A stretch of DNA of 64,000 bases from positions 244,896 through 308,895 of the IMG/VR virus record IMGVR_UViG_3300012988_000016. One strand, written 5' to 3'. Both the position numbers and the translations under genes were made by a program. This document shows positions 1 through 64,000 of the stretch, in pieces; position 1 is the stretch's first letter; each line of letters starts with the position of its first letter. Below the pieces are notes generated by a model. The model did not search any database. It had not been told where the DNA came from and saw nothing but the letters and a program-made list of their open reading frames with translations.

Positions 1-156
1 GAATCATCAACTGATCTAATGACATGGAAACCCTTCATCGGCCCTGGACCAGACGAACAAGTTGAAGCTGCTTGGCAGGAGGTTCAGTTGTGGATCCAGC
101 AAGAGCAACCCTTCGGGTTCTTCCGCATGGTCGCCTTCATTCCACCGGAGGTGTAA
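1..156 (+). CDS. 3' end of hypothetical protein (partial)
   Basis: Frame 1 open from base 1 to TAA at 154-156 (...FGFFRMVAFIPPEV*). Confidence 0.5.
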   Translation, partial: ESSTDLMTWKPFIGPGPDEQVEAAWQEVQLWIQQEQPFGFFRMVAFIPPEV

Positions 157-186
157 ACTCGTCCGACAAAACACCTACTAGACAAG

Positions 187-591
187 GTGCGTCAAAGCAA
201 GTACGTTCCCCACATGAAAGATTTCTCATTCGACTACGAGAAACTTTACCGTCTAGGCACCTCACAAGCCCTAGACTACCTCTACGAAATGATGGAGGAA
301 TTCCTGTTTGCTGGCCGTTATGACCTAGCCGAGCAAATCATGGTCAACATCGACCTGGACCGAGGTCAGACTGCGTTGGCGTGTGGGATCCTGACCGTCA
401 CGCTAATTTGGGATGAGGTGTTGCCCAGTCGGCCTGCGTTCTACCAGCGGGCCTACGAGTACTACCGAACCCGAGATAAGGATGCCGACGCTATCTTGGA
501 CGGATTGGAAAGGTACGAACCGTTTCCGGGAGTTCCGAGTCTTCGGGACTTTCGTGTGACGAGGTGGCAGGGGGCTTCAAAAGCTCAGTGA
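187..591 (+). CDS. hypothetical helical protein, paralog of 12289-12651
   Basis: ALDYLYEMMEEFLFAGRYDLAEQIM...ILTVTLIW aligns with AVDHTYRTLDTHLLAGEFDQAEYIL...ALTITTPW. Confidence 0.7.
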   Translation: MRQSKYVPHMKDFSFDYEKLYRLGTSQALDYLYEMMEEFLFAGRYDLAEQIMVNIDLDRGQTALACGILTVTLIWDEVLPSRPAFYQRAYEYYRTRDKDADAILDGLERYEPFPGVPSLRDFRVTRWQGASKAQ

Positions 592-682
592 TCTTGGCTT
601 GAGCCCTAACATCTCGCCGGCTCAATCGGATGTGACGGTGTTCCCGAACATCCAGGTAACCATCGTAGTGATTGAATGACAT

Positions 683-949
683 TTAGTGTCCTTTCAAAAT
701 CCTAGTCACAAGCCTCAGCCGGCTTGCTCGTGATCGCTTTCGAAAGCGTCGCAAGATAGGGTAGATGTCTTCCGACACCCCGTCTAGCTCGGAAGTGATC
801 TTCAGCTTATTTCTTACCCCTTCCACGCTCAACAGATCTACCGTCACTTCGGGTGTGATGGTGTGGGTCAGCTGCTTGACTTGACACAAGTATTTGATCA
901 CCGCCCAAGTGAATAGGCGATAGAAATCCTGGTCTACTTTCGCCGACAT
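683..949 (-). CDS. hypothetical protein
   Basis: ATG at 949 coupled to the stop of the upstream gene; start shortened from ORF track. Confidence 0.55.
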   Translation of the reverse strand: MSAKVDQDFYRLFTWAVIKYLCQVKQLTHTITPEVTVDLLSVEGVRNKLKITSELDGVSEDIYPILRRFRKRSRASRLRLVTRILKGH

Positions 950-1380
950 CAGGGCAACCACCATGATTCCCGATCTTTGAACAACGGCTTGATCAAGTCG
1001 GCCTGGGCTTGACCATCTTTCCAACGTTGGATGAAGCGTTGGCGGTCTGCTTCGTCCTTGGCGTAACTGCCGCCACCCTCTTTCTGACCGTCCACCCGAC
1101 ACCAAGTCGCATCAGCTTGTTCGAAGGCGGCTTCCAAGCCGGCCCCTTTGCGGAGTGCTGATAGGAAGTCCAACGCACTGTAGACACATCCCCCAGAGCC
1201 AGGAATCAGCCTTGAGGCGACCGCTTTGGGGGTGTTGTCCCCATACGGTTTCTCGGTAGCTTGTTCGAAATTGTCGAACGCCTTGAGGATGCAGAAGGCG
1301 ATCGTCACTGGATGCCCTGGGTAGAGGGCGTGATCCGGAGTGATGCCGTATTCTTGAAATAGTTCCCGATCAATTGTCAT
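949..1380 (-). CDS. hypothetical protein (predicted leaderless)
   Basis: Class A motif places the start at ATG 1380 (MTIDREL). Confidence 0.7.
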   Translation of the reverse strand: MTIDRELFQEYGITPDHALYPGHPVTIAFCILKAFDNFEQATEKPYGDNTPKAVASRLIPGSGGCVYSALDFLSALRKGAGLEAAFEQADATWCRVDGQKEGGGSYAKDEADRQRFIQRWKDGQAQADLIKPLFKDRESWWLP

Positions 1381-1386
1381 ACCCAT

Positions 1387-1414
1387 CCTGACGGCCATCA
1401 GATGTGGAAGTTAA
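1387..1414 (-). promoter_or_regulatory. class A promoter-like motif
   Basis: TTAACTT-N12-GCCGTCAGG; ATG 34 nt from the first T. Confidence 0.65.
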
Positions 1415-1417
1415 GGG

Positions 1418-2362
1418 TCAAAAACGGGCTATACCAGCCTCATAGTAGATAGGCTGGAGCTCTGCCCCAAAGGCTCGACGGCCTAGCCGTTTGGCAGCCA
1501 GCGAGCCACTGAACAGGCCGCCAAAGGGTTCCCACACCACATCCCCTGGGTCAGATGAAGCTTCGATCAGGCGACTCATCAGGTCGAGGGGCTTCTGATT
1601 GGGATGCAGCATTTTGGTCCCCACCTTGACCCTCTCATGCCCATTGACTGGACCTCGGTTCCAACAATTGGTCACCCCATGAGGGCAGTTGAACTTAGCT
1701 CTCATCAGTTTCCACTCAGATGGGGTGACGGGATGCTGACCATCAAGTGAGAAATAGGGACGTCCCTCGGGTCTACCATGTTGATTGGCATGATTGACCA
1801 TCAGTTGCATCGCCTGCACTGGGGGAAAGTACCAGAGTCGTCCTTGATTGAGGTACTTTCGAGTAGCCGCATCCTTGACCCCACAAGCCTCGTTGGCTGA
1901 TTTGAGGGTCAGTCCAGTACGCCTCCATTCCCGCAGCAACCACTGTTTGAGCGTGGAACAGGCAACCTTTGGCTCAAACACGTACTGACAACATATCTCG
2001 GTCACGACAGGGAAGCGGCGTATTTTCTTCGTATCTACGTTGCCTGCAATGTGCTGAAGTCCCTTGTTCCACACATTGAGGTTTTGATACCGCCAGCCAT
2101 ATCGCTCCAACAATGGGTGAGCGGACGCCCACCCTATCTCGGTATTCCAGAACCAGAGGGTAGTTTGGGGCAAGGCTAGCTCCGACCAAAGCCTCACATG
2201 AGGCTCATACCAAGGCGGTATGCTGAGATGATCGGAGGTGTCTCCTTCGAAGCCCAATAGACCGTACGCCCCATCTGAGATGATGACGGTTGGCTTGGGC
2301 CAATCTCTGTAGAACTGCAGACTGTCCCCAAGATAAAGGGAGGCTTGCCCCTCAAGCATCAT
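1418..2362 (-). CDS. DNA N6-adenine/N4-cytosine methyltransferase, beta class
   Basis: N-terminal GDSL and VIISDGAYG (DPPY-like motif IV); C-terminal HPNQKP...DPGDVVWEPFGG (motif X/I). Confidence 0.85.
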   Translation of the reverse strand: MMLEGQASLYLGDSLQFYRDWPKPTVIISDGAYGLLGFEGDTSDHLSIPPWYEPHVRLWSELALPQTTLWFWNTEIGWASAHPLLERYGWRYQNLNVWNKGLQHIAGNVDTKKIRRFPVVTEICCQYVFEPKVACSTLKQWLLREWRRTGLTLKSANEACGVKDAATRKYLNQGRLWYFPPVQAMQLMVNHANQHGRPEGRPYFSLDGQHPVTPSEWKLMRAKFNCPHGVTNCWNRGPVNGHERVKVGTKMLHPNQKPLDLMSRLIEASSDPGDVVWEPFGGLFSGSLAAKRLGRRAFGAELQPIYYEAGIARF

Positions 2363-3258
2363 GGGGATGGTTGGTAGACCGTAAAATTGTTCACGAAGGA
2401 GCTCTTCTTAGGGTCCAACACATCATCCAACAACATGGTGAAATCCCCATTCTTGGTACGATTCCCATTGTTGATGAACCCACCTCTAATCCCAGAAGTG
2501 AACATCCATCGATGCTCGGCAGGGATCATTCGATCCAGCTTATCCCCTATACCGGCACCCAGTCTCAGTTGTTCGGCTCGCTTGGAACCAAAAATCAACG
2601 TATGGTCACGACGAACCAAATTATCCAATCGAGGCGGGCGTCCGTCATGAGCGTCGATCGCAGGAGCGAACAATGTGTTTTCAAAGCCGGCCCTAGGACG
2701 GTACCACCAGAATATCGGATCGGTGCTTTCACCCCGCATATCCTGCATATCAAAGCAACAAATGGCGATTGGCCATTCTGGATATAGACGCCCCAATTCG
2801 TCCAAGAAAGCCTCAGGGATATGGGGGCGTTTGTTGGACGGAACTTCTTTCAACGCTAGATTCAAACCAGCCGCTGAATTGGACAGCGCTACCGTATAGG
2901 CACCGGAGTCAATGATCTCGAAGGCTACTGCACCCAACACATCTTCGTCATCGTCTTCACTCAAAGAGAAGCTTCTGGAAAAGCTTTTCTGCTTGGGTTT
3001 AAGATGCTCGATCGCTTGATGGTATTCAGACAAGATGTCTTTGAAGCCGCTCGCATCCACCACATTAGCCGGACCCAATGAACCCAGGGCAGGGATGGGT
3101 AGGATCATGGCATTCGGGCCTCGCCTGTAGGCCGTCACACTATTTTGATAACCCAGGACGTGGACTGTCTCAACCCCATCTTCTGTGGGATGATCCACTT
3201 CAGCTGAATAGATGACGGTGTTGGAAAGCTCAGTACCAGATTCGATGACACAACACAT
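2359..3258 (-). CDS. conserved hypothetical protein (possibly DUF2330-like)
   Basis: 299 aa with HVLGYQN...GPNAMILPIP; class B motif 9 nt upstream. Confidence 0.7.
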   Translation of the reverse strand: MCCVIESGTELSNTVIYSAEVDHPTEDGVETVHVLGYQNSVTAYRRGPNAMILPIPALGSLGPANVVDASGFKDILSEYHQAIEHLKPKQKSFSRSFSLSEDDDEDVLGAVAFEIIDSGAYTVALSNSAAGLNLALKEVPSNKRPHIPEAFLDELGRLYPEWPIAICCFDMQDMRGESTDPIFWWYRPRAGFENTLFAPAIDAHDGRPPRLDNLVRRDHTLIFGSKRAEQLRLGAGIGDKLDRMIPAEHRWMFTSGIRGGFINNGNRTKNGDFTMLLDDVLDPKKSSFVNNFTVYQPSP

Positions 3259-3264
3259 GACAGG

Positions 3265-3753
3265 TCATACACCACCGAAAGGGACCTTGTGCGGGGGTTG
3301 CCAATAGTTTGGCCAGTTCTCGATCAGTCGGGTAAGACAGTAATCCATGTGCTCAATCACACTAAGAGGTACTTGATGCACATTCCTAGCATGGCTGACC
3401 TCTACCGGACATTCCAGCAACACCAACTCTGGAAAATGCCCAAAAGCCGACGCTATCTGAACGTAAGGCGCAAGATCGTACAACATCACATTGGTGTTAT
3501 CGACCACAACCGTCGATTCTCTAGACAATGGAGTGGTGGTCCGATAATAGTGCATGGGGGTGGACACCAGATTGACGAACTTGCGCAAACAAGCCCCATG
3601 AGCCAAACTCCGATCCTCTATTTCAAAGCTGTATCCACCTGGACCTTCATGCCAATGATCGGCACTGCAAATCGAAACGTCCCCCCAAGTGTTTCGCTTG
3701 ATCCAAGTAGATTTCCCAGCGCCTGGTAGCCCAATCAAAATCACCACTCTCAT
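3265..3753 (-). CDS. P-loop kinase (AAA_33/polynucleotide kinase-like)
   Basis: Walker A GLPGAGKS, SAD, VVVDNTN and RNVH lid motif. Confidence 0.85.
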   Translation of the reverse strand: MRVVILIGLPGAGKSTWIKRNTWGDVSICSADHWHEGPGGYSFEIEDRSLAHGACLRKFVNLVSTPMHYYRTTTPLSRESTVVVDNTNVMLYDLAPYVQIASAFGHFPELVLLECPVEVSHARNVHQVPLSVIEHMDYCLTRLIENWPNYWQPPHKVPFGGV

Positions 3754-3780
3754 GGTGAGGCATTACACCAAATCCTGGAC

Positions 3781-4080
3781 TCAAGGCTTCGGAAGTGGGT
3801 CTGCTTTGACGAACCAGCTGACACCCCAGCAAGAGTAGTGATCTCCCGAACAGGTGCAGTAGTAGGCCAGCGGGTCACCCGAACTATCTAGCGGCACAGG
3901 AGTGTTGTGGGCACCGAACGCACAGGTGTCAGCCGTCTGAGGGTCACACTTGAAAGTGCCGTAGTTGAAATCAGCCGCATCATGCAGATAGCAGGAGTCT
4001 GGGACGGCTGGCTTCTGGTCAGGATCCTGACCTGAACATGAGGTTAGTACTAGGAACGCTAAAATGATGGTTTTACACAT
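3781..4080 (-). CDS. Cys-rich lipoprotein
   Basis: Signal peptide with lipobox LTSC; several Cys in the mature part; class A motif at 34 nt. Confidence 0.7.
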   Translation of the reverse strand: MCKTIILAFLVLTSCSGQDPDQKPAVPDSCYLHDAADFNYGTFKCDPQTADTCAFGAHNTPVPLDSSGDPLAYYCTCSGDHYSCWGVSWFVKADPLPKP

Positions 4081-4086
4081 ACCATC

Positions 4087-4114
4087 TAGAACGGAGCAAG
4101 GAAATGAAAGTTAA
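4087..4114 (-). promoter_or_regulatory. class A promoter-like motif inside an inverted repeat
   Basis: TTAACTT-N12-TCCGTTCTA-N6-ATG(4080); 14/15 inverted repeat 4088-4102/4117-4131. Confidence 0.75.
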
Positions 4115-4136
4115 GGTCCCTGCTCCGTTCTCAACG

Positions 4137-4928
4137 TCAACTTTCCCAGGTGGGGGTCGACCAGGCTTCGGGCCACGAACGTGTGGCGGGGGATGCTTGG
4201 TTCTTATCCTTGGTCAAACCTTGATCCCGCATCTTCGCAGCAACCAGGCGGTCGGCCTCCACATCTGAGCCGTTGTAGCGTGAGACCTGCTCCTTATTGG
4301 GGTTCTTCTGACCTTCCTTGAGGGTCAAAAAGCCGCATTCGATCGCTCTCTCAAGAGCAGCGATCTTCATAGGAGATCCGTTCCGTAGGATGACCTGTTC
4401 CTTCCCATCATAGTAGATCTCAGAGTCTTTCAAAAAGGTCAGCTGAGAGTGGGCGGCGGTTCCAGTTACCCAGGAATGAACAAATTCTCTGGCTACCAGA
4501 TAAATGGTATAGACGGCACTCTGGGTTCCCTCTGACCTCTTAATCTGGGTCCAATCGACATCACGTGGGTACATGAACCCCGCTTGAGAGGTACGATCTT
4601 CGGACAACCATCTCCCCTGATATACCTCTCCGTACAGTTTTACCGTACCATGCAGCTTATAGTTTCCAGCATGAGTCCTGACCACCGTACCATCTGGCAG
4701 GGTTTCGGGGAGTTTGGTAGGTTGTTTACCGTAGAAGCCTGCACGACGGGCTCGGATGCGTCGACCCAAAGCCACTACGACTTCTGGATTCTCGGCCCTG
4801 GCTCCAGGCGCACATGCATACGAGATAGCGGCCAGATGTAGGTCTTGAACACCATAACTGGGGCAGTCGGCCCATCCAAGGATTTGACCATCAGCGTCTT
4901 GTTCACCACAACATTCGCATTTAGACAT
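4137..4928 (-). CDS. hypothetical protein
   Basis: Start MSKCECC 9 nt after GGTGTA. Confidence 0.65.
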   Translation of the reverse strand: MSKCECCGEQDADGQILGWADCPSYGVQDLHLAAISYACAPGARAENPEVVVALGRRIRARRAGFYGKQPTKLPETLPDGTVVRTHAGNYKLHGTVKLYGEVYQGRWLSEDRTSQAGFMYPRDVDWTQIKRSEGTQSAVYTIYLVAREFVHSWVTGTAAHSQLTFLKDSEIYYDGKEQVILRNGSPMKIAALERAIECGFLTLKEGQKNPNKEQVSRYNGSDVEADRLVAAKMRDQGLTKDKNQASPATRSWPEAWSTPTWES

Positions 4929-4945
4929 GATGACTCCTACACCAA

Positions 4946-5203
4946 TCAGTTGACCCAAGTACTGGCCAATATGGCGGTACAGCTCCTTGTTACAAATCTC
5001 GTCGACATATAGAAAGGATGTCCAAAGTCGAATCGACCTTTACACCCACAATGTGGACATGTGTGCTCCACTATTGTCTCGGTGACCCTAATTGGTTCAT
5101 GCTCGTCATCATTGAGGATCTCGCCACAGCGGCAAAGAAGCACACAACGGCGGTCCCTCATGACGGTACGATACTTGAACCAGTTGCGTATTTGACGAAT
5201 CAT
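4946..5203 (-). CDS. small zinc-ribbon protein
   Basis: CRCG...CPHCG. Confidence 0.6.
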   Translation of the reverse strand: MIRQIRNWFKYRTVMRDRRCVLLCRCGEILNDDEHEPIRVTETIVEHTCPHCGCKGRFDFGHPFYMSTRFVTRSCTAILASTWVN

Positions 5204-5421
5204 TCACTCACCCGTTCAAGCCAACGCCCGCAGTAGCCGTACTTGAGCCCACTTGGCTCCCACCTGACATCGAAGGCGGGGTCGGACTTATAACCGTCGT
5301 CACCGACGACCACGCCCACACAATGACCGAATTCCTCAACATGTTCTGCACAATCATTGATCAGCAGTCCTTTCTTGAGTTCTTCCGTCATACGGACGCG
5401 GTCGCCGACTTTCAGCCTCAT
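5200..5421 (-). CDS. small SH3/KOW-like hypothetical protein
   Basis: LKVGDRVRM...GVVV...VRW; coupled start. Confidence 0.6.
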   Translation of the reverse strand: MRLKVGDRVRMTEELKKGLLINDCAEHVEEFGHCVGVVVGDDGYKSDPAFDVRWEPSGLKYGYCGRWLERVSE

Positions 5422-5813
5422 TACTGGATTTCTTTCGAATCTAGCTGTTGCCAAGCAGTTAGACGCTCTGGTGTGGCTGTCTTGATGTTACCCAAGGACC
5501 AGCAGGTCCCCATATTGGCCTTCAGGACTACAAGGGAAAAGAAGCTGATTGAGTTCTCTTTCAAGATCTCCTCCAAGTCCTTATTTGCTTTGGAGATCGT
5601 ATGGGTGCTCTCTAAAGATTGTCCCGCTGGTTCCAGCCGAAAGGTCAAAAGAGCCCCTAGAATGTTCTCCTCAGTTGTCACATAATCGTAAAACTCTTTT
5701 GCATTGGAGCCAGGGATAGGGGACACCTTCCAACCTCGACCAATCAAACACGCGAAAATGGTGTCTGCAAAAGCAGGGGTTAGGATGGTGAGGATAACTG
5801 TGTGGGTGGCCAT
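5421..5813 (-). CDS. hypothetical protein with C-terminal RxTxWQxL motif
   Basis: Start at MATHTV; ends ERLTAWQQLDSKEIQ. Confidence 0.6.
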   Translation of the reverse strand: MATHTVILTILTPAFADTIFACLIGRGWKVSPIPGSNAKEFYDYVTTEENILGALLTFRLEPAGQSLESTHTISKANKDLEEILKENSISFFSLVVLKANMGTCWSLGNIKTATPERLTAWQQLDSKEIQ

Positions 5814-5820
5814 AGATTGA

Positions 5821-6081
5821 CTAGACGGGCTCGGGTATGGGCAGTTCGCTCTCGAAAGCCTCAAAGGCTTCCTTGAGGGTACGGAACGGTCCGACCGTCG
5901 GTTGCTGAAGCTTCTGGTTGGGCATCAACCCCACCAATGCCCAATCCTCATCAACCGAGGCCCAATAACCCTTGTCTCGCTGGATCAGCACCCCACGACC
6001 CTTGAGATGCCGGACCGACACTGCATCTCCTGCTCGTTCGGTCATCCAGCTCTTCAGCACATAATCACGCAATTTCGCCAT
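5821..6081 (-). CDS. hypothetical protein
   Basis: Class B motif 10 nt upstream. Confidence 0.65.
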   Translation of the reverse strand: MAKLRDYVLKSWMTERAGDAVSVRHLKGRGVLIQRDKGYWASVDEDWALVGLMPNQKLQQPTVGPFRTLKEAFEAFESELPIPEPV

Positions 6082-6101
6082 CTTGCCTCAATACACCGAA
6101 G

Positions 6102-6491
6102 TCAAAAGTTGTTCCCACCAAAGATCAGTTGATCGACTGATTGGGTCCAAACCGTTTCTTGTTGCAGACGCTCCAACTCAGCAGGGTCAGGCTGAAGCAC
6201 CTTCTCTTCACCAGACATCAAGGCCGAACCTGGCTCAGTCGCACACTCACGACACGATAGATAGGTGACCGCCGTCACTGGACGAACAACAGGGTACGAA
6301 TCCTCGGGGGTGGCGAAGTCATTGTCCTTCGGATCCTTCAAGGACCTAAGCCCTACCACGTAGGCCACTTGTTCCAGTCTGAATGAAAACAGGCTACCCT
6401 CAACGGTCAGGTCAGTTCCACAACGAGGACACACCTCTGGGAATTCGATTTCTCGAACGCGAACCACTAGATCCGCAAATTTGACCTTCAT
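6102..6491 (-). CDS. zinc-ribbon hypothetical protein
   Basis: CPRC...CREC; degenerate class A motif at 34 nt. Confidence 0.65.
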   Translation of the reverse strand: MKVKFADLVVRVREIEFPEVCPRCGTDLTVEGSLFSFRLEQVAYVVGLRSLKDPKDNDFATPEDSYPVVRPVTAVTYLSCRECATEPGSALMSGEEKVLQPDPAELERLQQETVWTQSVDQLIFGGNNF

Positions 6492-6528
6492 GGACGTCCA
6501 TACGGCTGTCTTGAAGGAGACCTAAGCT

Positions 6529-6948
6529 CTACTTGTGGTGTTCCATCCATTTGAACGATACGCTGATGGCTCCCCAATAGCCTTTTCGGGCCACCTTCCA
6601 GCCAGGCGAGTTGGAACCATCGTGGTCTGGGTATGTGGGCTGATCCTTAGGGTCCATCTGTCTGAAGAAGTTCTCCGCCATCTGGATCACCCCCAAAGCG
6701 TCGAGCGGGAAGGGCAGCTGTACCCACCCATCGGTAGCGATTTCATGATGACCAATTCCACCAGAGAAAATGATCTCACTTCCTTTGGCTCGAACATGTG
6801 AGACAGACCTGATTTGGGCCATCAACATCGCGATAGAGGCCTTCAAATGAATGGGGGATGACCCAGCCACTTCAAACGATGCCATACTATCGATGGGGTT
6901 GTGGGATCGATCGGAAAGAGCTCGCACTATCTCGTCAGCTAGACTCAT
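6529..6948 (-). CDS. hypothetical protein
   Basis: Class B motif 9 nt upstream. Confidence 0.65.
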   Translation of the reverse strand: MSLADEIVRALSDRSHNPIDSMASFEVAGSSPIHLKASIAMLMAQIRSVSHVRAKGSEIIFSGGIGHHEIATDGWVQLPFPLDALGVIQMAENFFRQMDPKDQPTYPDHDGSNSPGWKVARKGYWGAISVSFKWMEHHK

Positions 6949-6986
6949 GTTTGGCCTTACACCACTGGTGTAGGGGAAAGCATCGA

Positions 6987-7163
6987 ATGGAAACCCATTA
7001 CTACGTCTACAAGTACGTCAGAAAACCTGCCGATGGTGGAAAGCCGTACTATTGCTACGAACGGACATGTGGTACGGAGAGGAGGGCCCAGGAACGAGTC
7101 AAGCAGCTGGGTGAAGGTTCCGTCTACCTGATCAACCATCTCATCCGTGGAGCATTCTATTGA
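6987..7163 (+). CDS. hypothetical protein
   Basis: METHYYVY start, divergent from TACACC-act-GGTGTA. Confidence 0.55.
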   Translation: METHYYVYKYVRKPADGGKPYYCYERTCGTERRAQERVKQLGEGSVYLINHLIRGAFY

Positions 7164-7402
7164 GTCATCTTACCCGAGAAGCGGTCATGCTGGACCCGTT
7201 CTTCCACACCTGCTTGGCGGCTTGCCTGCAGGATAGGGACTTCATCGAGGGATTCGATCGTCTGACTGGTAGCTGTTTGGCACTTCACAAGCTACAGCCG
7301 ATCGAACAGATGGTAGATAGGGCAACGGGCAGGACGGAAGAAAGCGTCCAACGGTTCGTTGATTTTGTCTATCAGACCGTCTATCTGAGAGTATCTGGAT
7401 GA
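7160..7402 (+). CDS. hypothetical protein
   Basis: Coupled ORF, 80 aa. Confidence 0.6.
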   Translation: MSHLTREAVMLDPFFHTCLAACLQDRDFIEGFDRLTGSCLALHKLQPIEQMVDRATGRTEESVQRFVDFVYQTVYLRVSG

Positions 7403-7575
7403 GTCGATCCATCAAAGGGGCTAAGGGCCCTGGCTATGAATATTGGACCAACCGGCCTGGCAACCGATTGGGCGCCAACCGACCCACATCAGGCAAGTGG
7501 GGTAAGAAGCGGACTCACCGCTTGGAGCGTCTGATCAACAGATCGATCGTTAGAGAGGAAAAGAAGTCGGCCTAG
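7399..7575 (+). CDS. small basic protein (not in ORF track)
   Basis: ATGA overlap; MSRSIKGAKGPGYEYWTNRP...KKRTHRLER, 58 aa. Confidence 0.65.
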   Translation: MSRSIKGAKGPGYEYWTNRPGNRLGANRPTSGKWGKKRTHRLERLINRSIVREEKKSA

Positions 7576-7585
7576 CCGACCGACT

Positions 7586-8053
7586 TCACTTGTACGGGTT
7601 GTGGATAGAGGCGATGGGGTCATCTTCCAAGACGACCTTTGCTGGCGGCAACTTGGCTGAGGCGACAGGGGCGGGGGCAGCCGAGGCGACAACAGCGGGT
7701 TTTAGGACTGGATTCTGGTACACCACCACGGGAGCGACGGGCTTGGGGGCCGATTGCACCGTCGGCACGACAGGTTGGGCAGAGGGTTGAGCTGAAGCGA
7801 CGGGTTGCGGTTCCCCTGCATCTGCCAATTCGCCCACAGACACCACTGGGATGCGATCCTGCTCTATGGAAGCTTGCCAACGCTTGAGAAACTCCAGCGT
7901 CTCTGCATCCAGAACCACAGGTGTGACGACAGCTTTGGTCTGTTCCACAGGGGCTGGTAGTTTGGGCACCGTTACCGAGAGGCGGCCACCCATGAAGAGC
8001 GCAACGGCTGAAACGAATATTGAGGCAATTGCGAAACGGTCTATGTTGTCCAT
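7586..8053 (-). CDS. membrane-anchored Pro/Ala-rich protein
   Basis: N-terminal hydrophobic helix, VASAxP low-complexity tail; class A motif at 34 nt. Confidence 0.65.
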   Translation of the reverse strand: MDNIDRFAIASIFVSAVALFMGGRLSVTVPKLPAPVEQTKAVVTPVVLDAETLEFLKRWQASIEQDRIPVVSVGELADAGEPQPVASAQPSAQPVVPTVQSAPKPVAPVVVYQNPVLKPAVVASAAPAPVASAKLPPAKVVLEDDPIASIHNPYK

Positions 8054-8059
8054 ATCCGG

Positions 8060-8087
8060 TAGAACGGATAGGACGTTTCGAAATTAA
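8060..8087 (-). promoter_or_regulatory. class A promoter-like motif
   Basis: TTAATTT-N12-TCCGTTCTA-N6-ATG(8053). Confidence 0.75.
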
Positions 8088-8088
8088 C

Positions 8089-8340
8089 CTATTTCGAATC
8101 TTTTTCGGATTCCAGTACCAATGAAAGAAGCAGTCGCTGGGGGAAGGCGGTCGACAACACCAAGAGCCTTCGATCTGGCGTATCGAGATCAAAAGCTTTG
8201 AGCCAATCGGTCACCCAAAGGGGGATCGGATGAGGCACCTTGCCATCCAACACGATCGATCGGGCCACCTCAATCATCTCTTTCCGTTCTACAGGTAAGA
8301 TATCCGTGTAGAGCATCGTCTTTTGGTCGATTTGCATCAT
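8089..8340 (-). CDS. hypothetical protein
   Basis: Coupled ORF in a minus-strand run. Confidence 0.6.
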   Translation of the reverse strand: MMQIDQKTMLYTDILPVERKEMIEVARSIVLDGKVPHPIPLWVTDWLKAFDLDTPDRRLLVLSTAFPQRLLLSLVLESEKDSK

Positions 8341-8519
8341 TTTCTCTTCGGTTTTTGGCTAGATTTCAGCAGCATCCACAGCAACAAGTTCTGAAAAACT
8401 GCAGCAGCTGTGAAAATTTTGCCTATCAGAGGGTTTGCCGTCCAAGTATACGCAATGATCGCTATCGCCATGCTGGCAGGCACCAAAGCCCACCAGCGGC
8501 TTCTAGGGAACCAATTCAC
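8337..8519 (-). CDS. small membrane protein
   Basis: Two hydrophobic segments; coupled. Confidence 0.55.
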   Translation of the reverse strand: MNWFPRSRWWALVPASMAIAIIAYTWTANPLIGKIFTAAAVFQNLLLWMLLKSSQKPKRK

Positions 8520-8731
8520 GCCTTGGACTCATTTCGAGTCTGCAAGTCGACTTTGGCTTGGAGGAAGTCGGCAGCATCGTACAACCCAGCCCTATTGGCA
8601 AGAGGAATCAATGCCTTGAGTTGATCGATAAGAGAGGCTTGGCTCTGGGTGGCCGTGGTCTCCTTATTGCACTTGCGGCAGGATCCGTCGTAAGCGACAT
8701 TGGGGGCAGCACATTGACAAATGTCAGCCAT
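8516..8731 (-). CDS. hypothetical protein
   Basis: CQC...CRKC; coupled. Confidence 0.55.
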   Translation of the reverse strand: MADICQCAAPNVAYDGSCRKCNKETTATQSQASLIDQLKALIPLANRAGLYDAADFLQAKVDLQTRNESKA

Positions 8732-9000
8732 CAGAATTCCCCCTTCTCCAAGGAATCTGCACAGATATCACACTGGTAACCGCGCTGGACATCGATTGGG
8801 GTCAACATATCGGCACGTCCACAGGTCGGACACGGACAGTTGCGGGGATTGCGCTTGGTGGCAGCTCGAAGGGCAGAACGGCCGCCAGGATCGGCGAAAC
8901 CCACACCATCGATGGGAGCGAAATCTTCATCTTCGCCATCTAGGTCAAAATCTTCGCGATCGTCCTCAAAGCCGTCGTATCCGTCAAAGTCCTGATCCAT
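8731..9000 (-). CDS. acidic protein with zinc finger
   Basis: Asp-rich N-terminus, CPTC...CDIC; class A motif gives ATG 9000. Confidence 0.7.
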   Translation of the reverse strand: MDQDFDGYDGFEDDREDFDLDGEDEDFAPIDGVGFADPGGRSALRAATKRNPRNCPCPTCGRADMLTPIDVQRGYQCDICADSLEKGEF

Positions 9001-9006
9001 GACCCC

Positions 9007-9034
9007 TATAACGGATCCCACCGGGAGGAGTTAA
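9007..9034 (-). promoter_or_regulatory. class A promoter-like motif
   Basis: TTAACTC-N12-TCCGTTATA-N6-ATG(9000); its TAA is the stop of the upstream gene. Confidence 0.75.
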
Positions 9035-9486
9035 GACCTTTTCGATCCAATCAGACCGTGATCGGCCTGCCACTGGGTCATTTCCTCGTATTCGGCCATC
9101 ATCTTAGGCTCATACTGAGGATCTCTGAGCCATCCCAGATGTTCAGGATCTCGCACCGTCACCCAAGCGACGTAAGCCTCAGCATAGAAGCGGAGGAAGG
9201 CCTCACCTTCCTCCATGGTGCGAAACAGACCCCCACCATGCCCCACACCGTTGTCCAACCATACGAGATTATAGGCAATCAAACTTTCAGGTTCGGTCGA
9301 CTGTTTTGGCGTTCGAACCGGTTTGACCTTCTTCTCAATCTTTCGAGCTTCATCAACCAGTTGGCGGGCCAACAAGTCTAGACGAAACCATTCTGACAAG
9401 ACGCTACCCTCGGCAAGCTTAAGTTGTCGACGAGCCAACCTAGCCGCATAGCGAAGCGTCTTAGGGTCTCGTTTAGGTCGAGTCAC
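9031..9486 (-). CDS. hypothetical protein
   Basis: 151-aa coupled ORF. Confidence 0.6.
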   Translation of the reverse strand: MTRPKRDPKTLRYAARLARRQLKLAEGSVLSEWFRLDLLARQLVDEARKIEKKVKPVRTPKQSTEPESLIAYNLVWLDNGVGHGGGLFRTMEEGEAFLRFYAEAYVAWVTVRDPEHLGWLRDPQYEPKMMAEYEEMTQWQADHGLIGSKRS

Positions 9487-9734
9487 GGTTGCGGCTGTTG
9501 CTGAAGCTTGATACAGCCTTTGCAGACCCAGATCTTGGGATCCCCCAGCTGGGCACCCTTGGCCTTCTGGGTTCCCCAGCCACGCTTGCGAGCTTGTTCG
9601 GCCGCATCTCCAGGGTCACTGCCAGTATGAGTGCAAAGAGTGTGACAGAGGTCACACTTGGCCACCTGAGAGGCCAGGTAGTAGCTCTTGCCTGGGACGC
9701 TATATTTTGATGTTGGATGTTCGATAATTGCCAT
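9483..9734 (-). CDS. small zinc-finger protein
   Basis: CDLC...GW...CKGC. Confidence 0.65.
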   Translation of the reverse strand: MAIIEHPTSKYSVPGKSYYLASQVAKCDLCHTLCTHTGSDPGDAAEQARKRGWGTQKAKGAQLGDPKIWVCKGCIKLQQQPQP

Positions 9735-9767
9735 TAGGTTCGTGTTACGACTGTTGTGAGGGTTGAT

Positions 9768-9983
9768 TTAAGGGGCCAGCCGGCCGCCTCTTAGGGGACG
9801 ATTCCTCGTCGGTACTTCGCCAGGAGCGATTCGTTGCCATCCATGTCGGGCACTTTGGCGCTCCCAGACCCCATCCTCTGGGCTGATCTTAAAAGGATTA
9901 GCCATCACTTTGACGACCCGATGGGTTTTCTGACAGGCGTGAAGGCTCTGCACCACTGCATCTATTTCTGGTTCCATCACCAC
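9768..9983 (-). CDS. hypothetical protein
   Basis: Tiles with its neighbours. Confidence 0.5.
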   Translation of the reverse strand: MVMEPEIDAVVQSLHACQKTHRVVKVMANPFKISPEDGVWERQSARHGWQRIAPGEVPTRNRPLRGGRLAP

Positions 9984-10234
9984 GGCTCCGTACGATAAAG
10001 GGTTTCGATCTCCAGTTTGGCAGCGGCTTTTGATTCCCAGCCTGTGCCAGAATAAAGACTAGCATGCTTGGATTCTTTGGGTAAAGTGGCATGCCAACGG
10101 TCAGGACGGTCGACAAATCCTCCTAGAGGCCAGACGACTGCCTTGGTACGACCCCCAACCAGAAACACCCAAGAGTCGCCAGACAACTCCCATTGGTTGA
10201 CTGGAGGAGAGTCAACCTCAACAGGTTGACTCAT
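9977..10234 (-). CDS. hypothetical protein
   Basis: Coupled ORF. Confidence 0.6.
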   Translation of the reverse strand: MSQPVEVDSPPVNQWELSGDSWVFLVGGRTKAVVWPLGGFVDRPDRWHATLPKESKHASLYSGTGWESKAAAKLEIETLYRTEPW

Positions 10235-10569
10235 GTAAGGGGACCTACAAGCTCGAAGAACGTCACGTCCCCCAACCCTAGCTCAAATTCTCGTGCGGGA
10301 TCTCGATGGAACTCATGTACCCACACCGAGAGTTTTTCCTTCAGATCTCCGTGCTTCTCAATCAATTTTTTGGTATCTGCGATCTTCGGATCTAACTGAG
10401 ACATGTTGGAGTCCAACATGTAGGCAGCCATCTGCTCTCTGGCCTTCCGCTCCAATTCAGAGTGTCGTTTAAATAGATACTCTGCTGTCGGGAGAAGTTC
10501 ATCACCTCTGTATTGGAAGGTCCAGACGGTACGAGTTGCATTTACGTTGTCGTTAAAAAGTCCCATCAA
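10231..10569 (-). CDS. hypothetical coiled-coil protein
   Basis: Coupled ORF. Confidence 0.65.
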   Translation of the reverse strand: MMGLFNDNVNATRTVWTFQYRGDELLPTAEYLFKRHSELERKAREQMAAYMLDSNMSQLDPKIADTKKLIEKHGDLKEKLSVWVHEFHRDPAREFELGLGDVTFFELVGPLT

Positions 10570-10949
10570 TCTTCTCCGTGAATGTAACCCCAGATCTCGG
10601 TCGACAAGCTACCGTCTTGACTCTCAAAGCGAAGACGGTCACACACATCAGGAAATTGTTGCTTTAGCCCCAAAAAAGCCTTGCGGAGGAAAGCAGATGA
10701 GAACCCCATCGTATTGTCAAGGTCGATCACCAGCTTACCTGGATCATTCAACTGATCCACCAACAGAGCTCGAAACGATTCAGGCGAGTTATCGCCCCAA
10801 CCTGGGAAGCGTGAGAAATGGTCCGCCACGCTAAAACGTCTGGTCTGAACCCGCTCTTGGCGATATCGCACAGAGTCCCTGATCAGGATGTAGATCAAAG
10901 GGACGATGATCGCCAACACGAGAAACAAAGGATTGGGTGAGCGTCCCAT
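10566..10949 (-). CDS. membrane-anchored STAS-like (DUF4325-type) protein
   Basis: TM helix then FSRFPG...SPESFR...LVIDLDNTMGFSSAFLRKAFLGL. Confidence 0.65.
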   Translation of the reverse strand: MGRSPNPLFLVLAIIVPLIYILIRDSVRYRQERVQTRRFSVADHFSRFPGWGDNSPESFRALLVDQLNDPGKLVIDLDNTMGFSSAFLRKAFLGLKQQFPDVCDRLRFESQDGSLSTEIWGYIHGED

Positions 10950-11188
10950 CAGTTCCAATATTTGGCGTTTGGAGGAGTGGTCGGAGGGGTGGCGGGCGCT
11001 TCTGTATTGTAGATCATCTCCCGCATGTAGGCTTGACTGTTCAGAATCAATTGGGGCCATTTTGCCGCCAATTTTAGCCGTTTCTTAGAGGGGATTCCGA
11101 ATCGCCGTAGTTCACGGTGGACCGCCACAGCCACTCCACCATAAACCAACGCACCTAACAACACGGTCGTTCCAATGATTGAGGACAT
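10949..11188 (-). CDS. small membrane protein
   Basis: N-terminal TM; class B motif 11 nt upstream. Confidence 0.55.
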   Translation of the reverse strand: MSSIIGTTVLLGALVYGGVAVAVHRELRRFGIPSKKRLKLAAKWPQLILNSQAYMREMIYNTEAPATPPTTPPNAKYWN

Positions 11189-11422
11189 CAAGCGTCTTCT
11201 ACACCGATTGGACGGGTGCTGGCGACCCCCAGACAGTCAGGACAGGTCTCCAGCTCAGATCGGAAGCTATAGAGCCCACCATCACAACGATAGACCCCTT
11301 CAGGTAGCGGTACGGGTTCAAACATACCCCCACCCAACATAGTGACTCAGACCAGTACATCGAAAGGTGACGTAGGGTTGTGAGGCATAGTCACACCCAT
11401 GGATCGGGTCTAGCTCGGCCAT
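11188..11422 (-). pseudogene. apparently frameshifted small Cys/His protein
   Basis: 235 nt = 78 codons + 1; deleting one G of the G5 run (11327-11331) joins two reading frames. Confidence 0.45.
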
Positions 11423-11685
11423 CAATTCAGCCCCGATGTCTGTAGGATCTCTACTACAGGACTGGTTAGCGTCCCTGGCAAGGCGCCCGCCTCCTTAGGC
11501 TCTTCATTGGCCCAATGAATCAGCACAGGATGGCCCACCGCCACATCAGATAGGCTGACATATGGCTTCCAAGCCCCATCCTGGCCAGTTCGGGCCGTCG
11601 GTTCGAGAGCCCCGTACAGGCGACGGATCTGTAGCTTGGTGGCATCTACCTCATAGGCTGAACCTGAAAGTGTTTTGAAGATCAT
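11422..11685 (-). CDS. hypothetical protein
   Basis: MIFKTLSGSAYEVD...TSPVVEI; coupled. Confidence 0.65.
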   Translation of the reverse strand: MIFKTLSGSAYEVDATKLQIRRLYGALEPTARTGQDGAWKPYVSLSDVAVGHPVLIHWANEEPKEAGALPGTLTSPVVEILQTSGLN

Positions 11686-12014
11686 GGTCGTATTTTTTGC
11701 CTCTTGAGGTAACGGCGTCTGGACTTTCTCAGGAAAGGAGCAATTTCCGAACTATGGACGGTAAACACCAAATCTGCGTTCCGACAGGCTCTTGCCCTAG
11801 TCTGCCCAACTCTTGCGATATGCCAAAACTCTCCCAGCCTAGAAGAGGGTTCGCAGTCAGTAATGGTTAGCCCGCATCGCCTGCAGACGCCTTTTCGATT
11901 TCCCTGCTGGTCTATGCGTGGGAAGTCACGGTTATCGAGATTGGTTTCCTTTTTTGCATGCTCACGCCCCTTTTGGGGGGTGTCTCGTTTTGGAGCAGTC
12001 GCCCTGCTACTCAT
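11682..12014 (-). CDS. basic Cys-containing hypothetical protein
   Basis: Class B motif 10 nt upstream. Confidence 0.65.
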   Translation of the reverse strand: MSSRATAPKRDTPQKGREHAKKETNLDNRDFPRIDQQGNRKGVCRRCGLTITDCEPSSRLGEFWHIARVGQTRARACRNADLVFTVHSSEIAPFLRKSRRRYLKRQKIRP

Positions 12015-12033
12015 GTGACACCTTTACACCAGC

Positions 12034-12061
12034 TTAAGAAGCTGTCCCGATGGCCGTTATA
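12034..12061 (+). promoter_or_regulatory. class A promoter-like motif, back-to-back with a class B motif
   Basis: TTAAGAA-N12-GCCGTTATA-N6-ATG(12068). Confidence 0.65.
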
Positions 12062-12067
12062 CCCAGC

Positions 12068-12346
12068 ATGAACAAGGGTGACCGAATCCGAGCTAGCTGG
12101 TTTGAGGCCAAGACTTCTGGGTTCTCCCTAGCGGGAGCACAGACCAAGTTTCCAGCAGTTCGTCACGAACTAACGGGAATCGTCCGACACATCCGTGGGG
12201 ACCACCCCATCAGCCCGACCAGCATCAGAGTCTACGTTGATCCTGATGGCGATTGGAAAGGCTCGACCATCAATCTCATTGGGTGTAAATGTGGACACCC
12301 TCATGTGGAGCTCAAGCCGGAATGGATCCTAGGAATCGTGGCCTGA
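12068..12346 (+). CDS. hypothetical protein
   Basis: Start reassigned by the class A motif. Confidence 0.65.
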   Translation: MNKGDRIRASWFEAKTSGFSLAGAQTKFPAVRHELTGIVRHIRGDHPISPTSIRVYVDPDGDWKGSTINLIGCKCGHPHVELKPEWILGIVA

Positions 12347-12651
12347 CAGTAGTGGCAGAGATTCAAGCCCTGATGGATGGAGAAGCTGTCTCTAGGGCGG
12401 TGGACCACACCTACCGTACTCTGGACACCCATCTGCTGGCAGGGGAATTCGATCAAGCAGAGTACATCCTGAGGGCCATGCAGACAAGCGGGCTGCCATT
12501 GGCGGTTCGCTTGTCTGCCCTGACGATCACCACCCCATGGAGGCAGCGATTTCGGCTAGCCCATGAGGCGTTGCGAGCCAGCATCAAGGCTCAGGCTTTT
12601 GCTATAGGAGGTCAGCAGAAGGTGGACGCCGTGTTCCGAGGGATCCGATAG
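12289..12651 (+). CDS. hypothetical protein, paralog of 187-591 (true start probably near 12343-12373)
   Basis: Sequence similarity as noted for 187-591. Confidence 0.6.
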   Translation: MWTPSCGAQAGMDPRNRGLTVVAEIQALMDGEAVSRAVDHTYRTLDTHLLAGEFDQAEYILRAMQTSGLPLAVRLSALTITTPWRQRFRLAHEALRASIKAQAFAIGGQQKVDAVFRGIR

Positions 12652-12652
12652 T

Positions 12653-12883
12653 TCAGTGAACCCCACGGTAGCAGGCCCCTCGATCATCATAGGATCCGCC
12701 GGCATTGACGCAATCGGCCTTCATCTGGACCATTTGTTGCTGTAGTTTTACAGCATTCTGCTCATTTAGCTTCTTGACTTCGTTGTCAGATACGGTGCAG
12801 CCACGAGCTTGAACAGATGCGTAGCAGAGGAAGATACAGAGGAGGGTACAGAGAAAGGCGGTCAGACGGTGTTCACTTGACAT
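12653..12883 (-). CDS. small exported/membrane protein
   Basis: Hydrophobic N-terminus; class B motif 10 nt upstream of ATG 12883. Confidence 0.6.
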   Translation of the reverse strand: MSSEHRLTAFLCTLLCIFLCYASVQARGCTVSDNEVKKLNEQNAVKLQQQMVQMKADCVNAGGSYDDRGACYRGVH

Positions 12884-12903
12884 TAGGCAAACATACACCG
12901 GAA

Positions 12904-13368
12904 CTAAATGAAAGAGTCCAACAACCGCTCGGAGAAGCTGGGGCGATTGGTGACCTCCAACAGCTTCTCTGACACCACCATCTTGAACGCCCACCCTTCG
13001 GGCGTAGGAAAACTAACGTACCAGTCCTCTGGATTGATGTGGGGGACCTCCAAGGTGGCTTCCAAACGGGTTCCAGCGGCGTATTGAGGGATCGTTATGG
13101 GCAATGTGAAGAACACCTTCTGGCCCATCATGAACGGACTGGAATCCACCCAATCTTTGGTACCATCGTCCAACAGGGTCAAACTGTCGTTCGTGTAAGG
13201 CCATTCTGCATGACAAGGGTTTCGGCTAGCATCAGTAGCAATGACAGGGAGACCATTCTGAGTGTAGCTCAGCACACGAGACTTCCAATGTTGCTCAGGT
13301 CTGCTGCAATCATGCCAATTACCTGAACTTTGGTGAACCAATACCCGCTGTCCGATCGAGAATGACAT
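12904..13368 (-). CDS. tandem SH3-like hypothetical protein
   Basis: FSIGQRV and FMMGQKV repeats; GGAG RBS; ends RPSFSERLLDSFI. Confidence 0.6.
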   Translation of the reverse strand: MSFSIGQRVLVHQSSGNWHDCSRPEQHWKSRVLSYTQNGLPVIATDASRNPCHAEWPYTNDSLTLLDDGTKDWVDSSPFMMGQKVFFTLPITIPQYAAGTRLEATLEVPHINPEDWYVSFPTPEGWAFKMVVSEKLLEVTNRPSFSERLLDSFI

Positions 13369-13376
13369 CAGCTCTC

Positions 13377-13787
13377 CTAGAACTGTGAAGGTTGCAGCAC
13401 TATTTCGACACCCTTGCTAGATCGGGTCGGCATCTGTTTGGCGGCCGCCAACAACCCTGCCGTCGGTTGGCCCAGCACTTTGACCAGCAAGTAGTAGTGG
13501 CCAGCCGGATTCTTGTCGATCAAGATCGGCCCATACTCCTTGTCCCACATCTTTTCCACCTCTTTCTTGGCCTCGTAGGCTTGCTGCCATGAGGTGGGGC
13601 TTCCCTTGAGCATGAACTTCTCATATCGTTCAATGTCAAAGAAGAACTTGGGCCACTTGAGGATGTGGAGAAACGACACCCCACCCCTTTGAAAGAGCAG
13701 CACCAACACTCCTAACAGGTATAGGAAGATCGCCATGTAGAGAGCGTGGTGCCACAGACTAGTTAGGAGAGCCGAGTGTGTTTTCAT
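13377..13787 (-). CDS. membrane protein
   Basis: N-terminal TM; coupled to the AAA gene. Confidence 0.6.
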   Translation of the reverse strand: MKTHSALLTSLWHHALYMAIFLYLLGVLVLLFQRGGVSFLHILKWPKFFFDIERYEKFMLKGSPTSWQQAYEAKKEVEKMWDKEYGPILIDKNPAGHYYLLVKVLGQPTAGLLAAAKQMPTRSSKGVEIVLQPSQF

Positions 13788-14833
13788 TCAGCCGCCTGCA
13801 CTTCCTCCAACTTACCCACATCATCATACACTTGGGCAATGGTGGTGGCTTGCTTGTAGGAGCCTTCTTTGCCACCAGAGATTCGGTGGTACGCCGCATT
13901 AGCCTGTGCGGGGTCCAACGCACCTACCTCGATGTGCGCAATCAAACGACCCTTGCGGAGGATGGCAGGGTCAATCTCCACCGTGCGGACGTTGGTTGTT
14001 ACCAGCAGCCGGACGTCCAGAGCGTCCCCCATCAGGCCGTCGCCGAAATTGAGGATGGCTTGGATGGCCGAGAGATTGTTGGCCGAACGAGGTGCGATGG
14101 CCGAGTCCGCGTCTTCCAGAAGCAACACTACTTTTCGCCGTGCATACCCACTTTCGGGACGAGTAGCCAACATCTGCATGAATCTGTGCAAATTCTGGCT
14201 CACCTGAAGACATTGCTCAATGTTGATGAGCACAAAATCGACATCCTCAACATACTCGTTGAGGATGGCTCGCAACAGATAGGTTTTCCCAGTGCCTGGG
14301 TAACCAGACAATACCCCGATCCTCCCCCTAGGCCGATCAGCTACCAACTGCTTGGTCAGATGTTTGAACTTTTGCAGAACCTGGGGAGAATAGTTGCCGG
14401 TCTGCAGGGGTTCTGCAGGGGCTGACAGGTTGGTCAGCTTATATCCGGTATTGCTGCTCACCAATAGCTTCAAGTTGTTGGTTGGAATAGAGGCTTGACC
14501 GTATTTCTTTTTCAGCGTGTCATACAGAGCTGCCACATCCGCCTTGTCTCGGCCCCCGACATAGATAGCGCTGTAGGCATTTGGGTTAGAAACGACCAGT
14601 TGCTTGACATCGTTCAAGTAAACCCGATGCTCTTGGAAATCCATGATGAGGCGAAAGCCGTCATCTGCCAAGGCTTCCCACACATCAGCCTGAGGCTTGG
14701 TCTCAAAAGTCTTGACCACCAAGGGCTTGGCGCCAGGTTCAAGACTGTCCAGCAACCACAACCCATAGAGAAGGTCATCCGCATCAAAAGATGGGTTGGG
14801 GGAGTTGAGAATAAAGTTCGAAAAGGTCCGCAT
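13784..14833 (-). CDS. AAA+ ATPase
   Basis: Walker A GYPGTGKT, Walker B LLLEDAD, sensor-1 TTN, DPAILRKGR arginine finger. Confidence 0.9.
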   Translation of the reverse strand: MRTFSNFILNSPNPSFDADDLLYGLWLLDSLEPGAKPLVVKTFETKPQADVWEALADDGFRLIMDFQEHRVYLNDVKQLVVSNPNAYSAIYVGGRDKADVAALYDTLKKKYGQASIPTNNLKLLVSSNTGYKLTNLSAPAEPLQTGNYSPQVLQKFKHLTKQLVADRPRGRIGVLSGYPGTGKTYLLRAILNEYVEDVDFVLINIEQCLQVSQNLHRFMQMLATRPESGYARRKVVLLLEDADSAIAPRSANNLSAIQAILNFGDGLMGDALDVRLLVTTNVRTVEIDPAILRKGRLIAHIEVGALDPAQANAAYHRISGGKEGSYKQATTIAQVYDDVGKLEEVQAAE

Positions 14834-14880
14834 GATAGACCTCTACACCGATGGAATGTTTGGTGTAGAGGTCTATCATG
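14831..14880. promoter_or_regulatory. perfect 19-bp inverted repeat holding two divergent class B motifs and both start codons
   Basis: CATGATAGACCTCTACACC-N12-GGTGTAGAGGTCTATCATG. Confidence 0.85.
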
Positions 14881-15219
14881 ACGATAGATTTGTCAAAATT
14901 GACCTCCGACCTTCGAACTTTACAGGTTGAGGCCGCGAGCAAAGTTCATCTGATGAAGGATGGTGGCTCGGCCAATCGAGATGCCGTCTGCCTGAACTTC
15001 AAGCGAAAGCCGCTGCCCAAGACCTACCAGAAGATCCTCACTGCCATCGATGAGGCAGGTATGTCGGGCCATTGGTGTCGTAGTTGGGGCTACCGAGGGT
15101 TCCTCATATCTCCCTGTGTACCCTTCCAAGGTGGGCCCAACACGATCGCGGCCGAGCACATCCACAACGGGCTGAAGAATCTAGGGTGGGACGTTAGTAT
15201 GTACTACCAGTTGGACTGA
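14878..15219 (+). CDS. hypothetical protein
   Basis: Class B motif 10 nt upstream. Confidence 0.7.
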   Translation: MTIDLSKLTSDLRTLQVEAASKVHLMKDGGSANRDAVCLNFKRKPLPKTYQKILTAIDEAGMSGHWCRSWGYRGFLISPCVPFQGGPNTIAAEHIHNGLKNLGWDVSMYYQLD

Positions 15220-15557
15220 ACCAGCTCAGTTTCGATCCAAACAATCCCCTCGTTGATCTTGCCCAAGATCTCTTGATGAGTCCTACCTAGCTGCTCATTG
15301 AAACGGATGGCTGCTCCGCAATGACAACCAGGGAACATCGCTTCCAAGATGTTGTCCCAACGCTGGGACGAGTCCTGTCCATTAGAGACCTTGTACATCG
15401 CTCCAGACAGGCAAAAACAACAGGCAGAGCTGTCTTCCTCGGACACCTGATGTCCGGCAATGTCTCTAGCGTAGGCTCCTTGAGTCCATCGCTCTGGCTT
15501 TGAGAGCAGCTCCTTCAAAGCCTTGAGGTCGGCCAGCGTTTGAGCGGCGTTGATCAC
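15204..15557 (-). CDS. DUF6197-like protein
   Basis: DLKALKELL...WTQGAYARD...CFCLSGA; GTG start coupled to the upstream stop. Confidence 0.65.
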   Translation of the reverse strand: MINAAQTLADLKALKELLSKPERWTQGAYARDIAGHQVSEEDSSACCFCLSGAMYKVSNGQDSSQRWDNILEAMFPGCHCGAAIRFNEQLGRTHQEILGKINEGIVWIETELVQSNW

Positions 15558-15835
15558 AGGAACAGATGCCAGAGGAAGCCAGAGGCCAAGCAATAGGCGA
15601 GTCCGTACGCAAATGCCGCGTAGAGACTGAACGCATCCTTGTTCCTACATATAATCGCCACCACCACACCCACCAATTCTAGGCTAATCGTCATATCGAT
15701 GCCAATCGCCTGCCGGTAGGTAATGGGGTGCCCAAAGACAGGGACGACGTACCAGCCCCAATACAGATAGAAGACCCATGAACCCAACAGGGTGAACAAT
15801 ATACCGAACAGAATTGTAAACAGAAATTCTCGCAT
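15554..15835 (-). CDS. membrane protein
   Basis: About three TM segments; class A-like motif at 35 nt. Confidence 0.65.
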   Translation of the reverse strand: MREFLFTILFGILFTLLGSWVFYLYWGWYVVPVFGHPITYRQAIGIDMTISLELVGVVVAIICRNKDAFSLYAAFAYGLAYCLASGFLWHLFL

Positions 15836-15866
15836 GTTCTGATAGACGTCCAGGGAGAGCGATAGG

Positions 15867-16064
15867 TTAAGCCCCCAGGTCTTCTGGTTTCAACAGTCGG
15901 ATCACCTCGATCTCACTCTCGCTAGGCCAGATGGTCTGCAACCCGTCCGTGAACGTGATGACGGTCGCCTTACCTGAAATGTAGGCATCCTTGATGCAAC
16001 AGATCTGTCCCCAAATATTGAGATACCGGTCTCTGCGTCGCACCAGTTTGGCTTTGACCAACAT
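15867..16064 (-). CDS. small beta-barrel protein, similar to 57758-58024
   Basis: ITFTDG...W...IEVIRL vs FTFEDG...W...IEVVRL. Confidence 0.6.
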   Translation of the reverse strand: MLVKAKLVRRRDRYLNIWGQICCIKDAYISGKATVITFTDGLQTIWPSESEIEVIRLLKPEDLGA

Positions 16065-16070
16065 GAAGCC

Positions 16071-16592
16071 TCAGGGGCAGAGGTGCTTCAGACCTTCAAG
16101 GGCAGCTTCCGATGTAGGATAGCTGGCCATCGACACATCAGGGCGCCAATCGATATTGCCTTTGACGTAGTAGGTGTCGTGAGAAAATCCATTTCCCCCT
16201 TGAACCTCTACGTAACAGGATGTGACCTTCCCGTCTGCCGAGATAGCCCGCCAACAAACCCAGAACAGTCCGCCCGTTGCAGTGAACAGGACGAAGAAAA
16301 GCAAAACGGTAAATAGGCGTTCCATATCTAGAATCCAATCGAGGAAAGAAGAGGTGGTGCGGGACAGATCCACATACCAACTGACTTGATTACGACGAGT
16401 CAGAACCGGAGGTCTTCTAGTTAACCCCATGTCGATCAGTCTTGGTGACCCTAAAGGGATTGGGGGTGGTGGAGGCAACAGTTTTGCCTCCGGTTCCAAA
16501 GGAACCTCTACCACAGTTGGTGCGGGTTCTTCCGACCCATTGGGTTGCAGAGCCTCCCAAGCAGCCTGCAATTCGTCCTTGTCGCTCTTCAT
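16071..16592 (-). CDS. membrane protein with Pro-rich N-terminus
   Basis: Single TM segment. Confidence 0.6.
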   Translation of the reverse strand: MKSDKDELQAAWEALQPNGSEEPAPTVVEVPLEPEAKLLPPPPPIPLGSPRLIDMGLTRRPPVLTRRNQVSWYVDLSRTTSSFLDWILDMERLFTVLLFFVLFTATGGLFWVCWRAISADGKVTSCYVEVQGGNGFSHDTYYVKGNIDWRPDVSMASYPTSEAALEGLKHLCP

Positions 16593-16596
16593 AGGT

Positions 16597-16845
16597 CTAG
16601 AACCGTATCGTACACCCTTTGGTCATAAGGCCGCAACAGACGGCCCCTTCCACTATCATACCCCGAGGGTTCTTGGCTTGGAATCCAGTGTGGTAGTGAT
16701 CGTTGTCGCTACAATACCAGAAGGCATAACCAGTGGTTTTTATTTCACTGTAACCAGCATCCGTCAAAGTTCTGACGGTGGCGTCCTCGTTCGTACAGGA
16801 AAGAAGTGGCAGAACGCAGATCAAGGTGAGCAGTAGTTTCTTCAT
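16597..16845 (-). CDS. small phage lipoprotein
   Basis: MKKLLLTLICVLPLLSC lipobox; GY...C...TGF...GAVCCG...KGCTIRF. Confidence 0.75.
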   Translation of the reverse strand: MKKLLLTLICVLPLLSCTNEDATVRTLTDAGYSEIKTTGYAFWYCSDNDHYHTGFQAKNPRGMIVEGAVCCGLMTKGCTIRF

Positions 16846-17096
16846 AATTGTCTCCAAGTGGCTTGAGGTACGAGCTGTTCGTGTGTGAGCCCTTCGTCTT
16901 TCAGGGCTTGATTGTAGAACATTTGAAGTACCAAGACCATGGTGTCGGAGGCCAACGCTCCATGGATGCAGCGATCCAACAATTCCAGCAGCTGGATGGC
17001 GGAAGGTTTGCCTTCCCAAGTGCATATGAGAGGCATGACGCACCGATCAAGCCAGCTGTCAGGAGCTTCAAGCAGCAGTTTGGTTATTTCGTGCAT
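16842..17096 (-). CDS. hypothetical protein
   Basis: Class B motif 9 nt upstream. Confidence 0.65.
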   Translation of the reverse strand: MHEITKLLLEAPDSWLDRCVMPLICTWEGKPSAIQLLELLDRCIHGALASDTMVLVLQMFYNQALKDEGLTHEQLVPQATWRQL

Positions 17097-17102
17097 TGAT
17101 GT

Positions 17103-17489
17103 TCATACACCGTCAATGCTCAATTTTTTCAACCCTAGGGTGTTGATGTAACCGCCAGTAACCCAGCACTCTCGGTCGTCCCCACCACGATGCAAGACAA
17201 CCATCAACTTTTGACCCTTAGTCAACAGGACCGGCGCCCCTCGATCATCGAACTCGACTCTACATACAAAATATCCGTCCCACAGGCTAGGGCAAGCCAC
17301 CTCCATCCCTTTCAAAAGATCCTGCGTGGCTGGAATCGTATGTTCGACGTCTGGCACACCTTCAACCATCAGGTGGATAGGAGATCCCATATACTCCTTT
17401 ACACACCAACCAATGGTCGGAGCGGCTGTGGGATCTGCACTCAAAACAATAATCGGGGTGCTGACAGGCAGTTTTTCACTGGAGGTCAT
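17103..17489 (-). CDS. hypothetical protein
   Basis: 128-aa ORF. Confidence 0.55.
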   Translation of the reverse strand: MTSSEKLPVSTPIIVLSADPTAAPTIGWCVKEYMGSPIHLMVEGVPDVEHTIPATQDLLKGMEVACPSLWDGYFVCRVEFDDRGAPVLLTKGQKLMVVLHRGGDDRECWVTGGYINTLGLKKLSIDGV

Positions 17490-17610
17490 CTGCCATCTCG
17501 ATGTCGACGTTCGTTTTCATGCAGCTTGGCCGCCTCTTGACAGGTATCGTGGCACCCGCCCACCAATCGTTTGAACAATCCTAAGATACGGTTTAACACC
17601 TTCTTGAACA

Positions 17611-17994
17611 TCAGGTTTCTTTCTGATATTGGGCTCTACGAACTCGCCTCAGACGTTCTCGCAAGTGTTTAGCTCGATTGTCCAGCACTTCTCGCAGTTC
17701 AACCACTCTATCAAGAGGGAATCCTTCCAGAGCAGGGGTAACCTCAATGGCTTTTTCCAATAAGGTTTGGTCGGACAGGAGCTTCAGCTCTTGGAGTTTA
17801 GTCAAGTCCGCTTCCAACCGCTCGGTCAACTGATGACGGTGCACTTCATGAAGCAGCCAACCCTTCTCGGCCTTTTGGTTCAGATAGGAGTAATGCTTCA
17901 TGGCTTGGGGTTTTCGGAATAGAGGAGTGGAGCTCGCCATGGGGTCTGCGAAGTTCATCGTCTTGGCATGTCGGCGTATTTCGGGATCTGGCAT
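17611..17994 (-). CDS. hypothetical coiled-coil protein
   Basis: Coupled ORF. Confidence 0.6.
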   Translation of the reverse strand: MPDPEIRRHAKTMNFADPMASSTPLFRKPQAMKHYSYLNQKAEKGWLLHEVHRHQLTERLEADLTKLQELKLLSDQTLLEKAIEVTPALEGFPLDRVVELREVLDNRAKHLRERLRRVRRAQYQKET

Positions 17995-18338
17995 CAGAGC
18001 TCATCCAAACGTTGCCAAATGGACTTGCGGTTGGGATATACCGCTACAGGATCGAAGTCCAAGTCTTCCGTCAAGCTAGTGAAGAGGTAGAAACGTTGTA
18101 GTTCTTCCACATTTTGCGTTAACAACCAGTCGGGAAGGGGATCGGGCAGCACCAATCCAAAACGTGCCCCAGCAGGACTGACGACGGCTCGTCCTCTGAC
18201 CTGCCTCAAAACGGCTTTTCCCCAGTTGGGGGTGTTGGGGATCCCATCTACCAAAGGCTCCAAACTAGAAGCGTAGGCTCGAATCTCTCCGATGAGCCAC
18301 GCCTTCTGTTGCTCGGTCAGGAGGTCCAGCCCAGTCAT
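17994..18338 (-). CDS. hypothetical protein with C-terminal RKSIWQRL motif
   Basis: Coupled ORF. Confidence 0.6.
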   Translation of the reverse strand: MTGLDLLTEQQKAWLIGEIRAYASSLEPLVDGIPNTPNWGKAVLRQVRGRAVVSPAGARFGLVLPDPLPDWLLTQNVEELQRFYLFTSLTEDLDFDPVAVYPNRKSIWQRLDEL

Positions 18339-18706
18339 GTGAGTTGGAAATGTGAGATCTTATCACCTTCGTAGACGGCCGAGACGTAACCCCATTGATT
18401 GCGTGGTTGCACTCCTATCAAGCCGTTGAGGATCCCCAACAAACCTACGGCCGGAGAGCTATCTCTCAAGGCTCCGATCTGTGTGGTGGGATGATTGACC
18501 AATTCAGGATTGGCGAACACCCGCTGTTCGCAGAGATTGGTGATCGCCTCGGGGTCAAGAGCCAACACCTCATTCAGATAGGTGATGACCTCGGTCGCCA
18601 GTTTGACTTTCTCTTCTTCGGTCCGATCCAGATGAGGCTGCATAGCCTTCAATACACCGAAGTATTGAGCAATTGACGGACCTTTGGCGGCACCAAAGCG
18701 TTCCAC
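18335..18706 (-). CDS. conserved phage hypothetical protein
   Basis: LNEVLALDPEAI...HPT...VGLLGILNGL. Confidence 0.65.
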   Translation of the reverse strand: MERFGAAKGPSIAQYFGVLKAMQPHLDRTEEEKVKLATEVITYLNEVLALDPEAITNLCEQRVFANPELVNHPTTQIGALRDSSPAVGLLGILNGLIGVQPRNQWGYVSAVYEGDKISHFQLT

Positions 18707-18984
18707 ATCTGGATCTCAGGATAGGAGGCGTCTCGCCTCATGATACGCCTGAACTCATCCTTCTCCACCAACGTCTCTCTGTTGATGAGGAAGTTAAAGC
18801 CGTAGGTGGCCTCAATAAGGATCAACCAACCTGTCAGAACATCCTCAATAGCTTCGAAGTTGCTCATATCTTCGATTGAGACAGTGGCCGGCCCCCATTT
18901 GCCGTTCTGCTTCAGCAAAGGCTTTAGGTCGAGTTCCTCGGCTAACAAGAGCGTTCGACCGTCCTGATGTTCGGCTACGATCAT
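18649..18984 (-). CDS. hypothetical protein
   Basis: 111-aa ORF. Confidence 0.5.
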   Translation of the reverse strand: MIVAEHQDGRTLLLAEELDLKPLLKQNGKWGPATVSIEDMSNFEAIEDVLTGWLILIEATYGFNFLINRETLVEKDEFRRIMRRDASYPEIQMWNALVPPKVRQLLNTSVY

Positions 18985-18985
18985 G

Positions 18986-19411
18986 TCATACCTTTGCTAT
19001 GTCGGTACCACATTTGGAACACCAGATCAGGTCGTTCCCACCTACAGGGTGGTGCACACAAGCAGCGATCTCAGCTGCCACCAATCGATCAACCAACCAC
19101 TTCTCCCGCGCCTTCATCTCAGCCATCTCGGCACGATAATCAAGGAAGCCGAACCCACAGTCGAGGCATACGGTCGCTAATGTCTCATAGGAGAAAGGTT
19201 GGCTGGCAAAGACAGCAGTCTCCCTACTGACCAGCTTCTCTTCCAATTTGGCGCCGTTACATTCAAGGCATTGGAGCGGAATATTGTCCAACGCCCTCTG
19301 GAGCGTAATATTCTGTGCGTGCAGGTGACGAATTTGATCCGCGGGTGACTTGGACGGATCTGCCCCGGACTCTACCAAGGCCTTTTGGATGTCATCAACA
19401 TCTAAAATCAT
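18986..19411 (-). CDS. zinc-ribbon protein
   Basis: CLEC, CLDC, CSKC; GAGGA RBS. Confidence 0.6.
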   Translation of the reverse strand: MILDVDDIQKALVESGADPSKSPADQIRHLHAQNITLQRALDNIPLQCLECNGAKLEEKLVSRETAVFASQPFSYETLATVCLDCGFGFLDYRAEMAEMKAREKWLVDRLVAAEIAACVHHPVGGNDLIWCSKCGTDIAKV

Positions 19412-19510
19412 CGTGTTCCTCTAATCTTTAGCAGGCGACATCCAAGTACACCCACTACCAACACGATGCAAAATACCACTGTGGCTGAGCTGAAGATGAT
19501 GGGGTACATG

Positions 19511-19768
19511 TTAGCGAGGCAACTTAGGGTAACCAGAAGGAGCCTTGCCAGGGGCGGTCAAGACCAACTCACGGAAAGGCCTACACCCTACACCAAACAG
19601 GTTCCATTTTGAGATCCTCGCCTCAATCAGGCCGGCCTTGTGGAGTCGTTCCACCATCCGGAAGGTCGATTCCCCGCGCACCCAAACCCATCCTTTGGAG
19701 AAGACCCGTCGGACCAATCTCATGTGGCGTCGCTTGGAATGGCCAGATAGCCTATGGAAGGGGACCAT
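19511..19768 (-). CDS. basic hypothetical protein
   Basis: 85-aa ORF. Confidence 0.5.
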   Translation of the reverse strand: MVPFHRLSGHSKRRHMRLVRRVFSKGWVWVRGESTFRMVERLHKAGLIEARISKWNLFGVGCRPFRELVLTAPGKAPSGYPKLPR

Positions 19769-19778
19769 TCACTCAAGC

Positions 19779-19970
19779 CTAGGATTCGAAGAGCCAGGAC
19801 TTCACAATAGCCAGGACGAGGAAAAACAGAACCACTGCGGCGCTCACAATAACGAGGCTAGGGTAAGCGCACACCAACAGGACCCACAAATAGCCTACCA
19901 GAAACATCAAGGATGTGAAGATCAACGCCTTGAACCAAGGGGACGAGACCCTAGCAGGGAAAACTTTCAT
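19779..19970 (-). CDS. small membrane protein
   Basis: Two TM segments; class B motif 10 nt upstream. Confidence 0.6.
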   Translation of the reverse strand: MKVFPARVSSPWFKALIFTSLMFLVGYLWVLLVCAYPSLVIVSAAVVLFFLVLAIVKSWLFES

Positions 19971-20031
19971 TCGGTCAGCTTACACCAAGTTGTGTTACAG
20001 TGTGGTTGTGATCATTCCAGGGGCGGAATGT

Positions 20032-20062
20032 GTGTAAGTATATGTATTACATACACTTACAC
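20032..20062. repeat. AT-rich quasi-palindrome upstream of the structural cassette
   Basis: GTGTAAGTATATGTA-T-TACATACACTTACAC, 14/15 arms. Confidence 0.7.
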
Positions 20063-20173
20063 CAAAGATCCTAGGGGTCGTGGTCCGCTATAGTCAAGCA
20101 GTAAGGTTCTTATAGACCCGTTATGTCGTGAATGTAGCCACCCAAGGAGTGGGCGTTCCGATCGGGTCTATCT

Positions 20174-21349
20174 ATGCCAGCTACCGCCCTACTTAAATTT
20201 GCACAAGCTACGGTTGGAACTGGTTTGGCTGGACAGGCCTTTGCAGGGGTGCTGGGCCAACTAGTAACGGTCACCAATAGTGACAACACAGGGGTGGCGA
20301 GTTGGCAGATTGATCTGCTGTACGCCGCTCCTGGCAGTACCACTCCTGCCACCACCGCCTTGGCTTTCAGTGACAATGGTGCGACCCCTACCGTCACCTT
20401 CACGCCCAATGTGAGGCGTAGTTACCGTTTTCAACTCAAGGTGTGGAACGTCCCTAATAGGGTGGGGATTCCTGACATCGATATTCGTGTCTTCAGTGTT
20501 CGGGAATTGAACAACCTGTTCGTCCCTCCAGTCCAGATCTACCCACTACCTCTACCAGATCCTCAATCTAGTCTCGCAGGTGCCAAGCCAAATGAGATGA
20601 ACTTTGGAGGGCAATCAGGAGGTTGGGCAGGCGGTATTGATGCGGACGGTCTGCTGAATGACTTGATTGCCAGACATTTGAATGTAGCAGGCACTCCAGC
20701 TATCGGTAAGTTCATCGGGTACAACGGCACCACCCCCATATGGTCGATCCCTGGAGGGTTGGTGATCACTGGGTTCAACGTATCGGTGGGTTTGCTGGAA
20801 ACAGGTCAGATCATCAACAATCCGTCGTTCTCGGCCAGCTACAATACTGCTCCCGATAGTGTGACGTTGATCAACAACGCAGATGCTGAATCGAAAGATG
20901 TCAGCGGTACTCCCAACAGCTTTTCAAGCAGCCACAGTTTCCAAAAGAACGTCCCCAATCAATCGGTCACCTTCACCATCACTGCCACATTGTCGGGGTC
21001 AGCCAACGCTACCGCCAATGCGTCGATTACATGGGGTCAGAAGAACTTTTGGGGAGTCAGCAGTACGCCGGCCAACACTGAGGCTTTCATTGAAGGTTTG
21101 GCTAGCAATTCGTTGAGTACTTCTCGAAATGCTTCTTTCTCAGTCAACGCAACTGCTGGCACAAAGATCTACTACGCATGTCCCACTCGTTATGGAACTC
21201 CCAGTTTCTCAGTAGGTGGGTTCACAGGTGGATTCATCCAACGAGCTACAGGCATTAGTGTGACAAACGCCCAAGGATTCATCGAGAACTACGATCTCTA
21301 TGAGAGCGTATCAGTAGGTCTCGGACCAACAACTGTGAATGTATCATGA
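20174..21349 (+). CDS. putative virion structural (tail/fibre-associated) protein
   Basis: 391 aa, Thr/Ser/Gly/Asn-rich beta-strand pattern; ATGA-coupled to the giant fibre gene. Confidence 0.65.
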
Positions 21350-24300
21350 GTATCAATCAACCTGGTGACGTAACAGTTATTGCCCCAATCTCTGTACCTG
21401 GGGACGCTAATGCGGCAGTTCGTGCCGCATCTGTATTGGGCGGATTCGTAGCAGTAGTCGATACTACTGAACGAGATTTGATTCCCTCTAGTTCTCGAAA
21501 ACAAGGTATGTTGGTACATACCAATGATGGGACGTTCTATGTATTGGGGGCGGGTCTCACAAATGCCGATTGGGCGATCACCTCAATAGGTGGTGATTCC
21601 AGCTTCATGATCGTGGCTGACAACACAGCTCGCAACGCCATCCCTTCAGGGGCTAGGCGAGAGGGTATGTTGGTCTACAGCAAACTGACCAAAGTCTACT
21701 ACTCCCTAAACAGCGACCTGACGACCTGGACATTCTTTAGTGCCAGTCACTCCCTCGCACTGCAGACCGACTGGTACATCAACGCCTCAACTGGCAATGA
21801 CAACAATGATGGTAAGGTCGGCAACCCATTAGCTACAGTTGAAGAGCTGACTGCACGCCTAAATCCGAATGGGGCGAAGCTCGTTCTGTCACAGAATACC
21901 ACAATCCACATTGCGGCCGGTACCTACAATTTCTTCGACATCAATCTAGATATACCGATTGGTTCAAACTACATCTTCAAGGTCCTGTGTGATTACACGT
22001 CGTCTGCCCCCATCACCCTGAGTGGCGTCACCAACACGGTCGGTAGTGCTACTCCGACTCGTGGAAGTATACAGACAGCTGCTGGAACCTTTGTCGATAA
22101 GGCAAGAATCAGAAGCACCTCGGGTGCGGCGGCTGGAGCAATCACCTACGTGACTGGCCTGACCAGCTCAACCAACGCTTTCGTCAAAACCTGGTTTCAG
22201 GAGACGACCCCCAGCAGCTTCGGGGTCGTCAATGTGGCGAGCGGCACCACAGTGGTGATCGACACCCTACAGGTGACGATCAATCGACTGCGAATCCGAA
22301 CCACCAACAATCCGCTTAGCGGCGTTGTGAGTGTTTGGGACGCTATCCTGCCGGCCGGCGCCGAGTTCGTGAACGTTGCTGCCGGCAGCGCCGCCGTCTA
22401 CCTGTCGCAATGCCAGATCGGCGGTGGGACGTCGACGAACACCAAGCTCGTCGGCAATATGCAGGCCCGGAACAGCCGTCTTGTCGGGGCGAGCATCTCA
22501 CCGTTCGCGGTCTCCTTTCACGGCAACTCATCCCCCGTCTTGCAGGGGTGCGTCATCGAGTGCCCCATAACCTTCCTGACCGCGCTCGTCATCCCCGTCG
22601 GGAGCTGCTTCAACGGAGGGACTGTCACCGGAGGCGACCCGGCCGGCGTGTTTGGTGCCGGGAGCCTAAGCCTCTCTGACACCGAGTGGGTGAACGGCTC
22701 CGGAACCGCCGTGACCCTGAACTACGGGTGCCAGATGTATATCTTGGGCCAGCAGTTCGGCTTCGGGACCCCGTACGCCGTCGGATTCGCCCTGACCGCG
22801 CAGACCTCCGTGGCTGTGGCCTCGTCCACCTACCTAGGGATCCTCGCGACCCAGCAGATCACGATGGTCGGGCACAAGCACACGTACGCCCAGGTTCCGA
22901 TCTCGTACCCGAACTCAGAGTGCATATTCGCCCTCGCCTCCGACCCGCTAGGCATCCCCTACGGGTTCCCGGCACAGACGGCCACGGACTGGTACGTCAA
23001 CGCCTCTACCGGCAACGACTCCAACGATGGTCTGACCGCCGGCACTGCCCTCCGAACAACGGAGAGGTTGGCAGCGATCCTATGTCCTGGCGGCACCACC
23101 CTCACAGTTAGACAGAATACAATCGTTCACTTGGCGGCTGGTACCTATGATGCCTTGGAACTAAGTCTGACGATCCCCGTTGGTTCAAACTACACGTTCG
23201 AGGTGGTGTGTGCCTACACCTCATCGGCCCCCATCACCCTCTCAGGTGTGACCAACACGGTTGGAACTGTAACTCCTGTCCGAGGTAGCATCCAGACCGC
23301 TTCAGGCACGTTCGTCGACAAGGCTCGTATCCGTTCAACTTCAGGTGCCTCCGTTGGAGCCATCACCTACTGTACAGGTCTAACGAGCAGTACTAATGCC
23401 TTCGTCAAGAGCTGGTACCTAGAATCCTCTACATCTCAAGTCAACATTGTGAACGGCACGACCGTAACGGTTGACACCCTACAGGTGACGATCAATCGGG
23501 TCCAGATCCGCACTGTAGGGAATCCACTCAGCGGGGCGATCACCGTTAGAGATGCGATCCTACCGAACGGTATGGAATGCTTATTCTTGGGAGGCAGTTC
23601 TCAATTTGTCTTCTCTCAATGCCAGATCGGCGGGACACTCCCCAATGCCTGCCGAGTATCAGGCAACATACAGATGGCGAATTGCCGTTTCACCGGCACT
23701 CAAGTCTTGGGATTCGCTCAAGGAAGTTCTCCCGTTTTTGCAGGGTGTGTGCTTGAGATCAAAGCACTGATCTATAACAACGTCTCGGAATTTCAAGCCA
23801 ACTGCTTCAATGGAGGTAGTGTTGAATTGGGAGATCCGACTGCCGCTCTTCAAGCGAGTCTCATACTTACCGACAACGAATGGGTGAATGGCTCTGGAAC
23901 GGCTATCGCGGTATTCCCTGGTAGTTATCTGAGAATCACAGGTCAACAGTTCGGCTTCGGCACCAATTACGCGGTCGGCTACAACGTGACGGCAGGTGGT
24001 CATGTCGTCACCAATTCGACCGCTATACTGAGCATACCTGCTACTCAGCAGATCACGATGGCTGGGAAGAATCTCAACTACGTGGATGTGCCCAGGTCTT
24101 ATCCGAATGCGGATTGTGTTTTTGCTCTAACGAATGACCCTAATCCGATTCCTTTCGGAAACACTACCGCTTCTTCGCAAGCTGCCTGGTACATCAACGC
24201 TAGTACGGGCAATGATGCGAATGACGGCAAGACAAGCGGTACCGCTCTCGCTAGCCTCGACGAGCTCCGAAACCGTCTCAACCCCAATGGAGCCTGGTAT

Positions 24301-27300
24301 ATCCCCGCTCAAAGCACGACCGTGTTCATTGCGGCCGGTACCTACAATGCTCTTGAGCTCAGCGTCAGCATCCCCGTTGGCTCAAACTACGTCTTCGATG
24401 TGAAGGGGGACTTTACCTCCAGTAGTCCGATCACCCTGTCTAGTGTGACCAACACGGTTGGATCTGCCACTCCCACCCGAGGTGCCATTCAAACTGCCTC
24501 CGGTACTTTTATCGACAAAGCTCGTGTTAGAAGCACCTCGGGAGGCTCCACAGGAGCAATCAGCTATATCACTGGCCTGACAAGCTCAACTAACGCTTTC
24601 GTCAAGAAGTGGTTCAACGCTACCTCGTTCAGCGAAACGACGGTTGGTCTCAGTTCAACAGTGGTGATGGACACCTTACAGGTGACGATCAATCGTGTCC
24701 AGATCCGAACCAGCGGTCATCCACTTGGTGGGCAGATTCACGTATACGACACCATTTTGCCTTTCGGGGCAGAGATCGTCAATCAGGTAGGGGGCAGTGC
24801 CTCATTGGCACTAGTCGGATGCAAGATTGGCAATTCTGGCTCAGTAACGGCCCGTGTTTCTGGTAACGTTCAGCTGCAAAACTGCCAGATTACAGGCACT
24901 CAACCCGTGTCGATGTTCAGCGGCGTGGTGCCCGTATTTGCTGGATGTGTGATCGAGAATCAAGTGTTGATTTACTCGACAACACAGATCTATGTCGCCA
25001 ACTGTATGAACGGCGGTTCGATCTACGCCTCTGGTACTACAGCTGTTGTGCCGGCCAATCTATCGATCGCTGATTGTGAGTGGGTTAACGGAAATGGATC
25101 CACAACAGCCATCACGGTCGGACCTAGATGTGGGATTCAAATATTTGGTCAGCAATATGGGTTTGGGACCAACTATGCGGTTGGCTTCGCTCTGACGAGT
25201 GGGGCAACCGTCGTCACAGACTCTGTTACAAGTTTGGGTATTCTGGCCACTCAACAGATCACCATGACGGGCCACAATTTGAACTATTCAAATGTGCCTC
25301 GAAGCTACCCTAATGCCGATTGTGCTTTCGTATTGCTGAACGATCCTGCCGCAGTTGCGTTCACCTCAGCTCGTTTTGGCGCCACTTTCTACGTAGATCC
25401 GGCCTACACTGGATTCTCGAACGGCACTCAAGCCAACCCATATCCAAGCATCACCACCGCCATAGCGGCCGCTCCTTCGACTGGTGCGCTGATCTTTATG
25501 GCGCCGTATTCGACCACAGTTGAGAACGTCACGTTCCCAACAACTGGTGTTTGGGAGGTCCGGTCTGAGGCCGAGGTGGGGACTACCATCAACGGCAACA
25601 TCGTGTGTACGGGTGGTGCTGGTGCGGCCGTTACCCTGACGACTCTGATCGTTACTGGTACGGTGAGCGGTGATTTCACGTCGCCAACTGGTGGACGTTC
25701 TCTGATCCTGAACAACACAGATATCAATGGGGCTGTGAGCCTGACGTCCACTGCCGGCAACCGCTGGACCCTTATCCTAAACGGACTAGGCGGTTCACTG
25801 GCGGGTCTTAATGGTGCGTTGAAGTCAACGGCATCGGTCGTTGGCGCCATCCAGGCGTCCAACTACTACATGGTTGGCGCCGTGTCGTTCTCAGCAGCTT
25901 CGCAGCTAAATAACTGCCACCTGACTTCTGGCAGCATTGGTGTGGGTGCGAATGTTTTGATTGAGAACACTGTGTTCGACTCAGCTGTGACGTTCACGGG
26001 AGCAGGGGTTGTGACGATTGATGGTGAGAGCCACGCTTCCGCAAAGGCAGTTGGTGCCATCACACTAGCGGGTGGTGCGACACTTGTGATTCGAAACAGC
26101 GTCTCTCTTGTGGGTATCCAACAAGACGGGGCTCTTGATACGCAAGTACTTGCCTGGAACAACTCGCTCTCTAGATGGAACCCTTCCTCTGTTGTGGGAC
26201 CTGCTGGACCCACAGGACCCGTTGGTCCGACCGGACCTACAGGTCCCACTGGTGCGACTGGCGCCACTGGAGCAGGCACCACAGGTGCAACTGGCCCGAC
26301 GGGACCTGCTGGACCAACTGGACCTGCAGGTGCCACGGGTGCCACAGGAGCTACTGGGGCGACCGGCGCAACGGGGCCAATAGGTCCAACGGGGCCGACA
26401 GGGGCTACAGGTCCCATCGGACCCACAGGTGCAACGGGCCCCATAGGTGCCACAGGGGCAACGGGAGCTACAGGATCGACTGGTGCCACAGGGGCTACTG
26501 GTGCTACTGGACCAACGGGTGCCAGCGGAACTTCAACCGTAGCGGCTACGTCTCCTATCACGGTCAGTACAGTAGGGTCTACCTCAACCATCGGAATCAT
26601 TCATCTTTGGGAGTTCACGATCGGTAACGGCACAACTACATTCGGCGATTTCAATGGTGCGTCTGCCGTTCGAGATGCCGTCACCTATGCCAACACTGTG
26701 GTGGGCCCTCTTGGAACTCCGTGGCAGCTCAGCCTCTTGATGAAAGTCGCTAGCTGCGACATCAACAACGGGGCCGGCAGCACTCTCATCATACCTGCAG
26801 ACTGCACTCTGAAGATCCGAGGATCTGGCTACAACCTAACCAGCAACAATTCGAAGCTGAACATCAATGGTAATGGTGGCTTCGAAGTAATTGGATCACT
26901 GTTCTTGGAGAATGTGTTGCTCCAAGGATCTGGCAGCACCCCATTGGGGTTTGCTATCATGAATTCTACGGCCGCTGTTCTTGGGATGCGAGACTGCTAT
27001 GTGCAGAACAGCTACCTTGATTGGCGTCAATCCAAAGGTCTAAAGACCGTCATTGAACGGACTTCTTTCGAAGCTCAAAGTAGTGACGCTAACCCCCTGA
27101 TCAGCATCAGTGGTGGGAGTGGCGGATATTTGGGGCATCTCGTGTTCTCGGAATGCACTTTCCAAGGAGTTGTTGATCGTACGTTAACTGCTTTCGGCCC
27201 AAGCAGCAACTCCTCATGGGTTGATCTGACTTTCGTACGATGCACTCTACGTTGCGCGGGCAATAGTGTGGCGGTCTCCAACAGCGTAACCAACGCCAAT

Positions 27301-28686
27301 AGCGGAGTGCTGAATGTATTCCCAGGTGGTGGTTCGGTCCCCAGTCGAATCAACGTCAAGTATTTGGATTGCAACGTATGGTCTGACGCTATCGTGGGGG
27401 GTGGTGGAGCTGGTGGGGCGATCCTCATGTATCTGACTAGTTCTGGTACTGGAGGAGCCGCCACCACCATTGATCTGGAAATCAATGGTGGGCAATGGTT
27501 GGCAAGTCCCAGCATCTACAGCGGTATCAACACCCCTTTCTACATTGGACCCAGGACTTGGGCAACTTCCGTAGATAATAACGGCATACGTAGTGTGTTG
27601 ATCAATAACGTTAGGATGGGTTGGGCAGACATCACTGGAGTGTTCAACGGAACACTCCATTATGGGCTTCCTGCATCCGAGATCAGTTACGGTGGGGACT
27701 CTAGGGCGTGGGCTGCCTTCACGGTGTACGCCCATAACACTAGAGTATCAAGGATCACCCTAGGAGGTATGGTCCAAGACTCTGATAGGGCGGACTTCGC
27801 ATTCATCGGTATTGACCGTTGCGAAGTAGAGGATGTACAGGCAGAGGGCGATTGGCAAGCTACCGGCTTGGGTACGTATCCAAAAGGGCGGTTCATCCTA
27901 TACCCAACTGTCAACTACAAGACCAAAAATGTGGCCCGCTATTCAAAGATCGCATACGGTAACTTTGAGGCGGCAGCACAAGCCAGCACCAACGATGGTG
28001 GGGTTTTCTGCGAATGCACCTTTCCGGACTCTGGTGCCCACCCGCAAGGTTGGGTGTTGTCAGATTCTACCGCTATCCTTTCATCCAACTGCCCGATCGG
28101 TAACGGAGTGTTCGTTGGCAGCGACAACAACGTTGTCTGGAGAACAATCGAGCGTTGTACTCTGATAGGTAATCTGAATCTAGCGACAGATGGTGACGGG
28201 GTAGCCTGCTATTCGCTCACCACCACCATAAATTTGGTTGTGAGAGATTGCACCATCAGTTCTTGGATAGCATGCGGCGTTCTTGTATCGACCAACACTA
28301 CGTTCGGTGGTACTTGCGAAATCTCTAACAATCGCATCGACAACTGCAGTCTTCCAGGGATCTACGTTCTGGCAAGTGCTTGGAGCTACATCGGCCCCCG
28401 CATCCTAGGTAACAATGTCGAGCATTGTGACGAAGGGGACTATCCGCACCTACACAGCCAAATTCGTGTCGGGCACCCCTCTGTCGACAATACAGTTGCC
28501 ACTATCGTTGGCAACTCTTGCGACCTCGGTGGTGGGATTGAAGTCCTTTCCTTAGGCTACATGTACGTCGCTGGTATGGATATGTTCAACTACGACACCA
28601 ATGTACCAATCTTAATCTCAACAACACCCTTGAGCGGTACGAGGCTCCGTCAGAACTATGCCGTGTGGAGAAGCGGGCTACACTGA
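21346..28686 (+). CDS. giant tail fibre/adhesin-like protein with three tandem beta-helix-like modules, a collagen tract and a C-terminal beta-helix
   Basis: 2446 aa; WY(I/V)NASTGNDxNDG three times; YVDP...[11 protein letters not shown]; (Gxx)n; C-terminal ISNNRI/ILGNNV/IVGNS repeats. Confidence 0.8.
21763..25360 (+). repeat. three ~1.2-kb intragenic tandem repeats
   Basis: Units start near 21763, 22975 and 24178; shared SSxPITLSxVTNTVG...GTFxDKARxRSTSG...DTLQVTINR. Confidence 0.85.
26197..26532 (+). repeat. collagen-like GPT/GAT triplet repeat
   Basis: About 110 aa of Gly-X-Y with one short interruption. Confidence 0.9.
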
Positions 28687-29448
28687 TCAATAGCCGTAGC
28701 AATGGATAGTGTCTGACACATTGACCCAAGCAGACCCAGTGCCTGGAGGCTGAACGTCACAGGCACTGGACCATCCAACTCGACATTGCCAAACGAAACG
28801 CTCGGCATACGGGTCGTTGGAATCACGGTAGTCGACGTAATCTCCGTCTCGGTAGAAGCCTCCACAGGTGCCGTGAGAGGTCCACTGAGGCAGCGTACAG
28901 AGACCAAGCCACTGCCCAATCTTGCCGTCGGGAGGCAGGCCTTGCCACCTAACGGGTTCCCAATAACGTCTCGTCTCAGGGAAACCTTCGTCAGTCGGGG
29001 CCTGGACGGCGTAATCGCAAAATGGCTGATGGTCACAACGCCAATTGTTGTACTTGCTGAATTTGACGATCGTCCCATAAGGGACGGAACCCGTGGTGCT
29101 GACCGTATCTTCTACGGCCGGTCTACCTAGACCTATCTCCAGCTGATGGGCTTGTTCCAGATACTCAGGAAGCTGACAGTCTTCTTCAGACAAGCCTCCC
29201 GCCCCTGCCAGCTCAACACCCGCCGAGCCGCCCTCATGGCTGCCAGCCTGGCCTGCTTGGCCACCATCAGCAGAGCCACCCTCACCTGCTTGTCCGGCCT
29301 CTAGGAGCTTGATGGTGGGCCAGATCAACTGATTGACCCCACCTTGACCCCAATAGGTTGGCCGAATCGGTTCGGCGTCATTCGAACAAGCGATGGTTAG
29401 AGCCCATGTCAGGGCCGAGACAATTGAGATGGTTCGCCAAGCAGTCAT
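28687..29448 (-). CDS. lipoprotein with Gly/Ala linker and C-terminal CBM5/12-like domain
   Basis: Lipobox TIAC; AGQAGEGGSADGGQAG linker; YRDGDYV...VWQC...W...PG...W. Confidence 0.7.
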   Translation of the reverse strand: MTAWRTISIVSALTWALTIACSNDAEPIRPTYWGQGGVNQLIWPTIKLLEAGQAGEGGSADGGQAGQAGSHEGGSAGVELAGAGGLSEEDCQLPEYLEQAHQLEIGLGRPAVEDTVSTTGSVPYGTIVKFSKYNNWRCDHQPFCDYAVQAPTDEGFPETRRYWEPVRWQGLPPDGKIGQWLGLCTLPQWTSHGTCGGFYRDGDYVDYRDSNDPYAERFVWQCRVGWSSACDVQPPGTGSAWVNVSDTIHCYGY

Positions 29449-29783
29449 TTGGATTCCTCCACTTTGATCGCCCTAACGATCAAAGTCAGCACTTCCTCAT
29501 AGGTAGACTCATCATTGAACAGCCCCAAGACGTATGTCCATTTGCTATTGGCCGGAAACCCTCTCCGAAGACCGCTCTTCAGAGCCTCGACCCTCTTGGA
29601 ATCATCCCCGACCACCTTGTGACAGCCGCCTAATAGGCAAAAACACACAGCTTTTTCAGAGCTGAAGGAGCAAGGGTTCCCCTCAGCATCCTTTGCCAGT
29701 GAACGTTGAGCCCATTTGCTAGGGTCGGAGAAAAGAGCCAGTAGTGCTTTTAGGTCTTTCAGCAGAGGGGTCGTCAGGGGCAT
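29445..29783 (-). CDS. DUF6197-like protein
   Basis: DLKALLALF...WAQRSLAKD...CFCLLG; class A motif (29790-29818) gives ATG 29783. Confidence 0.65.
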   Translation of the reverse strand: MPLTTPLLKDLKALLALFSDPSKWAQRSLAKDAEGNPCSFSSEKAVCFCLLGGCHKVVGDDSKRVEALKSGLRRGFPANSKWTYVLGLFNDESTYEEVLTLIVRAIKVEESK

Positions 29784-29821
29784 GTTGGCTCTAACGACCT
29801 CTGCTAGACTGAACTTAAGGG

Positions 29822-29965
29822 TCACCCTGGAAAGTAAGGGCAGCTAACCTTCACCATCTGAGGGGTCGGTGGTTGCTTTTTGGACCACAACCCCCTCTGG
29901 ACCACCACGCCTACCACCAACAACGGAACCAGCAACAATAGAGCCCAACGACGATTCGGTTTCAT
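29822..29965 (-). CDS. small membrane peptide (not in ORF track)
   Basis: AAGGAG RBS; MKPNRRWALLLLVPLLVVGVVV..., 47 aa. Confidence 0.55.
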   Translation of the reverse strand: MKPNRRWALLLLVPLLVVGVVVQRGLWSKKQPPTPQMVKVSCPYFPG

Positions 29966-29991
29966 GACACTTCTCCTTATCGGGGAAACAC

Positions 29992-30186
29992 TTACACCAG
30001 GCAGATCAGCTGTTTGAGGCGATTACGAACCGTCCGCAACTTGGCTCCAGGCTGACCATTGATCCACATATAGGTGCTGTTATGGTCTCCGTCAGTCACG
30101 ATACCGTTCCGCTTGGCTAGCTCCAACACAGCTTCCGCCTCAGGCGTGACGATCCCGTGAAATTCGTAGCCCACCAAACGAGCCAT
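29992..30186 (-). CDS. hypothetical protein
   Basis: Tiles with its neighbours. Confidence 0.55.
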   Translation of the reverse strand: MARLVGYEFHGIVTPEAEAVLELAKRNGIVTDGDHNSTYMWINGQPGAKLRTVRNRLKQLICLV

Positions 30187-30429
30187 TCAGCTTCCGTACA
30201 TGCCGATGAAGTAGCACTGAGGAGTAGTCAGATCCTGACCACACCGAAAGTGCACTGGAGTGCCCTTCTTGGTCACGCCAAAACATACCAAATACCCGCC
30301 ATCCGCATCGCACACCACACTGTCAGGAGTGATCTGTACACGGTCTTGGAATTTGGTCTTCAGATCCTGCAATTCTGAAGGAGAGGGGTTGCAGGCGACC
30401 AGCAGTAAAGCAACAAGAATAGGTCTCAT
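30187..30429 (-). CDS. Cys-rich lipoprotein
   Basis: MRPILVALLLVAC lipobox. Confidence 0.7.
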   Translation of the reverse strand: MRPILVALLLVACNPSPSELQDLKTKFQDRVQITPDSVVCDADGGYLVCFGVTKKGTPVHFRCGQDLTTPQCYFIGMYGS

Positions 30430-31442
30430 TCGGCAGCCTGCAACTCTTCCTCTAGGCCGACATTGTGATACACTTCCGCCAATGTGGTGGGGGTGTGGTA
30501 CTGCCTCGGCTTGCCCGTGCCCGCCAGATTGATGTGGGCGATCTCCGCCTGCTCCTTGGAAAGCTGTCCTACCTCGATCTTCTCGATCAAGCGACCGAAC
30601 CTGGTGATCGCTTGATCGATTTCAATAGCCTTCGCATTCGTGGTAAGGATGAGGCGGATATTCAACGCTTCTCCAATCAGGCCGTCCCCCATATTCAACA
30701 AAGCTTGGATAGCCTTCATGTTCTCGGCTTGACGCTCAACCAACAGGTCGTCTGCGTCCTCTAAGATGAAGATGGTCTTCAGATCAGAGTCCATGTTGTC
30801 CAGTAGATTCAGGTATTTGTCCAGGTTATTGCTCAGGTCCAGCAACTGCTTGCTGTTGAGCAACACATACGCCACTCCTGGGCTGTATCGGTCCAGCAAA
30901 GCCCTGATGAGGAACGATTTGCCCGTTCCAGGTTGGCCCAAGATCAGCCCAACGCGGCCTTTCGGAACCTCCGCTTCCAACCCTTGTTGCAAACGGCGAA
31001 ATTGCTGTATCACGTGAGGATTGTAGTTCGACTCAATCAAAGGTTTGCCAGGTTGACCCATGCTTCGGAGGGAGTAGCTGCGCATACCTTCAATCAAAAG
31101 ATAGACCGGATTCTTGGCCGGGATCTCTACTGATTTGGTTTGATGAAGAGTGAAGACCCGCTCCAACTCTTGGAACACCTCTACTTCTCGGCTATACAGC
31201 AGTGCGTAGCTTGGAGTGATCTCCACATAAGTATCGAGGGAAGCAAAGGTTTTGTTCTCACCTTGGTCAATCACCAATGGCAACTGCTGTGTTTCACAAG
31301 CTTTGATGAAGGGCTCCTTATCAGACAACGGGTAGGTCCGCATCTGAACCTTATCCCCATCATTCAGATGAGCTCTTAGGATCCATCTTTTGACGATCAG
31401 TGGGTAGTGAGAATCGTCATTCAAGGAGTAGTGGGTGTCCAT
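30426..31442 (-). CDS. AAA+ ATPase, paralog of 13784-14833
   Basis: GQPGTGKS, FILEDAD, LLNMGDGL, TTN, DQAITRFGR; both paralogs end in QAAE. Confidence 0.9.
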   Translation of the reverse strand: MDTHYSLNDDSHYPLIVKRWILRAHLNDGDKVQMRTYPLSDKEPFIKACETQQLPLVIDQGENKTFASLDTYVEITPSYALLYSREVEVFQELERVFTLHQTKSVEIPAKNPVYLLIEGMRSYSLRSMGQPGKPLIESNYNPHVIQQFRRLQQGLEAEVPKGRVGLILGQPGTGKSFLIRALLDRYSPGVAYVLLNSKQLLDLSNNLDKYLNLLDNMDSDLKTIFILEDADDLLVERQAENMKAIQALLNMGDGLIGEALNIRLILTTNAKAIEIDQAITRFGRLIEKIEVGQLSKEQAEIAHINLAGTGKPRQYHTPTTLAEVYHNVGLEEELQAAE

Positions 31443-31451
31443 TGTGCCCCT

Positions 31452-31670
31452 CTACACCGCTCCGATCTCAGCCGTGGTCAGATCTTCCACTGCTTCTGAG
31501 CAGGCGAACCATCGTTGCTGCTCCAATGGGGACAGTTCCTCCCAGGGTGGGGACAACGGTCTGACGGGAGCTAACCCCACCCGTTCTTCTACCGTCTGAT
31601 AGGTGCGGTACGCCTCATAGGCTGTTTGAGCATAGCGAAGCGCATGCTGGTATACCGTCTCAGAATCCAT
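31452..31670 (-). CDS. hypothetical protein
   Basis: AYEAY...PPWEELSP. Confidence 0.6.
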   Translation of the reverse strand: MDSETVYQHALRYAQTAYEAYRTYQTVEERVGLAPVRPLSPPWEELSPLEQQRWFACSEAVEDLTTAEIGAV

Positions 31671-32190
31671 CCGAAATGCTCGTTACTGCGTCTATACAGC
31701 CTCGACATGTCACATCTTGGATTCGATCAAAGGATCTGGTGTTACCTATTGGGGTACCACACAGATATCGACCATCTTTTATCGAGTGATGCGTTCCACA
31801 GTAACTCCAGTAATGGATGGCAGTCATCTTACGTCGCCTCAAGTTCAGGGCAGTGCCGTTATTGGGACGTTTGCCTGGCCTGACCCACGCAATGTCGTGA
31901 TGCGAGGCGGCCGTCATCGCCGCATCCCTAGCATGATCGGTCAGGAAGCCGCCCACCCGTTCATAACGGTCTACCGTATGGCGTGGGGCATCGAACATGT
32001 GGAAGACGGTCACCTCGGCGATAGTGTTGGACAACCACAGCTGAGCCATCGCATCCGCCCCCTTAGCGTCTCCCAAGACGAAGCTGCACCCGTCTTGAAC
32101 CGCCTGGGCCAACTGAGGGACGTAGTGTTGCTCAAACTCTTCAGGGGTTAGGTCGAGATGACCAGAAACAAAGCAGATCATTCGGACCAC
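31660..32190 (-). CDS. SLOG-superfamily-like protein with C-terminal Cys module
   Basis: FVSGH...GDAKGAD...RDAAM...GTALNL. Confidence 0.65.
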   Translation of the reverse strand: MVRMICFVSGHLDLTPEEFEQHYVPQLAQAVQDGCSFVLGDAKGADAMAQLWLSNTIAEVTVFHMFDAPRHTVDRYERVGGFLTDHARDAAMTAASHHDIAWVRPGKRPNNGTALNLRRRKMTAIHYWSYCGTHHSIKDGRYLCGTPIGNTRSFDRIQDVTCRGCIDAVTSISDGF

Positions 32191-32414
32191 AATTCTTCCG
32201 CGATAGCTTGTAGTTGGGATGGCGTGAGAGGTTCTTTTGAGAAGATGTAGCTGTGTTGGTCGGTATCCTGCATACCAGGATCTTCGTAGACCAATACTCC
32301 CAACAGATTAAGAGCTCGGTTGAGAGTTTCGAGAGAAGGTCTGGATTTCCAACCGAAAATCAAATGACCATATGAAGTAGAGGCTGTTCCTGGTGTATCA
32401 CAATCAGCTATCAT
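32178..32414 (-). CDS. hypothetical protein
   Basis: 78-aa ORF. Confidence 0.55.
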   Translation of the reverse strand: MIADCDTPGTASTSYGHLIFGWKSRPSLETLNRALNLLGVLVYEDPGMQDTDQHSYIFSKEPLTPSQLQAIAEELWSE

Positions 32415-32449
32415 GTTGTTACCCTTGGGTCCTATCTGGCTTCACATTC

Positions 32450-32812
32450 TCAAACTACGTCAACAGATACCTCAGTCTCCAACACGGTCGGGACGTCAAT
32501 CTGGGATGACCCAACAGGCGGCTGTCGAGGCGGTATGGCGGAGTGTATGGTACAACCACCTCTAATCACACACCCAGCCAGAGTAGCGTGTGTACCTGCC
32601 TCAAATATCAGGAAGCCCTCAATATCCTGATTGGTTATTTGTATTTGGCCCATCTCACGTTTGAACCGGTAAACACCATCTAGACGGAACACCACCCTCT
32701 CAACCCCGTCAGCCGTCATCCGGAGTGGAGCTTCCCCCACTCCGGATGCAATCAGGATGTAGCACGAGAGGATTTGACGCTTAGTGGCGATGCTGGCAGG
32801 TTCGGCCATCAA
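32450..32812 (-). CDS. hypothetical protein
   Basis: Coupled ORF. Confidence 0.55.
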   Translation of the reverse strand: MMAEPASIATKRQILSCYILIASGVGEAPLRMTADGVERVVFRLDGVYRFKREMGQIQITNQDIEGFLIFEAGTHATLAGCVIRGGCTIHSAIPPRQPPVGSSQIDVPTVLETEVSVDVV

Positions 32813-33036
32813 CCCCTAGGCAGCGCTTTGACAGTCTGATCAATCCCTTGCTGGGACACCAGCTTGACCAGCGCTACTGCACCCGCCATGTTGCCACTGT
32901 GGACCTCCATGTGGATGCGAGTGGCGATACGTTCGCTAGCATCTTGCTCGCTCTTGGGCTTGGTTCCGCTGAGAGATTCGACAAATGCTCGGGCGGCCGC
33001 CCCTTTGAGGGTGATGGATTTGCTTCTAGAAGACAT
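32809..33036 (-). CDS. hypothetical protein
   Basis: 75-aa ORF. Confidence 0.55.
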   Translation of the reverse strand: MSSRSKSITLKGAAARAFVESLSGTKPKSEQDASERIATRIHMEVHSGNMAGAVALVKLVSQQGIDQTVKALPRG

Positions 33037-33038
33037 CT

Positions 33039-33563
33039 TCAGTCTTTCTTTTGAGGAAAGGTCACATCCCTAAACACGCGGTCAGACAATCGTTGATATT
33101 GATTCTTCAAGCTGTTGAAGATCAGGTTAAAGATACGGCGAATCGGATCATTCAGCAGGGTGCCGACGAGGCTGAATGGCCAGAAGATCATCCAAGCAGT
33201 GATCCGCTTCTTGTTCTCGGATGCGAGCGGCTTCTTGTCCAGAGGGAGGCCCCTATATTCAACAGGGAAATTGAAGTCCCCTCTTTCCTTCATCACCTCA
33301 CGGACACGCACCAAGAAGCTGAACCACTTGATGAACGACCACACCACGCCTACCACGATGAAGCCGACCAGATAGCCCACGCTAGTTAGTGTATGGGCCT
33401 TGATGAAGGCCAACAGATGCAGATCGGCCAAGTAGTGGGCTGCCACCAATGAGGCGATGATCGATAGGGTGGCCCAAACATACCGCTCTGTTTCGGTCAG
33501 CAGGGCCACCAACCCAAACACAACGAAGAATCCAATAATTCCAAACAATGAGGTGAATAGCAT
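33039..33563 (-). CDS. multi-pass membrane protein
   Basis: Three to four TM segments, NKKRITAWMIFWPFS; class B motif. Confidence 0.75.
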   Translation of the reverse strand: MLFTSLFGIIGFFVVFGLVALLTETERYVWATLSIIASLVAAHYLADLHLLAFIKAHTLTSVGYLVGFIVVGVVWSFIKWFSFLVRVREVMKERGDFNFPVEYRGLPLDKKPLASENKKRITAWMIFWPFSLVGTLLNDPIRRIFNLIFNSLKNQYQRLSDRVFRDVTFPQKKD

Positions 33564-33579
33564 GCTGGGCTATACACCA

Positions 33580-34434
33580 TCAGAGCATGAATGCTCGCGC
33601 GGGAGACATCTTCTGACGGCAAATAGAGGACGCCACTTCGGTGATCTCCTCAACGGTAGCCCTCCAATGATCTCGGTTGTTGCCTCGTTCTAGGCGTTGA
33701 CCCACCGCATGAACTCGAATCAAGAAGGCATCCACCGCATCTTCGATCTTGCCTTCAGGGCCAATGGCTGGAGGGCCCCCATTGGTTGAAATGGTTCGAA
33801 GAACGTTCACCAACACCACCTCTTTACCGTACATCAATGCGGCCATCAAGTCATGTTGAAGGGCTTGCGCCCTCCCATTAGCGGCAATCAGGATGTCGGT
33901 CGACCTGGCGAAAGCGTCCGCATAAGCGGCTTGAGAGTTAGCCACGTAGACCGGCAGGAAGTCATCTTCTACATAGAACATGAATCGCGGACAGCTAAAC
34001 CCTAGATTGGGGCGATTCAATCTTCGAGACGCCTGCATGATCGCCGCGTCTACCCCCATATTGCTTGCCCCGTGAAGATACCGGACATCCACACCCTTGA
34101 ACAAGTCCTGCATCCGACTAGTCACCACTTCAAGCAAAGAGGCGACGGCTTGCTCATAAGCGCCCGGCTTGACACCCCAAACCATGCAATGCTCTGCCGT
34201 CAAATTGCTGTAGCCATTTGCGGCCAACCGAAGGACATCATGGCCTTCTAGGTTCTCAACAATCGCTCGGTCAAGCTCATGTGGGAGGTAGATCCGTTTC
34301 TTGCTAAATACCTTACTATTGACGAGCCCATCCTCTGACGTCTCGACGCCAGGCAAAGAGGCGACGTACTTGTCGAAGGGTGCCTCAACAATGAAGCTCT
34401 CGTCTTTTTTACGAATTTGGCCTTCGGAATCCAT
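33580..34434 (-). CDS. SLOG/LOG-like Rossmannoid protein
   Basis: ANGYS...HGASNMGVDAA...GFS...STDILIAANG; class B motif gives ATG 34434. Confidence 0.6.
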   Translation of the reverse strand: MDSEGQIRKKDESFIVEAPFDKYVASLPGVETSEDGLVNSKVFSKKRIYLPHELDRAIVENLEGHDVLRLAANGYSNLTAEHCMVWGVKPGAYEQAVASLLEVVTSRMQDLFKGVDVRYLHGASNMGVDAAIMQASRRLNRPNLGFSCPRFMFYVEDDFLPVYVANSQAAYADAFARSTDILIAANGRAQALQHDLMAALMYGKEVVLVNVLRTISTNGGPPAIGPEGKIEDAVDAFLIRVHAVGQRLERGNNRDHWRATVEEITEVASSICRQKMSPARAFML

Positions 34435-34485
34435 AGCAGCTATACACCGAACCAAAGAAACGGTGTATAGCGCAGGAAAGTGTCC

Positions 34486-35457
34486 TCAAGGGACTGATTG
34501 AGGCTGATTTCTGGGATCCAGACGCTCCAAGATGTTGGCAGGAGTCTGGATGAGGAGCGACCCATGCAAGGGTTCTCGGTAACGTTCCTCTGAAGTATCG
34601 GTCCATCGAACAAAACGATCATACGTATCTCGCTGTTCTATAGGGGTGGTGGCACTCAACATCACAGGGTCAATCCAAATCGATTGGACGGTGAGATGTT
34701 GCACGTGTGAGTTTCTATTGACCACCACCACATCCCCAACTTGCAACAGATAGGCGGGGATTCGACAGGTTTTTGATCGTAGCAGTACAGCACGAATCCT
34801 ATCAGGCTGAGCTGTAGCCTTAGTAGAAGGAGGATCGGTCAGTTGTCCGTTGATCTTGAACTTAGGGGTAGCCAGATGCCCCCCAACAGGGTCAACACCT
34901 TCATTCCACATATGCGGGGGTATTTCGAGCGAAATACCACTAGGATGCCCCAAGTCAGCCTGTATCTCATGGTCCCAGTATTGGTCGACCGATACCCCTA
35001 GATCGGTGGCTTGTTGAAGCCAGAACTCTTTTTCATCCTCATCCGCCAGACCCATGGTATTAATTTCGCCCAACACTTCGGCGAAATCCTTGTCCAAAGA
35101 AAGCTGGCGATAGGCAGGGAACTGCTTAAAATCATGAGGGTATGGGTCTTTGAGGACCTTATCAGTCTTCTTCAGCAGACCTAGTTCTCGACATTGGTCA
35201 AAGAACCCCTTGCCTGGTACGCCAGTCCGGCTATTGACCACCACCGCCACAGAGAGCGGCCGCTTCTGGGCCGCATCATCAGCCGTGATCAGAGACAGCG
35301 ATTGGGCCAACTCTCCGCCACCTGGCAGAGTTTTGAGTATTTGGGCCAACTCTTGATAGGTGATGGTCTTCCGGCTGAATATTCGGTCCAACAGGATGCC
35401 ACGAACACAGCACGCTCGCATGACGAGACGTGCATCTCTTTCGAAATGCTCAAACAT
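34486..35457 (-). CDS. hypothetical protein with putative N-terminal DNA-binding helical domain
   Basis: TITYQELA...RPLSVAVVV...GVPGKGFF; C-terminal SH3-like segment. Confidence 0.65.
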   Translation of the reverse strand: MFEHFERDARLVMRACCVRGILLDRIFSRKTITYQELAQILKTLPGGGELAQSLSLITADDAAQKRPLSVAVVVNSRTGVPGKGFFDQCRELGLLKKTDKVLKDPYPHDFKQFPAYRQLSLDKDFAEVLGEINTMGLADEDEKEFWLQQATDLGVSVDQYWDHEIQADLGHPSGISLEIPPHMWNEGVDPVGGHLATPKFKINGQLTDPPSTKATAQPDRIRAVLLRSKTCRIPAYLLQVGDVVVVNRNSHVQHLTVQSIWIDPVMLSATTPIEQRDTYDRFVRWTDTSEERYREPLHGSLLIQTPANILERLDPRNQPQSVP

Positions 35458-35565
35458 AGCTAGATTTTCCAGTCTGCCCGGGTGTTATGCGGGCGATACG
35501 CTCAGAACTATGCCGAGCGTTGCTGGTAACCTACACGGGTTCGAACATTATGTCAACATCAAAAT

Positions 35566-35736
35566 CTACTTTTGAGAGACCCTCTGACTCTCTTTGGAGA
35601 AGTACTCGTCTCGGTGAGCACTACAGACATGTAGTTCTCCGCCATGGATCGAGATAAGGATGCACTCTTTCCCACACCCTTCCTCGAAATTGCACTTCAG
35701 GTCGCACTCTTGATCGTGATACCAGCCAGAGTTCAT
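35566..35736 (-). CDS. small Cys/His protein (not in ORF track)
   Basis: ATG 10 nt after GGTGTA; MNSGWYHDQECDLKC...CSAH, 56 aa. Confidence 0.55.
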   Translation of the reverse strand: MNSGWYHDQECDLKCNFEEGCGKECILISIHGGELHVCSAHRDEYFSKESQRVSQK

Positions 35737-35771
35737 CCAGGTCATTTACACCCGTTGGTGTATGGTCAAGA

Positions 35772-36065
35772 ATGGAATTGACAACCAATCATGTGGTCAA
35801 AGCCTTCGCGGTTCTCGAAGGGTTGCCAGACCTGGAACACGGCTTTCTTCAGCACGTGTTGTTGGTAGCGTTGCAGACACCCCACTGTATCGACATCCAC
35901 CTAGCCGAGGCGTTGTTGCTGGTACCTAGCCTGGTCAAAGGGGAGGTGGTGGAAGGGGAGCCGCCAGTCCTCGACATGGCCAAAAAGCTGGCCGATCTAG
36001 CCCGACAGGACCCCCGCTTCCTTCAGAACTACCTGGACGGAAATCCGATGCAATCGTTTATGTGA
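35772..36065 (+). CDS. hypothetical protein
   Basis: Class B motif 9 nt upstream; divergent pair. Confidence 0.65.
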   Translation: MELTTNHVVKAFAVLEGLPDLEHGFLQHVLLVALQTPHCIDIHLAEALLLVPSLVKGEVVEGEPPVLDMAKKLADLARQDPRFLQNYLDGNPMQSFM

Positions 36066-36291
36066 GAGCCGTTTTCTTCTCTAGGACAAGACGGTAAAAC
36101 GGTTTGGGTAGGATAGTGACACTGATCCAGTTAACCTGATTGCAGGTAGGACAATCCCAAGAGATTGCGTCTCCGTCTCTCTTGTCTGAGATGAACGTTG
36201 TGTCGGTCGGCAACAAGGCGACTTTAGTTCCACAGTCGCCACAAGTGCTCTTATACTCTGGGTTCGGTTTAGGTACGCTGATGATCCGCAT
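36058..36291 (-). CDS. zinc-ribbon protein
   Basis: CGDC...CPTC. Confidence 0.65.
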   Translation of the reverse strand: MRIISVPKPNPEYKSTCGDCGTKVALLPTDTTFISDKRDGDAISWDCPTCNQVNWISVTILPKPFYRLVLEKKTALT

Positions 36292-36509
36292 CAGTATCCC
36301 AGACGAACGGGCGGCTTGATTTCCAAAAGCTCCATCGAAGGTGTATTCTGGAGCTTTTCGATCTGACTGGAACGAGCCAAATCAGCAACGAAGCGTAGCA
36401 ACGTTTCGGCTGGAAGCACCATGTCACGGTTATGGTGGCGGATCACCACCTCACCGCGAAGATCAGCATTGAAGCAAAATATCGTCTCGCCAACTTGATA
36501 GGTCTGCAT
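36291..36509 (-). CDS. hypothetical protein
   Basis: Class B motif 9 nt upstream. Confidence 0.65.
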   Translation of the reverse strand: MQTYQVGETIFCFNADLRGEVVIRHHNRDMVLPAETLLRFVADLARSSQIEKLQNTPSMELLEIKPPVRLGY

Positions 36510-36515
36510 CGCAGA

Positions 36516-36986
36516 CTATACACCGCTGATTCGGAAAGTCAGCCGCTTGGCCAGCTCAAAACCCTTCTGGGTCATCCTGGCTTCACTGACGTCTTGTCCG
36601 TTAGCCTCATTGGTATCTTGGCGATGTTCAATCAGTTCCAACTCGACCAATTTCTTGGCCTGACGAGACTCCCCAGGGAGGACCTCTACCCAACAGGTTC
36701 TGGAATCAGGATGACAGCCGTCGGCTTCTTCGAACAAGCTGATCAACAGCTTCTTCTGAGGCTTAGTGAGCTTGACTAGAGGCGAAGGGGTGGCGTCCAG
36801 TTGAGCCTCGTTTAGCTTCTCGGCGATGAATTGGGCTAGTTTGGGGCCCTCTACGTAGCAAAGGAAGCGTGCTGGACGAGACTTGCTGGTAGCGAACACT
36901 GCATCCCATAAGACGGTAGTCCTGGGCATCAACTGTTGGCCAGCTTCCGCCGTCTCATCCGAGAAAAGAAAATTGGGTTGAGTCAT
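36516..36986 (-). CDS. hypothetical protein, possible C-terminal winged helix
   Basis: LTKPQKKLL...KLVELELIE...RMTQKG; class A motif 36993-37020. Confidence 0.65.
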   Translation of the reverse strand: MTQPNFLFSDETAEAGQQLMPRTTVLWDAVFATSKSRPARFLCYVEGPKLAQFIAEKLNEAQLDATPSPLVKLTKPQKKLLISLFEEADGCHPDSRTCWVEVLPGESRQAKKLVELELIEHRQDTNEANGQDVSEARMTQKGFELAKRLTFRISGV

Positions 36987-37016
36987 ACTAGGTTGAACGG
37001 ATCTTAGGGCCAAACA

Positions 37017-37307
37017 TTAAGGATTGGCGTTCCAATAGGCCTCCCAAGCAGGGGCAGCCAATTCTTTCGAGGCATGACCACCACCCATCCCGAAGATGTT
37101 CCGACTCTTAGGGTCGGGCGGCATGTGGGTGCAGGCTTCGCACAATGGAACGCCGCAAACGAATCCGCCCGTATGCTGGCATTGACGAGTCGCCTTGGCC
37201 GAACAATTGACGCAAACCAAATCCTGATGCTCTTCACAGAACTCTTGTGCGGTCGGCTTCTGGCAGCGACCCACCCAGGCATTTTGGTAACAACAACTGT
37301 TCATCAC
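37017..37307 (-). CDS. Cys-rich zinc-finger protein
   Basis: Multiple CxxC/CxxH motifs. Confidence 0.65.
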   Translation of the reverse strand: MMNSCCYQNAWVGRCQKPTAQEFCEEHQDLVCVNCSAKATRQCQHTGGFVCGVPLCEACTHMPPDPKSRNIFGMGGGHASKELAAPAWEAYWNANP

Positions 37308-37555
37308 CGAAGTTTATCTGGCAGCGGGAACGAACGCAACATGGGGTTAGACAATCGGCCTCTGGACGGAAGCGGAGGGGGTGTGGAAGGTCGGTGGGGT
37401 GTTTTCAACCCTTCTTCAATCACCAGATCAAAGTCAGCATCATCAAGCTGAAGCGCTTGCTTGACCATCTGATCCAGCGTCAAGGTGGTGGTTCGGGTAG
37501 ACCCAACCACATGTTCGTAGTTGGGGGGTGGAGGGGTGGTGTCTTGATTAGCCAT
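37304..37555 (-). CDS. Pro-rich hypothetical protein
   Basis: Class A motif 37562-37590 gives ATG 37555. Confidence 0.55.
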   Translation of the reverse strand: MANQDTTPPPPNYEHVVGSTRTTTLTLDQMVKQALQLDDADFDLVIEEGLKTPHRPSTPPPLPSRGRLSNPMLRSFPLPDKLR

Positions 37556-37607
37556 ATTGGATTGAACGGTACAAGGCTGGCCAGAATTAACCCCTGCTGC
37601 AAAATTG

Positions 37608-38117
37608 CTAGTTGAGTTCAGACGGGATCCACCTGCCTGCCGGTACCTCAAAGGTAAGCAGTTTCCCACCCCGCTCTATCAAGCAAACCATCGAATGTTG
37701 GCGATTCTGCACAGCTGCGATGTAGTCCTCCAACCCATTTATGTCCTGGCCATCCACTCGAAGCACCACATCCCCCACCTGGATGCCCGCATGCACGGCA
37801 GGACTATGGGGCAACAGATGTAGGACATTCAACCCTTTGGTCGGGGTTTTGGGGCGATATTTGGGGCAAGGACACTCCAGGTCAATATCCAACGCCATCA
37901 AACAAAAGCCGTGTTGAGGGCTGTGGTGCTGTTTGATGTGCCCACATTCACACACCAGGTATTGAAGATGGTCTGGCGATGGTTCAACTGACGTCAAACT
38001 ACCGGTCACGTTATCTCGGGCACAGATCTGGGCAAATCGAATCCTAGCTTCAGACTCACTCCAACAATCGGCCTCGTAAAACGTCCCGTCCGTGCAATCG
38101 AAATGGTAGCGGTTCAT
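37608..38117 (-). CDS. PDZ-domain protein with N-terminal Cys/His module
   Basis: GLNVLHLLPHSPAVHAGIQVGDVVLRVDG. Confidence 0.8.
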   Translation of the reverse strand: MNRYHFDCTDGTFYEADCWSESEARIRFAQICARDNVTGSLTSVEPSPDHLQYLVCECGHIKQHHSPQHGFCLMALDIDLECPCPKYRPKTPTKGLNVLHLLPHSPAVHAGIQVGDVVLRVDGQDINGLEDYIAAVQNRQHSMVCLIERGGKLLTFEVPAGRWIPSELN

Positions 38118-38368
38118 TTGGCCTTCTTGGCCCGAAGCAAATCGTCGATGTATTGAATTCGACGTTCGTGATCCTCGTAGCGATCCCGCCCCGACACCCC
38201 ACCTCCAGCAATCAACGTACCCAATTGATCCATTTGCCGTATAGAGAAGCTCCTAGCTTCCTTCAGCTCATCTAGCGTCATTCGATCAAAATGAGCCTTC
38301 TGAGCCTGTCCCAAAGATGCGGACGGCTTGGTGGGTATTGGAGGCTTGGGGGATTTGCGTTTTGACAT
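38114..38368 (-). CDS. hypothetical protein
   Basis: Coupled ORF. Confidence 0.55.
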   Translation of the reverse strand: MSKRKSPKPPIPTKPSASLGQAQKAHFDRMTLDELKEARSFSIRQMDQLGTLIAGGGVSGRDRYEDHERRIQYIDDLLRAKKAK

Positions 38369-38715
38369 CAGGGTTCTGAATGGGCACGAGACCAGATGAC
38401 CGTGCCCTCGGGATTCATGATGTGGATTACATCGTCACATTGTTCATTGACACGAAAAATCGCATCTTTGTCCGAATAGGCCTCGACGAACCACCCTTCT
38501 CCCTGACCAGGACGTGCATACCGATACTTCCGGAGGAAAGCCTTGGACCTTTCCTCCTCGACATGTTGTTCCATGAACGCTTTGGCCCAACGGTATGACC
38601 GTTCAGCGTACAGATCTGCCTGCTCGTGTCTATTGGTCAGATCAGAAATCAAGGTGACCGACACACGGACGAAAATGTCTCGGGCCAGTTGGTGAATTTG
38701 TTCTTCTCGATTCAT
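38368..38715 (-). CDS. hypothetical protein
   Basis: Class A-like motif; C-terminus resembles the N-terminus of 47194-47532. Confidence 0.6.
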   Translation of the reverse strand: MNREEQIHQLARDIFVRVSVTLISDLTNRHEQADLYAERSYRWAKAFMEQHVEEERSKAFLRKYRYARPGQGEGWFVEAYSDKDAIFRVNEQCDDVIHIMNPEGTVIWSRAHSEP

Positions 38716-38761
38716 TGCAACAATAGACGGCCGGAAGGGACCTCTCGTTAACCCATACACC

Positions 38762-38789
38762 AAAGAAAAAGGCGCCCTTTCGAGCGCCT
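38762..38789 (-). terminator. rho-independent terminator
   Basis: Minus strand AGGCGCTC-GAAA-GGGCGCCT followed by TTTTCTTT. Confidence 0.8.
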
Positions 38790-38819
38790 CTTGGTCACGG
38801 TCGTAACTTCAGAACGTCG

Positions 38820-39431
38820 TCAGTACCACCAGTCCATTCGAAAGTCATCGAATTGGACTGACGCAGATGTGGCGGTCTTGACCAACGCAAGGCGAACCAC
38901 CACATCTTGCCTACAATTCAACACCTCTGGAGTCCAGATCCTAGTCCAAGCGGTGGATTTCGGCAGATCAATCTCTTTCTGCGACATGATGAAGTAATCT
39001 GGATCCAGCAAGACGATCGCTACGTGTGCACCTTGAGAGGTACGGACCGACACCTCCGCACTGCAGAACTTGGCATTGCTGGATTGCTGTGAAAACGGAC
39101 CTGAGGAGGTCCTGCCTCGGCAAGCATCGTAACGAGAGTTAGCGTCTCCTGCTAGCGTGAAATACCTGTCAAGCGCCATAAAGTTGCCATTCGACTCTCT
39201 ATCGGCAAACGACATCAACACTGCCCCAGGCGGGCTCTTGTTGCTTCCAGTGGTGCCAACCTTGGTGACACCCGATACCGAGACATTCCAAAGACCCCAA
39301 TTACCCCAGCCGTTGAAGCTGTCGTAGGACGTATAGTCGTAGCACCAGCTGGGAAGCGCCTGCGCCTGTGTGGTGCTGCTGAGAACCAGCAACGCAAGCA
39401 ACATACCGAACAATCTCACCATATTTTTCAT
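38820..39431 (-). CDS. secreted beta-sandwich (CBM-like) protein
   Basis: Signal peptide ending AQA; C-terminal VQFDDF; AAGGAG RBS. Confidence 0.65.
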   Translation of the reverse strand: MKNMVRLFGMLLALLVLSSTTQAQALPSWCYDYTSYDSFNGWGNWGLWNVSVSGVTKVGTTGSNKSPPGAVLMSFADRESNGNFMALDRYFTLAGDANSRYDACRGRTSSGPFSQQSSNAKFCSAEVSVRTSQGAHVAIVLLDPDYFIMSQKEIDLPKSTAWTRIWTPEVLNCRQDVVVRLALVKTATSASVQFDDFRMDWWY

Positions 39432-39491
39432 CCGTTGTCTCCTTTAGGGACGGTTGGCCCACCCTACACCAATCGGTGTACTGAAAGCCAG

Positions 39492-40169
39492 ATGATCTAC
39501 TGGGAACGGGTCAACCCCGTGCTACGAATTGACGTTTTGCCGTTCATGGCAGAAGAATTGTTCGGCGATCAGTGGATTGATGGACGCTCGGCCCTCACAT
39601 GGTCGATGGGGATGACCCCCAAGGAGGCGGCAGATCGGATCCGTGCTGCTATGGAGGAGGGCTACGATTATCTGATCCTGTACGGCCATTTGGGCAAAAA
39701 CGTTCACACCTGCTGTTTGCGAGCCGAACAGATCCCAAACGAGTTTGGCCAGCAGCCTCCCGAGTGGTGGGTCAAAGAAGGTACGCTCGAAGCTTTGCTG
39801 CATGAAGTCAAGCAGCAAAGAGAACTGGCGATGGCGATGAACCTAAAACGGCAATCTATCGTCAAGCCCAACGTGCCGCCGATGCCAGGCTATTGCAAGT
39901 GTGGATTGCCTGATAGGGTGCATGTTGAGCACAGTCCGCCATTTAGAGGTATTGACGACGACGAATACAAGGCCTGGGTACAAGAGTTCAATCGAACCTA
40001 TGGTTCGGCATTGCAGCGCATGACGACGGTGGAGTTGCTCTGTATGCCGATCCTTCACATGGGGCATGTCAGAAGACTGTGTTTGATTCAGTTGGAGATC
40101 GAGCTACGTCTCAAACTGACCCCCACCATCCAGCGAACATCCAGCTGGCAACTCCTACTGGAGAGCTAA
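39492..40169 (+). CDS. hypothetical protein with C-terminal RTSSWQLL motif
   Basis: Class B motif 11 nt upstream. Confidence 0.65.
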   Translation: MIYWERVNPVLRIDVLPFMAEELFGDQWIDGRSALTWSMGMTPKEAADRIRAAMEEGYDYLILYGHLGKNVHTCCLRAEQIPNEFGQQPPEWWVKEGTLEALLHEVKQQRELAMAMNLKRQSIVKPNVPPMPGYCKCGLPDRVHVEHSPPFRGIDDDEYKAWVQEFNRTYGSALQRMTTVELLCMPILHMGHVRRLCLIQLEIELRLKLTPTIQRTSSWQLLLES

Positions 40170-40573
40170 GACTTGAACGGATCCTGCAACAGATGTTCTA
40201 CGAACTCTGGACGTTGGACAGGTTCTACTACAGGTTTAGGGATCCTGAGGTCCTCCCATTCAGCCATGCTGGCCTTCAACAGCCTATATAGGTCTCCCGC
40301 TGATGGGTCCCATTCTGCCGGCCCCATCAGCGTAAAAACCCTCATCCAAGTACTGCAGAAACGAGCCCTACATCCCAAACAATTGGGGAATCCAGTAGTC
40401 AGATTGTCGTTGCGAGCACCGACCAACGAATCAATCAATTTTTTACGCCCTTCAACCGTGTAAAGATACGCTAGAACCATTTGCTCATAGATTGTGTCCA
40501 CAATCACTGCTTCGCATTCGGAATCATGCGGGAATTGCGGATACTGTGGAGGCTCTTCAGCTTCGGGCGGCAT
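40166..40573 (-). CDS. hypothetical protein
   Basis: GAGGA RBS; 135 aa. Confidence 0.6.
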   Translation of the reverse strand: MPPEAEEPPQYPQFPHDSECEAVIVDTIYEQMVLAYLYTVEGRKKLIDSLVGARNDNLTTGFPNCLGCRARFCSTWMRVFTLMGPAEWDPSAGDLYRLLKASMAEWEDLRIPKPVVEPVQRPEFVEHLLQDPFKS

Positions 40574-40583
40574 CTTAATCCTC

Positions 40584-40964
40584 TCAGCGATCTCCCATCA
40601 GCCGGATACCAGGCCGCACTTTCGGCCTGGGCTTGGAGAAGCGACGTTTCTCCACCATCTGTCGTCCAAGTAGCTTCTGAGGGTCTTGTCCCAAGCTCCG
40701 CAACACGGTGCTGATCACCATCCTGTCTCGGTTGGTCGGCACCTGACCGGTCGGTTCACTGCGGCAAACTGGGATCCGCTCACTATCGATGCTGATCCAG
40801 ATGGTGGCCAGTTGGGGAGTGGGGCCGCCGATCCAGAGATCGATCACACCCGATTCAAGATGAGTCTGCAGATGAACCCCCACAGTGGGGTCCCACATGG
40901 TCAGTTGAGGGTCAGCAGAATGTTGAATGTTGGTCGAGGGTTTGATTTTCCAGGGCATTTTCAC
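40584..40964 (-). CDS. hypothetical protein
   Basis: 126-aa ORF. Confidence 0.55.
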   Translation of the reverse strand: MKMPWKIKPSTNIQHSADPQLTMWDPTVGVHLQTHLESGVIDLWIGGPTPQLATIWISIDSERIPVCRSEPTGQVPTNRDRMVISTVLRSLGQDPQKLLGRQMVEKRRFSKPRPKVRPGIRLMGDR

Positions 40965-41107
40965 AATTTCAACGAATCAAGTAGTAGACATAGGGAGCAC
41001 ATTTGTGGTTCAGACAATGATAACCTGACCCACAGGATGACTGACAGACGAGAGGATGGGTCGACCGTGCGGGCCTCAGATGGGTGCTACAACCGAGCAG
41101 ACAGAAG

Positions 41108-41767
41108 CTAAGGACGGCGAATAGGAACTGCCGTTCTGGAGACGAGGAAACCACCTTCCACCTCCTCGATCTTCGGTTCGAGTTCAATCCCAACAATGTT
41201 GGGGTCAGACCATTCATCTCCACTGAGCTGAAAATAGGATTTTTGACCATCATTCCCAAAATCGATCGTCTGGCCGGTAGTCTGGAACGGTTCCACCACA
41301 TGGTCCGGCTGATCGGTTTCAATGCACTGAAGCTGAACCGTCTGGTCATGAAGGCGATACAGCTTGCGAGGATCCAGCCAAAAGTGTTGTCGACCATCTG
41401 ACGGATGAAGCCCGATAGAGGTTCCAATCGGGTTACAATCAAGAGTCAATATCCCGACTCCCAGCTGAATCATCTCATGGCGATTCGCTCTGATGGGGCG
41501 GAGCCCCAGATTCAGGTCTCCCATGTGTCCGGAGGTGCGTTCCTCCAACACGATGCACCAGAGGCGAACTCGCTTCCCCTGAAGCTGTCCCAGCCCTTCT
41601 TGATTGAGCCAAAACTCCGCTTTTGCATCCTCATTGAAATTCGAATCACTCAGATTGATGGAACCATATCGCTTGGAGCGTCGTTCACTTGGGTGCCAAG
41701 AGAGGATACCTTCGCCCAATATGGTGTGTAGTAATGATGGCATCAAATCTCTAGTCTTGAAGTCCAC
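41108..41767 (-). CDS. hypothetical protein
   Basis: 219-aa ORF, FWLDPRKLYRLHDQTV. Confidence 0.65.
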   Translation of the reverse strand: MDFKTRDLMPSLLHTILGEGILSWHPSERRSKRYGSINLSDSNFNEDAKAEFWLNQEGLGQLQGKRVRLWCIVLEERTSGHMGDLNLGLRPIRANRHEMIQLGVGILTLDCNPIGTSIGLHPSDGRQHFWLDPRKLYRLHDQTVQLQCIETDQPDHVVEPFQTTGQTIDFGNDGQKSYFQLSGDEWSDPNIVGIELEPKIEEVEGGFLVSRTAVPIRRP

Positions 41768-41946
41768 TGTCCCAACATTCCTAGAAAGAAAAGCAGTAGG
41801 TGGAGTATGGTTTGATCGTAGGTGTGGTGGATTGCCGCCACCGTGGTGAGCAATAGATTTACCCCCATCAACAGTTCGAACAGATAAGGGAGCAGAAACT
41901 GCAATCTGGGCATCTCATCAACCTAACGGCCCATCAGACCAGAAGA

Positions 41947-42189
41947 TTAGAGCTGCTTGGCCTCTTTGGCTTCAATCCTGGCGATCTGTTGGGTCAGATC
42001 ATCGGCCGCTCGTTCATAGGTACGGGCCGTTCGCTCCAACACAGCCGCTTCTTCCAACCAGATGATCCGCTTCATCCGCAGTCTAGTCAATAGATCTGTA
42101 CCTTTGGACATCGCCACTTCAGTCAATCTGGCGTTCAAACTGGAATGTAATCCCGTCGTCAGTGGGCGTTTTTGAGGTTTATCGGTCAT
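41947..42189 (-). CDS. hypothetical coiled-coil protein
   Basis: 80-aa ORF. Confidence 0.55.
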   Translation of the reverse strand: MTDKPQKRPLTTGLHSSLNARLTEVAMSKGTDLLTRLRMKRIIWLEEAAVLERTARTYERAADDLTQQIARIEAKEAKQL

Positions 42190-42453
42190 CCCAATTCCCT
42201 ACGGCTCAACGGCTGGGATGTTTAGGCTTATGAGGCGTATCGCCACAATGCTGGCCAAACAAGGCTCGATCCGCCTGCTCGATAATGTTGAGGGCTCGCC
42301 GGAGATGCCAAGCTGGCGACTGATTGGTCTCCTGTTCGATCTGTCGGCCCAACACCCGACGCAAACTCTCGGTCACTTGCTGGAGCGAATATGCCTTGAG
42401 CATACCTGCTATCCGCCTATCAAGCAACTGTTCGGATCGGTCCCTGGCTTGCA

Positions 42454-43245
42454 TCAATCCTGCCTGGCTGGAGGTGTGGGGGTCGGGTCGACCACCCTTG
42501 GCATCCAATGCGTCACATCGGTCAGGTAATAGTCATCAGTCCAGAAGTTACCGTCACGCCACCATCCCGCATAGGTGACCTCAAGGTTGATGAACCAAAC
42601 CGCCTGACCTGCTTGAGGCATCTCTTTCTGACAGGCTCGCCAAGTTCTAGCCTGAGATCTGAAGACGCCACTATTTAGAGGACTTTCGGCAAAATAGCTG
42701 CCATCCACCCGTTGATAACAATCGCCCAGCACATGCAAGCCATCTTCAATCGAAGTAGGCTGAATGATCGGCCTGCTGTTCCGATAACTGGTTCGCAAGC
42801 TATCCAGGTCAGGCAATATCTTTTCCCAACCTATCTCTAGGCTGGATCGGTAGAGACTAAGCACGTCTTGCAAGGCAGCCTCATATCCCACCATCCGTTC
42901 ATCAGGAGGGAGATCGGCGGGTTGCCCAGCCTTGAGACGCTCCAACCGTTGCTCGGTAACCTTGACGGCTCTCCCAACCAGCGAAATAGAGCGAGCTAGA
43001 CGGACCTGTTCGGCTTTGAGGTGCCGAAGCTGTTGTTCGGTTGCCGAAATGTCTGACGTGGGTTCTATCATTCTAGGCATCCAATGGGTAACTGCAGGGA
43101 TGGGCTGTTTGGATTCCGCATCAGCATAGAAGGCTCCTTGACGCCAGCAACCTGCTTGGCTGATGCCGTAGAAGGTGAGCCAAACCGCCTGGCCTTCTTT
43201 AGGCCGCTGGACCGAGCAAGCGATCCATTGACGATCCTCAGACAT
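42454..43245 (-). CDS. double DUF551-like protein
   Basis: WIAC...P..GQAVW...VTHWMPR occurs at both ends. Confidence 0.75.
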   Translation of the reverse strand: MSEDRQWIACSVQRPKEGQAVWLTFYGISQAGCWRQGAFYADAESKQPIPAVTHWMPRMIEPTSDISATEQQLRHLKAEQVRLARSISLVGRAVKVTEQRLERLKAGQPADLPPDERMVGYEAALQDVLSLYRSSLEIGWEKILPDLDSLRTSYRNSRPIIQPTSIEDGLHVLGDCYQRVDGSYFAESPLNSGVFRSQARTWRACQKEMPQAGQAVWFINLEVTYAGWWRDGNFWTDDYYLTDVTHWMPRVVDPTPTPPARQD

Positions 43246-43526
43246 CAAACCTCTGACATCAAGTCGTCGAACCGGCAATCGGTCCAACGGGTTTGACCTA
43301 ACTCCAACTTGAGAGCCTCATCGATGGTCTCTTTGAACAGGGCTCGCTGCTCAGCAGCTGAATCGGTCGCCTCAAAGGTGGCACGGCTGTAACGATCCCC
43401 ACCACAGAAGCAAGTCATTCCCATGTACTGAGTGATGGTCAGATAGTAGGTACCAACGTCATAACTACATCTGTACAGCCCACCCTTGGGACCAAGCTGC
43501 AAACACGAGACCTCTAGGAGCCGCAT
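43245..43526 (-). CDS. hypothetical protein
   Basis: Class B motif 9 nt upstream. Confidence 0.6.
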   Translation of the reverse strand: MRLLEVSCLQLGPKGGLYRCSYDVGTYYLTITQYMGMTCFCGGDRYSRATFEATDSAAEQRALFKETIDEALKLELGQTRWTDCRFDDLMSEV

Positions 43527-43532
43527 CGCCAG

Positions 43533-43787
43533 CTATACACCAGCTGATTTGCAGCAGTGGTTAGCTGGAACGTGGCTCTGAACCGACACCGTTGCCCGAC
43601 ATGGCTGCAATATCTCAAGCAGAGGCCGTGTCGGGTGGACCTGGTCCCAAATCTGCAGACATTCGGTACAATACTGATGAGGGTAGAAGACGGGCTGATT
43701 GGGCCAAATCACCCTATCGTGAATCCACACATCTTCACACCAAGAACCATCTTTAGTGCCGTCGGTTCGAAGATGATAGGTTGTCAT
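43533..43787 (-). CDS. small Cys/His protein
   Basis: Coupled start MTTYHL. Confidence 0.5.
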   Translation of the reverse strand: MTTYHLRTDGTKDGSWCEDVWIHDRVIWPNQPVFYPHQYCTECLQIWDQVHPTRPLLEILQPCRATVSVQSHVPANHCCKSAGV

Positions 43788-44470
43788 TTCTTCAGTTCCT
43801 CTGCACACCACTCGGCCGCAAACCTCAAAGCAGTCAGGCGATCAGAGCTATTGAAGCCACAAATGACCCTATCTCCCTTGAAGGCACACAAGGTAGGGAT
43901 CCACTCGTCTCCCTCATCCGACCGTTCGACCGAGAAACGCATGGTTCGATAGGTGGTATCGAGATTGTTCCCACCCTGCTGACACCATCGGGTGATCACG
44001 TCCCAACAGTCTGTCTCATCCAGCTCCTGAGCGGATGGCTCAAAATTGTCATCAGAGGGGCCGATGAGTCGAAATTGCTCGACAAGTGTCACCTCCAAGA
44101 CAGTGGTCAGTTGGATTTTAGCTTGTTGAAGGAAGCTGGCGTCTGACGGCCCATACCCTAAACTACAGATCATCCGTATGGGGTTCAACGAGGCCGGTTC
44201 CACCAACAACACTGAAGGGGCAGGTTTGGGGTCATTGGACCAAATCCCTTGAGGAGGCTGGATTTTAAAATGGGCAACCCGCACCCGCCCTGAGGCCGGT
44301 TCGGCTGGCCAACAATTTCCTTTGATGCCCAACCAAGGTAGCCAAAGATTACCTTGATCGTCTTCCCACAGTGTGAACGAACTTCCGTTAGTCGATGACA
44401 ATGCACTGTGCTGTGAGGGCCGGATTTTCATAGATCCAAACTGCTGGCCCAACAGGGGGATGGTTTTCAC
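43784..44470 (-). CDS. hypothetical protein
   Basis: GTG start 9 nt after GGTGTA. Confidence 0.65.
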   Translation of the reverse strand: MKTIPLLGQQFGSMKIRPSQHSALSSTNGSSFTLWEDDQGNLWLPWLGIKGNCWPAEPASGRVRVAHFKIQPPQGIWSNDPKPAPSVLLVEPASLNPIRMICSLGYGPSDASFLQQAKIQLTTVLEVTLVEQFRLIGPSDDNFEPSAQELDETDCWDVITRWCQQGGNNLDTTYRTMRFSVERSDEGDEWIPTLCAFKGDRVICGFNSSDRLTALRFAAEWCAEELKK

Positions 44471-44492
44471 CCTGTTCTTTACACCACCCTGG

Positions 44493-44930
44493 CTAGGGAA
44501 GCCAGCAGGCGATCAACAGATCCAAGTCTTCTCGGCTGAGCATCCTCAACACCTCCGCCTCATAGTCAGGCGTGCGAGGTTCATCACCAACTTCACGATA
44601 GGGGAGGGCTTCAGGTGTGTCGGAATGCTGAGGCCACAGACGACGGCCATATTGCTCATGATGATCGGTCAACAGGTCGCCCGCCAGAGGCCCTGTAGAG
44701 GGTTCGGCTTCCCAGCGGCCTGTCCTCAAAAAGTGTTGTGTGCAGCCGCAAATCCAGCAACAGTAGAGGATTTGATCCCTAGGATCGGGCCAACTCATCC
44801 CCCATTCCTCTAACGCCAAATCGACTAGCTCCAGAAGGGGTAGGTTGTAGTCAACCCTGGCCCATGGACCTTTTTCCAAACACACCATCGTTCGAGTCGG
44901 ATGGTGAAAGACGTAATTGATCACACCCAT
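44493..44930 (-). CDS. hypothetical protein
   Basis: 145-aa ORF. Confidence 0.55.
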   Translation of the reverse strand: MGVINYVFHHPTRTMVCLEKGPWARVDYNLPLLELVDLALEEWGMSWPDPRDQILYCCWICGCTQHFLRTGRWEAEPSTGPLAGDLLTDHHEQYGRRLWPQHSDTPEALPYREVGDEPRTPDYEAEVLRMLSREDLDLLIACWLP

Positions 44931-44939
44931 GAAGACACT

Positions 44940-45239
44940 CTAGCAAGGAATAGGCAGACCAGCTCGGCGGAAGTAATCACGGATCGTGCTCTTGAGGAGC
45001 CTCGATTTGGCCCGATAGCCGTATTGGTCGGCCGCCTTCAGTTGAGCCTCCAACTCGACATAGCATTGAGCCGCCACCTTGACGTCTGGGATATCCAACA
45101 CCACCAGCTCAACATCGTGATCCAACTGCCCCTCGGGGGTGAGACGGATGCAAGACAGATGCGGCATCCCATCACAGAAGGAGAGCGAAAGGCTAGCTTG
45201 GTTGATTTCCACGTGCTCGATGACGGTCATTTGGTTCAT
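44940..45239 (-). CDS. hypothetical protein
   Basis: Class A motif at 34 nt. Confidence 0.7.
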   Translation of the reverse strand: MNQMTVIEHVEINQASLSLSFCDGMPHLSCIRLTPEGQLDHDVELVVLDIPDVKVAAQCYVELEAQLKAADQYGYRAKSRLLKSTIRDYFRRAGLPIPC

Positions 45240-45245
45240 GTAGGC

Positions 45246-45273
45246 TAGAACGGATGCGGGGTTGAGAAGTTAA
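45246..45273 (-). promoter_or_regulatory. class A promoter-like motif
   Basis: TTAACTT-N12-TCCGTTCTA-N6-ATG(45239). Confidence 0.8.
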
Positions 45274-45277
45274 CCCT

Positions 45278-45781
45278 TCATTTGACCATCTGGGCAAAAC
45301 GTTCCAAATGGTCAAATATCCCCTCCAGACCCTCCTTATGGCCGTTCTCCCAGGCCATCCGGTAGGCCAGATTGGCTTTGGGATGATCGGTCAGTCCCAC
45401 CGCCTCAAAAGCATCTCGCTTGAACAGATCGGTCAGACGACTGTCCTCAATCTGATAGGCTATCTTTTGACGTCGCCATTCATCCTTGACCTCTTGAGAG
45501 TCGCTAGGTAGAGGGTGTGGAGGATAGGCCAGTTGAATCTTGTAGCGACCTTGTTTGATGGCTCGTAGGATATCGAGGGGTGGCCTATCGGCCCCCCACT
45601 TGGCACGATCGATCCAAGCGTCGATCGCACAACAGACGTCAAAGAAGGCACCCTGGAAGGGGTAAGCTTGCTCAAGCGGGTCCGGCCCCTCTTCTACCTG
45701 CCTGGCAGTTTCCCATGCGGCACAAAGGTTGTGTGAAGCGGTTCGGAAAGCGATGAGGGCGTCTAACAGGTGAGGGGTCAT
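45278..45781 (-). CDS. hypothetical protein; C-terminal domain paralogous to 49219-49500
   Basis: FKRD...GL..HPK...MAW..GH.EG shared. Confidence 0.65.
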   Translation of the reverse strand: MTPHLLDALIAFRTASHNLCAAWETARQVEEGPDPLEQAYPFQGAFFDVCCAIDAWIDRAKWGADRPPLDILRAIKQGRYKIQLAYPPHPLPSDSQEVKDEWRRQKIAYQIEDSRLTDLFKRDAFEAVGLTDHPKANLAYRMAWENGHKEGLEGIFDHLERFAQMVK

Positions 45782-45945
45782 GATTGTGGGATTTGGTAAG
45801 AGGTTTCGCCGTCCAGGTATGGAAATTGTGCCTCACAGGCGGCTTCCTGCTGGCGAGCCTCGTAGGGGGTCAGTTCACCCCGTTCGAGCGCTTGATCGAT
45901 ACGGGCCAGCTCTTGATTGCGTAGTTCAGTATTGCGGTTTGCCAT
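45778..45945 (-). CDS. small protein (not in ORF track)
   Basis: MANRNTELRNQELARID..., 55 aa; class A motif at 33 nt; ATGA coupling. Confidence 0.65.
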   Translation of the reverse strand: MANRNTELRNQELARIDQALERGELTPYEARQQEAACEAQFPYLDGETSYQIPQS

Positions 45946-46028
45946 GCTGATATAACGGACAAGCTGGCCGATTGTTAAGCCTGACCAACCGTCAGTTCCA
46001 TCAATACCTCACCCTTCTTGGACCGTTT

Positions 46029-46211
46029 TCACGCTTCGTTACACTCTTCAACGGTAAATTCGGCCTCTAGGGGAGCCAAACTGGTCGTGACCCTCCTCTT
46101 GAGCTCCTCCAAGTCGGGATGACTCATGTAAAGAGGTGTGTTGTCCTGATCGCGGTAGAGGGCCATGTATGGATATGCCGGCCCACGTCTGAAAATTTCG
46201 ATCTTCATCAT
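46029..46211 (-). CDS. hypothetical protein
   Basis: 60-aa ORF. Confidence 0.5.
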   Translation of the reverse strand: MMKIEIFRRGPAYPYMALYRDQDNTPLYMSHPDLEELKRRVTTSLAPLEAEFTVEECNEA

Positions 46212-46366
46212 TCCTCTTTGATCCGCAATCTAGCGACTCGACGGATCATCCGCCGGCCCACCACCTTGAGCTTCTTTGGGTTGATCCATCCGCCCCATCG
46301 GCCCAGCAGCTTCAACAAGGGTACGCCATCTTGGGGACGACCTTTGGGCCATCGATAGTGTGTCAT

Positions 46367-46618
46367 TCAGGTACGCTCAAGCTGGCAAGGCTTAGTAGGG
46401 TCTTGATGTGGAGATCCACATGGACACAGGCTATCGAGCGGCATCCCTTCACTATCGACGATCCGACGGGTGACAGCATTAAGCAACACCCAGAGCTGCC
46501 CATGAAGTGGGTCTTTGATGGCCCGATGCTGTTGCTGCTTAGACAAGGACAGCACGTTCGCTTGCTGGATGGCCAGCCGTCGTTGTGCATACCAGGTGCG
46601 AGACTCAGATTTGGTCAT
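46367..46618 (-). CDS. hypothetical protein
   Basis: Class A motif (46624-46652) at 34 nt. Confidence 0.65.
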   Translation of the reverse strand: MTKSESRTWYAQRRLAIQQANVLSLSKQQQHRAIKDPLHGQLWVLLNAVTRRIVDSEGMPLDSLCPCGSPHQDPTKPCQLERT

Positions 46619-46819
46619 GCAGGTAGAACGGATCCTCAGACCTATAAATTAAGCCTCAATCCTTAGAGGGGTCTCGTCTTCCGCCAATCGGCTGGGACGA
46701 GCGCAATATTCTTCCAACATCGCTGGATCGAACGATTTGCCGAACCAATCGAGCGGGCGGTTTGGGGCCCTTCAGCTTGATGGTCGGGCGAACCTTTACC
46801 CCATCACTCTTCTTCATCG

Positions 46820-47197
46820 TCATACGTCCTCATTGGACGTCTCAACCGGCCCAGGAGCGTAATGCCTACATACCGCCTCGGTGACGGCCATCCCCAGGCT
46901 GGTGTGACGATTTCCAGCAAAGATGCGATCCGCATTAGTGTAGATCTCGTCCAACAACGCCTGCCTGACCGCCAGCCTGTCAGCCTCAATCAGCTGACAA
47001 CATAACTCAACACACTGATCTTCATCAGATTTGCCCGCCTGTGGCTTGAGATCAGTAGTGTTGCGGTATCGAACCAATAGGGTGTAGACCAATTCTCGGG
47101 CGGTAGTCATTTGCTTTCTAGCTCGTTGAACGGTGTCAATCAGGTCCTCCCCAGGACGGGTTAGGATCGCTTTAGAGAAGTCAAATCTAGGCATCAA
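46820..47197 (-). CDS. hypothetical protein
   Basis: Coupled ORF. Confidence 0.6.
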   Translation of the reverse strand: MMPRFDFSKAILTRPGEDLIDTVQRARKQMTTARELVYTLLVRYRNTTDLKPQAGKSDEDQCVELCCQLIEADRLAVRQALLDEIYTNADRIFAGNRHTSLGMAVTEAVCRHYAPGPVETSNEDV

Positions 47198-47532
47198 CCT
47201 TTACCAATTCGATGTGACATCACCAGATCAGCGACGATCTGCTGCACCACATATTCGACCTCACGGGAACGGTGGGTGGCGAGCCAACGCTCCAACAAGG
47301 GTTTAAGCTGCTCCACCGTTTCACGGGTCAACTGATTGGCCTCATACGTGTAACGTTCATTTGCGTCAAAAAGCGATTTGAGGACGGGCCAAATAACCCT
47401 GCCTTCGGTCAGAATCGTCTCTGTATCAGGAGCTTCAAGCAAGATTTGCTGGATGGCTATTCGATCCGAATCCGCTTGGAGGATCCAACCCCCAACATGA
47501 CCAGGACGTGTAAAGGTATAGGTGGGCATCAC
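47194..47532 (-). CDS. hypothetical protein
   Basis: Coupled ORF. Confidence 0.6.
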   Translation of the reverse strand: MMPTYTFTRPGHVGGWILQADSDRIAIQQILLEAPDTETILTEGRVIWPVLKSLFDANERYTYEANQLTRETVEQLKPLLERWLATHRSREVEYVVQQIVADLVMSHRIGKG

Positions 47533-47738
47533 GACTCCGTTCCCTGAAGCTCTTTGACGATCTGGTCCGCCCTCTCTTTGGTCATCTCTCCGTCCGTATG
47601 GACGAAACGATGGGGGCCTATCTGAATCTCAACCTGATGGCATGTGGCGCCAGAGTAAGGTCTCACATACTCAACAGCCTGGATGACGGGGGATTCGGGG
47701 GTGGTCATGGCTAGTATGACGGCCATAGGTTGGATCAT
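47529..47738 (-). CDS. hypothetical protein
   Basis: Coupled ORF. Confidence 0.55.
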   Translation of the reverse strand: MIQPMAVILAMTTPESPVIQAVEYVRPYSGATCHQVEIQIGPHRFVHTDGEMTKERADQIVKELQGTES

Positions 47739-48236
47739 TTAAGACTTTGGTGGATATTCAATCCACTGGGTTCCGTCCCACCTGTAATAGTGCGCCTTCG
47801 GTTGTTCGGTCATCCTGAAGAAATGTCCCGTTCGGGAAACCTCTTCAACCAAAGCCCACGCTGCTAGGACCGCCTGCTCGGGAGTAGGGCCCCAACCGAG
47901 CTGCATAGGAAGCAATGCCTCTCCATCAAAGATCCGCCCAGGAAGATGACAATACCATTCACCTGGGCGCAGCATGCCGAGGAGATCCGTATCGCCCAAA
48001 TAGGGGATTTGTTGCATTTCATATAACCGCTGCTCCCACCCAATCTCAGGATTGGGCCCGGCTTCTTTAGCGTACTGCTGATTCAACTCAGCAATCGCAG
48101 CCAACAAGCCAGGCCATTCTTTGGGCTGATGAAGTGCAAACCGCTCAGGTGAAAGGGCCAGCTCAGGCGCATACCAGATACAAAGCTCGGACAGCAGGTC
48201 TCGTCGGATCTGATTATCGTGAGAGGTGCTCATCAA
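47739..48236 (-). CDS. hypothetical protein
   Basis: 165-aa ORF, GWGPTPEQAV. Confidence 0.6.
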   Translation of the reverse strand: MMSTSHDNQIRRDLLSELCIWYAPELALSPERFALHQPKEWPGLLAAIAELNQQYAKEAGPNPEIGWEQRLYEMQQIPYLGDTDLLGMLRPGEWYCHLPGRIFDGEALLPMQLGWGPTPEQAVLAAWALVEEVSRTGHFFRMTEQPKAHYYRWDGTQWIEYPPKS

Positions 48237-48676
48237 GTCTCCTTTTGGGTCTCGGGAGCGAGCCGGTCAGCCAACTCGATCAAACTGTTGAGCTCCGCAG
48301 CGGTTCGGTGATGGATCGAGTTTTGGCCAAAGACCCTCAACAACCGCTCCACAGCCACACGTCCCTGTCCAATCAGCTGCTGATGCTGCTCACGATCAGC
48401 TTGTTGATACAGCTCTGCTTCAATCTGCTTCTGATCTAGGATCAGCCGCACCTCAGGTGTGTGGTAGTCTACTTTGCCGTACTCGATCATCGTCGCTTTG
48501 ACGAACCGACGCTCCTGCGTGGCAGGATCCCCGTCCACAACAACGAAGATATGCTGCTTGGTCACTCTGGTGACGGTAGCAAGCTTGTGGTCATAGCCAC
48601 GAAACGGTCCGAAACCGTGACGCTTGGCTTGCTGGATGAGTGCTTGTTGGCCTGCCTGAAAGTCTAGTTGGGTCAT
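48233..48676 (-). CDS. hypothetical protein
   Basis: Class A motif at 34 nt. Confidence 0.7.
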   Translation of the reverse strand: MTQLDFQAGQQALIQQAKRHGFGPFRGYDHKLATVTRVTKQHIFVVVDGDPATQERRFVKATMIEYGKVDYHTPEVRLILDQKQIEAELYQQADREQHQQLIGQGRVAVERLLRVFGQNSIHHRTAAELNSLIELADRLAPETQKET

Positions 48677-48682
48677 GCTGGC

Positions 48683-48710
48683 TAGAACGGATCGCCAGCT
48701 GGGAAGTTAA
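48683..48710 (-). promoter_or_regulatory. class A promoter-like motif
   Basis: TTAACTT-N12-TCCGTTCTA-N6-ATG(48676). Confidence 0.8.
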
Positions 48711-48985
48711 GGGCGCCTAATCAAACCCAGCTCAGCTGCGGCGGCCTGGTAGGACTCGACCCTTGAACGGACCTTTTCAGCTAAGCTTTTCTCCAGTTCT
48801 TCGAGGGTAGACTCATGCATGAAAGCGTGCATAGCCCCGTAATCGACACTCCCAGAGAAAGATCCTGGGTAGGGCTGAACATGGATATGAGGCTGATACC
48901 CTTTGGGAGTCTGATAGTACCCCTTCTCGTGAAGGTGTAGGGTGCGGCCGAACATGGTGATGGTCTTGGGTTGTTGAGGGTCCAT
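48707..48985 (-). CDS. hypothetical protein, TIxxxGRxL family
   Basis: TITMFGRTL; class B motif. Confidence 0.65.
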   Translation of the reverse strand: MDPQQPKTITMFGRTLHLHEKGYYQTPKGYQPHIHVQPYPGSFSGSVDYGAMHAFMHESTLEELEKSLAEKVRSRVESYQAAAAELGLIRRP

Positions 48986-49020
48986 CCAACAATCTACACC
49001 ATCAGACCAAACAAGATACT

Positions 49021-49209
49021 TTAGGTGCCGTCCGATTGGTCCAACTCCTCATACGAGGCCCCACAATCGACCTCAGGATGGTGCGGCCCATCAGCCAGAG
49101 GCTTCCTACAAACCTTGCAGGTAGGGGCCTGCTCAGGTGCGCAACCGCAGTACCGGGACAACCGATGGCAAGCTGGACAGTTGGTCAAGATTGGTACCAA
49201 AGGAATCAT
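49021..49209 (-). CDS. small Cys-rich protein
   Basis: CPAC, CGC, CKVC. Confidence 0.5.
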   Translation of the reverse strand: MIPLVPILTNCPACHRLSRYCGCAPEQAPTCKVCRKPLADGPHHPEVDCGASYEELDQSDGT

Positions 49210-49218
49210 CTACGCATC

Positions 49219-49500
49219 CTATGCCCACAACAGATCGGCCAAATACCTGAGCTCTCGAAATACCGCCTCATGCCCCTCCTGATGGCAACGCCCCCATGCC
49301 ATATTGAAAGCCTGCTGCCCTCTAGGATGTTGTCTGATCCCCAGCTGTTCCAAACAGTCCCGCTGAAACTGGCCAAACAAGCGGGCTTCATCCTCATCAT
49401 GAGCCAATCGGGCCCCTATCGACTGAGGAGATGAATCGTCAGGGTAGGGCATTTGGCTACAATAATGCTGTAGATGTATCTTTCGCAAGATATCTTGCAT
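49219..49500 (-). CDS. hypothetical protein
   Basis: Paralog of the C-terminus of 45278-45781. Confidence 0.65.
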   Translation of the reverse strand: MQDILRKIHLQHYCSQMPYPDDSSPQSIGARLAHDEDEARLFGQFQRDCLEQLGIRQHPRGQQAFNMAWGRCHQEGHEAVFRELRYLADLLWA

Positions 49501-49501
49501 A

Positions 49502-50179
49502 CTATCGGGATCCCCCACGGGTCTGATGTGCTGAGCAATAGTGGGTAGGTAGCACCAAATGACCGACCGGCCCACTCAAGTCAGGTTTGGCATGATTCCA
49601 TGGGTCGTCAGGCCGGTCAGGGTCCGGTCCCACCATCACGACAGGAAGGAACGGACTACCAGATCGGGGCCGGCCACACCAACCATACAGCCTCCCCTCA
49701 TGGCCTACCGTCCCCCCATCAGTCCCCATACTGAAATGACGGCACCCACTGCAAAGCTGCGCCTCATCTCTGGCCGGCAACCCCTCCTGGATGCGATCCA
49801 ACCCCCGTTCGATCAGCCCTATGACTTGATACCGCTCAGCTGTCTGACTAAACCGATGTAGGTCCGGCCCCCAATTGGGCAAACCTTCGACCAAATGACC
49901 ATACAACGCCACATACCGGTCATCTAGTTCCGTCCTAGCAGCCGTCACCGCCAACATGCCGCCAATCAGGTTCCACGCCACCGCCTCATGGGAGCGAGGA
50001 TCTATCGCCTTCCCCTCACGGTCGATCGCTCGATTGATACCACTACGCTGTGGATTAGGCATCAAGGTCCAACCACCAATGTTAAATAGCCTCAGCAAAG
50101 CCTTGAGGTCATGGATCAACAACAACCTAACCCCCTCTTGAGGGTCCGGTCTATCAGGATACGACTTAGAAGTCGCCAA
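49502..50179 (-). CDS. DUF6197-like domain fused to a Cys module
   Basis: DLKALLRLF..GW...AVAWNLIGG; CSGCRHF...C...YCSAH. Confidence 0.6.
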   Translation of the reverse strand: MATSKSYPDRPDPQEGVRLLLIHDLKALLRLFNIGGWTLMPNPQRSGINRAIDREGKAIDPRSHEAVAWNLIGGMLAVTAARTELDDRYVALYGHLVEGLPNWGPDLHRFSQTAERYQVIGLIERGLDRIQEGLPARDEAQLCSGCRHFSMGTDGGTVGHEGRLYGWCGRPRSGSPFLPVVMVGPDPDRPDDPWNHAKPDLSGPVGHLVLPTHYCSAHQTRGGSR

Positions 50180-50489
50180 GCCCCATCTCCAACCCCATCA
50201 CCCTTCCAGCCTCCATCCATACAGCCCACCGACGCTTCAACGCCAGCTCGGCCATCCCTATATCCTCCCCCCACCCCTCAAACGTCAGATGGCGGTTACC
50301 CGATTGTACCCACATCTGGAGCTCAACCCTCACCTGGCTGGTCCCAGAATAGTGCCAATTAGGGTAATGGGAGACCATCAGTTTAATAGACCCTTGCCGA
50401 GCCTCATATGTCAACACCTCACGAGCCTGGTTGGGATTCTCCACAGATACCAACGGGAGCTGACGTCCCAAAAATTCAATGGTCTGCAT
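50166..50489 (-). CDS. hypothetical protein, TIxxxGRxL family
   Basis: MQTIEFLGRQL; class B motif. Confidence 0.6.
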   Translation of the reverse strand: MQTIEFLGRQLPLVSVENPNQAREVLTYEARQGSIKLMVSHYPNWHYSGTSQVRVELQMWVQSGNRHLTFEGWGEDIGMAELALKRRWAVWMEAGRVMGLEMGLGDF

Positions 50490-50508
50490 GCGGGTCCTCT
50501 ACACCACC

Positions 50509-50889
50509 CTACTGGAACAACACCCAATAGTAGACCGGCAACAGGTCAGGACCATCATCATGCCGTCGACTCACACACGTCTGTAGGTCATCCCCACACA
50601 TCAGACCGCCACTACACCAATGAACCCCATCCCGACACCAAGATAACCGGTCCACACATGTCAGGTCAGGTGCACACACCCGCCCACCCGTGCACCAATG
50701 CTGCCCGTCAGCACACCATTGGACCGATGTGACGCATTGCTGGCTATCAGGCGTACATACCTTCCCATGCGGACATAGATGCTGACCATCAGCACATGTG
50801 ACGTCCATCACCGGAGGAGGAGGAGGAGTGGGGTCGGCCTGACAAGACAGCAATACCAAACAGATGGCGAAAAGACAACGTTTACTCAT
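50509..50889 (-). CDS. lipoprotein with three Cys-rich repeats
   Basis: LLSC lipobox; CxDGxHxCxxGxxCxxDxxxCV three times. Confidence 0.75.
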   Translation of the reverse strand: MSKRCLFAICLVLLSCQADPTPPPPPVMDVTCADGQHLCPHGKVCTPDSQQCVTSVQWCADGQHWCTGGRVCAPDLTCVDRLSWCRDGVHWCSGGLMCGDDLQTCVSRRHDDGPDLLPVYYWVLFQ

Positions 50890-50959
50890 CTGGATACTCA
50901 AAATCAAACTCCCAAACCGACCAACCTGGCAGGCGAAGCAGGCCCTGTTGGGTGTTCTT

Positions 50960-51230
50960 GATGGTCATTTGCCAAACCCGAAATCGACAAGAAATCCGAA
51001 AATCTCGAAAGACCAATAATAACCAGCATTTAACTCAACAGATGGAAATTAGTCCATATTGCTTGACTATATTGATTCGCAAGAACCGTGCCGAGAGGAG
51101 GATGGTCAAGCAGCCTTGACCATCCTCCTACCAATCGAACCCCCTACCTACGATTTGCCAAAATGATTGCTCGGAAGTGCGGAAATAGAGTGACGCCCAC
51201 ATGACGGTGTGCATCGCTCTATCATGTCTC
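50960..51230. other. AT-rich intergenic region at a GC-skew switch (candidate origin or genome junction)
   Basis: C-rich + strand to the left, G-rich to the right, genes minus-strand on both sides; perfect 15-bp inverted repeat 51096-51110/51115-51129. Confidence 0.5.
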
Positions 51231-51268
51231 TGCCCATGGCTTCGGATCGTCTGGTTGGAGGTGATGGC

Positions 51269-51511
51269 TCAAGATTCGGCCGAATCTACGGTGGTGCCAC
51301 CTTCTTCTTGAGTATATGGTTGAGCATGATCGGGGCAGAACAGTTTCCAATCGAATGCTTGTACCCAACCTTCGGGCAATTCATTGTAGCGTGGGGATAG
51401 GAATGGTTGTTGGAAGAACGGGAAGGTGGGAGCGAGTTCAAGTTTTAGTTGTTCGGTCCTTGGGCAGCCGGGGTGTTGGCACATGGCGGTAGCTAGGATG
51501 TAGAGTTGCAT
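51269..51511 (-). CDS. zinc-finger microprotein (tandem copy 3)
   Basis: CQHPGC...LPEGW...CPDH. Confidence 0.7.
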   Translation of the reverse strand: MQLYILATAMCQHPGCPRTEQLKLELAPTFPFFQQPFLSPRYNELPEGWVQAFDWKLFCPDHAQPYTQEEGGTTVDSAES

Positions 51512-51729
51512 CAGAACTCGCTTCCGTGATCGTATGAGCAATCGGGGCAGGCGATTCGGTGTCCGCCTCGGTAGTCAGGTTGGAGGGTCCAGCCTTGGGG
51601 CAGTTGGGTGGGAGGAAAGCTGAGCAACACTTGGTTGTCCACCAGGGGCTGGCGTTGGAGTTCTACCAGGTGGGCTTGTTGGCGACTGCAACCGACTTCA
51701 CAAGTGATGGTGGTTTGGAGGGTGATCAT
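51511..51729 (-). CDS. zinc-finger microprotein (tandem copy 2)
   Basis: CEVGC...LPQGW...CPDC. Confidence 0.7.
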   Translation of the reverse strand: MITLQTTITCEVGCSRQQAHLVELQRQPLVDNQVLLSFPPTQLPQGWTLQPDYRGGHRIACPDCSYDHGSEF

Positions 51730-51932
51730 GGGAATTCGATCGAATGAGCGGGACACACCACGGTCGAGTGGGCGGCCCAGAGGTTTAGGATCCGTCTCCA
51801 GCCAGGCGGTAGTTTCTTGCCCATGACGGGGCCACTCATCCCCACCACAGGTTCTAGGCCTAGGAGGAAGGGTTCTTCCTTGTTGCAGCCCTGGACTTCA
51901 CAGCAGGCCAAAGCTTGGACGAAGACCGGCAT
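51726..51932 (-). CDS. zinc-finger microprotein (tandem copy 1)
   Basis: CEVQGC...LPPGW...CPAH; class B motif. Confidence 0.7.
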   Translation of the reverse strand: MPVFVQALACCEVQGCNKEEPFLLGLEPVVGMSGPVMGKKLPPGWRRILNLWAAHSTVVCPAHSIEFP

Positions 51933-52003
51933 AGGGTGGTTCTACACCGAGGGATGGTGATGGGCAGGCTTAAGCGGTTGGCAGTTGGGCCGTATGGTCT
52001 GGC

Positions 52004-52303
52004 ATGCCGAACACCAAGCTGGATGAAGCCGAGCAAGCCATGATGGCCCAGATTTTCCAAACCCGTAAGGAAGTGGGTCAGGATGTCGATAAGGCGCTGG
52101 AGCGGTTACGTCCCCAAAACAAGCTGGACTATTTGGTTACCCAAAAGGTCTTGGCGGGCTATACGGCCTATCCGGATAAGGATGGGAACGATACGCTGTG
52201 CCTCCAGTTCCTCAATGGCGACAGTGTGGTGATCCAGGCTACTCCGATCCAAAACGGTTATTCGGCCGGTCTGTTGGTGGACGGTGAAGAGGTGGTGCCT
52301 TAA
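52004..52303 (+). CDS. hypothetical protein
   Basis: Class A variant TTAAGCG-N12-GCCGTATGG at 34 nt. Confidence 0.7.
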   Translation: MPNTKLDEAEQAMMAQIFQTRKEVGQDVDKALERLRPQNKLDYLVTQKVLAGYTAYPDKDGNDTLCLQFLNGDSVVIQATPIQNGYSAGLLVDGEEVVP

Positions 52304-52332
52304 TCTTTCGAGGCTGGGGCCGTTCTATCAGC

Positions 52333-52566
52333 ATGTTCCTCTTGTTGCTGAAGACTGAAAAGAACGCTGGCATCAACCTGAACTTCGTTGGCATGTATCC
52401 CTCCAAGGAGCGGGCCGAGCGACGGGTGGGGCCGGAGTACAAGGAGTTCCAGGAGGCTGGCTTCGGCCGATACCGCATGCTGGGTGGGATGGCCGACATT
52501 GATGCCAAAGCGGTTTGGGAGACCAGCAGCTGGCAAGGAGCCACCTACTTGTTAGCTTGGTACTGA
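52333..52566 (+). CDS. hypothetical protein
   Basis: Class A TTAATCT-N12-GCCGTTCTA at 33 nt. Confidence 0.7.
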   Translation: MFLLLLKTEKNAGINLNFVGMYPSKERAERRVGPEYKEFQEAGFGRYRMLGGMADIDAKAVWETSSWQGATYLLAWY

Positions 52567-52605
52567 TAGGCCCTTAACTCTTCAGAAGGACAGCCGTTTA
52601 TATCA

Positions 52606-52757
52606 ATGAAGCGGCTGGTTCGGTTCCCCCACGGGGCTAGCCCAGACGGAGAAGGGACGGCTTCGGGGAGATCCGGTCTGGGGACCTTTTGGAGGATGGA
52701 TTCCCCCGTCCCCGTGGGTCAGAAGGGCGGGCTTGCCGTGACGGCTGAGCGCCCTGT
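52606..52757 (-). ncRNA. candidate structured ncRNA between convergent class A motifs
   Basis: Minus motif 52764-52791 has no ATG at +1; four stems; G-U wobble favours the minus strand. Confidence 0.55.
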
Positions 52758-52952
52758 TGATGATAGAACGGCCATGGTGGGGAGAAGTTAAGGCTCACCA
52801 CAGCTTCGGTAATTTTCGAATCCCCCGGTCGATCGCCAACGCTAGGCAGATCACCACATTGTTGACCAGCTCTTCCATCCTAGCATCGAGGCGGGCCAGG
52901 ATCCCTTTGGGCTTTTGAGGCATCGGTCCTCAGCTTAGCCCAAAGGGGCCTA

Positions 52953-53189
52953 TCAAGCAATTGGTTTGGGTTTGGATGACCGCTTACGGTCTTGTCGCAA
53001 GATCTCTCGTTCGATGATTCTGGCCAGAAGGTTTCGTTCCGAACCATTGAGGTTGTGGCACGTACTGGCAGCCAGTACGGCGTATTCGGTCACTGTGATG
53101 GGGGTCGACTTGTTCATGGTAGGATGCTGGGGACAGGGGCTATTGAGTACCAGGATACTCAATAGCCCGCATTTGGGGCAACGATTCAT
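52953..53189 (-). CDS. hypothetical protein
   Basis: CPKC; coupled. Confidence 0.55.
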   Translation of the reverse strand: MNRCPKCGLLSILVLNSPCPQHPTMNKSTPITVTEYAVLAASTCHNLNGSERNLLARIIEREILRQDRKRSSKPKPIA

Positions 53190-53443
53190 GCGGTGATGTA
53201 AGCGTTGGCTGGCAGCCGGCGATCCAATAGTTGGCGGGCCAGGCTGTATTGAGTGCCCTCAGGGGTGAGGGTCCCAAGGCTGCCGTACTGATGGTCTTCA
53301 TTGCCATGTCGGGCTGTGAACTCGCCCGTGCGGCTACAACAGTAGAGGTCCTTGCCATCCAGGCGGCCGAGGAAGCGGCATTCATCGCAGTCGTGCTGGT
53401 ATAGGGGGCGGACCATTCGAGCAACCAACTTGGCGGTCTTCAT
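53186..53443 (-). CDS. conserved phage Cys/His protein
   Basis: HDCDECRFLG...DLYCC...ARHG; class A motif 53453-53480. Confidence 0.7.
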   Translation of the reverse strand: MKTAKLVARMVRPLYQHDCDECRFLGRLDGKDLYCCSRTGEFTARHGNEDHQYGSLGTLTPEGTQYSLARQLLDRRLPANAYITA

Positions 53444-53488
53444 GATGCATGATAGAACGGAAGTCGGTTTTGGAACTTAAGGGACAGG

Positions 53489-53680
53489 ATGACGGTTGAT
53501 CAGATCCTAGCAGGGTGGCGGAACGGGACGCTAAATAGGGCGGAGCTTATTAGCGGTTTGGCTCAGCTGGAGGTGCCCTTGGAAGAGCTCTACTTGCCGG
53601 AAGGCATGGCGGCCGATGTGGAGCGGTTGAGGGCCGCTATCGGGCGGGGAGAGGCCTTCACGGTAGAGGCCAAGGCTTAG
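53489..53680 (+). CDS. hypothetical protein
   Basis: 63-aa ORF filling the gap. Confidence 0.5.
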   Translation: MTVDQILAGWRNGTLNRAELISGLAQLEVPLEELYLPEGMAADVERLRAAIGRGEAFTVEAKA

Positions 53681-53871
53681 TCGTTATTGACGGTCAGCGC
53701 CGAATTGGTGACCCACACTGCTGTTCCGAAATGGGTCACCTTATCGTAATCCGACAGGTCTCGGCCCAACCCTTCCTTGAAGTACTCTTCGAGCATCTGA
53801 GGTTCCAGCTCAGGAGTGGTGACCAACACTTCAGTACCGTCAGAGTAGCTGATCAGGGTGAGGGTTGGCAT
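53677..53871 (-). CDS. hypothetical protein
   Basis: Class B motif 9 nt upstream. Confidence 0.65.
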   Translation of the reverse strand: MPTLTLISYSDGTEVLVTTPELEPQMLEEYFKEGLGRDLSDYDKVTHFGTAVWVTNSALTVNND

Positions 53872-53874
53872 CCC

Positions 53875-54315
53875 TCACTTTACACCGATGACGGTCCCAC
53901 ACCACATGAATTCCTGCATGTTGGGGACCTTTTTGGCCAAGGCTTGGATCAAGCTGACCACACGGCCGTAGGTCATTGCATCTTGTAGATGACGGACACC
54001 GACCGGCTGTTGCTTGATCGTGTAGTAGAGGTCATCGTAGAACACTACTTCGACGACCCTGGTTTGGCCGCTGTAGCACCATACTTGTGCGATCTGGCGG
54101 GGTTCTTGATCGGTTGGCCCGTGGACCCAATCATCCTGATTGAGGATCCCTTCAGCCGTCTCTTGGATCAGTTTGAGTGAGTAGCGTGTGGCTTTTAGCG
54201 GCTCTCTGCTGCCAGGGCAACCGAAACCATCAGCTCCGATGTGGTTGCAGATCTTACCCCCATAGATGTGTTGATCAGTCTTGCAGACGGGACAGGTGAC
54301 TAGGTGGCGTTCCAT
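53875..54315 (-). CDS. hypothetical protein with N-terminal zinc finger
   Basis: CPVC...H...CPGS; start MERHLV. Confidence 0.6.
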   Translation of the reverse strand: MERHLVTCPVCKTDQHIYGGKICNHIGADGFGCPGSREPLKATRYSLKLIQETAEGILNQDDWVHGPTDQEPRQIAQVWCYSGQTRVVEVVFYDDLYYTIKQQPVGVRHLQDAMTYGRVVSLIQALAKKVPNMQEFMWCGTVIGVK

Positions 54316-54317
54316 GT

Positions 54318-54614
54318 TCAGACTCCGTAGACCTTGCAATTGAGGTCTTTCCAGTCTTGACCCACCTGACCGTCCAGCCATTCGTTGTACTGCCGGCGGG
54401 CCACTTGGGCGCACTCCTGGTACAGCTCTGTGGTCATGCCGACGGGGTTGCTCAACAGGTGGATACGGGTCTCACCATCAATGAAGTCGGCCGCGTAGCG
54501 GAGCAGTTGGCGGCCCAGCATCACCTCAACCACACAAGGAGCTCCAGAGCCGTCTGGATAGGGCTTGCCTGAGTTGGTGGAGCATTTGAGGCTGTTAGGG
54601 GTGGGCTGGTTCAT
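54318..54614 (-). CDS. hypothetical protein
   Basis: Class A motif (54621-54648) at 34 nt. Confidence 0.7.
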   Translation of the reverse strand: MNQPTPNSLKCSTNSGKPYPDGSGAPCVVEVMLGRQLLRYAADFIDGETRIHLLSNPVGMTTELYQECAQVARRQYNEWLDGQVGQDWKDLNCKVYGV

Positions 54615-54661
54615 GTCTGATGGAACGGAAGCCAGGTGGGGAAGTTAAGGCTTCCCCACCC

Positions 54662-54895
54662 TCAGGGTTCGTTCTTGCCCAAACAAATCATCAAGCGAGT
54701 TCGGGTCTCGACGGAAGGTTCGGGAAAGGGTCTGGATTCCGATCGAGTGACGATCAGCTCTGGGCAGGCACCTTGCTGGTTACCCTGTACCGGCATTTGG
54801 GCCAACTGTCCGACCAGTAGGGCGATCAAGTCGGTCGCCTCTTGTCGGGTCAGGACCAGGACATCAAAGTTGGTTTGGGGGATTTGTCTGGCCAT
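54662..54895 (-). CDS. hypothetical protein
   Basis: Probable start MARQIP. Confidence 0.5.
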   Translation of the reverse strand: MARQIPQTNFDVLVLTRQEATDLIALLVGQLAQMPVQGNQQGACPELIVTRSESRPFPEPSVETRTRLMICLGKNEP

Positions 54896-55041
54896 GATCA
54901 GGCTTCTCGGGCGCTTCCTTTGGACCATCAGGGAGATCGATGAACCAATTCTTTTCGCAGAGGATTGAGCAGTAGCCGCCAATAGCATCAATGAGGCGGC
55001 CGCAGCCTTGGCAATTCGTTGGTGTGGAATACATGGTGTTC

Positions 55042-55320
55042 CTAGGTACTGTGGAGGAAATCGGTGCAGTCTCTGGCTGTTTGGAGGATTTTTTCTTTGA
55101 GAGCGGCCTCAGCCTTGGTCAACGTACCGGCGCAGAGGGTGAGGAAGGTCTTGTTGATCGTCACTGAGATCTGCCAGAAGTCTCCGCCGTCGGGTGGGGT
55201 CTGGTGTTGCACTTGGATGTGAGGCTTGCCCTGCTGTTCAGCGTTACTGTAGTGTTCCTTGTAGCCAGGCACAGCGTGTAGGGTTTGGCCTAAGACTTGA
55301 ATGGTGGAGGGGGTATCCAT
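55042..55320 (-). CDS. hypothetical protein, TIxxxGRxL family
   Basis: TIQVLGQTL...PHIQV. Confidence 0.65.
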   Translation of the reverse strand: MDTPSTIQVLGQTLHAVPGYKEHYSNAEQQGKPHIQVQHQTPPDGGDFWQISVTINKTFLTLCAGTLTKAEAALKEKILQTARDCTDFLHST

Positions 55321-55322
55321 GG

Positions 55323-55523
55323 TCAGATCTTGGTAGCCTGTTGGCGGCTCCAGTAGCAGACCCTACACCCACAGGGACGGCGAGCCATGAAGGCAGCTTT
55401 GAACTGTTCCTGTACGGCTGGAATGTCGACCACCAGCAGCTTGGCGACCCGCTTGGAGTGACGGGCTAGGATCTGGGCATTCATGCGGAGGGCTTCCGCC
55501 TCGTGAACCTGTAGGGTGATCAT
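55323..55523 (-). CDS. hypothetical protein
   Basis: Class A motif (55530-55557) at 34 nt. Confidence 0.7.
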   Translation of the reverse strand: MITLQVHEAEALRMNAQILARHSKRVAKLLVVDIPAVQEQFKAAFMARRPCGCRVCYWSRQQATKI

Positions 55524-55553
55524 GATTGATGGAACGGAACCTAGGACGGGAAG

Positions 55554-55793
55554 TTAAGCTCCAACCACGCAATAGAGCGTGCCTGGATTGAGGCGTTCGA
55601 GCTCTAGGCGACGAGCATTCGCCTCAGCGGTTTGCTCAGCCGTGAAGGCGTTTAGGCGGTATTCTGCTGAGGTGAATCGGGCTCGACTAACCGATCCATC
55701 CTTGTTGAGGCGTTTGACCAACAGGGTCTTGGTTGAGACCATATCGGTCCAATGTTTGGCCTGTAAGGCTCGGAAGGCGGCGGTGGGTTTCAT
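55554..55793 (-). CDS. hypothetical protein
   Basis: 79-aa ORF behind a structured leader. Confidence 0.65.
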   Translation of the reverse strand: MKPTAAFRALQAKHWTDMVSTKTLLVKRLNKDGSVSRARFTSAEYRLNAFTAEQTAEANARRLELERLNPGTLYCVVGA

Positions 55794-55813
55794 GAGCTTT
55801 GGTTGGAAAAGGG

Positions 55814-55875
55814 ACGCTGACCGTGCCGGCCCAGTCCCTAGGGCCTATCGGGCGTCGGACTCACCGGTCAGCGTT
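55814..55875 (-). ncRNA. structured leader or small RNA
   Basis: Class A motif 55882-55909 predicts +1 at 55875; 10-bp stem ACGCTGACCG/CGGTCAGCGT enclosing a GGCCC/GGGCC hairpin. Confidence 0.5.
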
Positions 55876-55985
55876 ACCTACTAGAACGGATGGGGGAGCG
55901 AGAAGTTAACCCTCTTGATACACCCCTATGTTGGGTTAACGATGGCCCTTGTTACTCAATCGGATAAGTAAACTGCGAGCAAAAA

Positions 55986-56011
55986 TGACCGAAAACGCCT
56001 ATTCTAGGACA
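55986..56011. promoter_or_regulatory. Xer-type-site-like imperfect palindrome
   Basis: TGACCGAAAA-cgccta-TTCTAGGACA (7/10 arms, 6-bp spacer), 43 nt upstream of the recombinase-like gene. Confidence 0.4.
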
Positions 56012-56054
56012 CAGTTTCGATGTATGTAGAATCTACTTGTAAGGCGAGCCATGT

Positions 56055-57059
56055 ATGCATCACGAGAAATTGCTCGAAGCGTGGTTGGCTGGATACGGGG
56101 GAGCCACCCTCATAGCGTACAGACCGGTCGCCCAATCGTTCCTAACTCAGGTCCCTCTTGAGATGCCGGCCATCCAGGCATGGGCCGAATCGCTCACAGG
56201 AAGTCCCTCAACAAGAGCGAGGAAGGTCTCGACCATTGTCAGCCTATTGACCTTCGCCCACAAGCACAGATACGTTGAAGAGAACTTGGGACTGTCTTTG
56301 AACCGTCCCAAGCAGACACCCAAGAAAGTCGTCCCTGTCGACACAAGCCTGATCCAGGATCTGGTTGGCGCTGCCAACGGGGAGCGGGACCGCCTCTTGA
56401 TTCGAGTGCTCTATGAGACCGGCAAATCCCCAGAGGCCGTCACCAAGCTTCGGTTCAAGGACTTGGATCAGGTCTCTGACGGATTGAAAGCTAGCCTGCT
56501 TGAGTTCCAAAAGGACGCCAGCCCTGAGCGGCTTGTGTTCCTATCATTTCGAAACCAAAAGCTTTCTGCCAGAGATGCCAGACGTATGGTACAGCGTGCT
56601 GCAACGGAAGCCGGCTTGGATGAGTTGGGGACGGCCTGGCTTCGCAAGGCCCATCACTGGAAAGACCCGAAACCAGTCCGAGCTTGGAATATTCGACAGG
56701 CTGCCTCGGGGCCGTTCGGAATCATCTACGGTCTGAGGGACCCAAGAACCAACGATCTCTGCTACGTCGGTATGACCCGTCTAAAGCTCCAAGAGCGGCT
56801 GAGGTGTCATCTGTCGAAGGCCAACCTAAAGACCCGTAATCGGGCTTCTGGATGGCTTCGGGGCCTCCTTGCAGACGGGGTTCGCCCTGTGGCTGAAGTG
56901 TTGGCAGTCGCCAAGGATCGGGACGAGCTGCTCTACCTGGAACGCTATCACATCAGCCAAGCCCGCTCGGAGGGACATCCGCTGGTCAACAGTACGCACG
57001 TCTGGAGCCTGAGGAAGATTCAAAAGAGGCTCAGAGGCGACATGAGTCGCTGGGCTTGA
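56055..57059 (+). CDS. degenerate tyrosine recombinase fused to a GIY-YIG-like endonuclease domain
   Basis: Core-binding domain; RDRLLIRVLYETGKS; WLRKAH; then IIYGLRDP...YVGMT...R...H...E. Confidence 0.75.
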   Translation: MHHEKLLEAWLAGYGGATLIAYRPVAQSFLTQVPLEMPAIQAWAESLTGSPSTRARKVSTIVSLLTFAHKHRYVEENLGLSLNRPKQTPKKVVPVDTSLIQDLVGAANGERDRLLIRVLYETGKSPEAVTKLRFKDLDQVSDGLKASLLEFQKDASPERLVFLSFRNQKLSARDARRMVQRAATEAGLDELGTAWLRKAHHWKDPKPVRAWNIRQAASGPFGIIYGLRDPRTNDLCYVGMTRLKLQERLRCHLSKANLKTRNRASGWLRGLLADGVRPVAEVLAVAKDRDELLYLERYHISQARSEGHPLVNSTHVWSLRKIQKRLRGDMSRWA

Positions 57060-57307
57060 CTGGTGGTACCTATCGGCCAGCCGACCAAGACGTTACTTGG
57101 TGTAAGGCCTGCATGGTGAAAATCTTTCTAAGGGTGTTGGGCGAAGACCATTACGCCGAACACATGGTCTCCCGAGTTCCCGGTCTTAACGAGCTGGTGG
57201 CTAGGGATGACGGTTCCTATCTGGTCAAAACCGTCTGTCATCACGTAGACCCTGTGGAGGGTGAAGTGGTGGCGACGGTCCTAATTGAGAGGCCCCAGCG
57301 AACATGA
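57056..57307 (+). CDS. hypothetical protein
   Basis: Coupled ORF. Confidence 0.5.
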   Translation: MTGGTYRPADQDVTWCKACMVKIFLRVLGEDHYAEHMVSRVPGLNELVARDDGSYLVKTVCHHVDPVEGEVVATVLIERPQRT

Positions 57308-57507
57308 CCGTAGGCGAACTCAAGCTCTTCCTCGCCAACTCTGAACTCCCCGATTCGGCAGAGGTGGTGATCCCTGGCCGACACTCCCTCCACGTCTGTC
57401 AGGCGGCTGAGACCACCATCGGGGACATCAACCACTACGGGCAGACCAGCTGGAAGCCCAACGGTGGCGACCCCGCACTGATCCTTCAGGATTGTTCCAC
57501 GGGTTGA
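57304..57507 (+). CDS. small phage protein (MTVxEL type)
   Basis: MTVGELKLFL...LPDSAEVV. Confidence 0.65.
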   Translation: MTVGELKLFLANSELPDSAEVVIPGRHSLHVCQAAETTIGDINHYGQTSWKPNGGDPALILQDCSTG

Positions 57508-57509
57508 GC

Positions 57510-57755
57510 ATGAACTTCTTCGATGAAGCACAGCAAGAAGTAGCGGAAGCCGAGGAACGCCGCTCCAAAGAACGTACGAGGCAGGACATGACCAAGCAAG
57601 AACTGATCAAGCTCTTGAAGGAGCAGCTCAGGATCGAGGTACGGTCGGAGGATCGAAACAACTACCTCAGCGGGCGATGTCAGCGGGTCAGGGTCATGCT
57701 CTTCTTGGGGGATGAGCTGATAGCCGAAGATTCGGCCGATTTGGGGACGGGCTGA
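57510..57755 (+). CDS. hypothetical protein
   Basis: Start MNFFDE. Confidence 0.6.
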   Translation: MNFFDEAQQEVAEAEERRSKERTRQDMTKQELIKLLKEQLRIEVRSEDRNNYLSGRCQRVRVMLFLGDELIAEDSADLGTG

Positions 57756-57757
57756 CG

Positions 57758-58024
57758 ATGAACCGTGAAACCAGAGAAGAGGTGATTCGCCTGTTGTCCG
57801 AGATGACAGGGGAATCGGACTCGATCCAGATTCAGACGATGCGGATCCCCGCCTGTATGGTGCGACCAGGCGATCGGTGGCCCTGCTATCAGAAGCCCAC
57901 ACTTGTCGTAAAGACGGTGCTTAATTCAAACGAAACGATGAGGTTCACGTTCGAGGACGGCCGCACAAGCACCACCTGGGCTAGCGGGACATCGATTGAG
58001 GTGGTGCGGCTGACGGCTATCTAG
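57758..58024 (+). CDS. small beta-barrel protein
   Basis: Similar to 15867-16064. Confidence 0.6.
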   Translation: MNRETREEVIRLLSEMTGESDSIQIQTMRIPACMVRPGDRWPCYQKPTLVVKTVLNSNETMRFTFEDGRTSTTWASGTSIEVVRLTAI

Positions 58025-58097
58025 CTGCTTTCACAGCTCGTTTTGACCCGAACGAGCTGTAGGGCTGGTGTAAGTGAGGGGATGAAAGGAGGTTCTC

Positions 58098-58313
58098 ATG
58101 CAAGAAGGAGACCTCGTTACGTTGAAGACAGCGGACAGCCCCATCATGGTAATCGAAAGTTTCCAGACGGGTGAACGTATTGCAAAGTGTGTATGGTGGA
58201 ATCCTTGGAGTAAGGAGATCCGTCATGAACAAATATACATTGGGGGTCTAAAGGAGTATGTACCTCCAAAACCAGACAATGGTAGGACCCTAAAAGTTGG
58301 AGTAAAGCGTTAA
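58098..58313 (+). CDS. YodC/DUF2158-like protein
   Basis: GDLVTLK...PIMVI...CVWW; AAGGAGG RBS. Confidence 0.75.
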   Translation: MQEGDLVTLKTADSPIMVIESFQTGERIAKCVWWNPWSKEIRHEQIYIGGLKEYVPPKPDNGRTLKVGVKR

Positions 58314-58337
58314 CTCCCGCCCACCCCGGCCGTACTA
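58310..58337 (+). promoter_or_regulatory. class A motif driving the tRNA-like pair
   Basis: TTAACTC-N12-GCCGTACTA; no ATG at +1. Confidence 0.7.
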
Positions 58338-58373
58338 TCAATCAAGGGCAACGGAGTCATGACCCACAGCCCC

Positions 58374-58465
58374 CAGTCGAATAGTTGGCCGGTTGCCAGC
58401 ATCTGATCCAATAACTCAGAATCGGGCGAGACGTCGCCCCAGGGGTTCAACTCCCCCTCGACGGT
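58374..58465 (+). tRNA. atypical tRNA-like gene (8/4 fold, long variable arm, 9-nt anticodon loop; identity undetermined)
   Basis: D-stem GTTGGC/GCCAGC, anticodon stem TCTGA/TCAGA, V-arm GGGCGA/TCGCCC, T-arm GGGG-TTCAACT-CCCC, acceptor 6/8 paired. Confidence 0.6.
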
Positions 58466-58538
58466 TTGCGGCTAGTTCAACAGGAAGAGCGACCCTTGTT
58501 AAAAGGGAGAGAAGTGGGTTCGAGGCCCACGCCGTGAG
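58466..58538 (+). tRNA. atypical tRNA-like gene (anticodon loop GTTAA, Asn-like)
   Basis: Acceptor TTGCGGC/GCCGTGA, TA, D GTTC/GAGC, CCCTT-GTTAA-AAGGG, T GTGGG-TTCGAGG-CCCAC. Confidence 0.7.
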
Positions 58539-58541
58539 CAA

Positions 58542-58745
58542 ATGGCACAACTGACCGAAGAACGGCGAGCCTACTACGAGAAAGCGATCCTCGACTACGA
58601 ACAGTTCCTGGCCCGTCCCCATCCAGAGCACTTCTACAGCAAACCGATCAAGTTCCCCGCCAACTTCGACCCTAAGCGGACCAACCATACCCACATCCTC
58701 GCCCTGATCCAAGACGCCAAAGAACAGCTTGAACCAAATGGCTAA
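58542..58745 (+). CDS. hypothetical protein
   Basis: 67-aa ORF right after the tRNA-like pair. Confidence 0.55.
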   Translation: MAQLTEERRAYYEKAILDYEQFLARPHPEHFYSKPIKFPANFDPKRTNHTHILALIQDAKEQLEPNG

Positions 58746-58950
58746 GTGCCGCTTCTGCCATGCCCCATCTGGCCAGCCTCACGATCGGACCATCCCACAC
58801 GGCGATCCATTCAACCGGAACTTCGTTGGCGATGTGGCCCAATGCGGTTGCAGGTGGGAGCGACAACCAGGCTATGGAGACGTGCTGATCTTATGCCCGA
58901 TCCACAGTGAGATCAATCGAATTGAGTATCTCAATACTCAATCTAGCTAG
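58738..58950 (+). CDS. small Cys/His protein
   Basis: CRFC...CGC...CPIH. Confidence 0.55.
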   Translation: MAKCRFCHAPSGQPHDRTIPHGDPFNRNFVGDVAQCGCRWERQPGYGDVLILCPIHSEINRIEYLNTQSS

Positions 58951-58970
58951 TTTGGTGTAAGATTTGGATC

Positions 58971-59345
58971 ATGAAACGTAGCCCCGCCATCCTCCACATA
59001 GCTCAAGATCTACAGTGGACCCCTGAGGATGTCCTCACGCCCATCGAATCCGCCTACCAACGCCTCAAACTGGCGGGCCTCCACGTTCACCTATGTGACG
59101 ATCGACTGATCGGAGGCTCTCACTACGATGACTCGGATCATCGTATCCGTATGGTGCTGAACGGCTTCATGATCGCTCCCGAGGGAACGGGCTATCGGCT
59201 CAAGAGGGCATCCGACGGTCAGACGGACGGCATAGGGTGCCTGACGCTCGATCAAGCCATCAGGTTGGTGATCGATACGATCCAGCCTCAGCCGAATATT
59301 GAGGCCCCACCCAGACCCCCTCAAAAAGGCCCACAGCTCTATTAA
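58971..59345 (+). CDS. hypothetical protein
   Basis: Class B motif 11 nt upstream. Confidence 0.6.
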   Translation: MKRSPAILHIAQDLQWTPEDVLTPIESAYQRLKLAGLHVHLCDDRLIGGSHYDDSDHRIRMVLNGFMIAPEGTGYRLKRASDGQTDGIGCLTLDQAIRLVIDTIQPQPNIEAPPRPPQKGPQLY

Positions 59346-59369
59346 CTTTCCCCCACCTGATCCGTTATA
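59342..59369 (+). promoter_or_regulatory. class A motif driving a tRNA-like gene
   Basis: TTAACTT-N12-TCCGTTATA; no ATG at +1; CCTAGCTG/CAGCTAGG hairpin follows. Confidence 0.7.
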
Positions 59370-59437
59370 TAGATCAGAATGCATGGAGCGCCTAGCTGGC
59401 CCAAGAGGCAGCTAGGACCGAGTCAAGTCTTGGCAGC

Positions 59438-59509
59438 GATACTTTGGTGTACTGGTGCACACACCCGATAAGGGTGGAGAGTTGGGTTCGAATCCCAGCA
59501 AGTATCCCA
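59438..59509 (+). tRNA. atypical tRNA-like gene (anticodon loop GATAA, Ile-like)
   Basis: Acceptor GATACTT/AAGTATC then CCA; D GTGT/GCAC; CACCC-GATAA-GGGTG; T GTTGGG-TTCGAAT-CCCAGC. Confidence 0.75.
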
Positions 59510-59510
59510 C

Positions 59511-59714
59511 ATGAAAGAACAACTAGCCGACATCCGAGATGCCTGGCTGCTACTCATCATGATAGTGTGGTGGGTGGTGACGCTGGAGTTCCAACGCTGG
59601 GAGATTCGACGTCAGTACGCTGGTCTGACCAGGCAGCTTGAGCAGAGTCAACTGAGGCTTCAACAACTCAAGCGAGGGGTCGGGACAGTAGCGGTACGTT
59701 ACCGTGTAGGCTGA
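59511..59714 (+). CDS. small membrane protein
   Basis: TM segment plus coiled coil. Confidence 0.55.
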   Translation: MKEQLADIRDAWLLLIMIVWWVVTLEFQRWEIRRQYAGLTRQLEQSQLRLQQLKRGVGTVAVRYRVG

Positions 59715-59937
59715 ACAACTATCGGCGGCCGACTGGCCTGGCTCCCCATAGCGAAGCTACGGGCCGGCCCACCAGCCGCCGCTAAATGACCGTCTGGCCG
59801 AACCGATCGATAATCCGTTCGGGCTGTACAGATCTCCCAAAATGGCGTATCCAGTATGCGCCCCGCTCAAAACGGCAAATAGGTCAAATCCCCCTATCTA
59901 TCCAAATTTTTATCGACCGGCCATTTTTGGCTCGATC

Positions 59938-59975
59938 AAAAAATCCGCATGGCTTCGCCGGGCGGCGGATTTTTT
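59938..59975. terminator. bidirectional terminator-like hairpin
   Basis: AAAAAATCCGC...GCGGATTTTTT. Confidence 0.55.
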
Positions 59976-59992
59976 CTGGGCCCGCATTTTCC

Positions 59993-60157
59993 ATGAAACC
60001 TGATCCCAAACAGCTGATTGCTAAGGTTGAGGCCGATCTAGAGAGGGAACGGATGCGGTTCGCCCTATTGACCAAACAGCATCTGGCCAAGGTAGCGAGG
60101 CTGAAGAAGCGGATGGTTCGACTGCAAGAGCAATCTGGTCAAGAGTGGTGGCGTTGA
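59993..60157 (+). CDS. small coiled-coil protein
   Basis: Probable start MKPDPK. Confidence 0.5.
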   Translation: MKPDPKQLIAKVEADLERERMRFALLTKQHLAKVARLKKRMVRLQEQSGQEWWR

Positions 60158-60169
60158 CGCTCGATACTG

Positions 60170-60554
60170 TCAGCCAAATGCTGGGTCGAGCCGTCGCAAC
60201 AGTCCCAACATCCAGTCGATGAAGGACTGTTGCGATAGCCCTTTGAGGGCGATCCGTTCCCCGAATCTGGTACATTCGAGCCATCGGTTATCGTCAGAGA
60301 GGGTCAGGTTCAGCTGCAGGTCTCCCTCGGGGATGGGGATCGGCACATACGTTAGCTCGATCGCTCGTGGGTAGCTGCCTAGGATTTGGAGCCGCACTCC
60401 TTTGGCTGATAGGACCTAACGACTCAGCGATCTGCAGGACGGCCGGCCCCACTAGGTCGAACAGCATTCCTTCTGCCTGTGCTTGTTGATCGGAGCGAGC
60501 CTTCAGATACGCTTCACGCCCTTGGAGGAATTGGGCAACGGCTTTAAGGGACAT
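60170..60554 (-). pseudogene. possibly frameshifted gene (ORFs 60294-60554 and 60170-60397)
   Basis: Start at the palindromic class B site; a one-base shift near 60415 would join ...LQIAES to VLSAKGVRLQILG... Confidence 0.4.
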
Positions 60555-60593
60555 ACGGCCAATACACCAATTCTGGTGTATTGGCCGTATGTC
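60550..60593. promoter_or_regulatory. perfect 20-bp inverted repeat holding two divergent class B motifs and both start codons
   Basis: GACATACGGCCAATACACCA-attc-TGGTGTATTGGCCGTATGTC. Confidence 0.85.
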
Positions 60594-60810
60594 TACCAAA
60601 TACCTGTTGAGCCTCATACTGCTGCTTCAGGCATGTGGTGGCCGTGTTGACGGTGGGCCCGACCAGCCTTTCCAAACCCCTGGACCTACATCTATCTGTC
60701 GCGAAGGTGAGTTGCCCATCACATTGGAGCGTCTGACGCCTCAGCTCCGTGAAGAGTTGGAGGGGTGTAGGATGTTGGACCCGACCAAGTGGTGTTGTCC
60801 AACGGTGTAG
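60589..60810 (+). CDS. small Cys-rich lipoprotein
   Basis: LQAC lipobox followed by GG; ends WCCP. Confidence 0.7.
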   Translation: MSTKYLLSLILLLQACGGRVDGGPDQPFQTPGPTSICREGELPITLERLTPQLREELEGCRMLDPTKWCCPTV

Positions 60811-60818
60811 ACCCATCC

Positions 60819-61142
60819 ATGAAACCCACCACTACAGTTGCGATCGGTCTAGCCACCCTACTGGATGCGTTCCATTGTCTCGACACACGGGTGGAGGCGG
60901 TCTGGATCCATCCTGCCCACATGCCAGAGCTCAGAACTGACCCTGAGTACGACCCGATCGCCCAGATGTCGGTCATCCAACAAGTCAGTCAAGCTGGTGG
61001 AGGCAGGTTTGAAGGCTTGCTGTGGGGAGTCCGGATCCTAAGTTCCGAGTTGGTGCCTATGGGGCGAGCCTGTGTCTTGCTGGCAGGCTTTGAGGCCAGG
61101 TTGGTGTCGGGTGAGGGGTCGGTGCCTTTCATGATCCAATGA
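60819..61142 (+). CDS. stand-alone protein resembling a major-capsid-protein subdomain
   Basis: DAF...RVEAVWIHP...LR...GLLWGVRILSSELVPMGRACV; class B motif. Confidence 0.5.
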   Translation: MKPTTTVAIGLATLLDAFHCLDTRVEAVWIHPAHMPELRTDPEYDPIAQMSVIQQVSQAGGGRFEGLLWGVRILSSELVPMGRACVLLAGFEARLVSGEGSVPFMIQ

Positions 61143-61476
61143 ACTGGCGTAGCCTGATAGCTGCCAGTCGTCTTGACATCCAGGGTTCATTCACGAAACT
61201 GTATCGGCCGTCCATCAGTGTTATGGAGGCGATCATTTTAGATGTCCCATTGGGGTTCAGTTGCAGGATCTCAAACACGAACTGCCCATGCCAGCTACGG
61301 CTCGTTAGTAGACATCTCACGTTACGTAGTCCCGCCAGCTTGACCAAGCCGTCAATTTGCTGGATGGCTGTTGCCAACCATTCGTCTAGGAAACGTTCTT
61401 GGAATTGCTCGAACGTAAGCTCCCCAGAACGTATCTGATCATAGACCCTCCTAGCGTTCTTCGACTTGCGGGGCAT
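61129..61476 (-). CDS. hypothetical protein
   Basis: AAGGA RBS; 115 aa. Confidence 0.55.
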   Translation of the reverse strand: MPRKSKNARRVYDQIRSGELTFEQFQERFLDEWLATAIQQIDGLVKLAGLRNVRCLLTSRSWHGQFVFEILQLNPNGTSKMIASITLMDGRYSFVNEPWMSRRLAAIRLRQFIGS

Positions 61477-61960
61477 GGGGGTCCTTTACGCTGCTGAGGG
61501 GGCGTTCCCTGCAATACTGTTGCAACGCCCGTCTAGCTAGCTCATATGCCTGGAGGGCTGGGACCAGCCTAGGTTGCTTCACCCGACAGTAAGGCAGGTA
61601 GCTGTTTAGCTGCATGTCTCCAAATCGATCGGCCCAACTCAACACAGCTCCTTCGCTGCAATGGTTCCAAAGTTTGGTCTGTTCGACCAAACCTAGTCGT
61701 TTGAGCTGTTGGGCCAACGCCACGGTGGTCAGCTGGACCCTACAGACTACCTGCCTGGCTGGGGGTTCCAATGTGGCGAAGCGCTCCATGTAATCGACCA
61801 TGTTTTGGTGATTATCGAGCAGGTACTGCATGCTGGAGAGGAACTCAGGTTCGCCTAGTGGCGGGGTCCTGGGGTCTTTCGAGCCAGCCCAGGTGGGTAA
61901 GGCAATCGAGAGTACCGACAAACAGGTGAGGGCTTGGAGCATGGAGCGGCGGTTCATCAT
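61451..61960 (-). CDS. exported protein with Tat-like signal
   Basis: MNRRSML...AWA-type signal; class B motif. Confidence 0.6.
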   Translation of the reverse strand: MMNRRSMLQALTCLSVLSIALPTWAGSKDPRTPPLGEPEFLSSMQYLLDNHQNMVDYMERFATLEPPARQVVCRVQLTTVALAQQLKRLGLVEQTKLWNHCSEGAVLSWADRFGDMQLNSYLPYCRVKQPRLVPALQAYELARRALQQYCRERPLSSVKDPHAPQVEER

Positions 61961-62010
61961 TTGGGCTTTACACCGGTTATCTTTTATCCGGAAGGGCCGT
62001 TGGTGTCTAT

Positions 62011-62307
62011 ATGTCGATGAATCCCACCATCCAAATTTTCGGCCGAACCCTCGACCTGATCCGCCTGGAGTCTAAGTACGATGACCAGATCCAGTTGGGG
62101 GTCTACCGGACCCCTGCCGGTCAGTACCCTAGGATTGAGGTTAATTGGTTCACCCATGTGGGTCAACCTGACTATTTGAATCTTTCGGTCCGACTAGCCA
62201 AGGATCTTGGAGTGGGATCGTATGGGGAATCGATCAAAGAGTTGGAGCAACGGCTCAAGAAAGAATTCAGTCTCTACCGAACCATCGAAGCCGAGTTGTT
62301 GGGCTGA
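62011..62307 (+). CDS. hypothetical protein, TIxxxGRxL family
   Basis: TIQIFGRTL; class A variant at 34 nt. Confidence 0.65.
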   Translation: MSMNPTIQIFGRTLDLIRLESKYDDQIQLGVYRTPAGQYPRIEVNWFTHVGQPDYLNLSVRLAKDLGVGSYGESIKELEQRLKKEFSLYRTIEAELLG

Positions 62308-62309
62308 CC

Positions 62310-62337
62310 TTAACTTCTCCACCTGGCATCCGTTCTA
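62310..62337 (+). promoter_or_regulatory. class A promoter-like motif
   Basis: TTAACTT-N12-TCCGTTCTA-N6-ATG(62344). Confidence 0.8.
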
Positions 62338-62343
62338 CCAGGT

Positions 62344-62484
62344 ATGAAACAAACAATCTCGCTACTGGGTGATGTGCTCGCTCTCTCGTGTTTGGTGGCT
62401 GCTGTCCCTTTCATGTTGGGCATGAAGGCTTACCGGAAACTGACTGGTAAGAAGCCCGCTCGCCCGATCAACATTTTCTTCTGA
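62344..62484 (+). CDS. 46-aa membrane peptide (not in ORF track)
   Basis: MKQTISLLGDVLALSCLVAAVPFMLGMKAYRK... Confidence 0.65.
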   Translation: MKQTISLLGDVLALSCLVAAVPFMLGMKAYRKLTGKKPARPINIFF

Positions 62485-62495
62485 AGGAGATCCAG

Positions 62496-62696
62496 ATGCG
62501 AAACCATTTCCGAAGTTCTCGTCTGACCTTGGTCGAAATCCTAATCGGCCTCGCCATCTGTTTGACCGTAGCTGGTGCGATCTATAGCCTGACCTACATG
62601 GCCGTCAATGACTGTCATGACGGGCTATGGGTCCGTGACGCGATGGGGATGCCTCGTTGTATTCATACTCAAAACGTCAACCTACTGGTCCACTGA
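62496..62696 (+). CDS. prepilin-like mini protein
   Basis: AAGGAG RBS; basic leader then LTLVEILIGLAI; two C-terminal Cys. Confidence 0.6.
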   Translation: MRNHFRSSRLTLVEILIGLAICLTVAGAIYSLTYMAVNDCHDGLWVRDAMGMPRCIHTQNVNLLVH

Positions 62697-62986
62697 TGAC
62701 TCAACATACCTTGCGTGTCCATACCCGAAATGGGATCAAGACCTACACGGTCGACGGGGATAATACGGTAGATGCCATCTTTTTAGGTGAGCGACTCGCC
62801 ACCAGCGGGCCTGGTATCATGGTGGTGTGGTACAGAGATGGTGTGGCGTATCATCGTTGGATTGGGCAATCAGTTGGGGTGTGTTGGGTTGAAGTCAACG
62901 TGGGGCCGCAAGAACCCAACCGAGCTGAATCCTGGACTTTTTCTGGAGAGGTTAGGCCTTCTAAGCTTCCGTCTGACCCCACATGA
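62696..62986 (+). CDS. hypothetical protein
   Basis: Coupled start MTQHTL. Confidence 0.55.
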   Translation: MTQHTLRVHTRNGIKTYTVDGDNTVDAIFLGERLATSGPGIMVVWYRDGVAYHRWIGQSVGVCWVEVNVGPQEPNRAESWTFSGEVRPSKLPSDPT

Positions 62987-63315
62987 CCAAAATGGACCAG
63001 TTCATCAAAATACCTCATCCAACCAATCGGGTCTGGCCTGGCACTCCGTATCATGTATTGATGACGGTTGAGCAGGCCTATGAGGATGGCCGTCAGACGG
63101 GCCTCAACTGGGCGGCAGCTGACCAATACGTCCCTGGCGGACCGTCGGTCGGACCAGGGCAACACATCGGATTCTCGGCGTTGGAGGACCAGGAGCGGCG
63201 GGTCCACCGTGAATGGATGCGGGGTTGGCATGCTGGCTTTCGGCAGCAATACCCCAAGGCGGCCTTACGGCCGCAATGGTACCGAAGATTCGATTTTGAT
63301 CTATCCGACGTCTGA
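62983..63315 (+). CDS. hypothetical protein
   Basis: AYEDG...G...W.RGW..G. Confidence 0.6.
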   Translation: MTKMDQFIKIPHPTNRVWPGTPYHVLMTVEQAYEDGRQTGLNWAAADQYVPGGPSVGPGQHIGFSALEDQERRVHREWMRGWHAGFRQQYPKAALRPQWYRRFDFDLSDV

Positions 63316-63332
63316 TCGGTGTATAGACCCTA

Positions 63333-63412
63333 GTCAGCCGTTTTGGATGGTCCAGAGCTGCTGATCCAAACCCCTCCTAGAGACCGTGCGGCTCATACTA
63401 GGAGGGGTTTGG
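63333..63412 (+). ncRNA. candidate two-hairpin small RNA
   Basis: Orphan GGTGTA at 63318; hairpin GTCAGC...GCTGAT then a perfect 15-bp inverted repeat 63366-63380/63398-63412. Confidence 0.4.
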
Positions 63413-63425
63413 TGTATGTTGGCTG

Positions 63426-63827
63426 ATGAGTCAACATCAGAAATTCAAGTTCTTCAGTTTTCACCAAACCTACGACGTAGACCAGCAGATCTCCAAGCAG
63501 GTGAACGAGTGGGTCCAGACCAACCAGGTGCAGGCTTGCTCGATTGGGGTTGAGTACGTGGAACGCCTCAATTGTTTGCTGGTCAGTCTGGGTTACCTGC
63601 CTGGCATCAGATTGACCACTCCAGGCGGGGGACAGGTCGGAAGCACCAGTTTTCCGGTGGAGCTTCATACGGTCAAATTGGGCCGACTATCGTTGGGCAA
63701 GTTGGATACCCTGGAGAGTCTACTCGAAGCTGAGGCTCAAAAGTTTGACGGGGTGATTTGCCACGAATTCTATGTCAACCAACTGAATGACGTGGTGGCG
63801 GTATTTTTGGTTCAGAGTAAGGCTTAA
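63426..63827 (+). CDS. conserved hypothetical protein
   Basis: Class B motif 9 nt upstream; SIGVEY...SLGY...ICHEFY. Confidence 0.7.
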   Translation: MSQHQKFKFFSFHQTYDVDQQISKQVNEWVQTNQVQACSIGVEYVERLNCLLVSLGYLPGIRLTTPGGGQVGSTSFPVELHTVKLGRLSLGKLDTLESLLEAEAQKFDGVICHEFYVNQLNDVVAVFLVQSKA

Positions 63828-63857
63828 CTTCTAGGCGGGCTCTTCCGTTCTAGCAGC

Positions 63858-64000
63858 ATGACCAAACGCAACCAACTATTCTCAGGCCCGTTCGACATGG
63901 AATGTACTTTCACTGATGCTGGCATGCAGCCACTTCGGCAGACCGTCACTTCGTTCGATCAGATCTTCACCCTACTGGTTCGATTGAACCAAACCTACAC
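63858..64000 (+). CDS. 5' end of hypothetical protein (partial)
   Basis: Class A motif 63824-63852, ATG at 34 nt; frame open to the window end. Confidence 0.6.
   Translation, partial: MTKRNQLFSGPFDMECTFTDAGMQPLRQTVTSFDQIFTLLVRLNQTY

What the first reader, a model, noticed from the sequence alone, without database searches (positions are those of the whole stretch)
1380..63858. Class A: ECF-sigma-like bipartite motif locked 34 nt before start codons, implying a leaderless regulon
Seen: TTAAYTT-N12-(T/G)CCGTTCTA-N6-ATG. The first T lies exactly 34 nt from the ATG at 1380, 4080, 6491, 8053, 9000, 12068, 36986, 45239, 46618, 48676, 52004, 54614, 55523, 62011, 62344 and 63858. It lies 33-37 nt away at 15835, 29783, 37555, 38715, 45945, 52333 and 53443. 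The spacer is unconserved, there is no Shine-Dalgarno, and the motif's TAA often doubles as the upstream stop codon. Known: AAC-N16/17-CGT is the signature of ECF sigma promoters (B. subtilis SigW/SigX/SigM type), and the spacing here is 16. Inference: a phage- or host-encoded ECF sigma starts transcription on the A of ATG, making dozens of single-gene leaderless mRNAs. The motif also corrects several ORF starts and reveals unannotated ORFs under 60 aa.
Basis: partly seen in the sequence, partly recalled or inferred. Interest (0 to 1): 0.8.

Follow-up and report, generated by a model that had tools for sequence, protein, structure and literature searches.

The report
Phage sigma-28-type promoters making leaderless mRNAs
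A giant soil phage carries dozens of copies of a two-box promoter placed so that transcription should begin on the A of the ATG; the box geometry and a sigma gene found 25 kb away point to a flagellar-type (sigma-28-like) factor copied from a myxobacterial host, not to an ECF sigma.

Summary
TTAAYTT-N12-KCCGTTCTA occurs 15 times in the window (at most 2 mismatches) against 0.06 expected. Of 20 strong sites, 16 have an ATG 5-6 nt after the second box. Two more sit before tRNA genes, so the motif is a transcription signal.

The window is the end of a 308,895-bp soil-metagenome phage contig. The motif recurs only in this phage, its strain variants and a few relatives, one of them 466 kb. Between two strains, 0 of 160 box positions differ, against 3.9% background.

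About 25.5 kb beyond the window, in the same gene array and the same sample, lies a 194-aa sigma factor. Its best matches are FliA/WhiG (sigma-28), but it has no region 3. A class-A promoter directly precedes it, here and in the 466-kb relative. Its closest homologues (about 65%) are Polyangiaceae sigma factors.

The motif has the sigma-28 geometry, octamer-N11-octamer (TAAAGTTT-N11-GCCGATAA). With the A of ATG as +1, KCCGTTCT occupies -15 to -8, as GCCGATAA does in a solved sigma-28 open complex.

So "alternative-sigma promoter giving leaderless first cistrons" is supported by inference only; no RNA data exist. "ECF" is probably the wrong family. "Single-gene mRNAs" is not supported.

The parts
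62310..62346 (+). class A promoter, ATG 62344 (46-aa ORF; next gene 62496 has AAGGAG)
63824..63860 (+). class A promoter (13-nt spacer), ATG 63858 (148-aa gene running off the window); TAA is the stop of the upstream gene
52300..52335 (+). class A promoter, ATG 52333 (77 aa); TAA is the upstream stop
58310..58337 (+). class A promoter with no ATG; tRNA-Leu(TAA) at 58466-58539 lies downstream
59342..59369 (+). class A promoter; ARAGORN-only tRNA at 59439-59509 lies downstream
48674..48710 (-). class A promoter, ATG 48676 (147 aa, weak ProQ_C-like match); next gene 48233 has AAGGAG
45237..45273 (-). class A promoter, ATG 45239 (99 aa)
45943..45978 (-). class A promoter, ATG 45945 (55 aa)
46616..46652 (-). 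class A promoter (13-nt spacer), ATG 46618 (83 aa)
52764..52791 (-). strong class A promoter with no ORF for about 190 nt; runs antisense towards gene 52333-52566
53441..53480 (-). class A promoter, ATG 53443 (85 aa; 37 nt from the first T)
54612..54648 (-). class A promoter, ATG 54614 (98 aa)
55521..55557 (-). class A promoter, ATG 55523 (66 aa); TAA is the upstream stop
55882..55909 (-). class A promoter with an 82-nt leader (hairpin plus U-run) before ATG 55793
36984..37020 (-). class A promoter, ATG 36986 (156 aa)
37553..37590 (-). class A promoter (13-nt spacer, ACCGTTCAA), ATG 37555 (83 aa)
8998..9034 (-). class A promoter, ATG 9000 (89 aa); TAA is the upstream stop
8051..8087 (-). class A promoter, ATG 8053 (155 aa)
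4078..4114 (-). class A promoter, ATG 4080 (99 aa)
1378..1414 (-). weak class A site (TTAACTT-N12-GCCGTCAGG), ATG 1380
12034..12070 (+). weak class A site (TTAAGAA-N12-GCCGTTATA), ATG 12068
29781..29818 (-). weak class A site (TTAAGTT-N13-GTCGTTAGA), ATG 29783
6489..6525 (-). very weak class A-like site (TTAGGTC...GCCGTATGG), ATG 6491
51970..52006 (+). weak class A-like site (TTAAGCG...GCCGTATGG), ATG 52004
61977..62013 (+). weak class A-like site (TTATCTT...GCCGTTGGT), ATG 62011
58466..58539 (+). tRNA-Leu(TAA), 129 nt after the class A site at 58310

Best explanation
Class A is the promoter of a phage regulon read by host core RNA polymerase carrying a phage-encoded sigma factor.

The sigma is 194 aa and is encoded about 25.5 kb beyond the window's end. 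It is derived from a Polyangiaceae FliA/WhiG-like (sigma-28-type) sigma. Relative to that host-type protein it has lost a 100-residue N-terminal extension. It has sigma2 and sigma4 but no folded region 3.

Proposed mechanism:
- Sigma4 reads cTTAACTT at -35 to -28.
- Sigma2 reads (T/G)CCGTTCT at -15 to -8.
- Melting starts at -11, and RNA starts 8 nt after that octamer, on the A of the ATG (plus or minus 1 nt).
- The first cistron is therefore a leaderless mRNA and is translated without a Shine-Dalgarno sequence.
- Downstream cistrons of the same array use Shine-Dalgarno sequences or coupling.

The promoters are packed into 34-nt intergenic gaps, so they act as successive internal promoters of long co-directional arrays. 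A minority drive tRNAs or transcripts with leaders. The sigma gene itself sits behind a class A promoter, giving positive feedback.

Shown: the motif, its ATG lock, its conservation, the sigma gene and its affinities, and the geometric fit. Inferred: which sigma binds, and the exact start site.
For: 1. The motif is real and locked to the ATG.

2. It is a DNA-level transcription signal. Two sites precede tRNA genes at unlocked distances. Two conserved boxes are separated by a fixed but variable-sequence spacer. All sites are co-oriented with the downstream genes.

3. Purifying selection acts on the boxes. Between two strains, 0 of 160 box positions differ, against 387 of 9810 elsewhere and 5 of 181 in spacer plus discriminator.

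4. Sigma-70-like promoters (5 found against 11.3 expected) and terminators (8 against 17.3) are below chance in 44-64 kb.

5. The sigma gene:
- Pfam r2 and r4; NCBIfam FliA 2.9e-43 and FliA_WhiG 3.8e-40.
- Best PDB sequence hits are FliA (9wsf, 6pmi, 1rp3) and WhiG.
- Foldseek top hits are SigD, WhiG and FliA; the first ECF sigma ranks 28.
- It lies on the same contig as the continuation of the window.
- It is present in the window's probable source run at depth 24.

6. A class A promoter lies directly upstream of the sigma gene in this phage. The same holds for its 61%-identical orthologue in the 466-kb relative.

7. Geometry. The sigma-28 consensus is TAAAGTTT-n11-GCCGATAA (PMC2859248). In the P. 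aeruginosa open complex the elements are (-15)GCCGATAA(-8) and (-36)TCTAAAG(-30) (PMC12784957). Class A is octamer-N11-octamer with the shared core GCCG. It falls in the same register when the A of ATG is taken as +1.

8. Sigma-28 residues that contact -12G, -13C and the -35 element (R80, D87, Y76, Q228) are conserved as R67, D74, Y63 and Q176. The specificity loop that holds the -11 base differs, matching T instead of A at -11.

9. Features expected of a start site and a leaderless mRNA: -1 is a pyrimidine and +1 is A; only ATG starts occur; there is no Shine-Dalgarno at locked genes but good ones at downstream genes.

10. Co-occurrence. Motif and sigma are both present in the two phages where both could be checked. 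Both are absent from Myxococcus phage Mx1.
Against: - No transcript 5' ends are available; no RNA run was listed.
- The sigma-promoter pairing is inferred, not tested.
- Class A matches the sigma-28 octamers at only 5 of 8 positions each, and has T rather than the flipped A at -11.
- The sigma scores below NCBI's curated FliA cut-offs (148 against 201 bits) and lacks region 3, which helps initiation in group-3 sigmas.
- The sigma gene is not in the window, nor on the window's own contig, which ends at 64000. It lies on another contig of the same sample.
- Only about 150 kb of a genome that may reach 0.47 Mb was examined, so other sigmas or polymerases may exist.
- A second ATG-locked motif (class B) has no assigned factor.
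- Upstream regions of the bacterial homologues gave no clean class A match.
Confidence: 0.6

Rival explanations
1. One reading: class A is an ECF (group 4) sigma promoter, read by a host or phage ECF sigma, and gives leaderless mRNAs.
For: - AAC-N16-CGT(T) is present in every site.
- The 466-kb relative encodes a genuine 180-aa ECF sigma (Sigma70_r2, r4_2, Sigma70_ECF). It lies inside an array of class A promoters, one of which starts right after its stop codon.
- The sigma found here has the two-domain ECF-like architecture.
Against: - No ECF sigma was found in the roughly 150 kb examined of this phage.
- No orthologue on a contig of this phage's size appears among the 120 best homologues of the relative's ECF sigma.
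- That ECF gene has no class A promoter upstream of itself.
- Its closest bacterial homologues show no AAC-N16-CGT upstream.
- The conserved blocks are octamers starting TTAA and KCCG, with sigma-28 spacing. These extend beyond the short ECF cores.
Confidence: 0.15
2. Class A is read mainly by the host's own FliA-like sigma, the Polyangiaceae homologue. The phage mimics a host regulon. The phage copy only boosts or prolongs this, or escapes host control.
For: - The host-type homologues are about 65% identical overall.
- They are nearly identical in region 2.4 and in the sigma4 recognition helix (GVSEPRISQLHSRA), so they should read the same DNA.
- This would explain how class A genes, including the sigma gene itself, are first switched on.
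Against: - The strict motif was not found repeatedly in any of 185,579 species genomes, although that pattern required the ATG.
- Upstream of the host-type sigma genes there are only TTAATTT boxes with the wrong spacing, plus a sigma-54-like promoter.
- The host is not identified.
Confidence: 0.15
3. Class A is an RNA-level signal in a 5' leader, such as a translation enhancer, a binding site for a phage protein, or a processing site. It is not a promoter.
For: The fixed distance to the ATG and the absence of a Shine-Dalgarno sequence could also suit a dedicated translation signal.
Against: - The motif also precedes tRNA genes and an ORF-free stretch.
- It has two boxes with a spacer of fixed length and free sequence, and no covarying helix.
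- It is not complementary to the anti-Shine-Dalgarno sequence.
- It often overlaps the upstream gene's stop codon.
- It fits a known sigma geometry and co-occurs with a matching sigma gene.
Confidence: 0.05

Closest known systems
Sigma-28 (FliA / SigD / WhiG) promoters, consensus TAAAGTTT-N11-GCCGATAA
   Same: - Two octamers separated by 11 nt.
- The -10 octamer begins (G)CCG and lies at -15 to -8.
- The -35 element contains TAA and lies at about -36 to -29.
- It is read by a group-3 sigma whose DNA-contact residues are conserved in the phage sigma (PMC2859248; PMC12784957).
   Different: - The sequence is TTAACTTc / KCCGTTCT, 5 of 8 matches in each octamer.
- T rather than A at -11.
- The elements are phage-borne and present in dozens of copies.
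- They are positioned to start on the ATG.
- The sigma lacks region 3.
- The target genes are phage ORFans, a UvrD helicase and tRNAs, not flagellar or sporulation genes.
ECF sigma promoters (AAC-N16/17-CGT; SigW, SigE and EcfG types)
   Same: - A bipartite promoter with an AAC...CGT core and 16-nt spacing.
- A sigma with only sigma2 and sigma4.
- Autoregulatory layout, with the promoter before the sigma gene.
   Different: - The sigma's sequence and fold neighbours are FliA/WhiG/SigD, not ECF sigmas.
- The conserved blocks are longer and start with TTAA and KCCG.
- No anti-sigma gene is seen next to it.
Phage-encoded sigma factors with their own promoter classes (T4 gp55, SPO1 gp28 and gp33/34, phiEco32 gp36; from general knowledge)
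   Same: A phage redirects host core RNAP to a phage-specific promoter class that is spread over its genome.
   Different: - Here the sigma is a recent capture from the host lineage (about 65% identity to Polyangiaceae sigmas), not a highly diverged phage-specific protein.
- The promoters are locked to start codons.
Leaderless transcription in phages (lambda cI from PRM; Thermus phages phiYS40 and P23-45; from general knowledge). Contrast: jumbo phages phiKZ and AR9, whose start-site maps show no leaderless mRNAs (PMC8244752, PMC5312081)
   Same: The -10 element is placed so that +1 is the A of AUG, and there is no Shine-Dalgarno sequence.
   Different: - In the Thermus phages the promoters are sigma-A-type extended -10 promoters in a host rich in leaderless mRNAs.
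- Here an alternative-sigma bipartite promoter does this in a genome whose other genes use AGGAG-type Shine-Dalgarno sequences.

Membership tests
Sigma-28-type promoter | -35 octamer and -10 octamer separated by 11 nt | tested here: met
   TTAACTTc-N11-KCCGTTCT in 17 of 20 strong window sites; 3 have one extra spacer nt. Consensus geometry from PMC2859248.
Sigma-28-type promoter | Sequence TAAAGTTT / GCCGATAA, including the flipped A at -11 | tested here: not met
   5 of 8 matches in each octamer. CCG at -14 to -12 is shared, but -11 is an invariant T (36 of 36 sites) instead of A (PMC12784957).
Sigma-28-type promoter | -10 octamer at -15 to -8 from a mapped start site; transcription depends on the sigma | not testable with these tools
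   The register fits only if +1 is the A of ATG. No RNA run was listed.
FliA/WhiG sigma family (the 194-aa protein, L145:10731-11312) | Score above the curated family cut-off | tested here: not met
   NF005413 FliA scores 148.4 bits against a cut-off of 201. TIGR02479 scores 138 against 189.6. These are the best-scoring families, but matched in two stretches only.
FliA/WhiG sigma family (the 194-aa protein) | Domains sigma2, sigma3 and sigma4 | tested here: not met
   Sigma2 (residues 6-89) and sigma4 (129-187) align to FliA. The linker is 39 aa, against 78 aa in FliA. In the AF2 model residues 84-121 are disordered and there is no sigma3 fold.
FliA/WhiG sigma family (the 194-aa protein) | Conserved promoter-contact residues (Y76, R80, D87, Q228 of P. 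aeruginosa sigma-28) | tested here: met
   Y63, R67, D74 and Q176 are conserved. R101 is replaced by K88 and S224 by P172. The specificity loop differs.
ECF (group 4) sigma system | Promoter core AAC-N16/17-CGT | tested here: met
   Present in all strong sites with 16-nt spacing, but it is contained within the longer sigma-28-like boxes.
ECF (group 4) sigma system | A cognate ECF sigma gene in the genome, usually with an anti-sigma gene | tested here: inconclusive
   None was found in the window or in about 90 kb of further loci of this phage. One was found in the 466-kb relative. Most of the genome was not examined.
Leaderless mRNA | AUG start codon and no Shine-Dalgarno sequence | tested here: met
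   All locked starts are ATG, and none has an SD of 5 nt or more.
Leaderless mRNA | 5' end within 0-5 nt of the start codon | not testable with these tools
   No RNA data were available.

The most novel reading that the evidence does not exclude
A giant (0.3-0.47 Mb) phage of a Polyangiaceae-like myxobacterium captured a host FliA-like sigma, stripped off its N-terminal extension, and spread its promoter over the genome so that a whole temporal class of genes is made as leaderless mRNAs. A second ATG-locked motif (class B, YGGTGTA) would mean that most phage transcripts in this region start on their AUG. That implies the phage relies on, or induces, preferential translation of leaderless mRNAs during infection.
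Probability: 0.3. Interest if true: 0.8.

Novelty: new variant of a known kind. Interest (0 to 1): 0.62.

Why it matters
Phage-encoded sigma factors and leaderless phage mRNAs are each known. A host-derived sigma-28-type factor, without region 3, paired with dozens of promoters locked to start codons in a huge phage does not appear in the literature searched here.

If confirmed, it would give three things:
- A natural, compact 34-nt "promoter plus start codon" module with a matching small sigma, useful as an orthogonal expression part.
- A case of a group-3 sigma working with ECF-like architecture and a T at -11.
- A handle on the host (Polyangiaceae-like Myxococcota) and on the gene timing of an uncultivated giant phage.

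It also shows that gene callers mis-start or miss genes in such genomes.

Tried and rejected
- Known-phage searches. Megablast of 12 kb and tblastn of the 2446-aa and 652-aa proteins against 50,697 phage records found nothing. Only the AAA ATPase found Myxococcus phage Mx1, at 35% identity.
- Mx1 as a model. It lacks class A. Its 335-aa sigma has no homologue in any fetched locus of this phage. The locus search with that sigma family was filled to its limit by Mx1-like phages.
- RNA evidence. No RNA run was listed, so read laying was used only to show that the sigma locus is present in the DNA runs.
- Sigma inside the window. None was found by Pfam or PHROGs on 97 ORFs, by relaxed Pfam on ten ORFs of 147-228 aa, or by Atlas look-ups of the 155- and 156-aa class-A-driven proteins.
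- Autoregulatory promoters of bacterial homologues. The ECF homologues show no AAC-N16-CGT, except one GGAACC-N16-CCGTT inside a called gene. The FliA-like homologues show only TTAATTT boxes with a spacer 2 nt too short. Neither is usable as support.
- The sigma in IMG/VR. An exact 27-mer and a close-relative search did not find it. The likely reason is that the window's contig ends at 64000.
- Possible small RNAs behind the ATG-less promoters. Folding z-scores were -1.6 and -1.0, not significant.
- Class B as a Shine-Dalgarno variant. Rejected: GGTG ends 11-12 nt before the ATG, which is too far.

Full report
**What the window is.** The window has 52-56% G+C. It is packed with small ORFs of unknown function, mostly on the minus strand up to about 55.9 kb and on the plus strand from 56 kb on. 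It is identical to part of IMGVR_UViG_3300012988_000016, also filed as Ga0164306_10000002: 308,895 bp from a soil metagenome. Loci fetched from that contig stop exactly at 64000, so the window is probably the contig's end. No deposited phage is similar at DNA level. The only link is distant protein similarity to Myxococcus phage Mx1: AAA ATPases at 35%, an 80-aa protein at 53%, and a dUTPase at 47% in a relative.

**The observation.** TTAAYTT-N12-KCCGTTCTA with at most 2 mismatches occurs 15 times, against 0.06 expected. Eight of the sites keep only a degenerate form.

- A two-box weight-matrix scan that ignores the ATG gives 20 strong sites, all pointing the same way as the gene that follows. 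Sixteen have an ATG 5-6 nt after TCTA, and none has GTG or TTG there.
- With flanking loci of the same phage, 36 sites give the consensus gcC-TTAACTT-ccc-N9-a-TCCGTTCTA-tC-N3-C-ATG-a. TTAA, CCGT and the final A are invariant.
- In those 36 sites the ATG is at the same place in 21 and one nt earlier in 5. The base before it is a pyrimidine in 29.
- In 9 of 20 strong sites the TAA of the first box is the stop codon of the upstream gene. In most others that stop lies 4-25 nt upstream, so the motif is the whole intergenic region.

**It is a transcription signal.**

- Sites at 58310 and 59342 have no locked ATG. They lie 129 and 70 nt before a tRNA-Leu and a second tRNA called by ARAGORN only.
- The site at 55909(-) has an 82-nt leader. 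The site at 52791(-) has no ORF for about 190 nt.
- Beyond the window, a few sites have leaders of 140-180 nt before larger genes.
- In 44-64 kb, sigma-70-type promoters (5 found against 11.3 expected) and intrinsic terminators (8 against 17.3) are below chance.
- Genes locked to the motif have no Shine-Dalgarno sequence. Genes just downstream in the same arrays have canonical ones: AAGGAG at 48233, 62496, 58098 and 39431. The host therefore uses ordinary Shine-Dalgarno initiation, and only the first cistron after each motif lacks it.

**Conservation.**

- A strain variant, 94-99% identical (Ga0164309_10000001, 285,219 bp, and others), covers 52-64 kb and continues beyond the window.
- Across ten shared sites, 0 of 160 box positions differ. 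The comparison figures are 5 of 181 in spacer plus discriminator and 387 of 9810 elsewhere. The probability of zero changes in the boxes by chance is about 0.002.
- The strict motif with its ATG is found in IMG/VR only in this phage and three related contigs.
- In 185,579 species genomes it gives only single scattered hits, as chance predicts.
- In JGI metagenomes it appears in this phage, its variants, some small contigs and a 465,854-bp relative (Ga0207933_1000001) with at least 17 copies.
- Mx1 has no class A motif.

**The sigma factor.** No sigma is encoded in the window. Scanning ORFs of the newly fetched loci found two sigma genes.

- A genuine ECF sigma of 180 aa, but only in the 466-kb relative. 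It lies among class A promoters but is not preceded by one.
- A 194-aa sigma in the strain variant of this phage, with a 205-aa orthologue (61% identity) in the relative.

The 194-aa gene lies on contig Ga0164308_10000019. That contig also carries the continuation of the window, which places the gene about 25.5 kb past position 64000 in the same plus-strand array. The run that is the probable source of the window holds the whole locus on an 81.6-kb contig at depth 24. It differs by one substitution and a 3-nt deletion. The identical protein also sits on a 475,623-bp contig, so the genome may be about 0.47 Mb.

**What kind of sigma.**

- Pfam finds regions 2 and 4 only.
- The best NCBIfam families are FliA (2.9e-43) and FliA/WhiG (3.8e-40), both below their curated cut-offs and matched in two stretches.
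- The best solved structures by sequence are FliA (9wsf, 9wsm, 6pmi, 1rp3) and WhiG.
- An AlphaFold model has confident sigma2 (residues 6-78) and sigma4 (123-193) joined by a disordered stretch (84-121), with no sigma3 domain.
- Its Foldseek neighbours are SigD, WhiG and FliA. The first ECF sigma ranks 28.
- The closest homologues (60-66%) are 280-300-aa proteins of Polyangiaceae MAGs, named FliA by JGI. They have the same short linker plus a 100-residue N-terminal extension that the phage copy lacks. The sigma4 recognition helix is identical. In two bacterial contigs this gene lies next to pilM and pilN.

**Fit between promoter and sigma.** The sigma-28 consensus is TAAAGTTT-n11-GCCGATAA (PMC2859248). 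Class A is TTAACTTc-N11-KCCGTTCT. The geometry is the same, the GCCG core is shared, and each octamer matches at 5 of 8 positions.

In the P. aeruginosa sigma-28 open complex the elements are (-15)GCCGATAA(-8) and (-36)TCTAAAG(-30) (PMC12784957). If the A of the ATG is taken as +1, class A puts KCCGTTCT at -15 to -8 and cTTAAC at -35 to -30.

The same paper assigns R80 to -12G, D87 to -13C, Y76 to stacking on the flipped -11 base, and Q228 to the -35 element. The phage sigma keeps these as R67, D74, Y63 and Q176. The specificity loop around the -11 base is different (QDQTPAEG against YDAGKGAS). That agrees with CCG being kept and A-11 being replaced by T. This residue mapping is my inference from the printed alignment.

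**Feedback layout.**

- In this phage a class A promoter (TTAAGTT-N12-TCCGTTCTA) is followed by its locked ATG, an 8-codon ORF, 28 nt, and then the sigma ATG.
- In the relative, a class A promoter drives a 43-aa ORF whose stop overlaps the sigma start (ATGA).

Where both could be checked, motif and sigma are present together in two phages and absent together from Mx1.

**Most likely mechanism.** Core RNAP carrying this sigma-28-like factor recognises class A and starts on the A of the ATG, plus or minus 1 nt. This makes the first cistron leaderless. The promoters fill the gaps between co-directional genes and no terminators separate them, so they should give nested polycistronic transcripts rather than single-gene mRNAs. 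How class A is first switched on is open. The nearly identical DNA-reading parts of the host-type sigma suggest the host factor could prime it.

**Limits.**

- No transcript ends are available.
- The sigma-promoter pairing is untested.
- Only about 150 kb of the genome was seen.
- The ECF reading is weakened but not excluded.

**Comparison with known systems.** Phage sigmas with their own promoter classes, and leaderless phage mRNAs, are both known. The two jumbo phages with start-site maps, phiKZ and AR9, have no leaderless mRNAs (PMC8244752, PMC5312081). Full-text searches for phage-encoded FliA-like sigmas, and for leaderless regulons driven by phage sigmas, found nothing. I therefore rate this a new variant of a known kind.

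Noticed in passing
window, e.g. 3272(-), 4942(-), 14848(-)/14863(+), 33577(-), 43540(-), 60567(-)/60576(+), 63412(+): A second ATG-locked motif ('class B'): YGGTGTA with its last A 9-10 nt before an ATG. This holds for 36 of the 93 GTGTA in the window, with no -35 box. At divergent gene pairs it forms TACACC-N-GGTGTA palindromes. It is interleaved with class A in the same arrays and is probably another promoter class giving leaderless mRNAs. No factor is assigned.
   Followed up: partly
window 21346-28686 (+), with 20174-21349 (+): A 2446-aa ORF with collagen triple-helix repeats (Pfam 2e-13) and no phage homologue by tblastn. It interrupts the minus-strand array and is probably a fibre or other structural protein.
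   Followed up: partly
window 55796-55875 (-): The leader behind the class A site at 55909 folds into a hairpin with a stem of about 12 bp, followed by CCCUUUUCC, just before gene 55793. It looks like an attenuator or small RNA, but the folding z-score is only -1.6.
   Followed up: partly
window 52570-52757 (-): One of the strongest class A sites (52791) is followed by about 190 nt without an ORF. This stretch is convergent with gene 52333-52566 and could be an antisense or non-coding RNA. Folding z-score is -1.0.
   Followed up: partly
window 53680-53905 and 59936-61502; contig end at 64000: Strain variants replace these segments. The assembly of the source sample breaks at 64000: a 3.7-kb contig overlaps the last 123 nt. 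The class-A-rich accessory region is therefore hypervariable between co-occurring strains.
   Followed up: partly
window 13784-14833 (-) and 30426-31442 (-); 16600-16803 (-): Two paralogous AAA ATPases (35-37% identical to the Mx1 AAA ATPase) and an 80-aa protein 53% identical to an Mx1 protein. These are the only links to a cultured phage, and they hint at a myxobacterial host.
   Followed up: partly
L126:640-770 (466-kb relative); L157 and L158, about 1890-1990: Sigma-54-like -24/-12 elements occur upstream of two kinds of sigma gene: TGGCAC-N5-TTAC before the relative's ECF sigma gene, and TGGCAC-N5-CTGCA before the Polyangiaceae homologues of the phage sigma. The latter also have two TTAATTTCG repeats and lie next to pilM/pilN.
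   Followed up: no
Myxococcus phage Mx1 (L024-L027): Mx1 has its own start-linked motif: TAGATCA at -24 to -18 before 18 ATGs, followed by AGGAG. It is unrelated to class A.
   Followed up: no
window 56055-57059 (+): A 334-aa protein with a GIY-YIG domain and a weak integrase-like match sits at the point where the two gene arrays diverge.
   Followed up: no
L008:6003-6041: Elsewhere in the same phage a degenerate class A site (TAAAGTT-N12-GCCGTTATA, closer to the sigma-28 -35 box) precedes a 1063-aa UvrD-type helicase gene. The regulon is therefore not limited to small ORFans.
   Followed up: partly

What the first reader, a model, noticed from the sequence alone, without database searches (positions are those of the whole stretch)
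3258..63426. Class B: compact GGTGTA element 8-11 nt before about 31 start codons, a second promoter class
Seen upstream of starts at 3258, 3753, 4928, 6081, 6948, 11188, 12014, 12883, 14833, 14878, 17096, 19970, 31442, 33563, 34434, 35736, 35772, 36509, 39492, 43526, 44470, 48985, 50489, 51932, 53871, 58971, 60554, 60589, 60819, 61960 and 63426. A rough chance expectation is well under one (about 130 starts x 4 positions / 4096). Genes carry A or B but essentially not both. Back-to-back copies only 3-4 nt apart (6960, 35747, 39465) argue there is no -35 partner. It also explains why many upstream proteins end in GV* or V*. Inference: a single-box promoter analogous to T4 late or phiKZ-type phage RNAP promoters, again giving leaderless mRNAs and probably a different temporal class.
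Basis: partly seen in the sequence, partly recalled or inferred. Interest (0 to 1): 0.72.

Follow-up and report, generated by a model that had tools for sequence, protein, structure and literature searches.

The report
Single-box leaderless promoter of a megaphage
A 7-base box (YGGTGTA) 8-11 bases before about a quarter of this huge soil phage's start codons, and also before tRNA genes and a Cas9 tracrRNA, is most likely a one-element promoter that starts transcription at the ATG, so the mRNAs have no leader; the same box is used by related 380-530 kb phages.

Summary
All 31 listed starts have GGTGTA 8-11 nt upstream, and four more sites exist in the window. The window is the end of a 309-kb IMG/VR phage record. 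Genome-wide, 84 of 200 boxes are phased to an ATG, against about 2-3 per offset by chance.

The box is not a ribosome-binding site:
- Other genes of the phage use ordinary GGAG Shine-Dalgarno sites.
- The perfect anti-SD complement GGTGAT shows no phasing.
- Boxes 19-45 nt from an ATG are followed by a separate SD.
- The box precedes non-coding genes: a predicted tracrRNA in this genome, and 7 of 159 tRNAs in three relatives.

It sits where a -10 element sits. In relative G003, 9 of 28 two-box promoters (GGTTAAGATC-N9-ctcaGGTGTA-N8/9-ATG) use GGTGTA as their downstream box. Nothing is conserved upstream of the class B box in four genomes. Tight divergent gene pairs have only 34-71 bp between their ATGs.

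No phage RNA polymerase was found in the record or in five relatives. Relatives encode a divergent ECF-like sigma family, but none lies in this 65%-complete record. No transcript data could be obtained, so the start site is inferred.

Verdict: a real, clade-wide, -10-only promoter class giving leaderless mRNAs. It is a new variant of a known kind, and the factor that reads it is unknown.

The parts
3268..3273 (-). B box, gap 9 to ATG at 3258 (299 aa)
3764..3769 (-). B box, gap 10 to ATG at 3753 (162 aa)
4938..4943 (-). B box, gap 9 to ATG at 4928 (263 aa)
6092..6097 (-). B box, gap 10 to ATG at 6081 (86 aa)
6958..6963 (-). B box, gap 9 to ATG at 6948 (139 aa); back-to-back with 6967-6972
6967..6972 (+). 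B box of the divergent partner; nearest ATG at gap 14
11200..11205 (-). B box, gap 11 to ATG at 11188 (79 aa)
12025..12030 (-). B box, gap 10 to ATG at 12014 (110 aa)
12894..12899 (-). B box, gap 10 to ATG at 12883 (76 aa)
14844..14849 (-). B box, gap 10 to ATG at 14833 (349 aa, AAA ATPase); one arm of a perfect 19-nt inverted repeat 14831-14849/14862-14880 that includes spacer and ATG
14862..14867 (+). B box, gap 10 to ATG at 14878 (113 aa); other arm of the 19-nt inverted repeat
17106..17111 (-). B box, gap 9 to ATG at 17096 (84 aa)
18653..18658 (-).
19447..19452 (-). GGTGTA (preceded by G, not Y) 35 nt before ATG at 19411 (141 aa), with an AGAGGA SD in between: candidate leadered form
19981..19986 (-). 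B box, gap 10 to ATG at 19970 (63 aa)
29993..29998 (-). B box 27 nt before ATG at 29965 (47 aa), with an AAGGAG SD in between: candidate leadered form
31453..31458 (-). B box, gap 10 to ATG at 31442 (338 aa, AAA ATPase)
33573..33578 (-). B box, gap 9 to ATG at 33563 (174 aa)
34443..34448 (-). B box, gap 8 to ATG at 34434 (284 aa); 11-nt inverted repeat with 34461-34471
35747..35752 (-). B box, gap 10 to ATG at 35736 (56 aa); back-to-back pair
35757..35762 (+). B box, gap 9 to ATG at 35772 (97 aa); back-to-back pair
36519..36524 (-). B box, gap 9 to ATG at 36509 (72 aa)
39465..39470 (-). B box 33 nt before ATG at 39431 (203 aa), with an AAAGGAG SD in between: leadered form; back-to-back with 39475-39480
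39475..39480 (+). B box, gap 11 to ATG at 39492 (225 aa)
43536..43541 (-). B box, gap 9 to ATG at 43526 (93 aa)
44480..44485 (-). B box, gap 9 to GTG at 44470 (228 aa)
48995..49000 (-). B box, gap 9 to ATG at 48985 (92 aa)
50500..50505 (-). B box, gap 10 to ATG at 50489 (107 aa)
50613..50618 (-). GGTGTA, gap 11 to ATG at 50601, but only a 30-aa ORF: doubtful
51943..51948 (-). B box, gap 10 to ATG at 51932 (68 aa)
53881..53886 (-). B box, gap 9 to ATG at 53871 (64 aa)
57099..57104 (+).
58067..58072 (+). B box; ATG at gap 9 opens only 30 aa, while ATG at 58098 (gap 25, 72 aa) has a strong AAAGGAGG SD: probably the leadered form
58954..58959 (+). B box, gap 11 to ATG at 58971 (124 aa)
60563..60568 (-). 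B box, gap 8 to ATG at 60554 (86 aa); one arm of a perfect 20-nt inverted repeat 60550-60569/60574-60593
60575..60580 (+). B box, gap 8 to ATG at 60589 (73 aa); other arm of the 20-nt inverted repeat
60804..60809 (+). B box, gap 9 to ATG at 60819 (107 aa)
61969..61974 (-). B box, gap 8 to ATG at 61960 (169 aa)
63411..63416 (+). B box, gap 9 to ATG at 63426 (133 aa)

Best explanation
YGGTGTA is a -10-type core promoter element that works without a -35 partner. A bacterial-type RNA polymerase opens the DNA at the box. It is most likely the host enzyme carrying a phage-specified or phage-modified sigma factor. It starts about 9-11 nt downstream, at or within a few bases of the A of the ATG. The mRNA therefore has no leader, or only a few bases of one, and no Shine-Dalgarno site, and is translated as a leaderless mRNA. 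The same box also drives tRNA genes and, in this genome, the tracrRNA of a phage Cas9 system. When it lies 19-45 nt from the ATG, the transcript has a leader with its own SD. Shown from sequence: the motif, its phasing, the lack of an upstream partner, its conservation across the clade, its presence before non-coding genes, and its use as the downstream box of two-box promoters in a relative. Inferred: the exact start site, the identity of the recognising factor, and the timing.
For: (1) Phasing and specificity. 84 of 200 boxes have an ATG at gap 8-11. Single-base variants and GGTGAT show no phasing.
(2) It is not the ribosome-binding site. The 1-100 kb core block uses GGAG-type SDs 6-9 nt before ATG or overlapping stop/start codons. 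GGAGGT and GGTGAT, the perfect complement of a standard 16S tail, show no phasing.
(3) Bimodal geometry. Gaps 8-14 carry an SD-like tetramer only rarely (8-15% at gaps 8-11). Gaps 15-20 are nearly empty. Gaps 21-45 often carry a GGAG SD 5-9 nt before the ATG (examples). Box-N8-24-GGAG/GAGG-N4-9-ATG occurs at 16 of 470 boxes (3.4%), against about 1.1% for 59 permuted hexamers.
(4) Non-coding targets. A box with the full consensus at L019:5445-5450 has no ATG. It lies 12 nt before an anti-repeat to the CRISPR repeat, which is the 3rd-4th best of 51,276 genome windows. A nexus-like hairpin and an intrinsic terminator follow, about 100 nt upstream of cas9. In relatives, 7 of 159 tRNAs have the box within 30 nt upstream, against a mean of 1.15 for permuted hexamers. 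The gaps are 9, 10, 11, 14, 16, 21 and 5. They include the tRNA-Arg(cct) that heads a cluster in G002 and the tRNA-Arg(cct) of G004.
(5) -10 position. In G003, 28 promoters read GGTTAAGATC-N9-cTCA[C/G]GTGTA-N8/9-ATG, and 9 of them carry GGTGTA itself. The distance from upstream box to ATG is 28-29 nt in G000, G003 and G004, which fits initiation at the ATG.
(6) No upstream information in four genomes. Divergent junctions of 34-71 bp carry A or B boxes on nearly all sides, with one exception at 60 bp.
(7) No excess of sigma-70-like promoters in window 30-50 kb: 8 found against 12.7 +/- 3.5 expected.
(8) Start codons. B starts are 136 ATG, 13 GTG and 0 TTG. Strong-SD starts are 142, 52 and 23. 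This fits the known AUG preference of leaderless initiation.
(9) C at -1 of the ATG in G002-G004 fits the usual pyrimidine -1 / purine +1 start-site preference.
(10) Clade-wide use. All five large relatives show 9-52 GGTGTA-N9-ATG sites against 0-4 for the control. The box is retained before orthologues at about 35-55% protein identity, for example the SNF2 helicase and the ClpX-like ATPase.
(11) Pfam domains begin at residues 2-4 of the boxed ATG, for example the ClpX zinc finger, which confirms these starts.
Against: There are no transcript 5' ends. The four metatranscriptome runs I laid had no contigs on window 58001-64000. No sigma factor or RNA polymerase is detectable in the held 309 kb, so the reading factor is unknown. 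Many boxes sit 0-20 nt after a co-directional upstream gene, some overlapping its stop codon. This implies a promoter in front of almost every gene with read-through, an arrangement that would also suit an RNA-level signal. One tRNA (G002 tRNA-Gln) has the box only 5 nt upstream, which is too close for a start 9-10 nt downstream. The tracrRNA is a prediction: there was no Rfam match and no related Cas9 locus in the five large relatives searched to compare with. The box lacks the T at '-7' and the TG spacing of sigma-70 -10 elements, so no known recognition mode fits exactly.
Confidence: 0.7

Rival explanations
1. The box acts on the mRNA as a non-Shine-Dalgarno translation initiation signal, that is, a binding site for the ribosome or for a phage translation factor. 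The transcripts would start further upstream.
For: Fixed 8-11 nt spacing to the start codon resembles RBS spacing. Boxes precede consecutive co-directional genes and often overlap the upstream stop codon. GGTG is complementary to part of the standard 16S tail (textbook knowledge).
Against: The phage uses ordinary GGAG SDs elsewhere. GGTGAT, the perfect extended complement, is not phased. Pairing GGUG with CCAC would place the start codon about 5 nt too far away (inference from the standard 16S 3' end). Boxes occur before tRNAs and a tracrRNA. Distant boxes are followed by a separate SD. The box serves as the -10 element of two-box promoters in G003. In 34-bp divergent pairs, upstream promoters would have to lie inside the neighbouring gene, and nothing is conserved there.
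Confidence: 0.06
2. The box is an RNA-processing signal. A phage or host endoribonuclease would recognise GGUGUA and cut about 9-10 nt downstream, creating leaderless mRNAs and trimmed tRNA or tracrRNA 5' ends from longer transcripts.
For: It would explain the box before both coding and non-coding genes, the serial boxes inside co-directional gene arrays, and the absence of a detectable sigma factor or polymerase in this record.
Against: The box occupies the -10 slot at a fixed distance from a conserved upstream box in G003. Class A promoters of G000 occupy the same slot before other ATGs. Tight divergent pairs leave no upstream promoter. tRNA 5' ends are made by RNase P and need no such signal (established knowledge). 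No precedent is known to me for cleavage at a fixed distance downstream of a 6-nt site that generates start codons.
Confidence: 0.07
3. The box is the DNA site of a phage regulator, an operator or 'stoperator'-like element, that overlaps otherwise unrecognised promoters or blocks read-through at gene boundaries.
For: There are many oriented copies in short intergenic spaces and over stop codons. Some divergent pairs form long perfect palindromes. This resembles the oriented repressor sites of mycobacteriophage L5 (from memory).
Against: Six to seven informative bases are short for a repressor site. The strict phasing to the ATG, the ATG preference and the absence of an SD are not explained. 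No other promoter signal exists for these genes. The box replaces the -10 element in G003 two-box promoters.
Confidence: 0.1

Closest known systems
-10 motif next to ORFs that drives leaderless genes in Deinococcus-Thermus (and the leaderless-genome classes modelled by GeneMarkS-2)
   Same: A short promoter element sits at a fixed few-base distance from the start codon and there is no SD. A second set of genes in the same genome carries a GGAG RBS. The -35 element is dispensable (PMC12340547; PMC6028130). Here.
   Different: The sequence is YGGTGTA(nnG), not TANNNT, with no T at the last hexamer position. It is a phage-clade signal shared across genomes of 53-59% GC. It also drives tRNAs and a tracrRNA.
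-35-independent phage promoters served by host RNA polymerase: Thermus phage P23-45 late (extended -10, gp39 switch), T4 middle (AsiA), T4 late TATAAATA (gp55). phiYS40 middle/late leaderless genes and phiEco32 gp36 TAATGTATA are cited from memory.
   Same: One downstream element suffices, and the host polymerase is redirected by a phage factor (PMC4124052). Leaderless phage genes are reported for phiYS40 (my recollection; the paper is not held). No phage polymerase was found here.
   Different: The consensus differs. The recognising factor is unknown here. The scale also differs: about a quarter of the genes, mostly in the variable accessory genome.
ECF-sigma promoters (AAC-type -35, CGT-type -10)
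   Same: Class A of this clade has that layout: G000 cTTAACTT-N13-15-CCGTTCTA-N6-ATG, G002 GTATAGAA...GCGTTA, G004 GGTTGAAA...ACGTTGTAG. Relatives encode an ECF-like sigma family. In G003 the B box is the -10 part of such promoters.
   Different: Class B has no -35 element, whereas ECF sigmas normally require one (established knowledge). The link between the sigma family and either class is an inference.
Shine-Dalgarno sequence
   Same: It lies at a similar distance from the start codon.
   Different: It is not complementary in register to a standard anti-SD. It coexists with true GGAG SDs. It is present before non-coding genes.

Membership tests
Leaderless-gene promoter architecture (-10 motif adjacent to ORF) | Conserved motif at a fixed short distance upstream of start codons | tested here: met
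   Gaps 8/9/10/11 give 11/39/25/10 of 200 boxes. It is the top k-mer/offset signal.
Leaderless-gene promoter architecture (-10 motif adjacent to ORF) | No SD between motif and start codon, while other genes of the same genome carry an SD | tested here: met
   An SD-like tetramer is present in 8-15% of gap 8-11 sites. GGAG SDs are found in the core block and in leadered box genes.
Leaderless-gene promoter architecture (-10 motif adjacent to ORF) | Transcription start at, or within a few nt of, the start codon | not testable with these tools
   No RNA contigs lie on the window. Indirect support comes from the 28-29 nt distance between -35 box and ATG in two-box promoters and from tRNA gaps of 9-16 nt.
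Leaderless-gene promoter architecture (-10 motif adjacent to ORF) | Strong preference for AUG | tested here: met
   B starts are 136 ATG, 13 GTG and 0 TTG. Strong-SD starts are 142, 52 and 23. Caveat: the gene calls are my own crude ones.
Sigma-70 -10 / extended -10 element | TAnnnT hexamer (A at -11, T at -7), optionally TG one base upstream | tested here: not met
   After the TA only a G at +3 is enriched, and there is no T at the sixth position. TG abuts TA without the spacer base.
ECF-sigma promoter | Conserved -35 (AAC-type) at about 16-17 bp from a CGT-type -10 | tested here: not met
   There is no information in the 45 nt upstream of the class B box in four genomes. The feature is met by class A promoters, and in G003 with GGTGTA as the -10.
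T4 late promoter / gp55 system | TATAAATA at -10 | tested here: not met
   The consensus is YGGTGTA.
T4 late promoter / gp55 system | gp55-like truncated sigma plus gp33 and sliding-clamp activation | not tested
   Only Sigma70_r2, Sigma70_r4_2 and TIGR02937 were searched in G000, all negative. No gp55-specific model was used.
phiKZ-type / T7-type phage RNA polymerase promoter | Phage-encoded multisubunit (beta/beta') or single-subunit RNA polymerase | tested here: not met
   PF00562 gave no hit in G000 or G001-G005, four of which are complete. PF00940 gave no hit in G000. Very divergent polymerases could escape these models, and the PF00940 control rang nowhere.
Shine-Dalgarno site | Complementarity to the 16S 3' tail at 5-10 nt aligned spacing | tested here: not met
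   Only GGUG can pair, and the TA is essential yet mismatched. GGTGAT and GGAGGT are not phased. The host 16S is unknown, so a standard tail is assumed; the phage's own GGAG SDs justify this.
Shine-Dalgarno site | Restricted to protein-coding genes | tested here: not met
   The box is found before a tracrRNA and before tRNAs.

The most novel reading that the evidence does not exclude
The box is read by a factor with no recognisable relative: a new kind of sigma or promoter-specificity subunit, or an unrecognised polymerase. A cosmopolitan clade of 380-530 kb phages would then run a portable 'plug-in' expression system, in which a 7-bp box plus an ATG needs no leader and no ribosome-binding site. 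This would let the clade express newly acquired accessory genes, tRNAs and even a captured CRISPR-Cas9 tracrRNA.
Probability: 0.2. Interest if true: 0.8.

Novelty: new variant of a known kind. Interest (0 to 1): 0.6.

Why it matters
If transcript mapping confirms it, three things follow.
- It gives a simple rule for finding gene starts and transcription units in a very widespread but uncultivated group of huge phages. More than 500 IMG/VR contigs share the capsid protein at 93-100% identity among the 80 listed. The existing call for the Cas9 here is 895 aa, against the 1020-aa ORF.
- It shows that leaderless expression can be the main mode for the accessory genome of a phage whose core genes use normal ribosome-binding sites.
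- It points to an unknown promoter-recognition factor worth isolating.
A 7-bp promoter that needs no 5' UTR would also be a compact expression part. The box in front of a predicted tracrRNA suggests how a phage rewires an acquired CRISPR system to its own transcription programme.

Tried and rejected
- Transcript evidence: an RNA-run search with the capsid gene found only runs holding 5-7% of the sampled words.
- Megablast of window 20-40 kb against the phage collection: no match.
- Sigma factor or polymerase in G000: Sigma70_r2, Sigma70_r4_2, TIGR02937, Rpb2_6 and T7-type RNAP were all negative. tblastn, HMM and phmmer searches with the relatives' sigma-like proteins were also negative.
- Fold of the relatives' sigma-like protein: an AlphaFold model (pLDDT 80, pTM 0.44) gave no significant PDB match for the whole chain. 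Only the inserted HNH-like domain was recognisable, and sigma E and sigma H ranked 18 and 21 with poor scores. The sigma assignment therefore rests on sequence: 19 of 25 members hit PF04542.
- tracrRNA: no Rfam match. blastn-short missed the imperfect anti-repeat, so duplex energies were used instead. No Cas9 relative was found in viral contigs or in the five relatives, so there was no comparative check.
- Host: the DNA polymerase atlas search was uninformative. Capsid relatives sit in MAGs labelled Lysinibacter, Actinomycetota, Altiarchaeales, Legionellales and Nitrospirae, which looks like mis-binning and gives at most a weak actinobacterial hint. The Cas9 is only 31-38% identical to named Cas9s; most named hits are Proteobacteria.
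- TTGAC[AGT]-N16-19-TA[ATC]A-type host promoters, seen upstream of the sigma-like genes of G002 and G004, are too rare to form a class.
- Literature search for GGTGTA as a promoter or leaderless signal: nothing relevant.
- Chance or composition as the explanation was rejected.

Full report
WHAT THE WINDOW IS

The window is bases 244,896-308,895 of a 308,895-bp IMG/VR virus record (G000). CheckV estimates it at 65% complete, its GC is 52.8%, and it comes from a soil metagenome.

The record encodes:
- an HK97-type major head protein (phrog_2522), a head maturation protease and a baseplate J protein;
- a family-A DNA polymerase and a UvrD-like helicase;
- a type II Cas9 with a CRISPR array.

The capsid protein is 93-100% identical among the best 80 of 504 related IMG/VR contigs. 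These include complete genomes with terminal repeats of 407-448 kb and a 529-kb record. This is therefore one member of a widespread clade of huge phages.

Bases 1-130 kb are a core of structural and replication genes, colinear with relatives. The remainder, including the window, is variable.

THE OBSERVATION

- GGTGTA occurs 60 times in the window, against 21.9 +/- 4.6 in shuffles.
- All 31 listed starts have the box 8-11 nt upstream on the correct strand. Four more sites exist.
- Genome-wide there are 200 boxes. ATGs lie at gaps 8/9/10/11 in 11/39/25/10 cases, against about 2-3 per offset elsewhere.
- Among the related hexamers tested, only those that overlap the box (TGGTGT, GTGTAG) are phased. 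The single-base variants and GGTGAT are not.
- GGTGTA at gaps 9-10 is the strongest 6-mer/offset signal before ATGs in the genome.
- The consensus is Y-GGTGTA-nnG. There is no information in the 30-45 nt upstream, in four genomes.

No ATG carries both signals. Eighteen of the 84 boxes overlap an upstream stop codon as xV* or GV*.

IT IS NOT THE RIBOSOME-BINDING SITE

- In the 1-100 kb core block all 78 called genes are on the + strand, and almost none has an A or B box. They carry ordinary GGAG-type SDs 6-9 nt before the ATG, or overlap the previous gene's stop codon. The host therefore reads a normal SD.
- GGAGGT and GGTGAT show no phasing. GGTGAT is the perfect complement of a standard 16S tail.
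- Only GGUG of the box could pair with that tail. This would put the start codon about 5 nt beyond the usual aligned spacing. That step is an inference from the standard tail.
- The distance from the box to the next gene start is bimodal. Gaps 8-14 rarely carry an SD-like tetramer, gaps 15-20 are nearly empty, and gaps 21-45 often carry a GGAG SD 5-9 nt before the ATG. Examples in the window are 39465-, 19447- and 58067+. G002 has many more.
- Box-N8-24-GGAG/GAGG-N4-9-ATG is found at 16 of 470 boxes (3.4%) in G000 and G002. For 59 permuted hexamers the fraction is about 1.1%.

This is what a promoter with a start about 10 nt downstream predicts. A start codon at that point needs no SD. A leader of 5-10 nt is useless and is avoided. 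A longer leader needs its own SD.

THE BOX PRECEDES NON-CODING GENES

The tracrRNA in G000:
- cas9 is L019:5573-8635 and carries the HNH_4, RuvC_III and Cas9_a domains.
- It is followed by an array of 36-nt repeats.
- About 130 nt upstream of cas9, at L019:5445-5450, sits a box with the full consensus (tcGGTGTAtaG) and no ATG at gaps 8-11.
- Twelve nt after the box begins a 20-nt anti-repeat to the 5' part of the repeat. Counted by hand, it has 17 matches, one G-U pair, one mismatch and one bulge.
- A hairpin follows, then a strong intrinsic terminator about 100 nt from the predicted start.
- The anti-repeat ranks 3rd-4th among 51,276 genome windows for duplex energy with the repeat.
This is the usual anatomy of a tracrRNA, and the box stands where its promoter should be.

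The tRNAs in relatives:
- G002, G003 and G004 are complete genomes with 55, 53 and 51 tRNAs.
- Seven tRNAs have the box within 30 nt upstream on the same strand, at gaps 9, 10, 11, 14, 16, 21 and 5. The mean for permuted hexamers is 1.15.
- They include the tRNA-Arg(cct) that heads a tRNA cluster in G002, the tRNA-Arg(cct) of G004, and an amber-suppressor tRNA in G004.

In the window, a class-A-like promoter without an ATG (about 58303-58343) lies upstream of tRNA-Leu.

THE BOX SITS AT THE -10 POSITION

Each relative has its own two-box class.
- G002: GTATAGAA ... GCGTTA, 7-8 nt, ATG.
- G004: GGTTGAAA ... ACGTTGTAG, 4 nt, ATG.
- G003: gGGTTAAGATC, 9 nt, cTCA[C/G]GTGTA, 8-9 nt, ATG.
In G003, 9 of the 28 such promoters have GGTGTA itself as the downstream box.

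The upstream hexamer ends 28-29 nt before the ATG in G000, G003 and G004. That is the geometry of a bacterial -35 element when transcription starts at the A of the ATG.

Class B is therefore the same downstream element used without the upstream one. The upstream boxes differ between phages, while GGTGTA is the same in all six genomes.

Further supporting points:
- Divergent junctions of 34-71 bp carry A or B boxes on nearly all sides; the one exception is an SD-type partner at 60 bp.
- Sigma-70-like promoters are not enriched in window 30-50 kb: 8 found against 12.7 +/- 3.5 expected.
- In G002-G004 the base before the ATG is mostly C. This fits the usual pyrimidine -1 / purine +1 start preference.
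- Boxed starts are 91% ATG and never TTG. Strong-SD starts are 65% ATG.
- Pfam domains begin at residues 2-4 of the boxed ATGs, for example the ClpX zinc finger and an RNA ligase behind a class A promoter.

WHO READS THE BOX

No multisubunit polymerase beta-subunit homologue (PF00562) is found in G000 or in five relatives, four of them complete. No T7-type polymerase is found in G000. A host polymerase is therefore the likely enzyme.

The relatives encode a family of about 350-420 aa proteins with these parts:
- an N-terminal Sigma70_r2 match (19 of 25 members at E <= 0.01, best 9.4e-7);
- a central HNH-like zinc-finger insertion;
- a C-terminal LuxR/region-4-like helix-turn-helix.
Some are named 'sigma24 family' by JGI. 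The structure model did not give a significant whole-chain match.

The family fits the ECF-like layout of class A. Whether it also reads class B is unknown. No member lies in the held 309 kb of G000. The contig ends where tRNA genes begin, and in G002 the sigma gene lies about 12 kb from the tRNA block. It may therefore be in the missing third of the genome; that is an inference.

WHAT THE BOX DRIVES

In G000 the boxed genes include an SNF2 helicase, a ClpX-like ATPase, a transglycosylase, several AAA ATPases, a UDP-glucose dehydrogenase, and many small ORFs of unknown function.
- By my crude calls, about 35 of roughly 116 window genes are boxed, and only 7 of 118 in the core.
- Only 10-14 of 58 boxed genes have homologues in a given relative. 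Where they do, the box is often retained, for example at the SNF2 helicase in G002 and G004 and the ClpX-like gene in G002 and G003.
The box is thus a portable signal for the accessory genome. Timing (early, middle or late) cannot be deduced.

RIVAL EXPLANATIONS

- An RNA-level translation signal is contradicted by the non-coding targets, the separate SDs and the G003 promoters.
- An RNA-processing signal would fit the non-coding targets. It would not fit the fixed distance to a -35 box or the tight divergent pairs.
- A regulator site of the 'stoperator' kind does not explain the phasing, the ATG preference or the lack of any other promoter.
None of the three is excluded without 5'-end data. 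No such data could be obtained.

COMPARISON WITH WHAT IS KNOWN

The arrangement works like the '-10 motif next to the ORF' of Deinococcus-Thermus. There a TANNNT motif and a GGAG motif mark two sets of genes, and the former was shown experimentally to be the promoter of leaderless genes (PMC12340547). It also works like the -35-independent promoters to which phages redirect the host polymerase, as in P23-45 gp39 and T4 AsiA (PMC4124052). T4 gp55, phiEco32 gp36 and phiYS40 are cited from memory.

It is not a member of the sigma-70 -10 family: the TAnnnT test is not met. It is not a T4 late promoter, and it is not an SD.

I rate it a new variant of a known kind: a clade-specific, single-element, leaderless promoter with an unidentified reader.

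Noticed in passing
G000:205445-209740 (L019:5445-9740), outside the window: The phage carries a type II CRISPR-Cas9 system: a 1020-aa Cas9 (31-38% identical to named Cas9s, mostly from Proteobacteria), a predicted tracrRNA upstream of it, and an array of at least 9 intact plus several degenerate 36-nt repeats. I did not look for cas1 or cas2. None of five large relatives has this Cas9.
   Followed up: partly
window 58303-58465: A class-A-like two-box promoter (TTAACT, 15 nt, CCGTACTA, 6 nt, then A) without an ATG lies about 120 nt upstream of tRNA-Leu(taa) at 58466-58539. The stretch between has a T-arm-like GGGGTTCAACTCCCC, so it may hold a second tRNA-like gene that ARAGORN missed.
   Followed up: no
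window 59439-59509: ARAGORN calls an odd 'tRNA-Tyr(ata)' here. A full-consensus B box (59446-59451) lies inside its 5' end, and a GGGTTCGAATCC T-arm follows. This may be a truncated tRNA-like RNA driven by the box rather than a true tRNA.
   Followed up: no
window 14831-14880 and 60550-60593: Two divergent B-box pairs are perfect 19- and 20-nt inverted repeats that include the box, the spacer and both ATGs. Other back-to-back pairs are not. The cause is unknown: duplication of a promoter cassette, or a constraint on the spacer.
   Followed up: partly
window 21346-28686 (+): A 2446-aa ORF with collagen triple-helix repeats (residues about 1671-1728) and no other Pfam match. It is the largest gene of the record and has no A or B box.
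   Followed up: no
relatives: L103:619-1686:- (G002), L102:1339-2589:+ (G004); family P0121-P0189: A sigma-70/ECF-like protein family specific to this phage clade carries an HNH-like zinc-finger domain inserted between the region-2 and region-4-like parts. It is similar to the ZRANB3 HNH domain (E 5e-7 by profile).
   Followed up: partly
G002:35713-35804, G004:35459-35532 and 35791-35867: Relatives encode tRNAs with anticodon CTA (amber suppressors, which ARAGORN labels 'Pyl'). One of them lies 10 nt after a B box. I did not examine whether TAG is recoded in part of these genomes. ORFs of G000 look normal in code 11.
   Followed up: no
G003 genome-wide (e.g. G003:166065, 204275, 215618): In G003 the spacer of class B is itself conserved (GGTGTA-YGGTRAGGC-ATG), and G002 and G004 favour GG.C before the ATG. 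The G000 spacer shows only a G at +3. The element may therefore extend to the start site in some clade members.
   Followed up: partly
window 38767-38792 (-) and 38756-38761 (-): A strong intrinsic terminator is followed directly by a B box. The box overlaps the upstream element of a class-A-like promoter (GGTTAAC ... CCGTCTA), giving a tandem B+A arrangement before one gene.
   Followed up: no

What the first reader, a model, noticed from the sequence alone, without database searches (positions are those of the whole stretch)
49900..52300. Abrupt GC-skew inversion at an AT-rich gap: candidate origin or genome junction
Seen by hand counts on the + strand: 50161-50220 C28/G6 and 50581-50640 C27/G7, versus 51541-51600 C14/G26 and 51601-51660 C11/G25. 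Genes are minus-strand on both sides, so coding bias does not explain it. The gap (about 50960-51230) has an AT-rich stretch, clustered GAAA(T) repeats (50980-51010) and a perfect 15-bp hairpin. Known: C-rich to G-rich transitions mark bidirectional origins. Joined genome termini are an alternative.
Basis: partly seen in the sequence, partly recalled or inferred. Interest (0 to 1): 0.6.

Follow-up and report, generated by a model that had tools for sequence, protein, structure and literature searches.

The report
Likely replication origin of a megaphage
A 376-base AT-rich gap between same-direction genes in an uncultured ~475-kb soil phage is where the base bias of the two DNA strands flips most sharply, most likely marking where the phage starts copying its DNA in both directions.

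Summary
The skew step at window 50.8-51.25 kb is the largest in the 386 kb of this genome I could read. Genes on both sides are on the minus strand, shown by a strain variant and by public gene calls.

Genome-wide skew comes from codon position 1, so it follows gene direction. Around the gap the flip also appears at synonymous sites, strand-wise. The minus strand is G+T-rich over 49502-50892. The plus strand is G+T-rich over 51269-55793. These flanks are the two genome-wide extremes.

The gap (50893-51268) holds the most AT-rich 60-120 bp stretch of the known sequence, a perfect 15-bp hairpin and short repeats. Contigs from four soil metagenomes cross it unbroken.

A 485-kb relative, LR745208.1, has the same layout with non-homologous flanking genes. 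Homologous genes take the bias of their position, which argues against import of skewed modules.

Best reading: a bidirectional replication origin (about 0.58). Joined termini are unsupported. Nothing is experimental, about 19% of the ~475.5-kb genome was not read, and no initiator gene or iteron array was found. It is a new member of a known kind: skew-defined origins of huge phages.

The parts
49502..50892 (-). Left flank: three minus-strand genes (49502-50179, 50166-50489, 50509-50892) whose coding (minus) strand is unusually G+T-rich at synonymous sites.
   Evidence: Four-fold sites are G .41 and C .17, against .27 and .31 genome-wide. NNY C-share is .35 and NNR G-share is .80. Two of the three are the most G-ending genes of the genome, z 3.9 and 3.4. 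The frame of 50166-50489 is confirmed by the strain variant.
50893..51268 (.). Intergenic gap of 376 bp where the strand bias changes sign. Proposed origin core.
   Evidence: The cumulative GC-skew minimum is at 51151 and the keto minimum at 51163. The gap is 100% identical in the strain variant. Contigs of 4 runs cross it.
50958..51077 (.). The most AT-rich stretch of the known genome: 65% AT over 120 bp, 70% over 60 bp at about 51014-51075. Proposed DNA-unwinding element.
   Evidence: Ranks first at 60, 80 and 120 bp in 309 kb and in 386 kb.
50974..51012 (.). Cluster of CGAAA/GAAAT units (T-tracts on the minus strand) spaced 8-10 bp apart.
   Evidence: Sequence. One of about 5 clusters of 3 or more CGAAA/TTTCG within 32 bp in 309 kb.
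50967..50976 (+). ATTTGCCAAA, first of two direct copies that bracket the AT-rich stretch and the hairpin. The second copy is at 51153-51162.
   Evidence: Only 3 exact copies exist in 309 kb, and 2 of them are in the gap.
51096..51129 (.). Perfect 15-bp inverted repeat with a 4-nt loop. There is no T/U run after it on either strand. Its arms carry GATGGTCA, which also occurs at 50960.
   Evidence: Not called as an intrinsic terminator.
51153..51162 (+). Second copy of ATTTGCCAAA, at the exact skew minimum.
51185..51222 (.). Second, imperfect inverted repeat (16-nt arms, 81% complementary).
   Evidence: The region 51060-51270 folds with z -3.97 as minus-strand RNA.
51269..55793 (.). Right flank: 12 minus-strand and 3 plus-strand small genes in which the plus strand is G+T-rich at synonymous sites whatever the gene direction.
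   Evidence: Minus genes have C .48 and G .18. Plus genes have G .41 and A .07. The within-block plus-versus-minus contrast is delta keto +0.135, z 5.3. The 3-kb scan gives z +6.6, the genome maximum. Frames are confirmed for 51511-51732, 53186-53443 and 53489-53680.

Best explanation
The gap at 50893-51268 is the origin, or the core of an initiation zone, for bidirectional replication of a ~475.5-kb soil megaphage.

Proposed mechanism. The AT-rich stretch (about 50958-51077) melts, possibly helped by proteins bound to the flanking short repeats and the inverted repeat. Two forks then leave in opposite directions. To the right the parental plus strand is the one left single-stranded (lagging-strand template or displaced strand). 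To the left it is the parental minus strand. Single-stranded DNA suffers more C-to-T and A-to-G change, so those strands become G+T-rich over time.

The bias is about ten times stronger within 2 kb to the left and 4.6 kb to the right than elsewhere. My explanation is that only origin-proximal DNA is always copied in the same direction. Farther out, forks that start by recombination may arrive from either side and blur the polarity. The phage encodes a UvsX-like recombinase, which fits this.

Shown: the strand-wise flip independent of gene direction, the AT-rich extreme, the repeats, the contiguity of the gap, and conservation of the layout in a relative.

Inferred: that replication starts here, the deamination mechanism, and the reason for the local amplitude.
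For: (1) This is the largest skew step of the known genome at 1, 2 and 5 kb.

(2) Genome-wide skew sits in codon position 1. Four-fold sites are about -0.07 in the coding strand on both strands. In the flanks, four-fold skew is +0.42 on the left and -0.45 on the right for genes of the same direction.

(3) All eight four-fold codon families and the two-fold families shift the same way, and plus-strand genes in the right flank shift the opposite way in coding terms. The bias therefore belongs to the strand, not to the gene.

(4) After correcting for gene direction, the two flanks are the two genome-wide extremes: z +6.6 and -4.3 against a genome SD of 1.43.

(5) The sign change falls within about 150 bp of the most AT-rich 60-120 bp of 386 kb.

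(6) The polarity matches large-scale gene divergence away from the 51-56 kb region. It also matches a weak genome-scale contrast between plus and minus genes: +0.045, +0.029, +0.051 and +0.014 to the right of the gap around to about 172 kb, and -0.010 from 172 to 294 kb.

(7) LR745208.1 (485 kb) shares 105 proteins, with the head protein at 82.6% identity. Its largest skew step (+0.379 at 2 kb, near 42.6 kb) also lies between same-direction genes, next to a top-ranked AT-rich gap with a 20-bp perfect hairpin. Its flanking genes are not homologous to ours.

(8) Three LR genes inside that flank have four-fold G/(G+C) of 0.22-0.30. Their homologues in our phage, far from our gap, have 0.41-0.50. 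Composition follows position.

(9) A UvsX-like recombinase is present.
Against: There is no replication data of any kind. Only assembled contigs were available, not raw reads.

No initiator gene was found next to the gap or elsewhere in the known 81%. There is no DnaA-box cluster and no clear iteron array, only two- and three-copy short repeats.

The bias ends abruptly at gene borders (49502 and 55793) rather than decaying smoothly. That is also what mosaic modules would give.

The implied replication arms are very unequal, about 124 kb against about 351 kb, if the weak sign change near 172 kb is the terminus.

About 89 kb of the circle was not read.

The more distant relative Tunturi_5 has no such flip. 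LR745208.1 also has a second AT-rich plus hairpin site at its overall skew minimum, so the picture in relatives is not simple.
Confidence: 0.58

Rival explanations
1. Mosaic junction. Two gene modules with different histories and different codon habits happen to abut at an ordinary regulatory gap, which holds a transcript-end hairpin for the upstream operon and an AT-rich promoter region for the downstream one. No replication starts here.
For: The bias has sharp borders at gene boundaries. The whole 49-62 kb region has raised GC, 0.54-0.57 against 0.527. The region is a hot spot of strain-level patchwork and replacement. All tested flank genes are ORFans. The hairpin lies 140 bp behind the stop of 51269-51514, and one weak promoter-like match follows it.
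Against: Plus and minus genes inside the right block carry opposite coding-strand bias, so the bias belongs to the strand. Two opposite extremes would have to meet exactly at the genome's most AT-rich spot. The same layout occurs in LR745208.1 with unrelated genes, and there composition follows position rather than gene family. No donor is seen among 5.8 billion proteins.
Confidence: 0.17
2. Transcription-driven bias. Very strong divergent transcription or R-loops start in the gap, leftward through 50892-49502 and rightward, antisense, through 51269-55793. This leaves the non-template strand single-stranded and G+T-rich, without being an origin.
For: The left flank fits: its coding strand is G+T-rich, as expected for heavily transcribed genes. 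The sharp borders would match transcript ends. AT-rich, T-tract-phased DNA is typical upstream of strong promoters.
Against: The same gene direction with opposite bias rules out transcription of the annotated genes as the common cause. The right flank would need a 4.5-kb antisense transcript across 12 genes. No rightward promoter-like site and no copy of the phage's own gene-start motif GGTGTA lies in the gap. No RNA runs hold this phage.
Confidence: 0.1
3. Joined physical ends. The gap is the cos, pac or terminal-repeat junction of a linear virion genome, joined in the assembly.
For: Assemblies of terminally redundant or cohesive-end genomes read through the junction, so contiguity does not exclude it. 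Strand displacement starting from the ends would give the same polarity and a local bias.
Against: Contigs of 4 runs from 4 studies cross the gap, and all 4 P0001-carrying contigs shown (of 8 on record) have at least 10 kb on both sides. The contig ends that could be placed lie elsewhere. There is no repeat of the contig ends. The large terminase gene is about 172 kb away. The gap is identical in the variant strain and shows no length heterogeneity.
Confidence: 0.07
4. A replication terminus rather than an origin, which would hold if the leading strand of this phage's polymerase were C-rich.
For: The sign convention (leading strand G-rich) is taken from bacteria and is not proven for this phage.
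Against: Genes on the large scale point away from the region. The site is the most AT-rich stretch, which suits melting rather than fork fusion.
Confidence: 0.03

Closest known systems
Skew-defined origins of huge phages (Al-Shayeb et al. 2020, PMC7162821; method in Chen et al. 2020, PMC7111523)
   Same: This is a metagenome-assembled phage of hundreds of kb in which a C-rich to G-rich switch in an intergenic region is read as a bidirectional origin. About 30% of such genomes are reported to show this. The closest complete relative, LR745208.1, is an uncultured metagenome-assembled phage of similar size (485 kb); that its LR74 accession places it in the Al-Shayeb data set is my guess, not checked.
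   Different: Here the whole-genome curve mainly follows gene direction. The independent signal is a strong, local flip (2 kb and 4.6 kb) at synonymous sites between same-direction genes. That analysis is not part of the published descriptions I read.
Bacterial oriC (my own knowledge)
   Same: Cumulative skew minimum, an AT-rich unwinding element, and genes pointing away from the site.
   Different: No DnaA-box cluster, no dnaA or dnaN nearby, and the skew amplitude is local rather than constant along the arms.
Phage T4 origins followed by recombination-dependent replication (my own knowledge)
   Same: A large myovirus-type phage with a UvsX-like recombinase. Origin firing early, then recombination-primed forks, would explain why polarity is consistent only near the origin.
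   Different: T4 origins are promoter plus R-loop elements defined by experiment. T4 skew is reported to follow transcription. No sequence similarity was tested or found.
Strand-displacement gradients in vertebrate mitochondrial DNA (my own knowledge)
   Same: C-to-T and A-to-G type enrichment (a G+T-rich exposed strand) at synonymous sites, scaling with exposure as single strand.
   Different: A different replicon, a one-sided gradient over the whole genome, and experimentally supported.
Intrinsic transcription terminator
   Same: A GC-containing perfect hairpin 140 bp behind a stop codon.
   Different: No U-run on either strand, and not called by the scan.

Membership tests
Replication origin inferred from strand composition | Sign change of GC (and keto) skew with C-rich to G-rich polarity on the plus strand | tested here: met
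Replication origin inferred from strand composition | The switch is not explained by gene direction or protein composition | tested here: met
   Genes of the same direction lie on both sides. The flip is present at four-fold and two-fold synonymous sites and is strand-wise.
Replication origin inferred from strand composition | Global minimum of cumulative skew on the complete replicon | tested here: inconclusive
   On the contig chain the gap is the start of the long rising arc. About 89 kb of the ~475.5-kb circle was not read, and the curve mostly reflects gene direction.
Replication origin inferred from strand composition | AT-rich unwinding element at the switch | tested here: met
   It is the most AT-rich 60-120 bp of 386 kb. 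This is compositional only. Melting was not modelled.
Replication origin inferred from strand composition | Repeated initiator-binding sites (iterons or boxes) | tested here: inconclusive
   ATTTGCCAAA occurs twice (of 3 copies in 309 kb), GATGGTCA three times, and there is a CGAAA cluster. No array is present and no known protein binds them.
Replication origin inferred from strand composition | Initiator or replication genes adjacent | tested here: not met
   Flank genes are ORFans without family matches. PolA is at genome 101 kb and the UvrD-like helicase at 42 kb.
Replication origin inferred from strand composition | Replication actually starts there (depth maximum, intermediates) | not testable with these tools
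   Only Logan contigs were available, giving one depth figure per contig.
DnaA-dependent oriC | Cluster of DnaA boxes | tested here: not met
   There are 13 one-mismatch matches in 64 kb against 12.3 expected, and none lies in the gap.
Physical genome terminus (cos, pac or terminal repeat) | Assemblies break at the site, or reads start or stop there | tested here: not met
   Contigs of 4 runs cross the gap, and no joints or loose ends occur there. Read starts themselves could not be tested.
Physical genome terminus (cos, pac or terminal repeat) | Location next to the terminase genes | tested here: not met
   The terL homologue lies in the G001 extension, about 172 kb from the gap.
Intrinsic terminator | Stable hairpin followed by a U-run | tested here: not met
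   The hairpin is present, but there is no T-run on either strand.

The most novel reading that the evidence does not exclude
The roughly tenfold local amplification of strand bias, conserved in two megaphages of about 480 kb, may record a persistent single-stranded initiation zone of several kb on each side. That would be a divergent D-loop or R-loop type bubble, or repeated abortive initiation, comparable to the mitochondrial D-loop. As far as I know, such a mode of origin function has not been described for tailed phages.
Probability: 0.15. Interest if true: 0.7.

Novelty: new member of a known kind. Interest (0 to 1): 0.45.

Why it matters
Megaphages near 500 kb are almost all uncultured, and how they start replication is unknown. 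This site gives a precise, testable origin candidate of 376 bp, with a defined AT-rich core, a hairpin and short repeats.

It also shows how to separate replication-type bias from gene-direction bias in phage genomes, where raw cumulative skew mostly follows transcription direction. The steps are to use synonymous sites, contrast plus and minus genes within a region, and compare homologues that sit at different positions.

If the local amplitude reflects origin-proximal polarity followed by recombination-driven replication, sequence alone would reveal the replication strategy of uncultured giant phages.

Tried and rejected
- **DNA and protein searches for relatives of the locus.** No DNA match in the phage collection. 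No relatives of two flank proteins in viral contigs. No other viral contig carries the hairpin.
- **Function of flank proteins.** PHROGs, Pfam and the ESM Atlas gave nothing usable.
- **Known RNA families.** Rfam found only the tRNAs at 58-59 kb.
- **DnaA boxes.** At chance level.
- **Tandem repeats.** None in the gap.
- **Promoter and terminator scan.** At chance level, with one weak minus-strand promoter-like site at 51094-51066.
- **Terminal repeats or a circular overlap of the contig.** None found. The contig is incomplete, not circular by itself.
- **Assumption that G001 bridges the contig ends.** Wrong. It extends 67.6 kb into sequence absent from the contig.
- **My first gene caller.** It preferred plus-strand ORFs at 51559-51747 and 53231-53404. 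I rejected these because the strain variant puts stops in them.
- **Translational selection as the cause.** Highly expressed-looking genes here are C- and T-ending, whereas the right-flank minus genes are C-rich and T-poor.
- **Depth differences among the small X4 contigs (3 to 6).** Too weak and confounded by strain mixture to use.
- **Tunturi_5 as a third example.** It has no comparable flip.
- **Searching the 285-kb JGI record directly.** That record is not held.
Full report
**What the window is**

The window is the last 64 kb of a 308,895-bp virus contig from a soil metagenome. The contig is not the whole genome.

- A 142-kb contig that is 100% identical over the shared part runs 67.6 kb beyond the contig's first base, into sequence the contig lacks.
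- A 285-kb JGI contig carries both the last gene of the window and a gene near the far end of that extension. Its coordinates put 98.9 kb between them.
- The chain closes to a circle of about 475.5 kb. This agrees with a 475,623-bp contig on record for proteins of this locus.
- I could read 386 kb of it, about 81%.

The major head protein (genome 6317-7198) is 82.6% identical to that of the uncultured 485-kb phage LR745208.1, 46.7% to Tunturiibacter phage Tunturi_5 and 37.6% to Bacillus phage G. This is therefore a soil megaphage of that wider group. The standard genetic code was used throughout.

**The observation**

- The skew goes from -0.236 (50001-51000) to +0.168 (51001-52000).
- The step is the largest anywhere in the known 386 kb at 1, 2 and 5 kb (0.44, 0.38, 0.24; more than 5 SD).
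- The fine-scale cumulative minimum is at 51151 for GC skew and 51163 for keto skew.
- The gene-free gap is 50893-51268.
- The 15-bp perfect hairpin is at 51096-51129.
- The GAAA(T) cluster is real but only modestly unusual.
- The gap contains the most AT-rich 60-, 80- and 120-bp stretches of the whole known sequence.
- The decamer ATTTGCCAAA occurs three times in 309 kb. Two of those copies bracket the AT-rich stretch and the hairpin.

**Gene direction**

My own codon-based caller was ambiguous just right of the gap, so I used a strain variant recovered from other assemblies (L035, L037). It differs from the window only in patches.

- Minus-strand ORFs 50166-50489, 51511-51732 and 53186-53443 stay open through 11, 34 and 42 substitutions, with mostly conservative amino-acid changes.
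- The competing plus-strand ORFs acquire one to three stops.
- Public gene calls on four contigs agree.
- The three ORFs at 51269-51932 overlap start-to-stop and share a C-x-GC ... LPxGW ... CPxxH pattern.

The right flank also contains three plus-strand genes, and the large-scale switch to plus-strand genes comes only at 55793/56055.

**What kind of bias it is**

Genome-wide, skew comes from codon position 1 (+0.17 to +0.28 in the coding strand). Four-fold sites are slightly C-rich in the coding strand of both plus and minus genes. The whole-genome cumulative curve therefore mostly traces gene direction, and by itself it would not show an origin.

The flanks of the gap are different.

- **Left flank.** In the three genes at 49502-50892, four-fold sites are G .41 and C .17. 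Pyrimidine-ending two-fold codons shift to T and purine-ending ones to G.
- **Right flank, minus genes.** In the twelve minus genes at 51269-55793, the values are C .48 and G .18, with shifts to C and A.
- **Right flank, plus genes.** The three plus genes in that block shift the other way in coding terms (G .41, A .07).
- All eight four-fold families move together.

The bias therefore belongs to the DNA strand. The minus strand is G+T-rich on the left and the plus strand is G+T-rich on the right. It is not translational selection, since genes with the strongest codon bias here are C- and T-ending. It cannot come from transcription of the annotated genes, because they point the same way on both sides.

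After correcting for gene direction, the two flanks are the two most extreme 3-kb stretches of the genome (z +6.6 and -4.3; genome SD 1.43). The bias stops abruptly at 49502 and 55793.

**Genome scale**

Contrasting plus and minus genes within regions gives a weak strand-wise component with the same polarity:

| Region | Plus-strand keto excess |
|---|---|
| Right of the right flank (300.8-318 kb) | +0.045 |
| 67.6-kb extension | +0.029 |
| 0-130 kb | +0.051 |
| 130-172 kb | +0.014 |
| 172-294 kb | -0.010 |
| Right flank itself | +0.135 |

Each is only 2-3 standard errors, and the long arm is nearly all one gene direction, so I treat this as supportive but weak. If real, the two arms would be about 351 kb and 124 kb.

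**Assembly and ends**

Contigs from four soil runs of four studies cover the gap without a break. They are a 42-kb contig, a 9.4-kb contig and a 155-kb contig of a variant at about 98% identity, and a 419-bp contig at 50886-51304. The four P0001-carrying contigs shown, of eight on record, have at least 10 kb on each side of the locus.

The gap is identical in the variant. The large terminase gene is about 172 kb away. This rules out a misassembly. It gives no support to joined termini, although only raw reads could exclude cohesive or redundant ends.

**Relatives**

I read the whole of LR745208.1. It shares 105 proteins with long syntenic runs.

- Its largest skew step at every scale (+0.379 at 2 kb) is at 42.3-42.6 kb.
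- All genes from 33 to 54 kb are on the minus strand, including long, high-scoring ORFs.
- The direction-corrected synonymous bias is negative for about 20 genes on the left and positive for about 14 on the right. The step of +0.232 is the largest in that genome.
- Between the two sides lies a 574-bp gap that holds one of the most AT-rich stretches of that genome, a 20-bp perfect hairpin (one of only six with stems of 13 bp or more in 485 kb) and TCGTTTC repeats.
- The flanking genes are unrelated to ours.
- Three LR genes inside its right flank have four-fold G/(G+C) of 0.22-0.30. Their homologues in our phage, far from our gap, have 0.41-0.50. The composition follows the place, not the gene family.

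This is the strongest argument against import of already-skewed modules. In LR the bias decays over tens of kb rather than stopping sharply. LR also has a second AT-rich plus hairpin site next to its overall cumulative minimum near 435 kb. The more distant Tunturi_5 shows no single sharp flip, so the feature is not general to the wider group.

**Interpretation**

The polarity, the independence from gene direction, the AT-rich extreme, the large-scale divergence of genes and the conserved layout fit a bidirectional replication origin best.

The G+T-rich strand is the one expected to be single-stranded more often behind each fork. The combined shift (less C and A, more G and T) resembles deamination-type bias known from other replicons. 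This comparison rests on my own knowledge, not on a test here.

The strong local amplitude needs an extra assumption. I favour consistent fork direction only near the origin, with recombination-primed forks blurring polarity elsewhere. A UvsX-like recombinase is encoded.

A less ordinary alternative is a persistent single-stranded initiation bubble.

Against the origin reading: there are no replication data, no initiator gene, no DnaA boxes, only weak repeats, sharp borders of the bias, and unequal arms.

**Comparison with the literature**

Skew-based origin calls in huge phages are established practice. About 30% of such genomes are reported to show bidirectional patterns (PMC7162821; PMC7111523). 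This finding is therefore a new member of a known kind, with an unusually clean separation from gene-direction effects.

**Flank genes**

All tested flank proteins are ORFans, seen only in this phage and its variant among 5.8 billion proteins, within the sensitivity limits of that search. The exhaustive profile search, structure prediction and complex prediction were not used, because they would not bear on the question.

Noticed in passing
whole genome; e.g. window 48990-48995, 50495-50500, 51938-51943 (minus strand), 58954, 60764, 63411 (plus strand): The motif GGTGTA is strongly enriched upstream of genes: 49 of 174 upstream regions against 6.6 expected. Of its 107 intergenic copies, 54 lie 10-20 nt before a same-strand start codon. 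It could be a gene-start signal, either a promoter for leaderless messages or an unusual ribosome-binding signal. No copy lies in the gap.
   Followed up: partly
window 60550-60593 and genome 240120-240159 (just left of the window): The two longest perfect hairpins of the contig (20 and 18 bp stems) both contain CAATACACC / GGTGTATTG, which includes the gene-start motif in both orientations.
   Followed up: no
window 51269-51932 (minus strand) and 50885-50968 (minus strand): Three tandem small genes with overlapping start and stop codons share a C-x-GC ... LPxGW ... CPxxH pattern at about 29% identity. A 27-codon ORF inside the gap carries the PGW piece and may be a remnant copy.
   Followed up: partly
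window 50509-50892 (minus strand): A predicted secreted or lipoprotein-like, cysteine-rich repeat protein with a faint Granulin match. Its (GGA)5 proline-coding run at 50813-50828 is 3 nt shorter in the contigs of three runs, an in-frame length variant.
   Followed up: no
window 56055-57059 (plus strand); paralogue at genome 243467-244333: A 334-aa protein with a phage-integrase-like N-terminal part and a GIY-YIG nuclease domain sits at the point where gene direction switches. A 38%-identical paralogue lies just left of the window.
   Followed up: no
window 48620-48672, 50427-50448, 51595-51669, 53000-54300, 53680-53941, 59936-61502: The variant strain is identical except for dense patches, for example 34 changes within 75 bp. 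It also has replaced segments: 260 bp swapped for 84 bp, removing the 64-aa gene 53677-53871, and about 1.6 kb replaced at 59.9-61.5 kb. This looks like a recombination mosaic rather than even divergence.
   Followed up: partly
window 58373-58539 and 59438-59509: A tRNA-Leu(TAA) lies next to a weak tRNA-like match. A second tRNA-like gene is called with an odd anticodon (ATA, 'Tyr').
   Followed up: no
whole genome (G000 plus G001 extension plus L039-L045): The record is about 65% of a circular map of about 475.5 kb. Large terminase and UvsX-like recombinase genes lie in the 67.6-kb extension beyond the contig start. PolA is at genome 101390-104197 and a UvrD-like helicase at 41687-44878.
   Followed up: yes
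LR745208.1 435.4-435.8 kb (L054): The relative has a second site that combines a top-ranked AT-rich stretch, a 15-bp perfect hairpin and its overall cumulative skew minimum (434,960). It may be a second origin-like site or a gene-direction switch.
   Followed up: no
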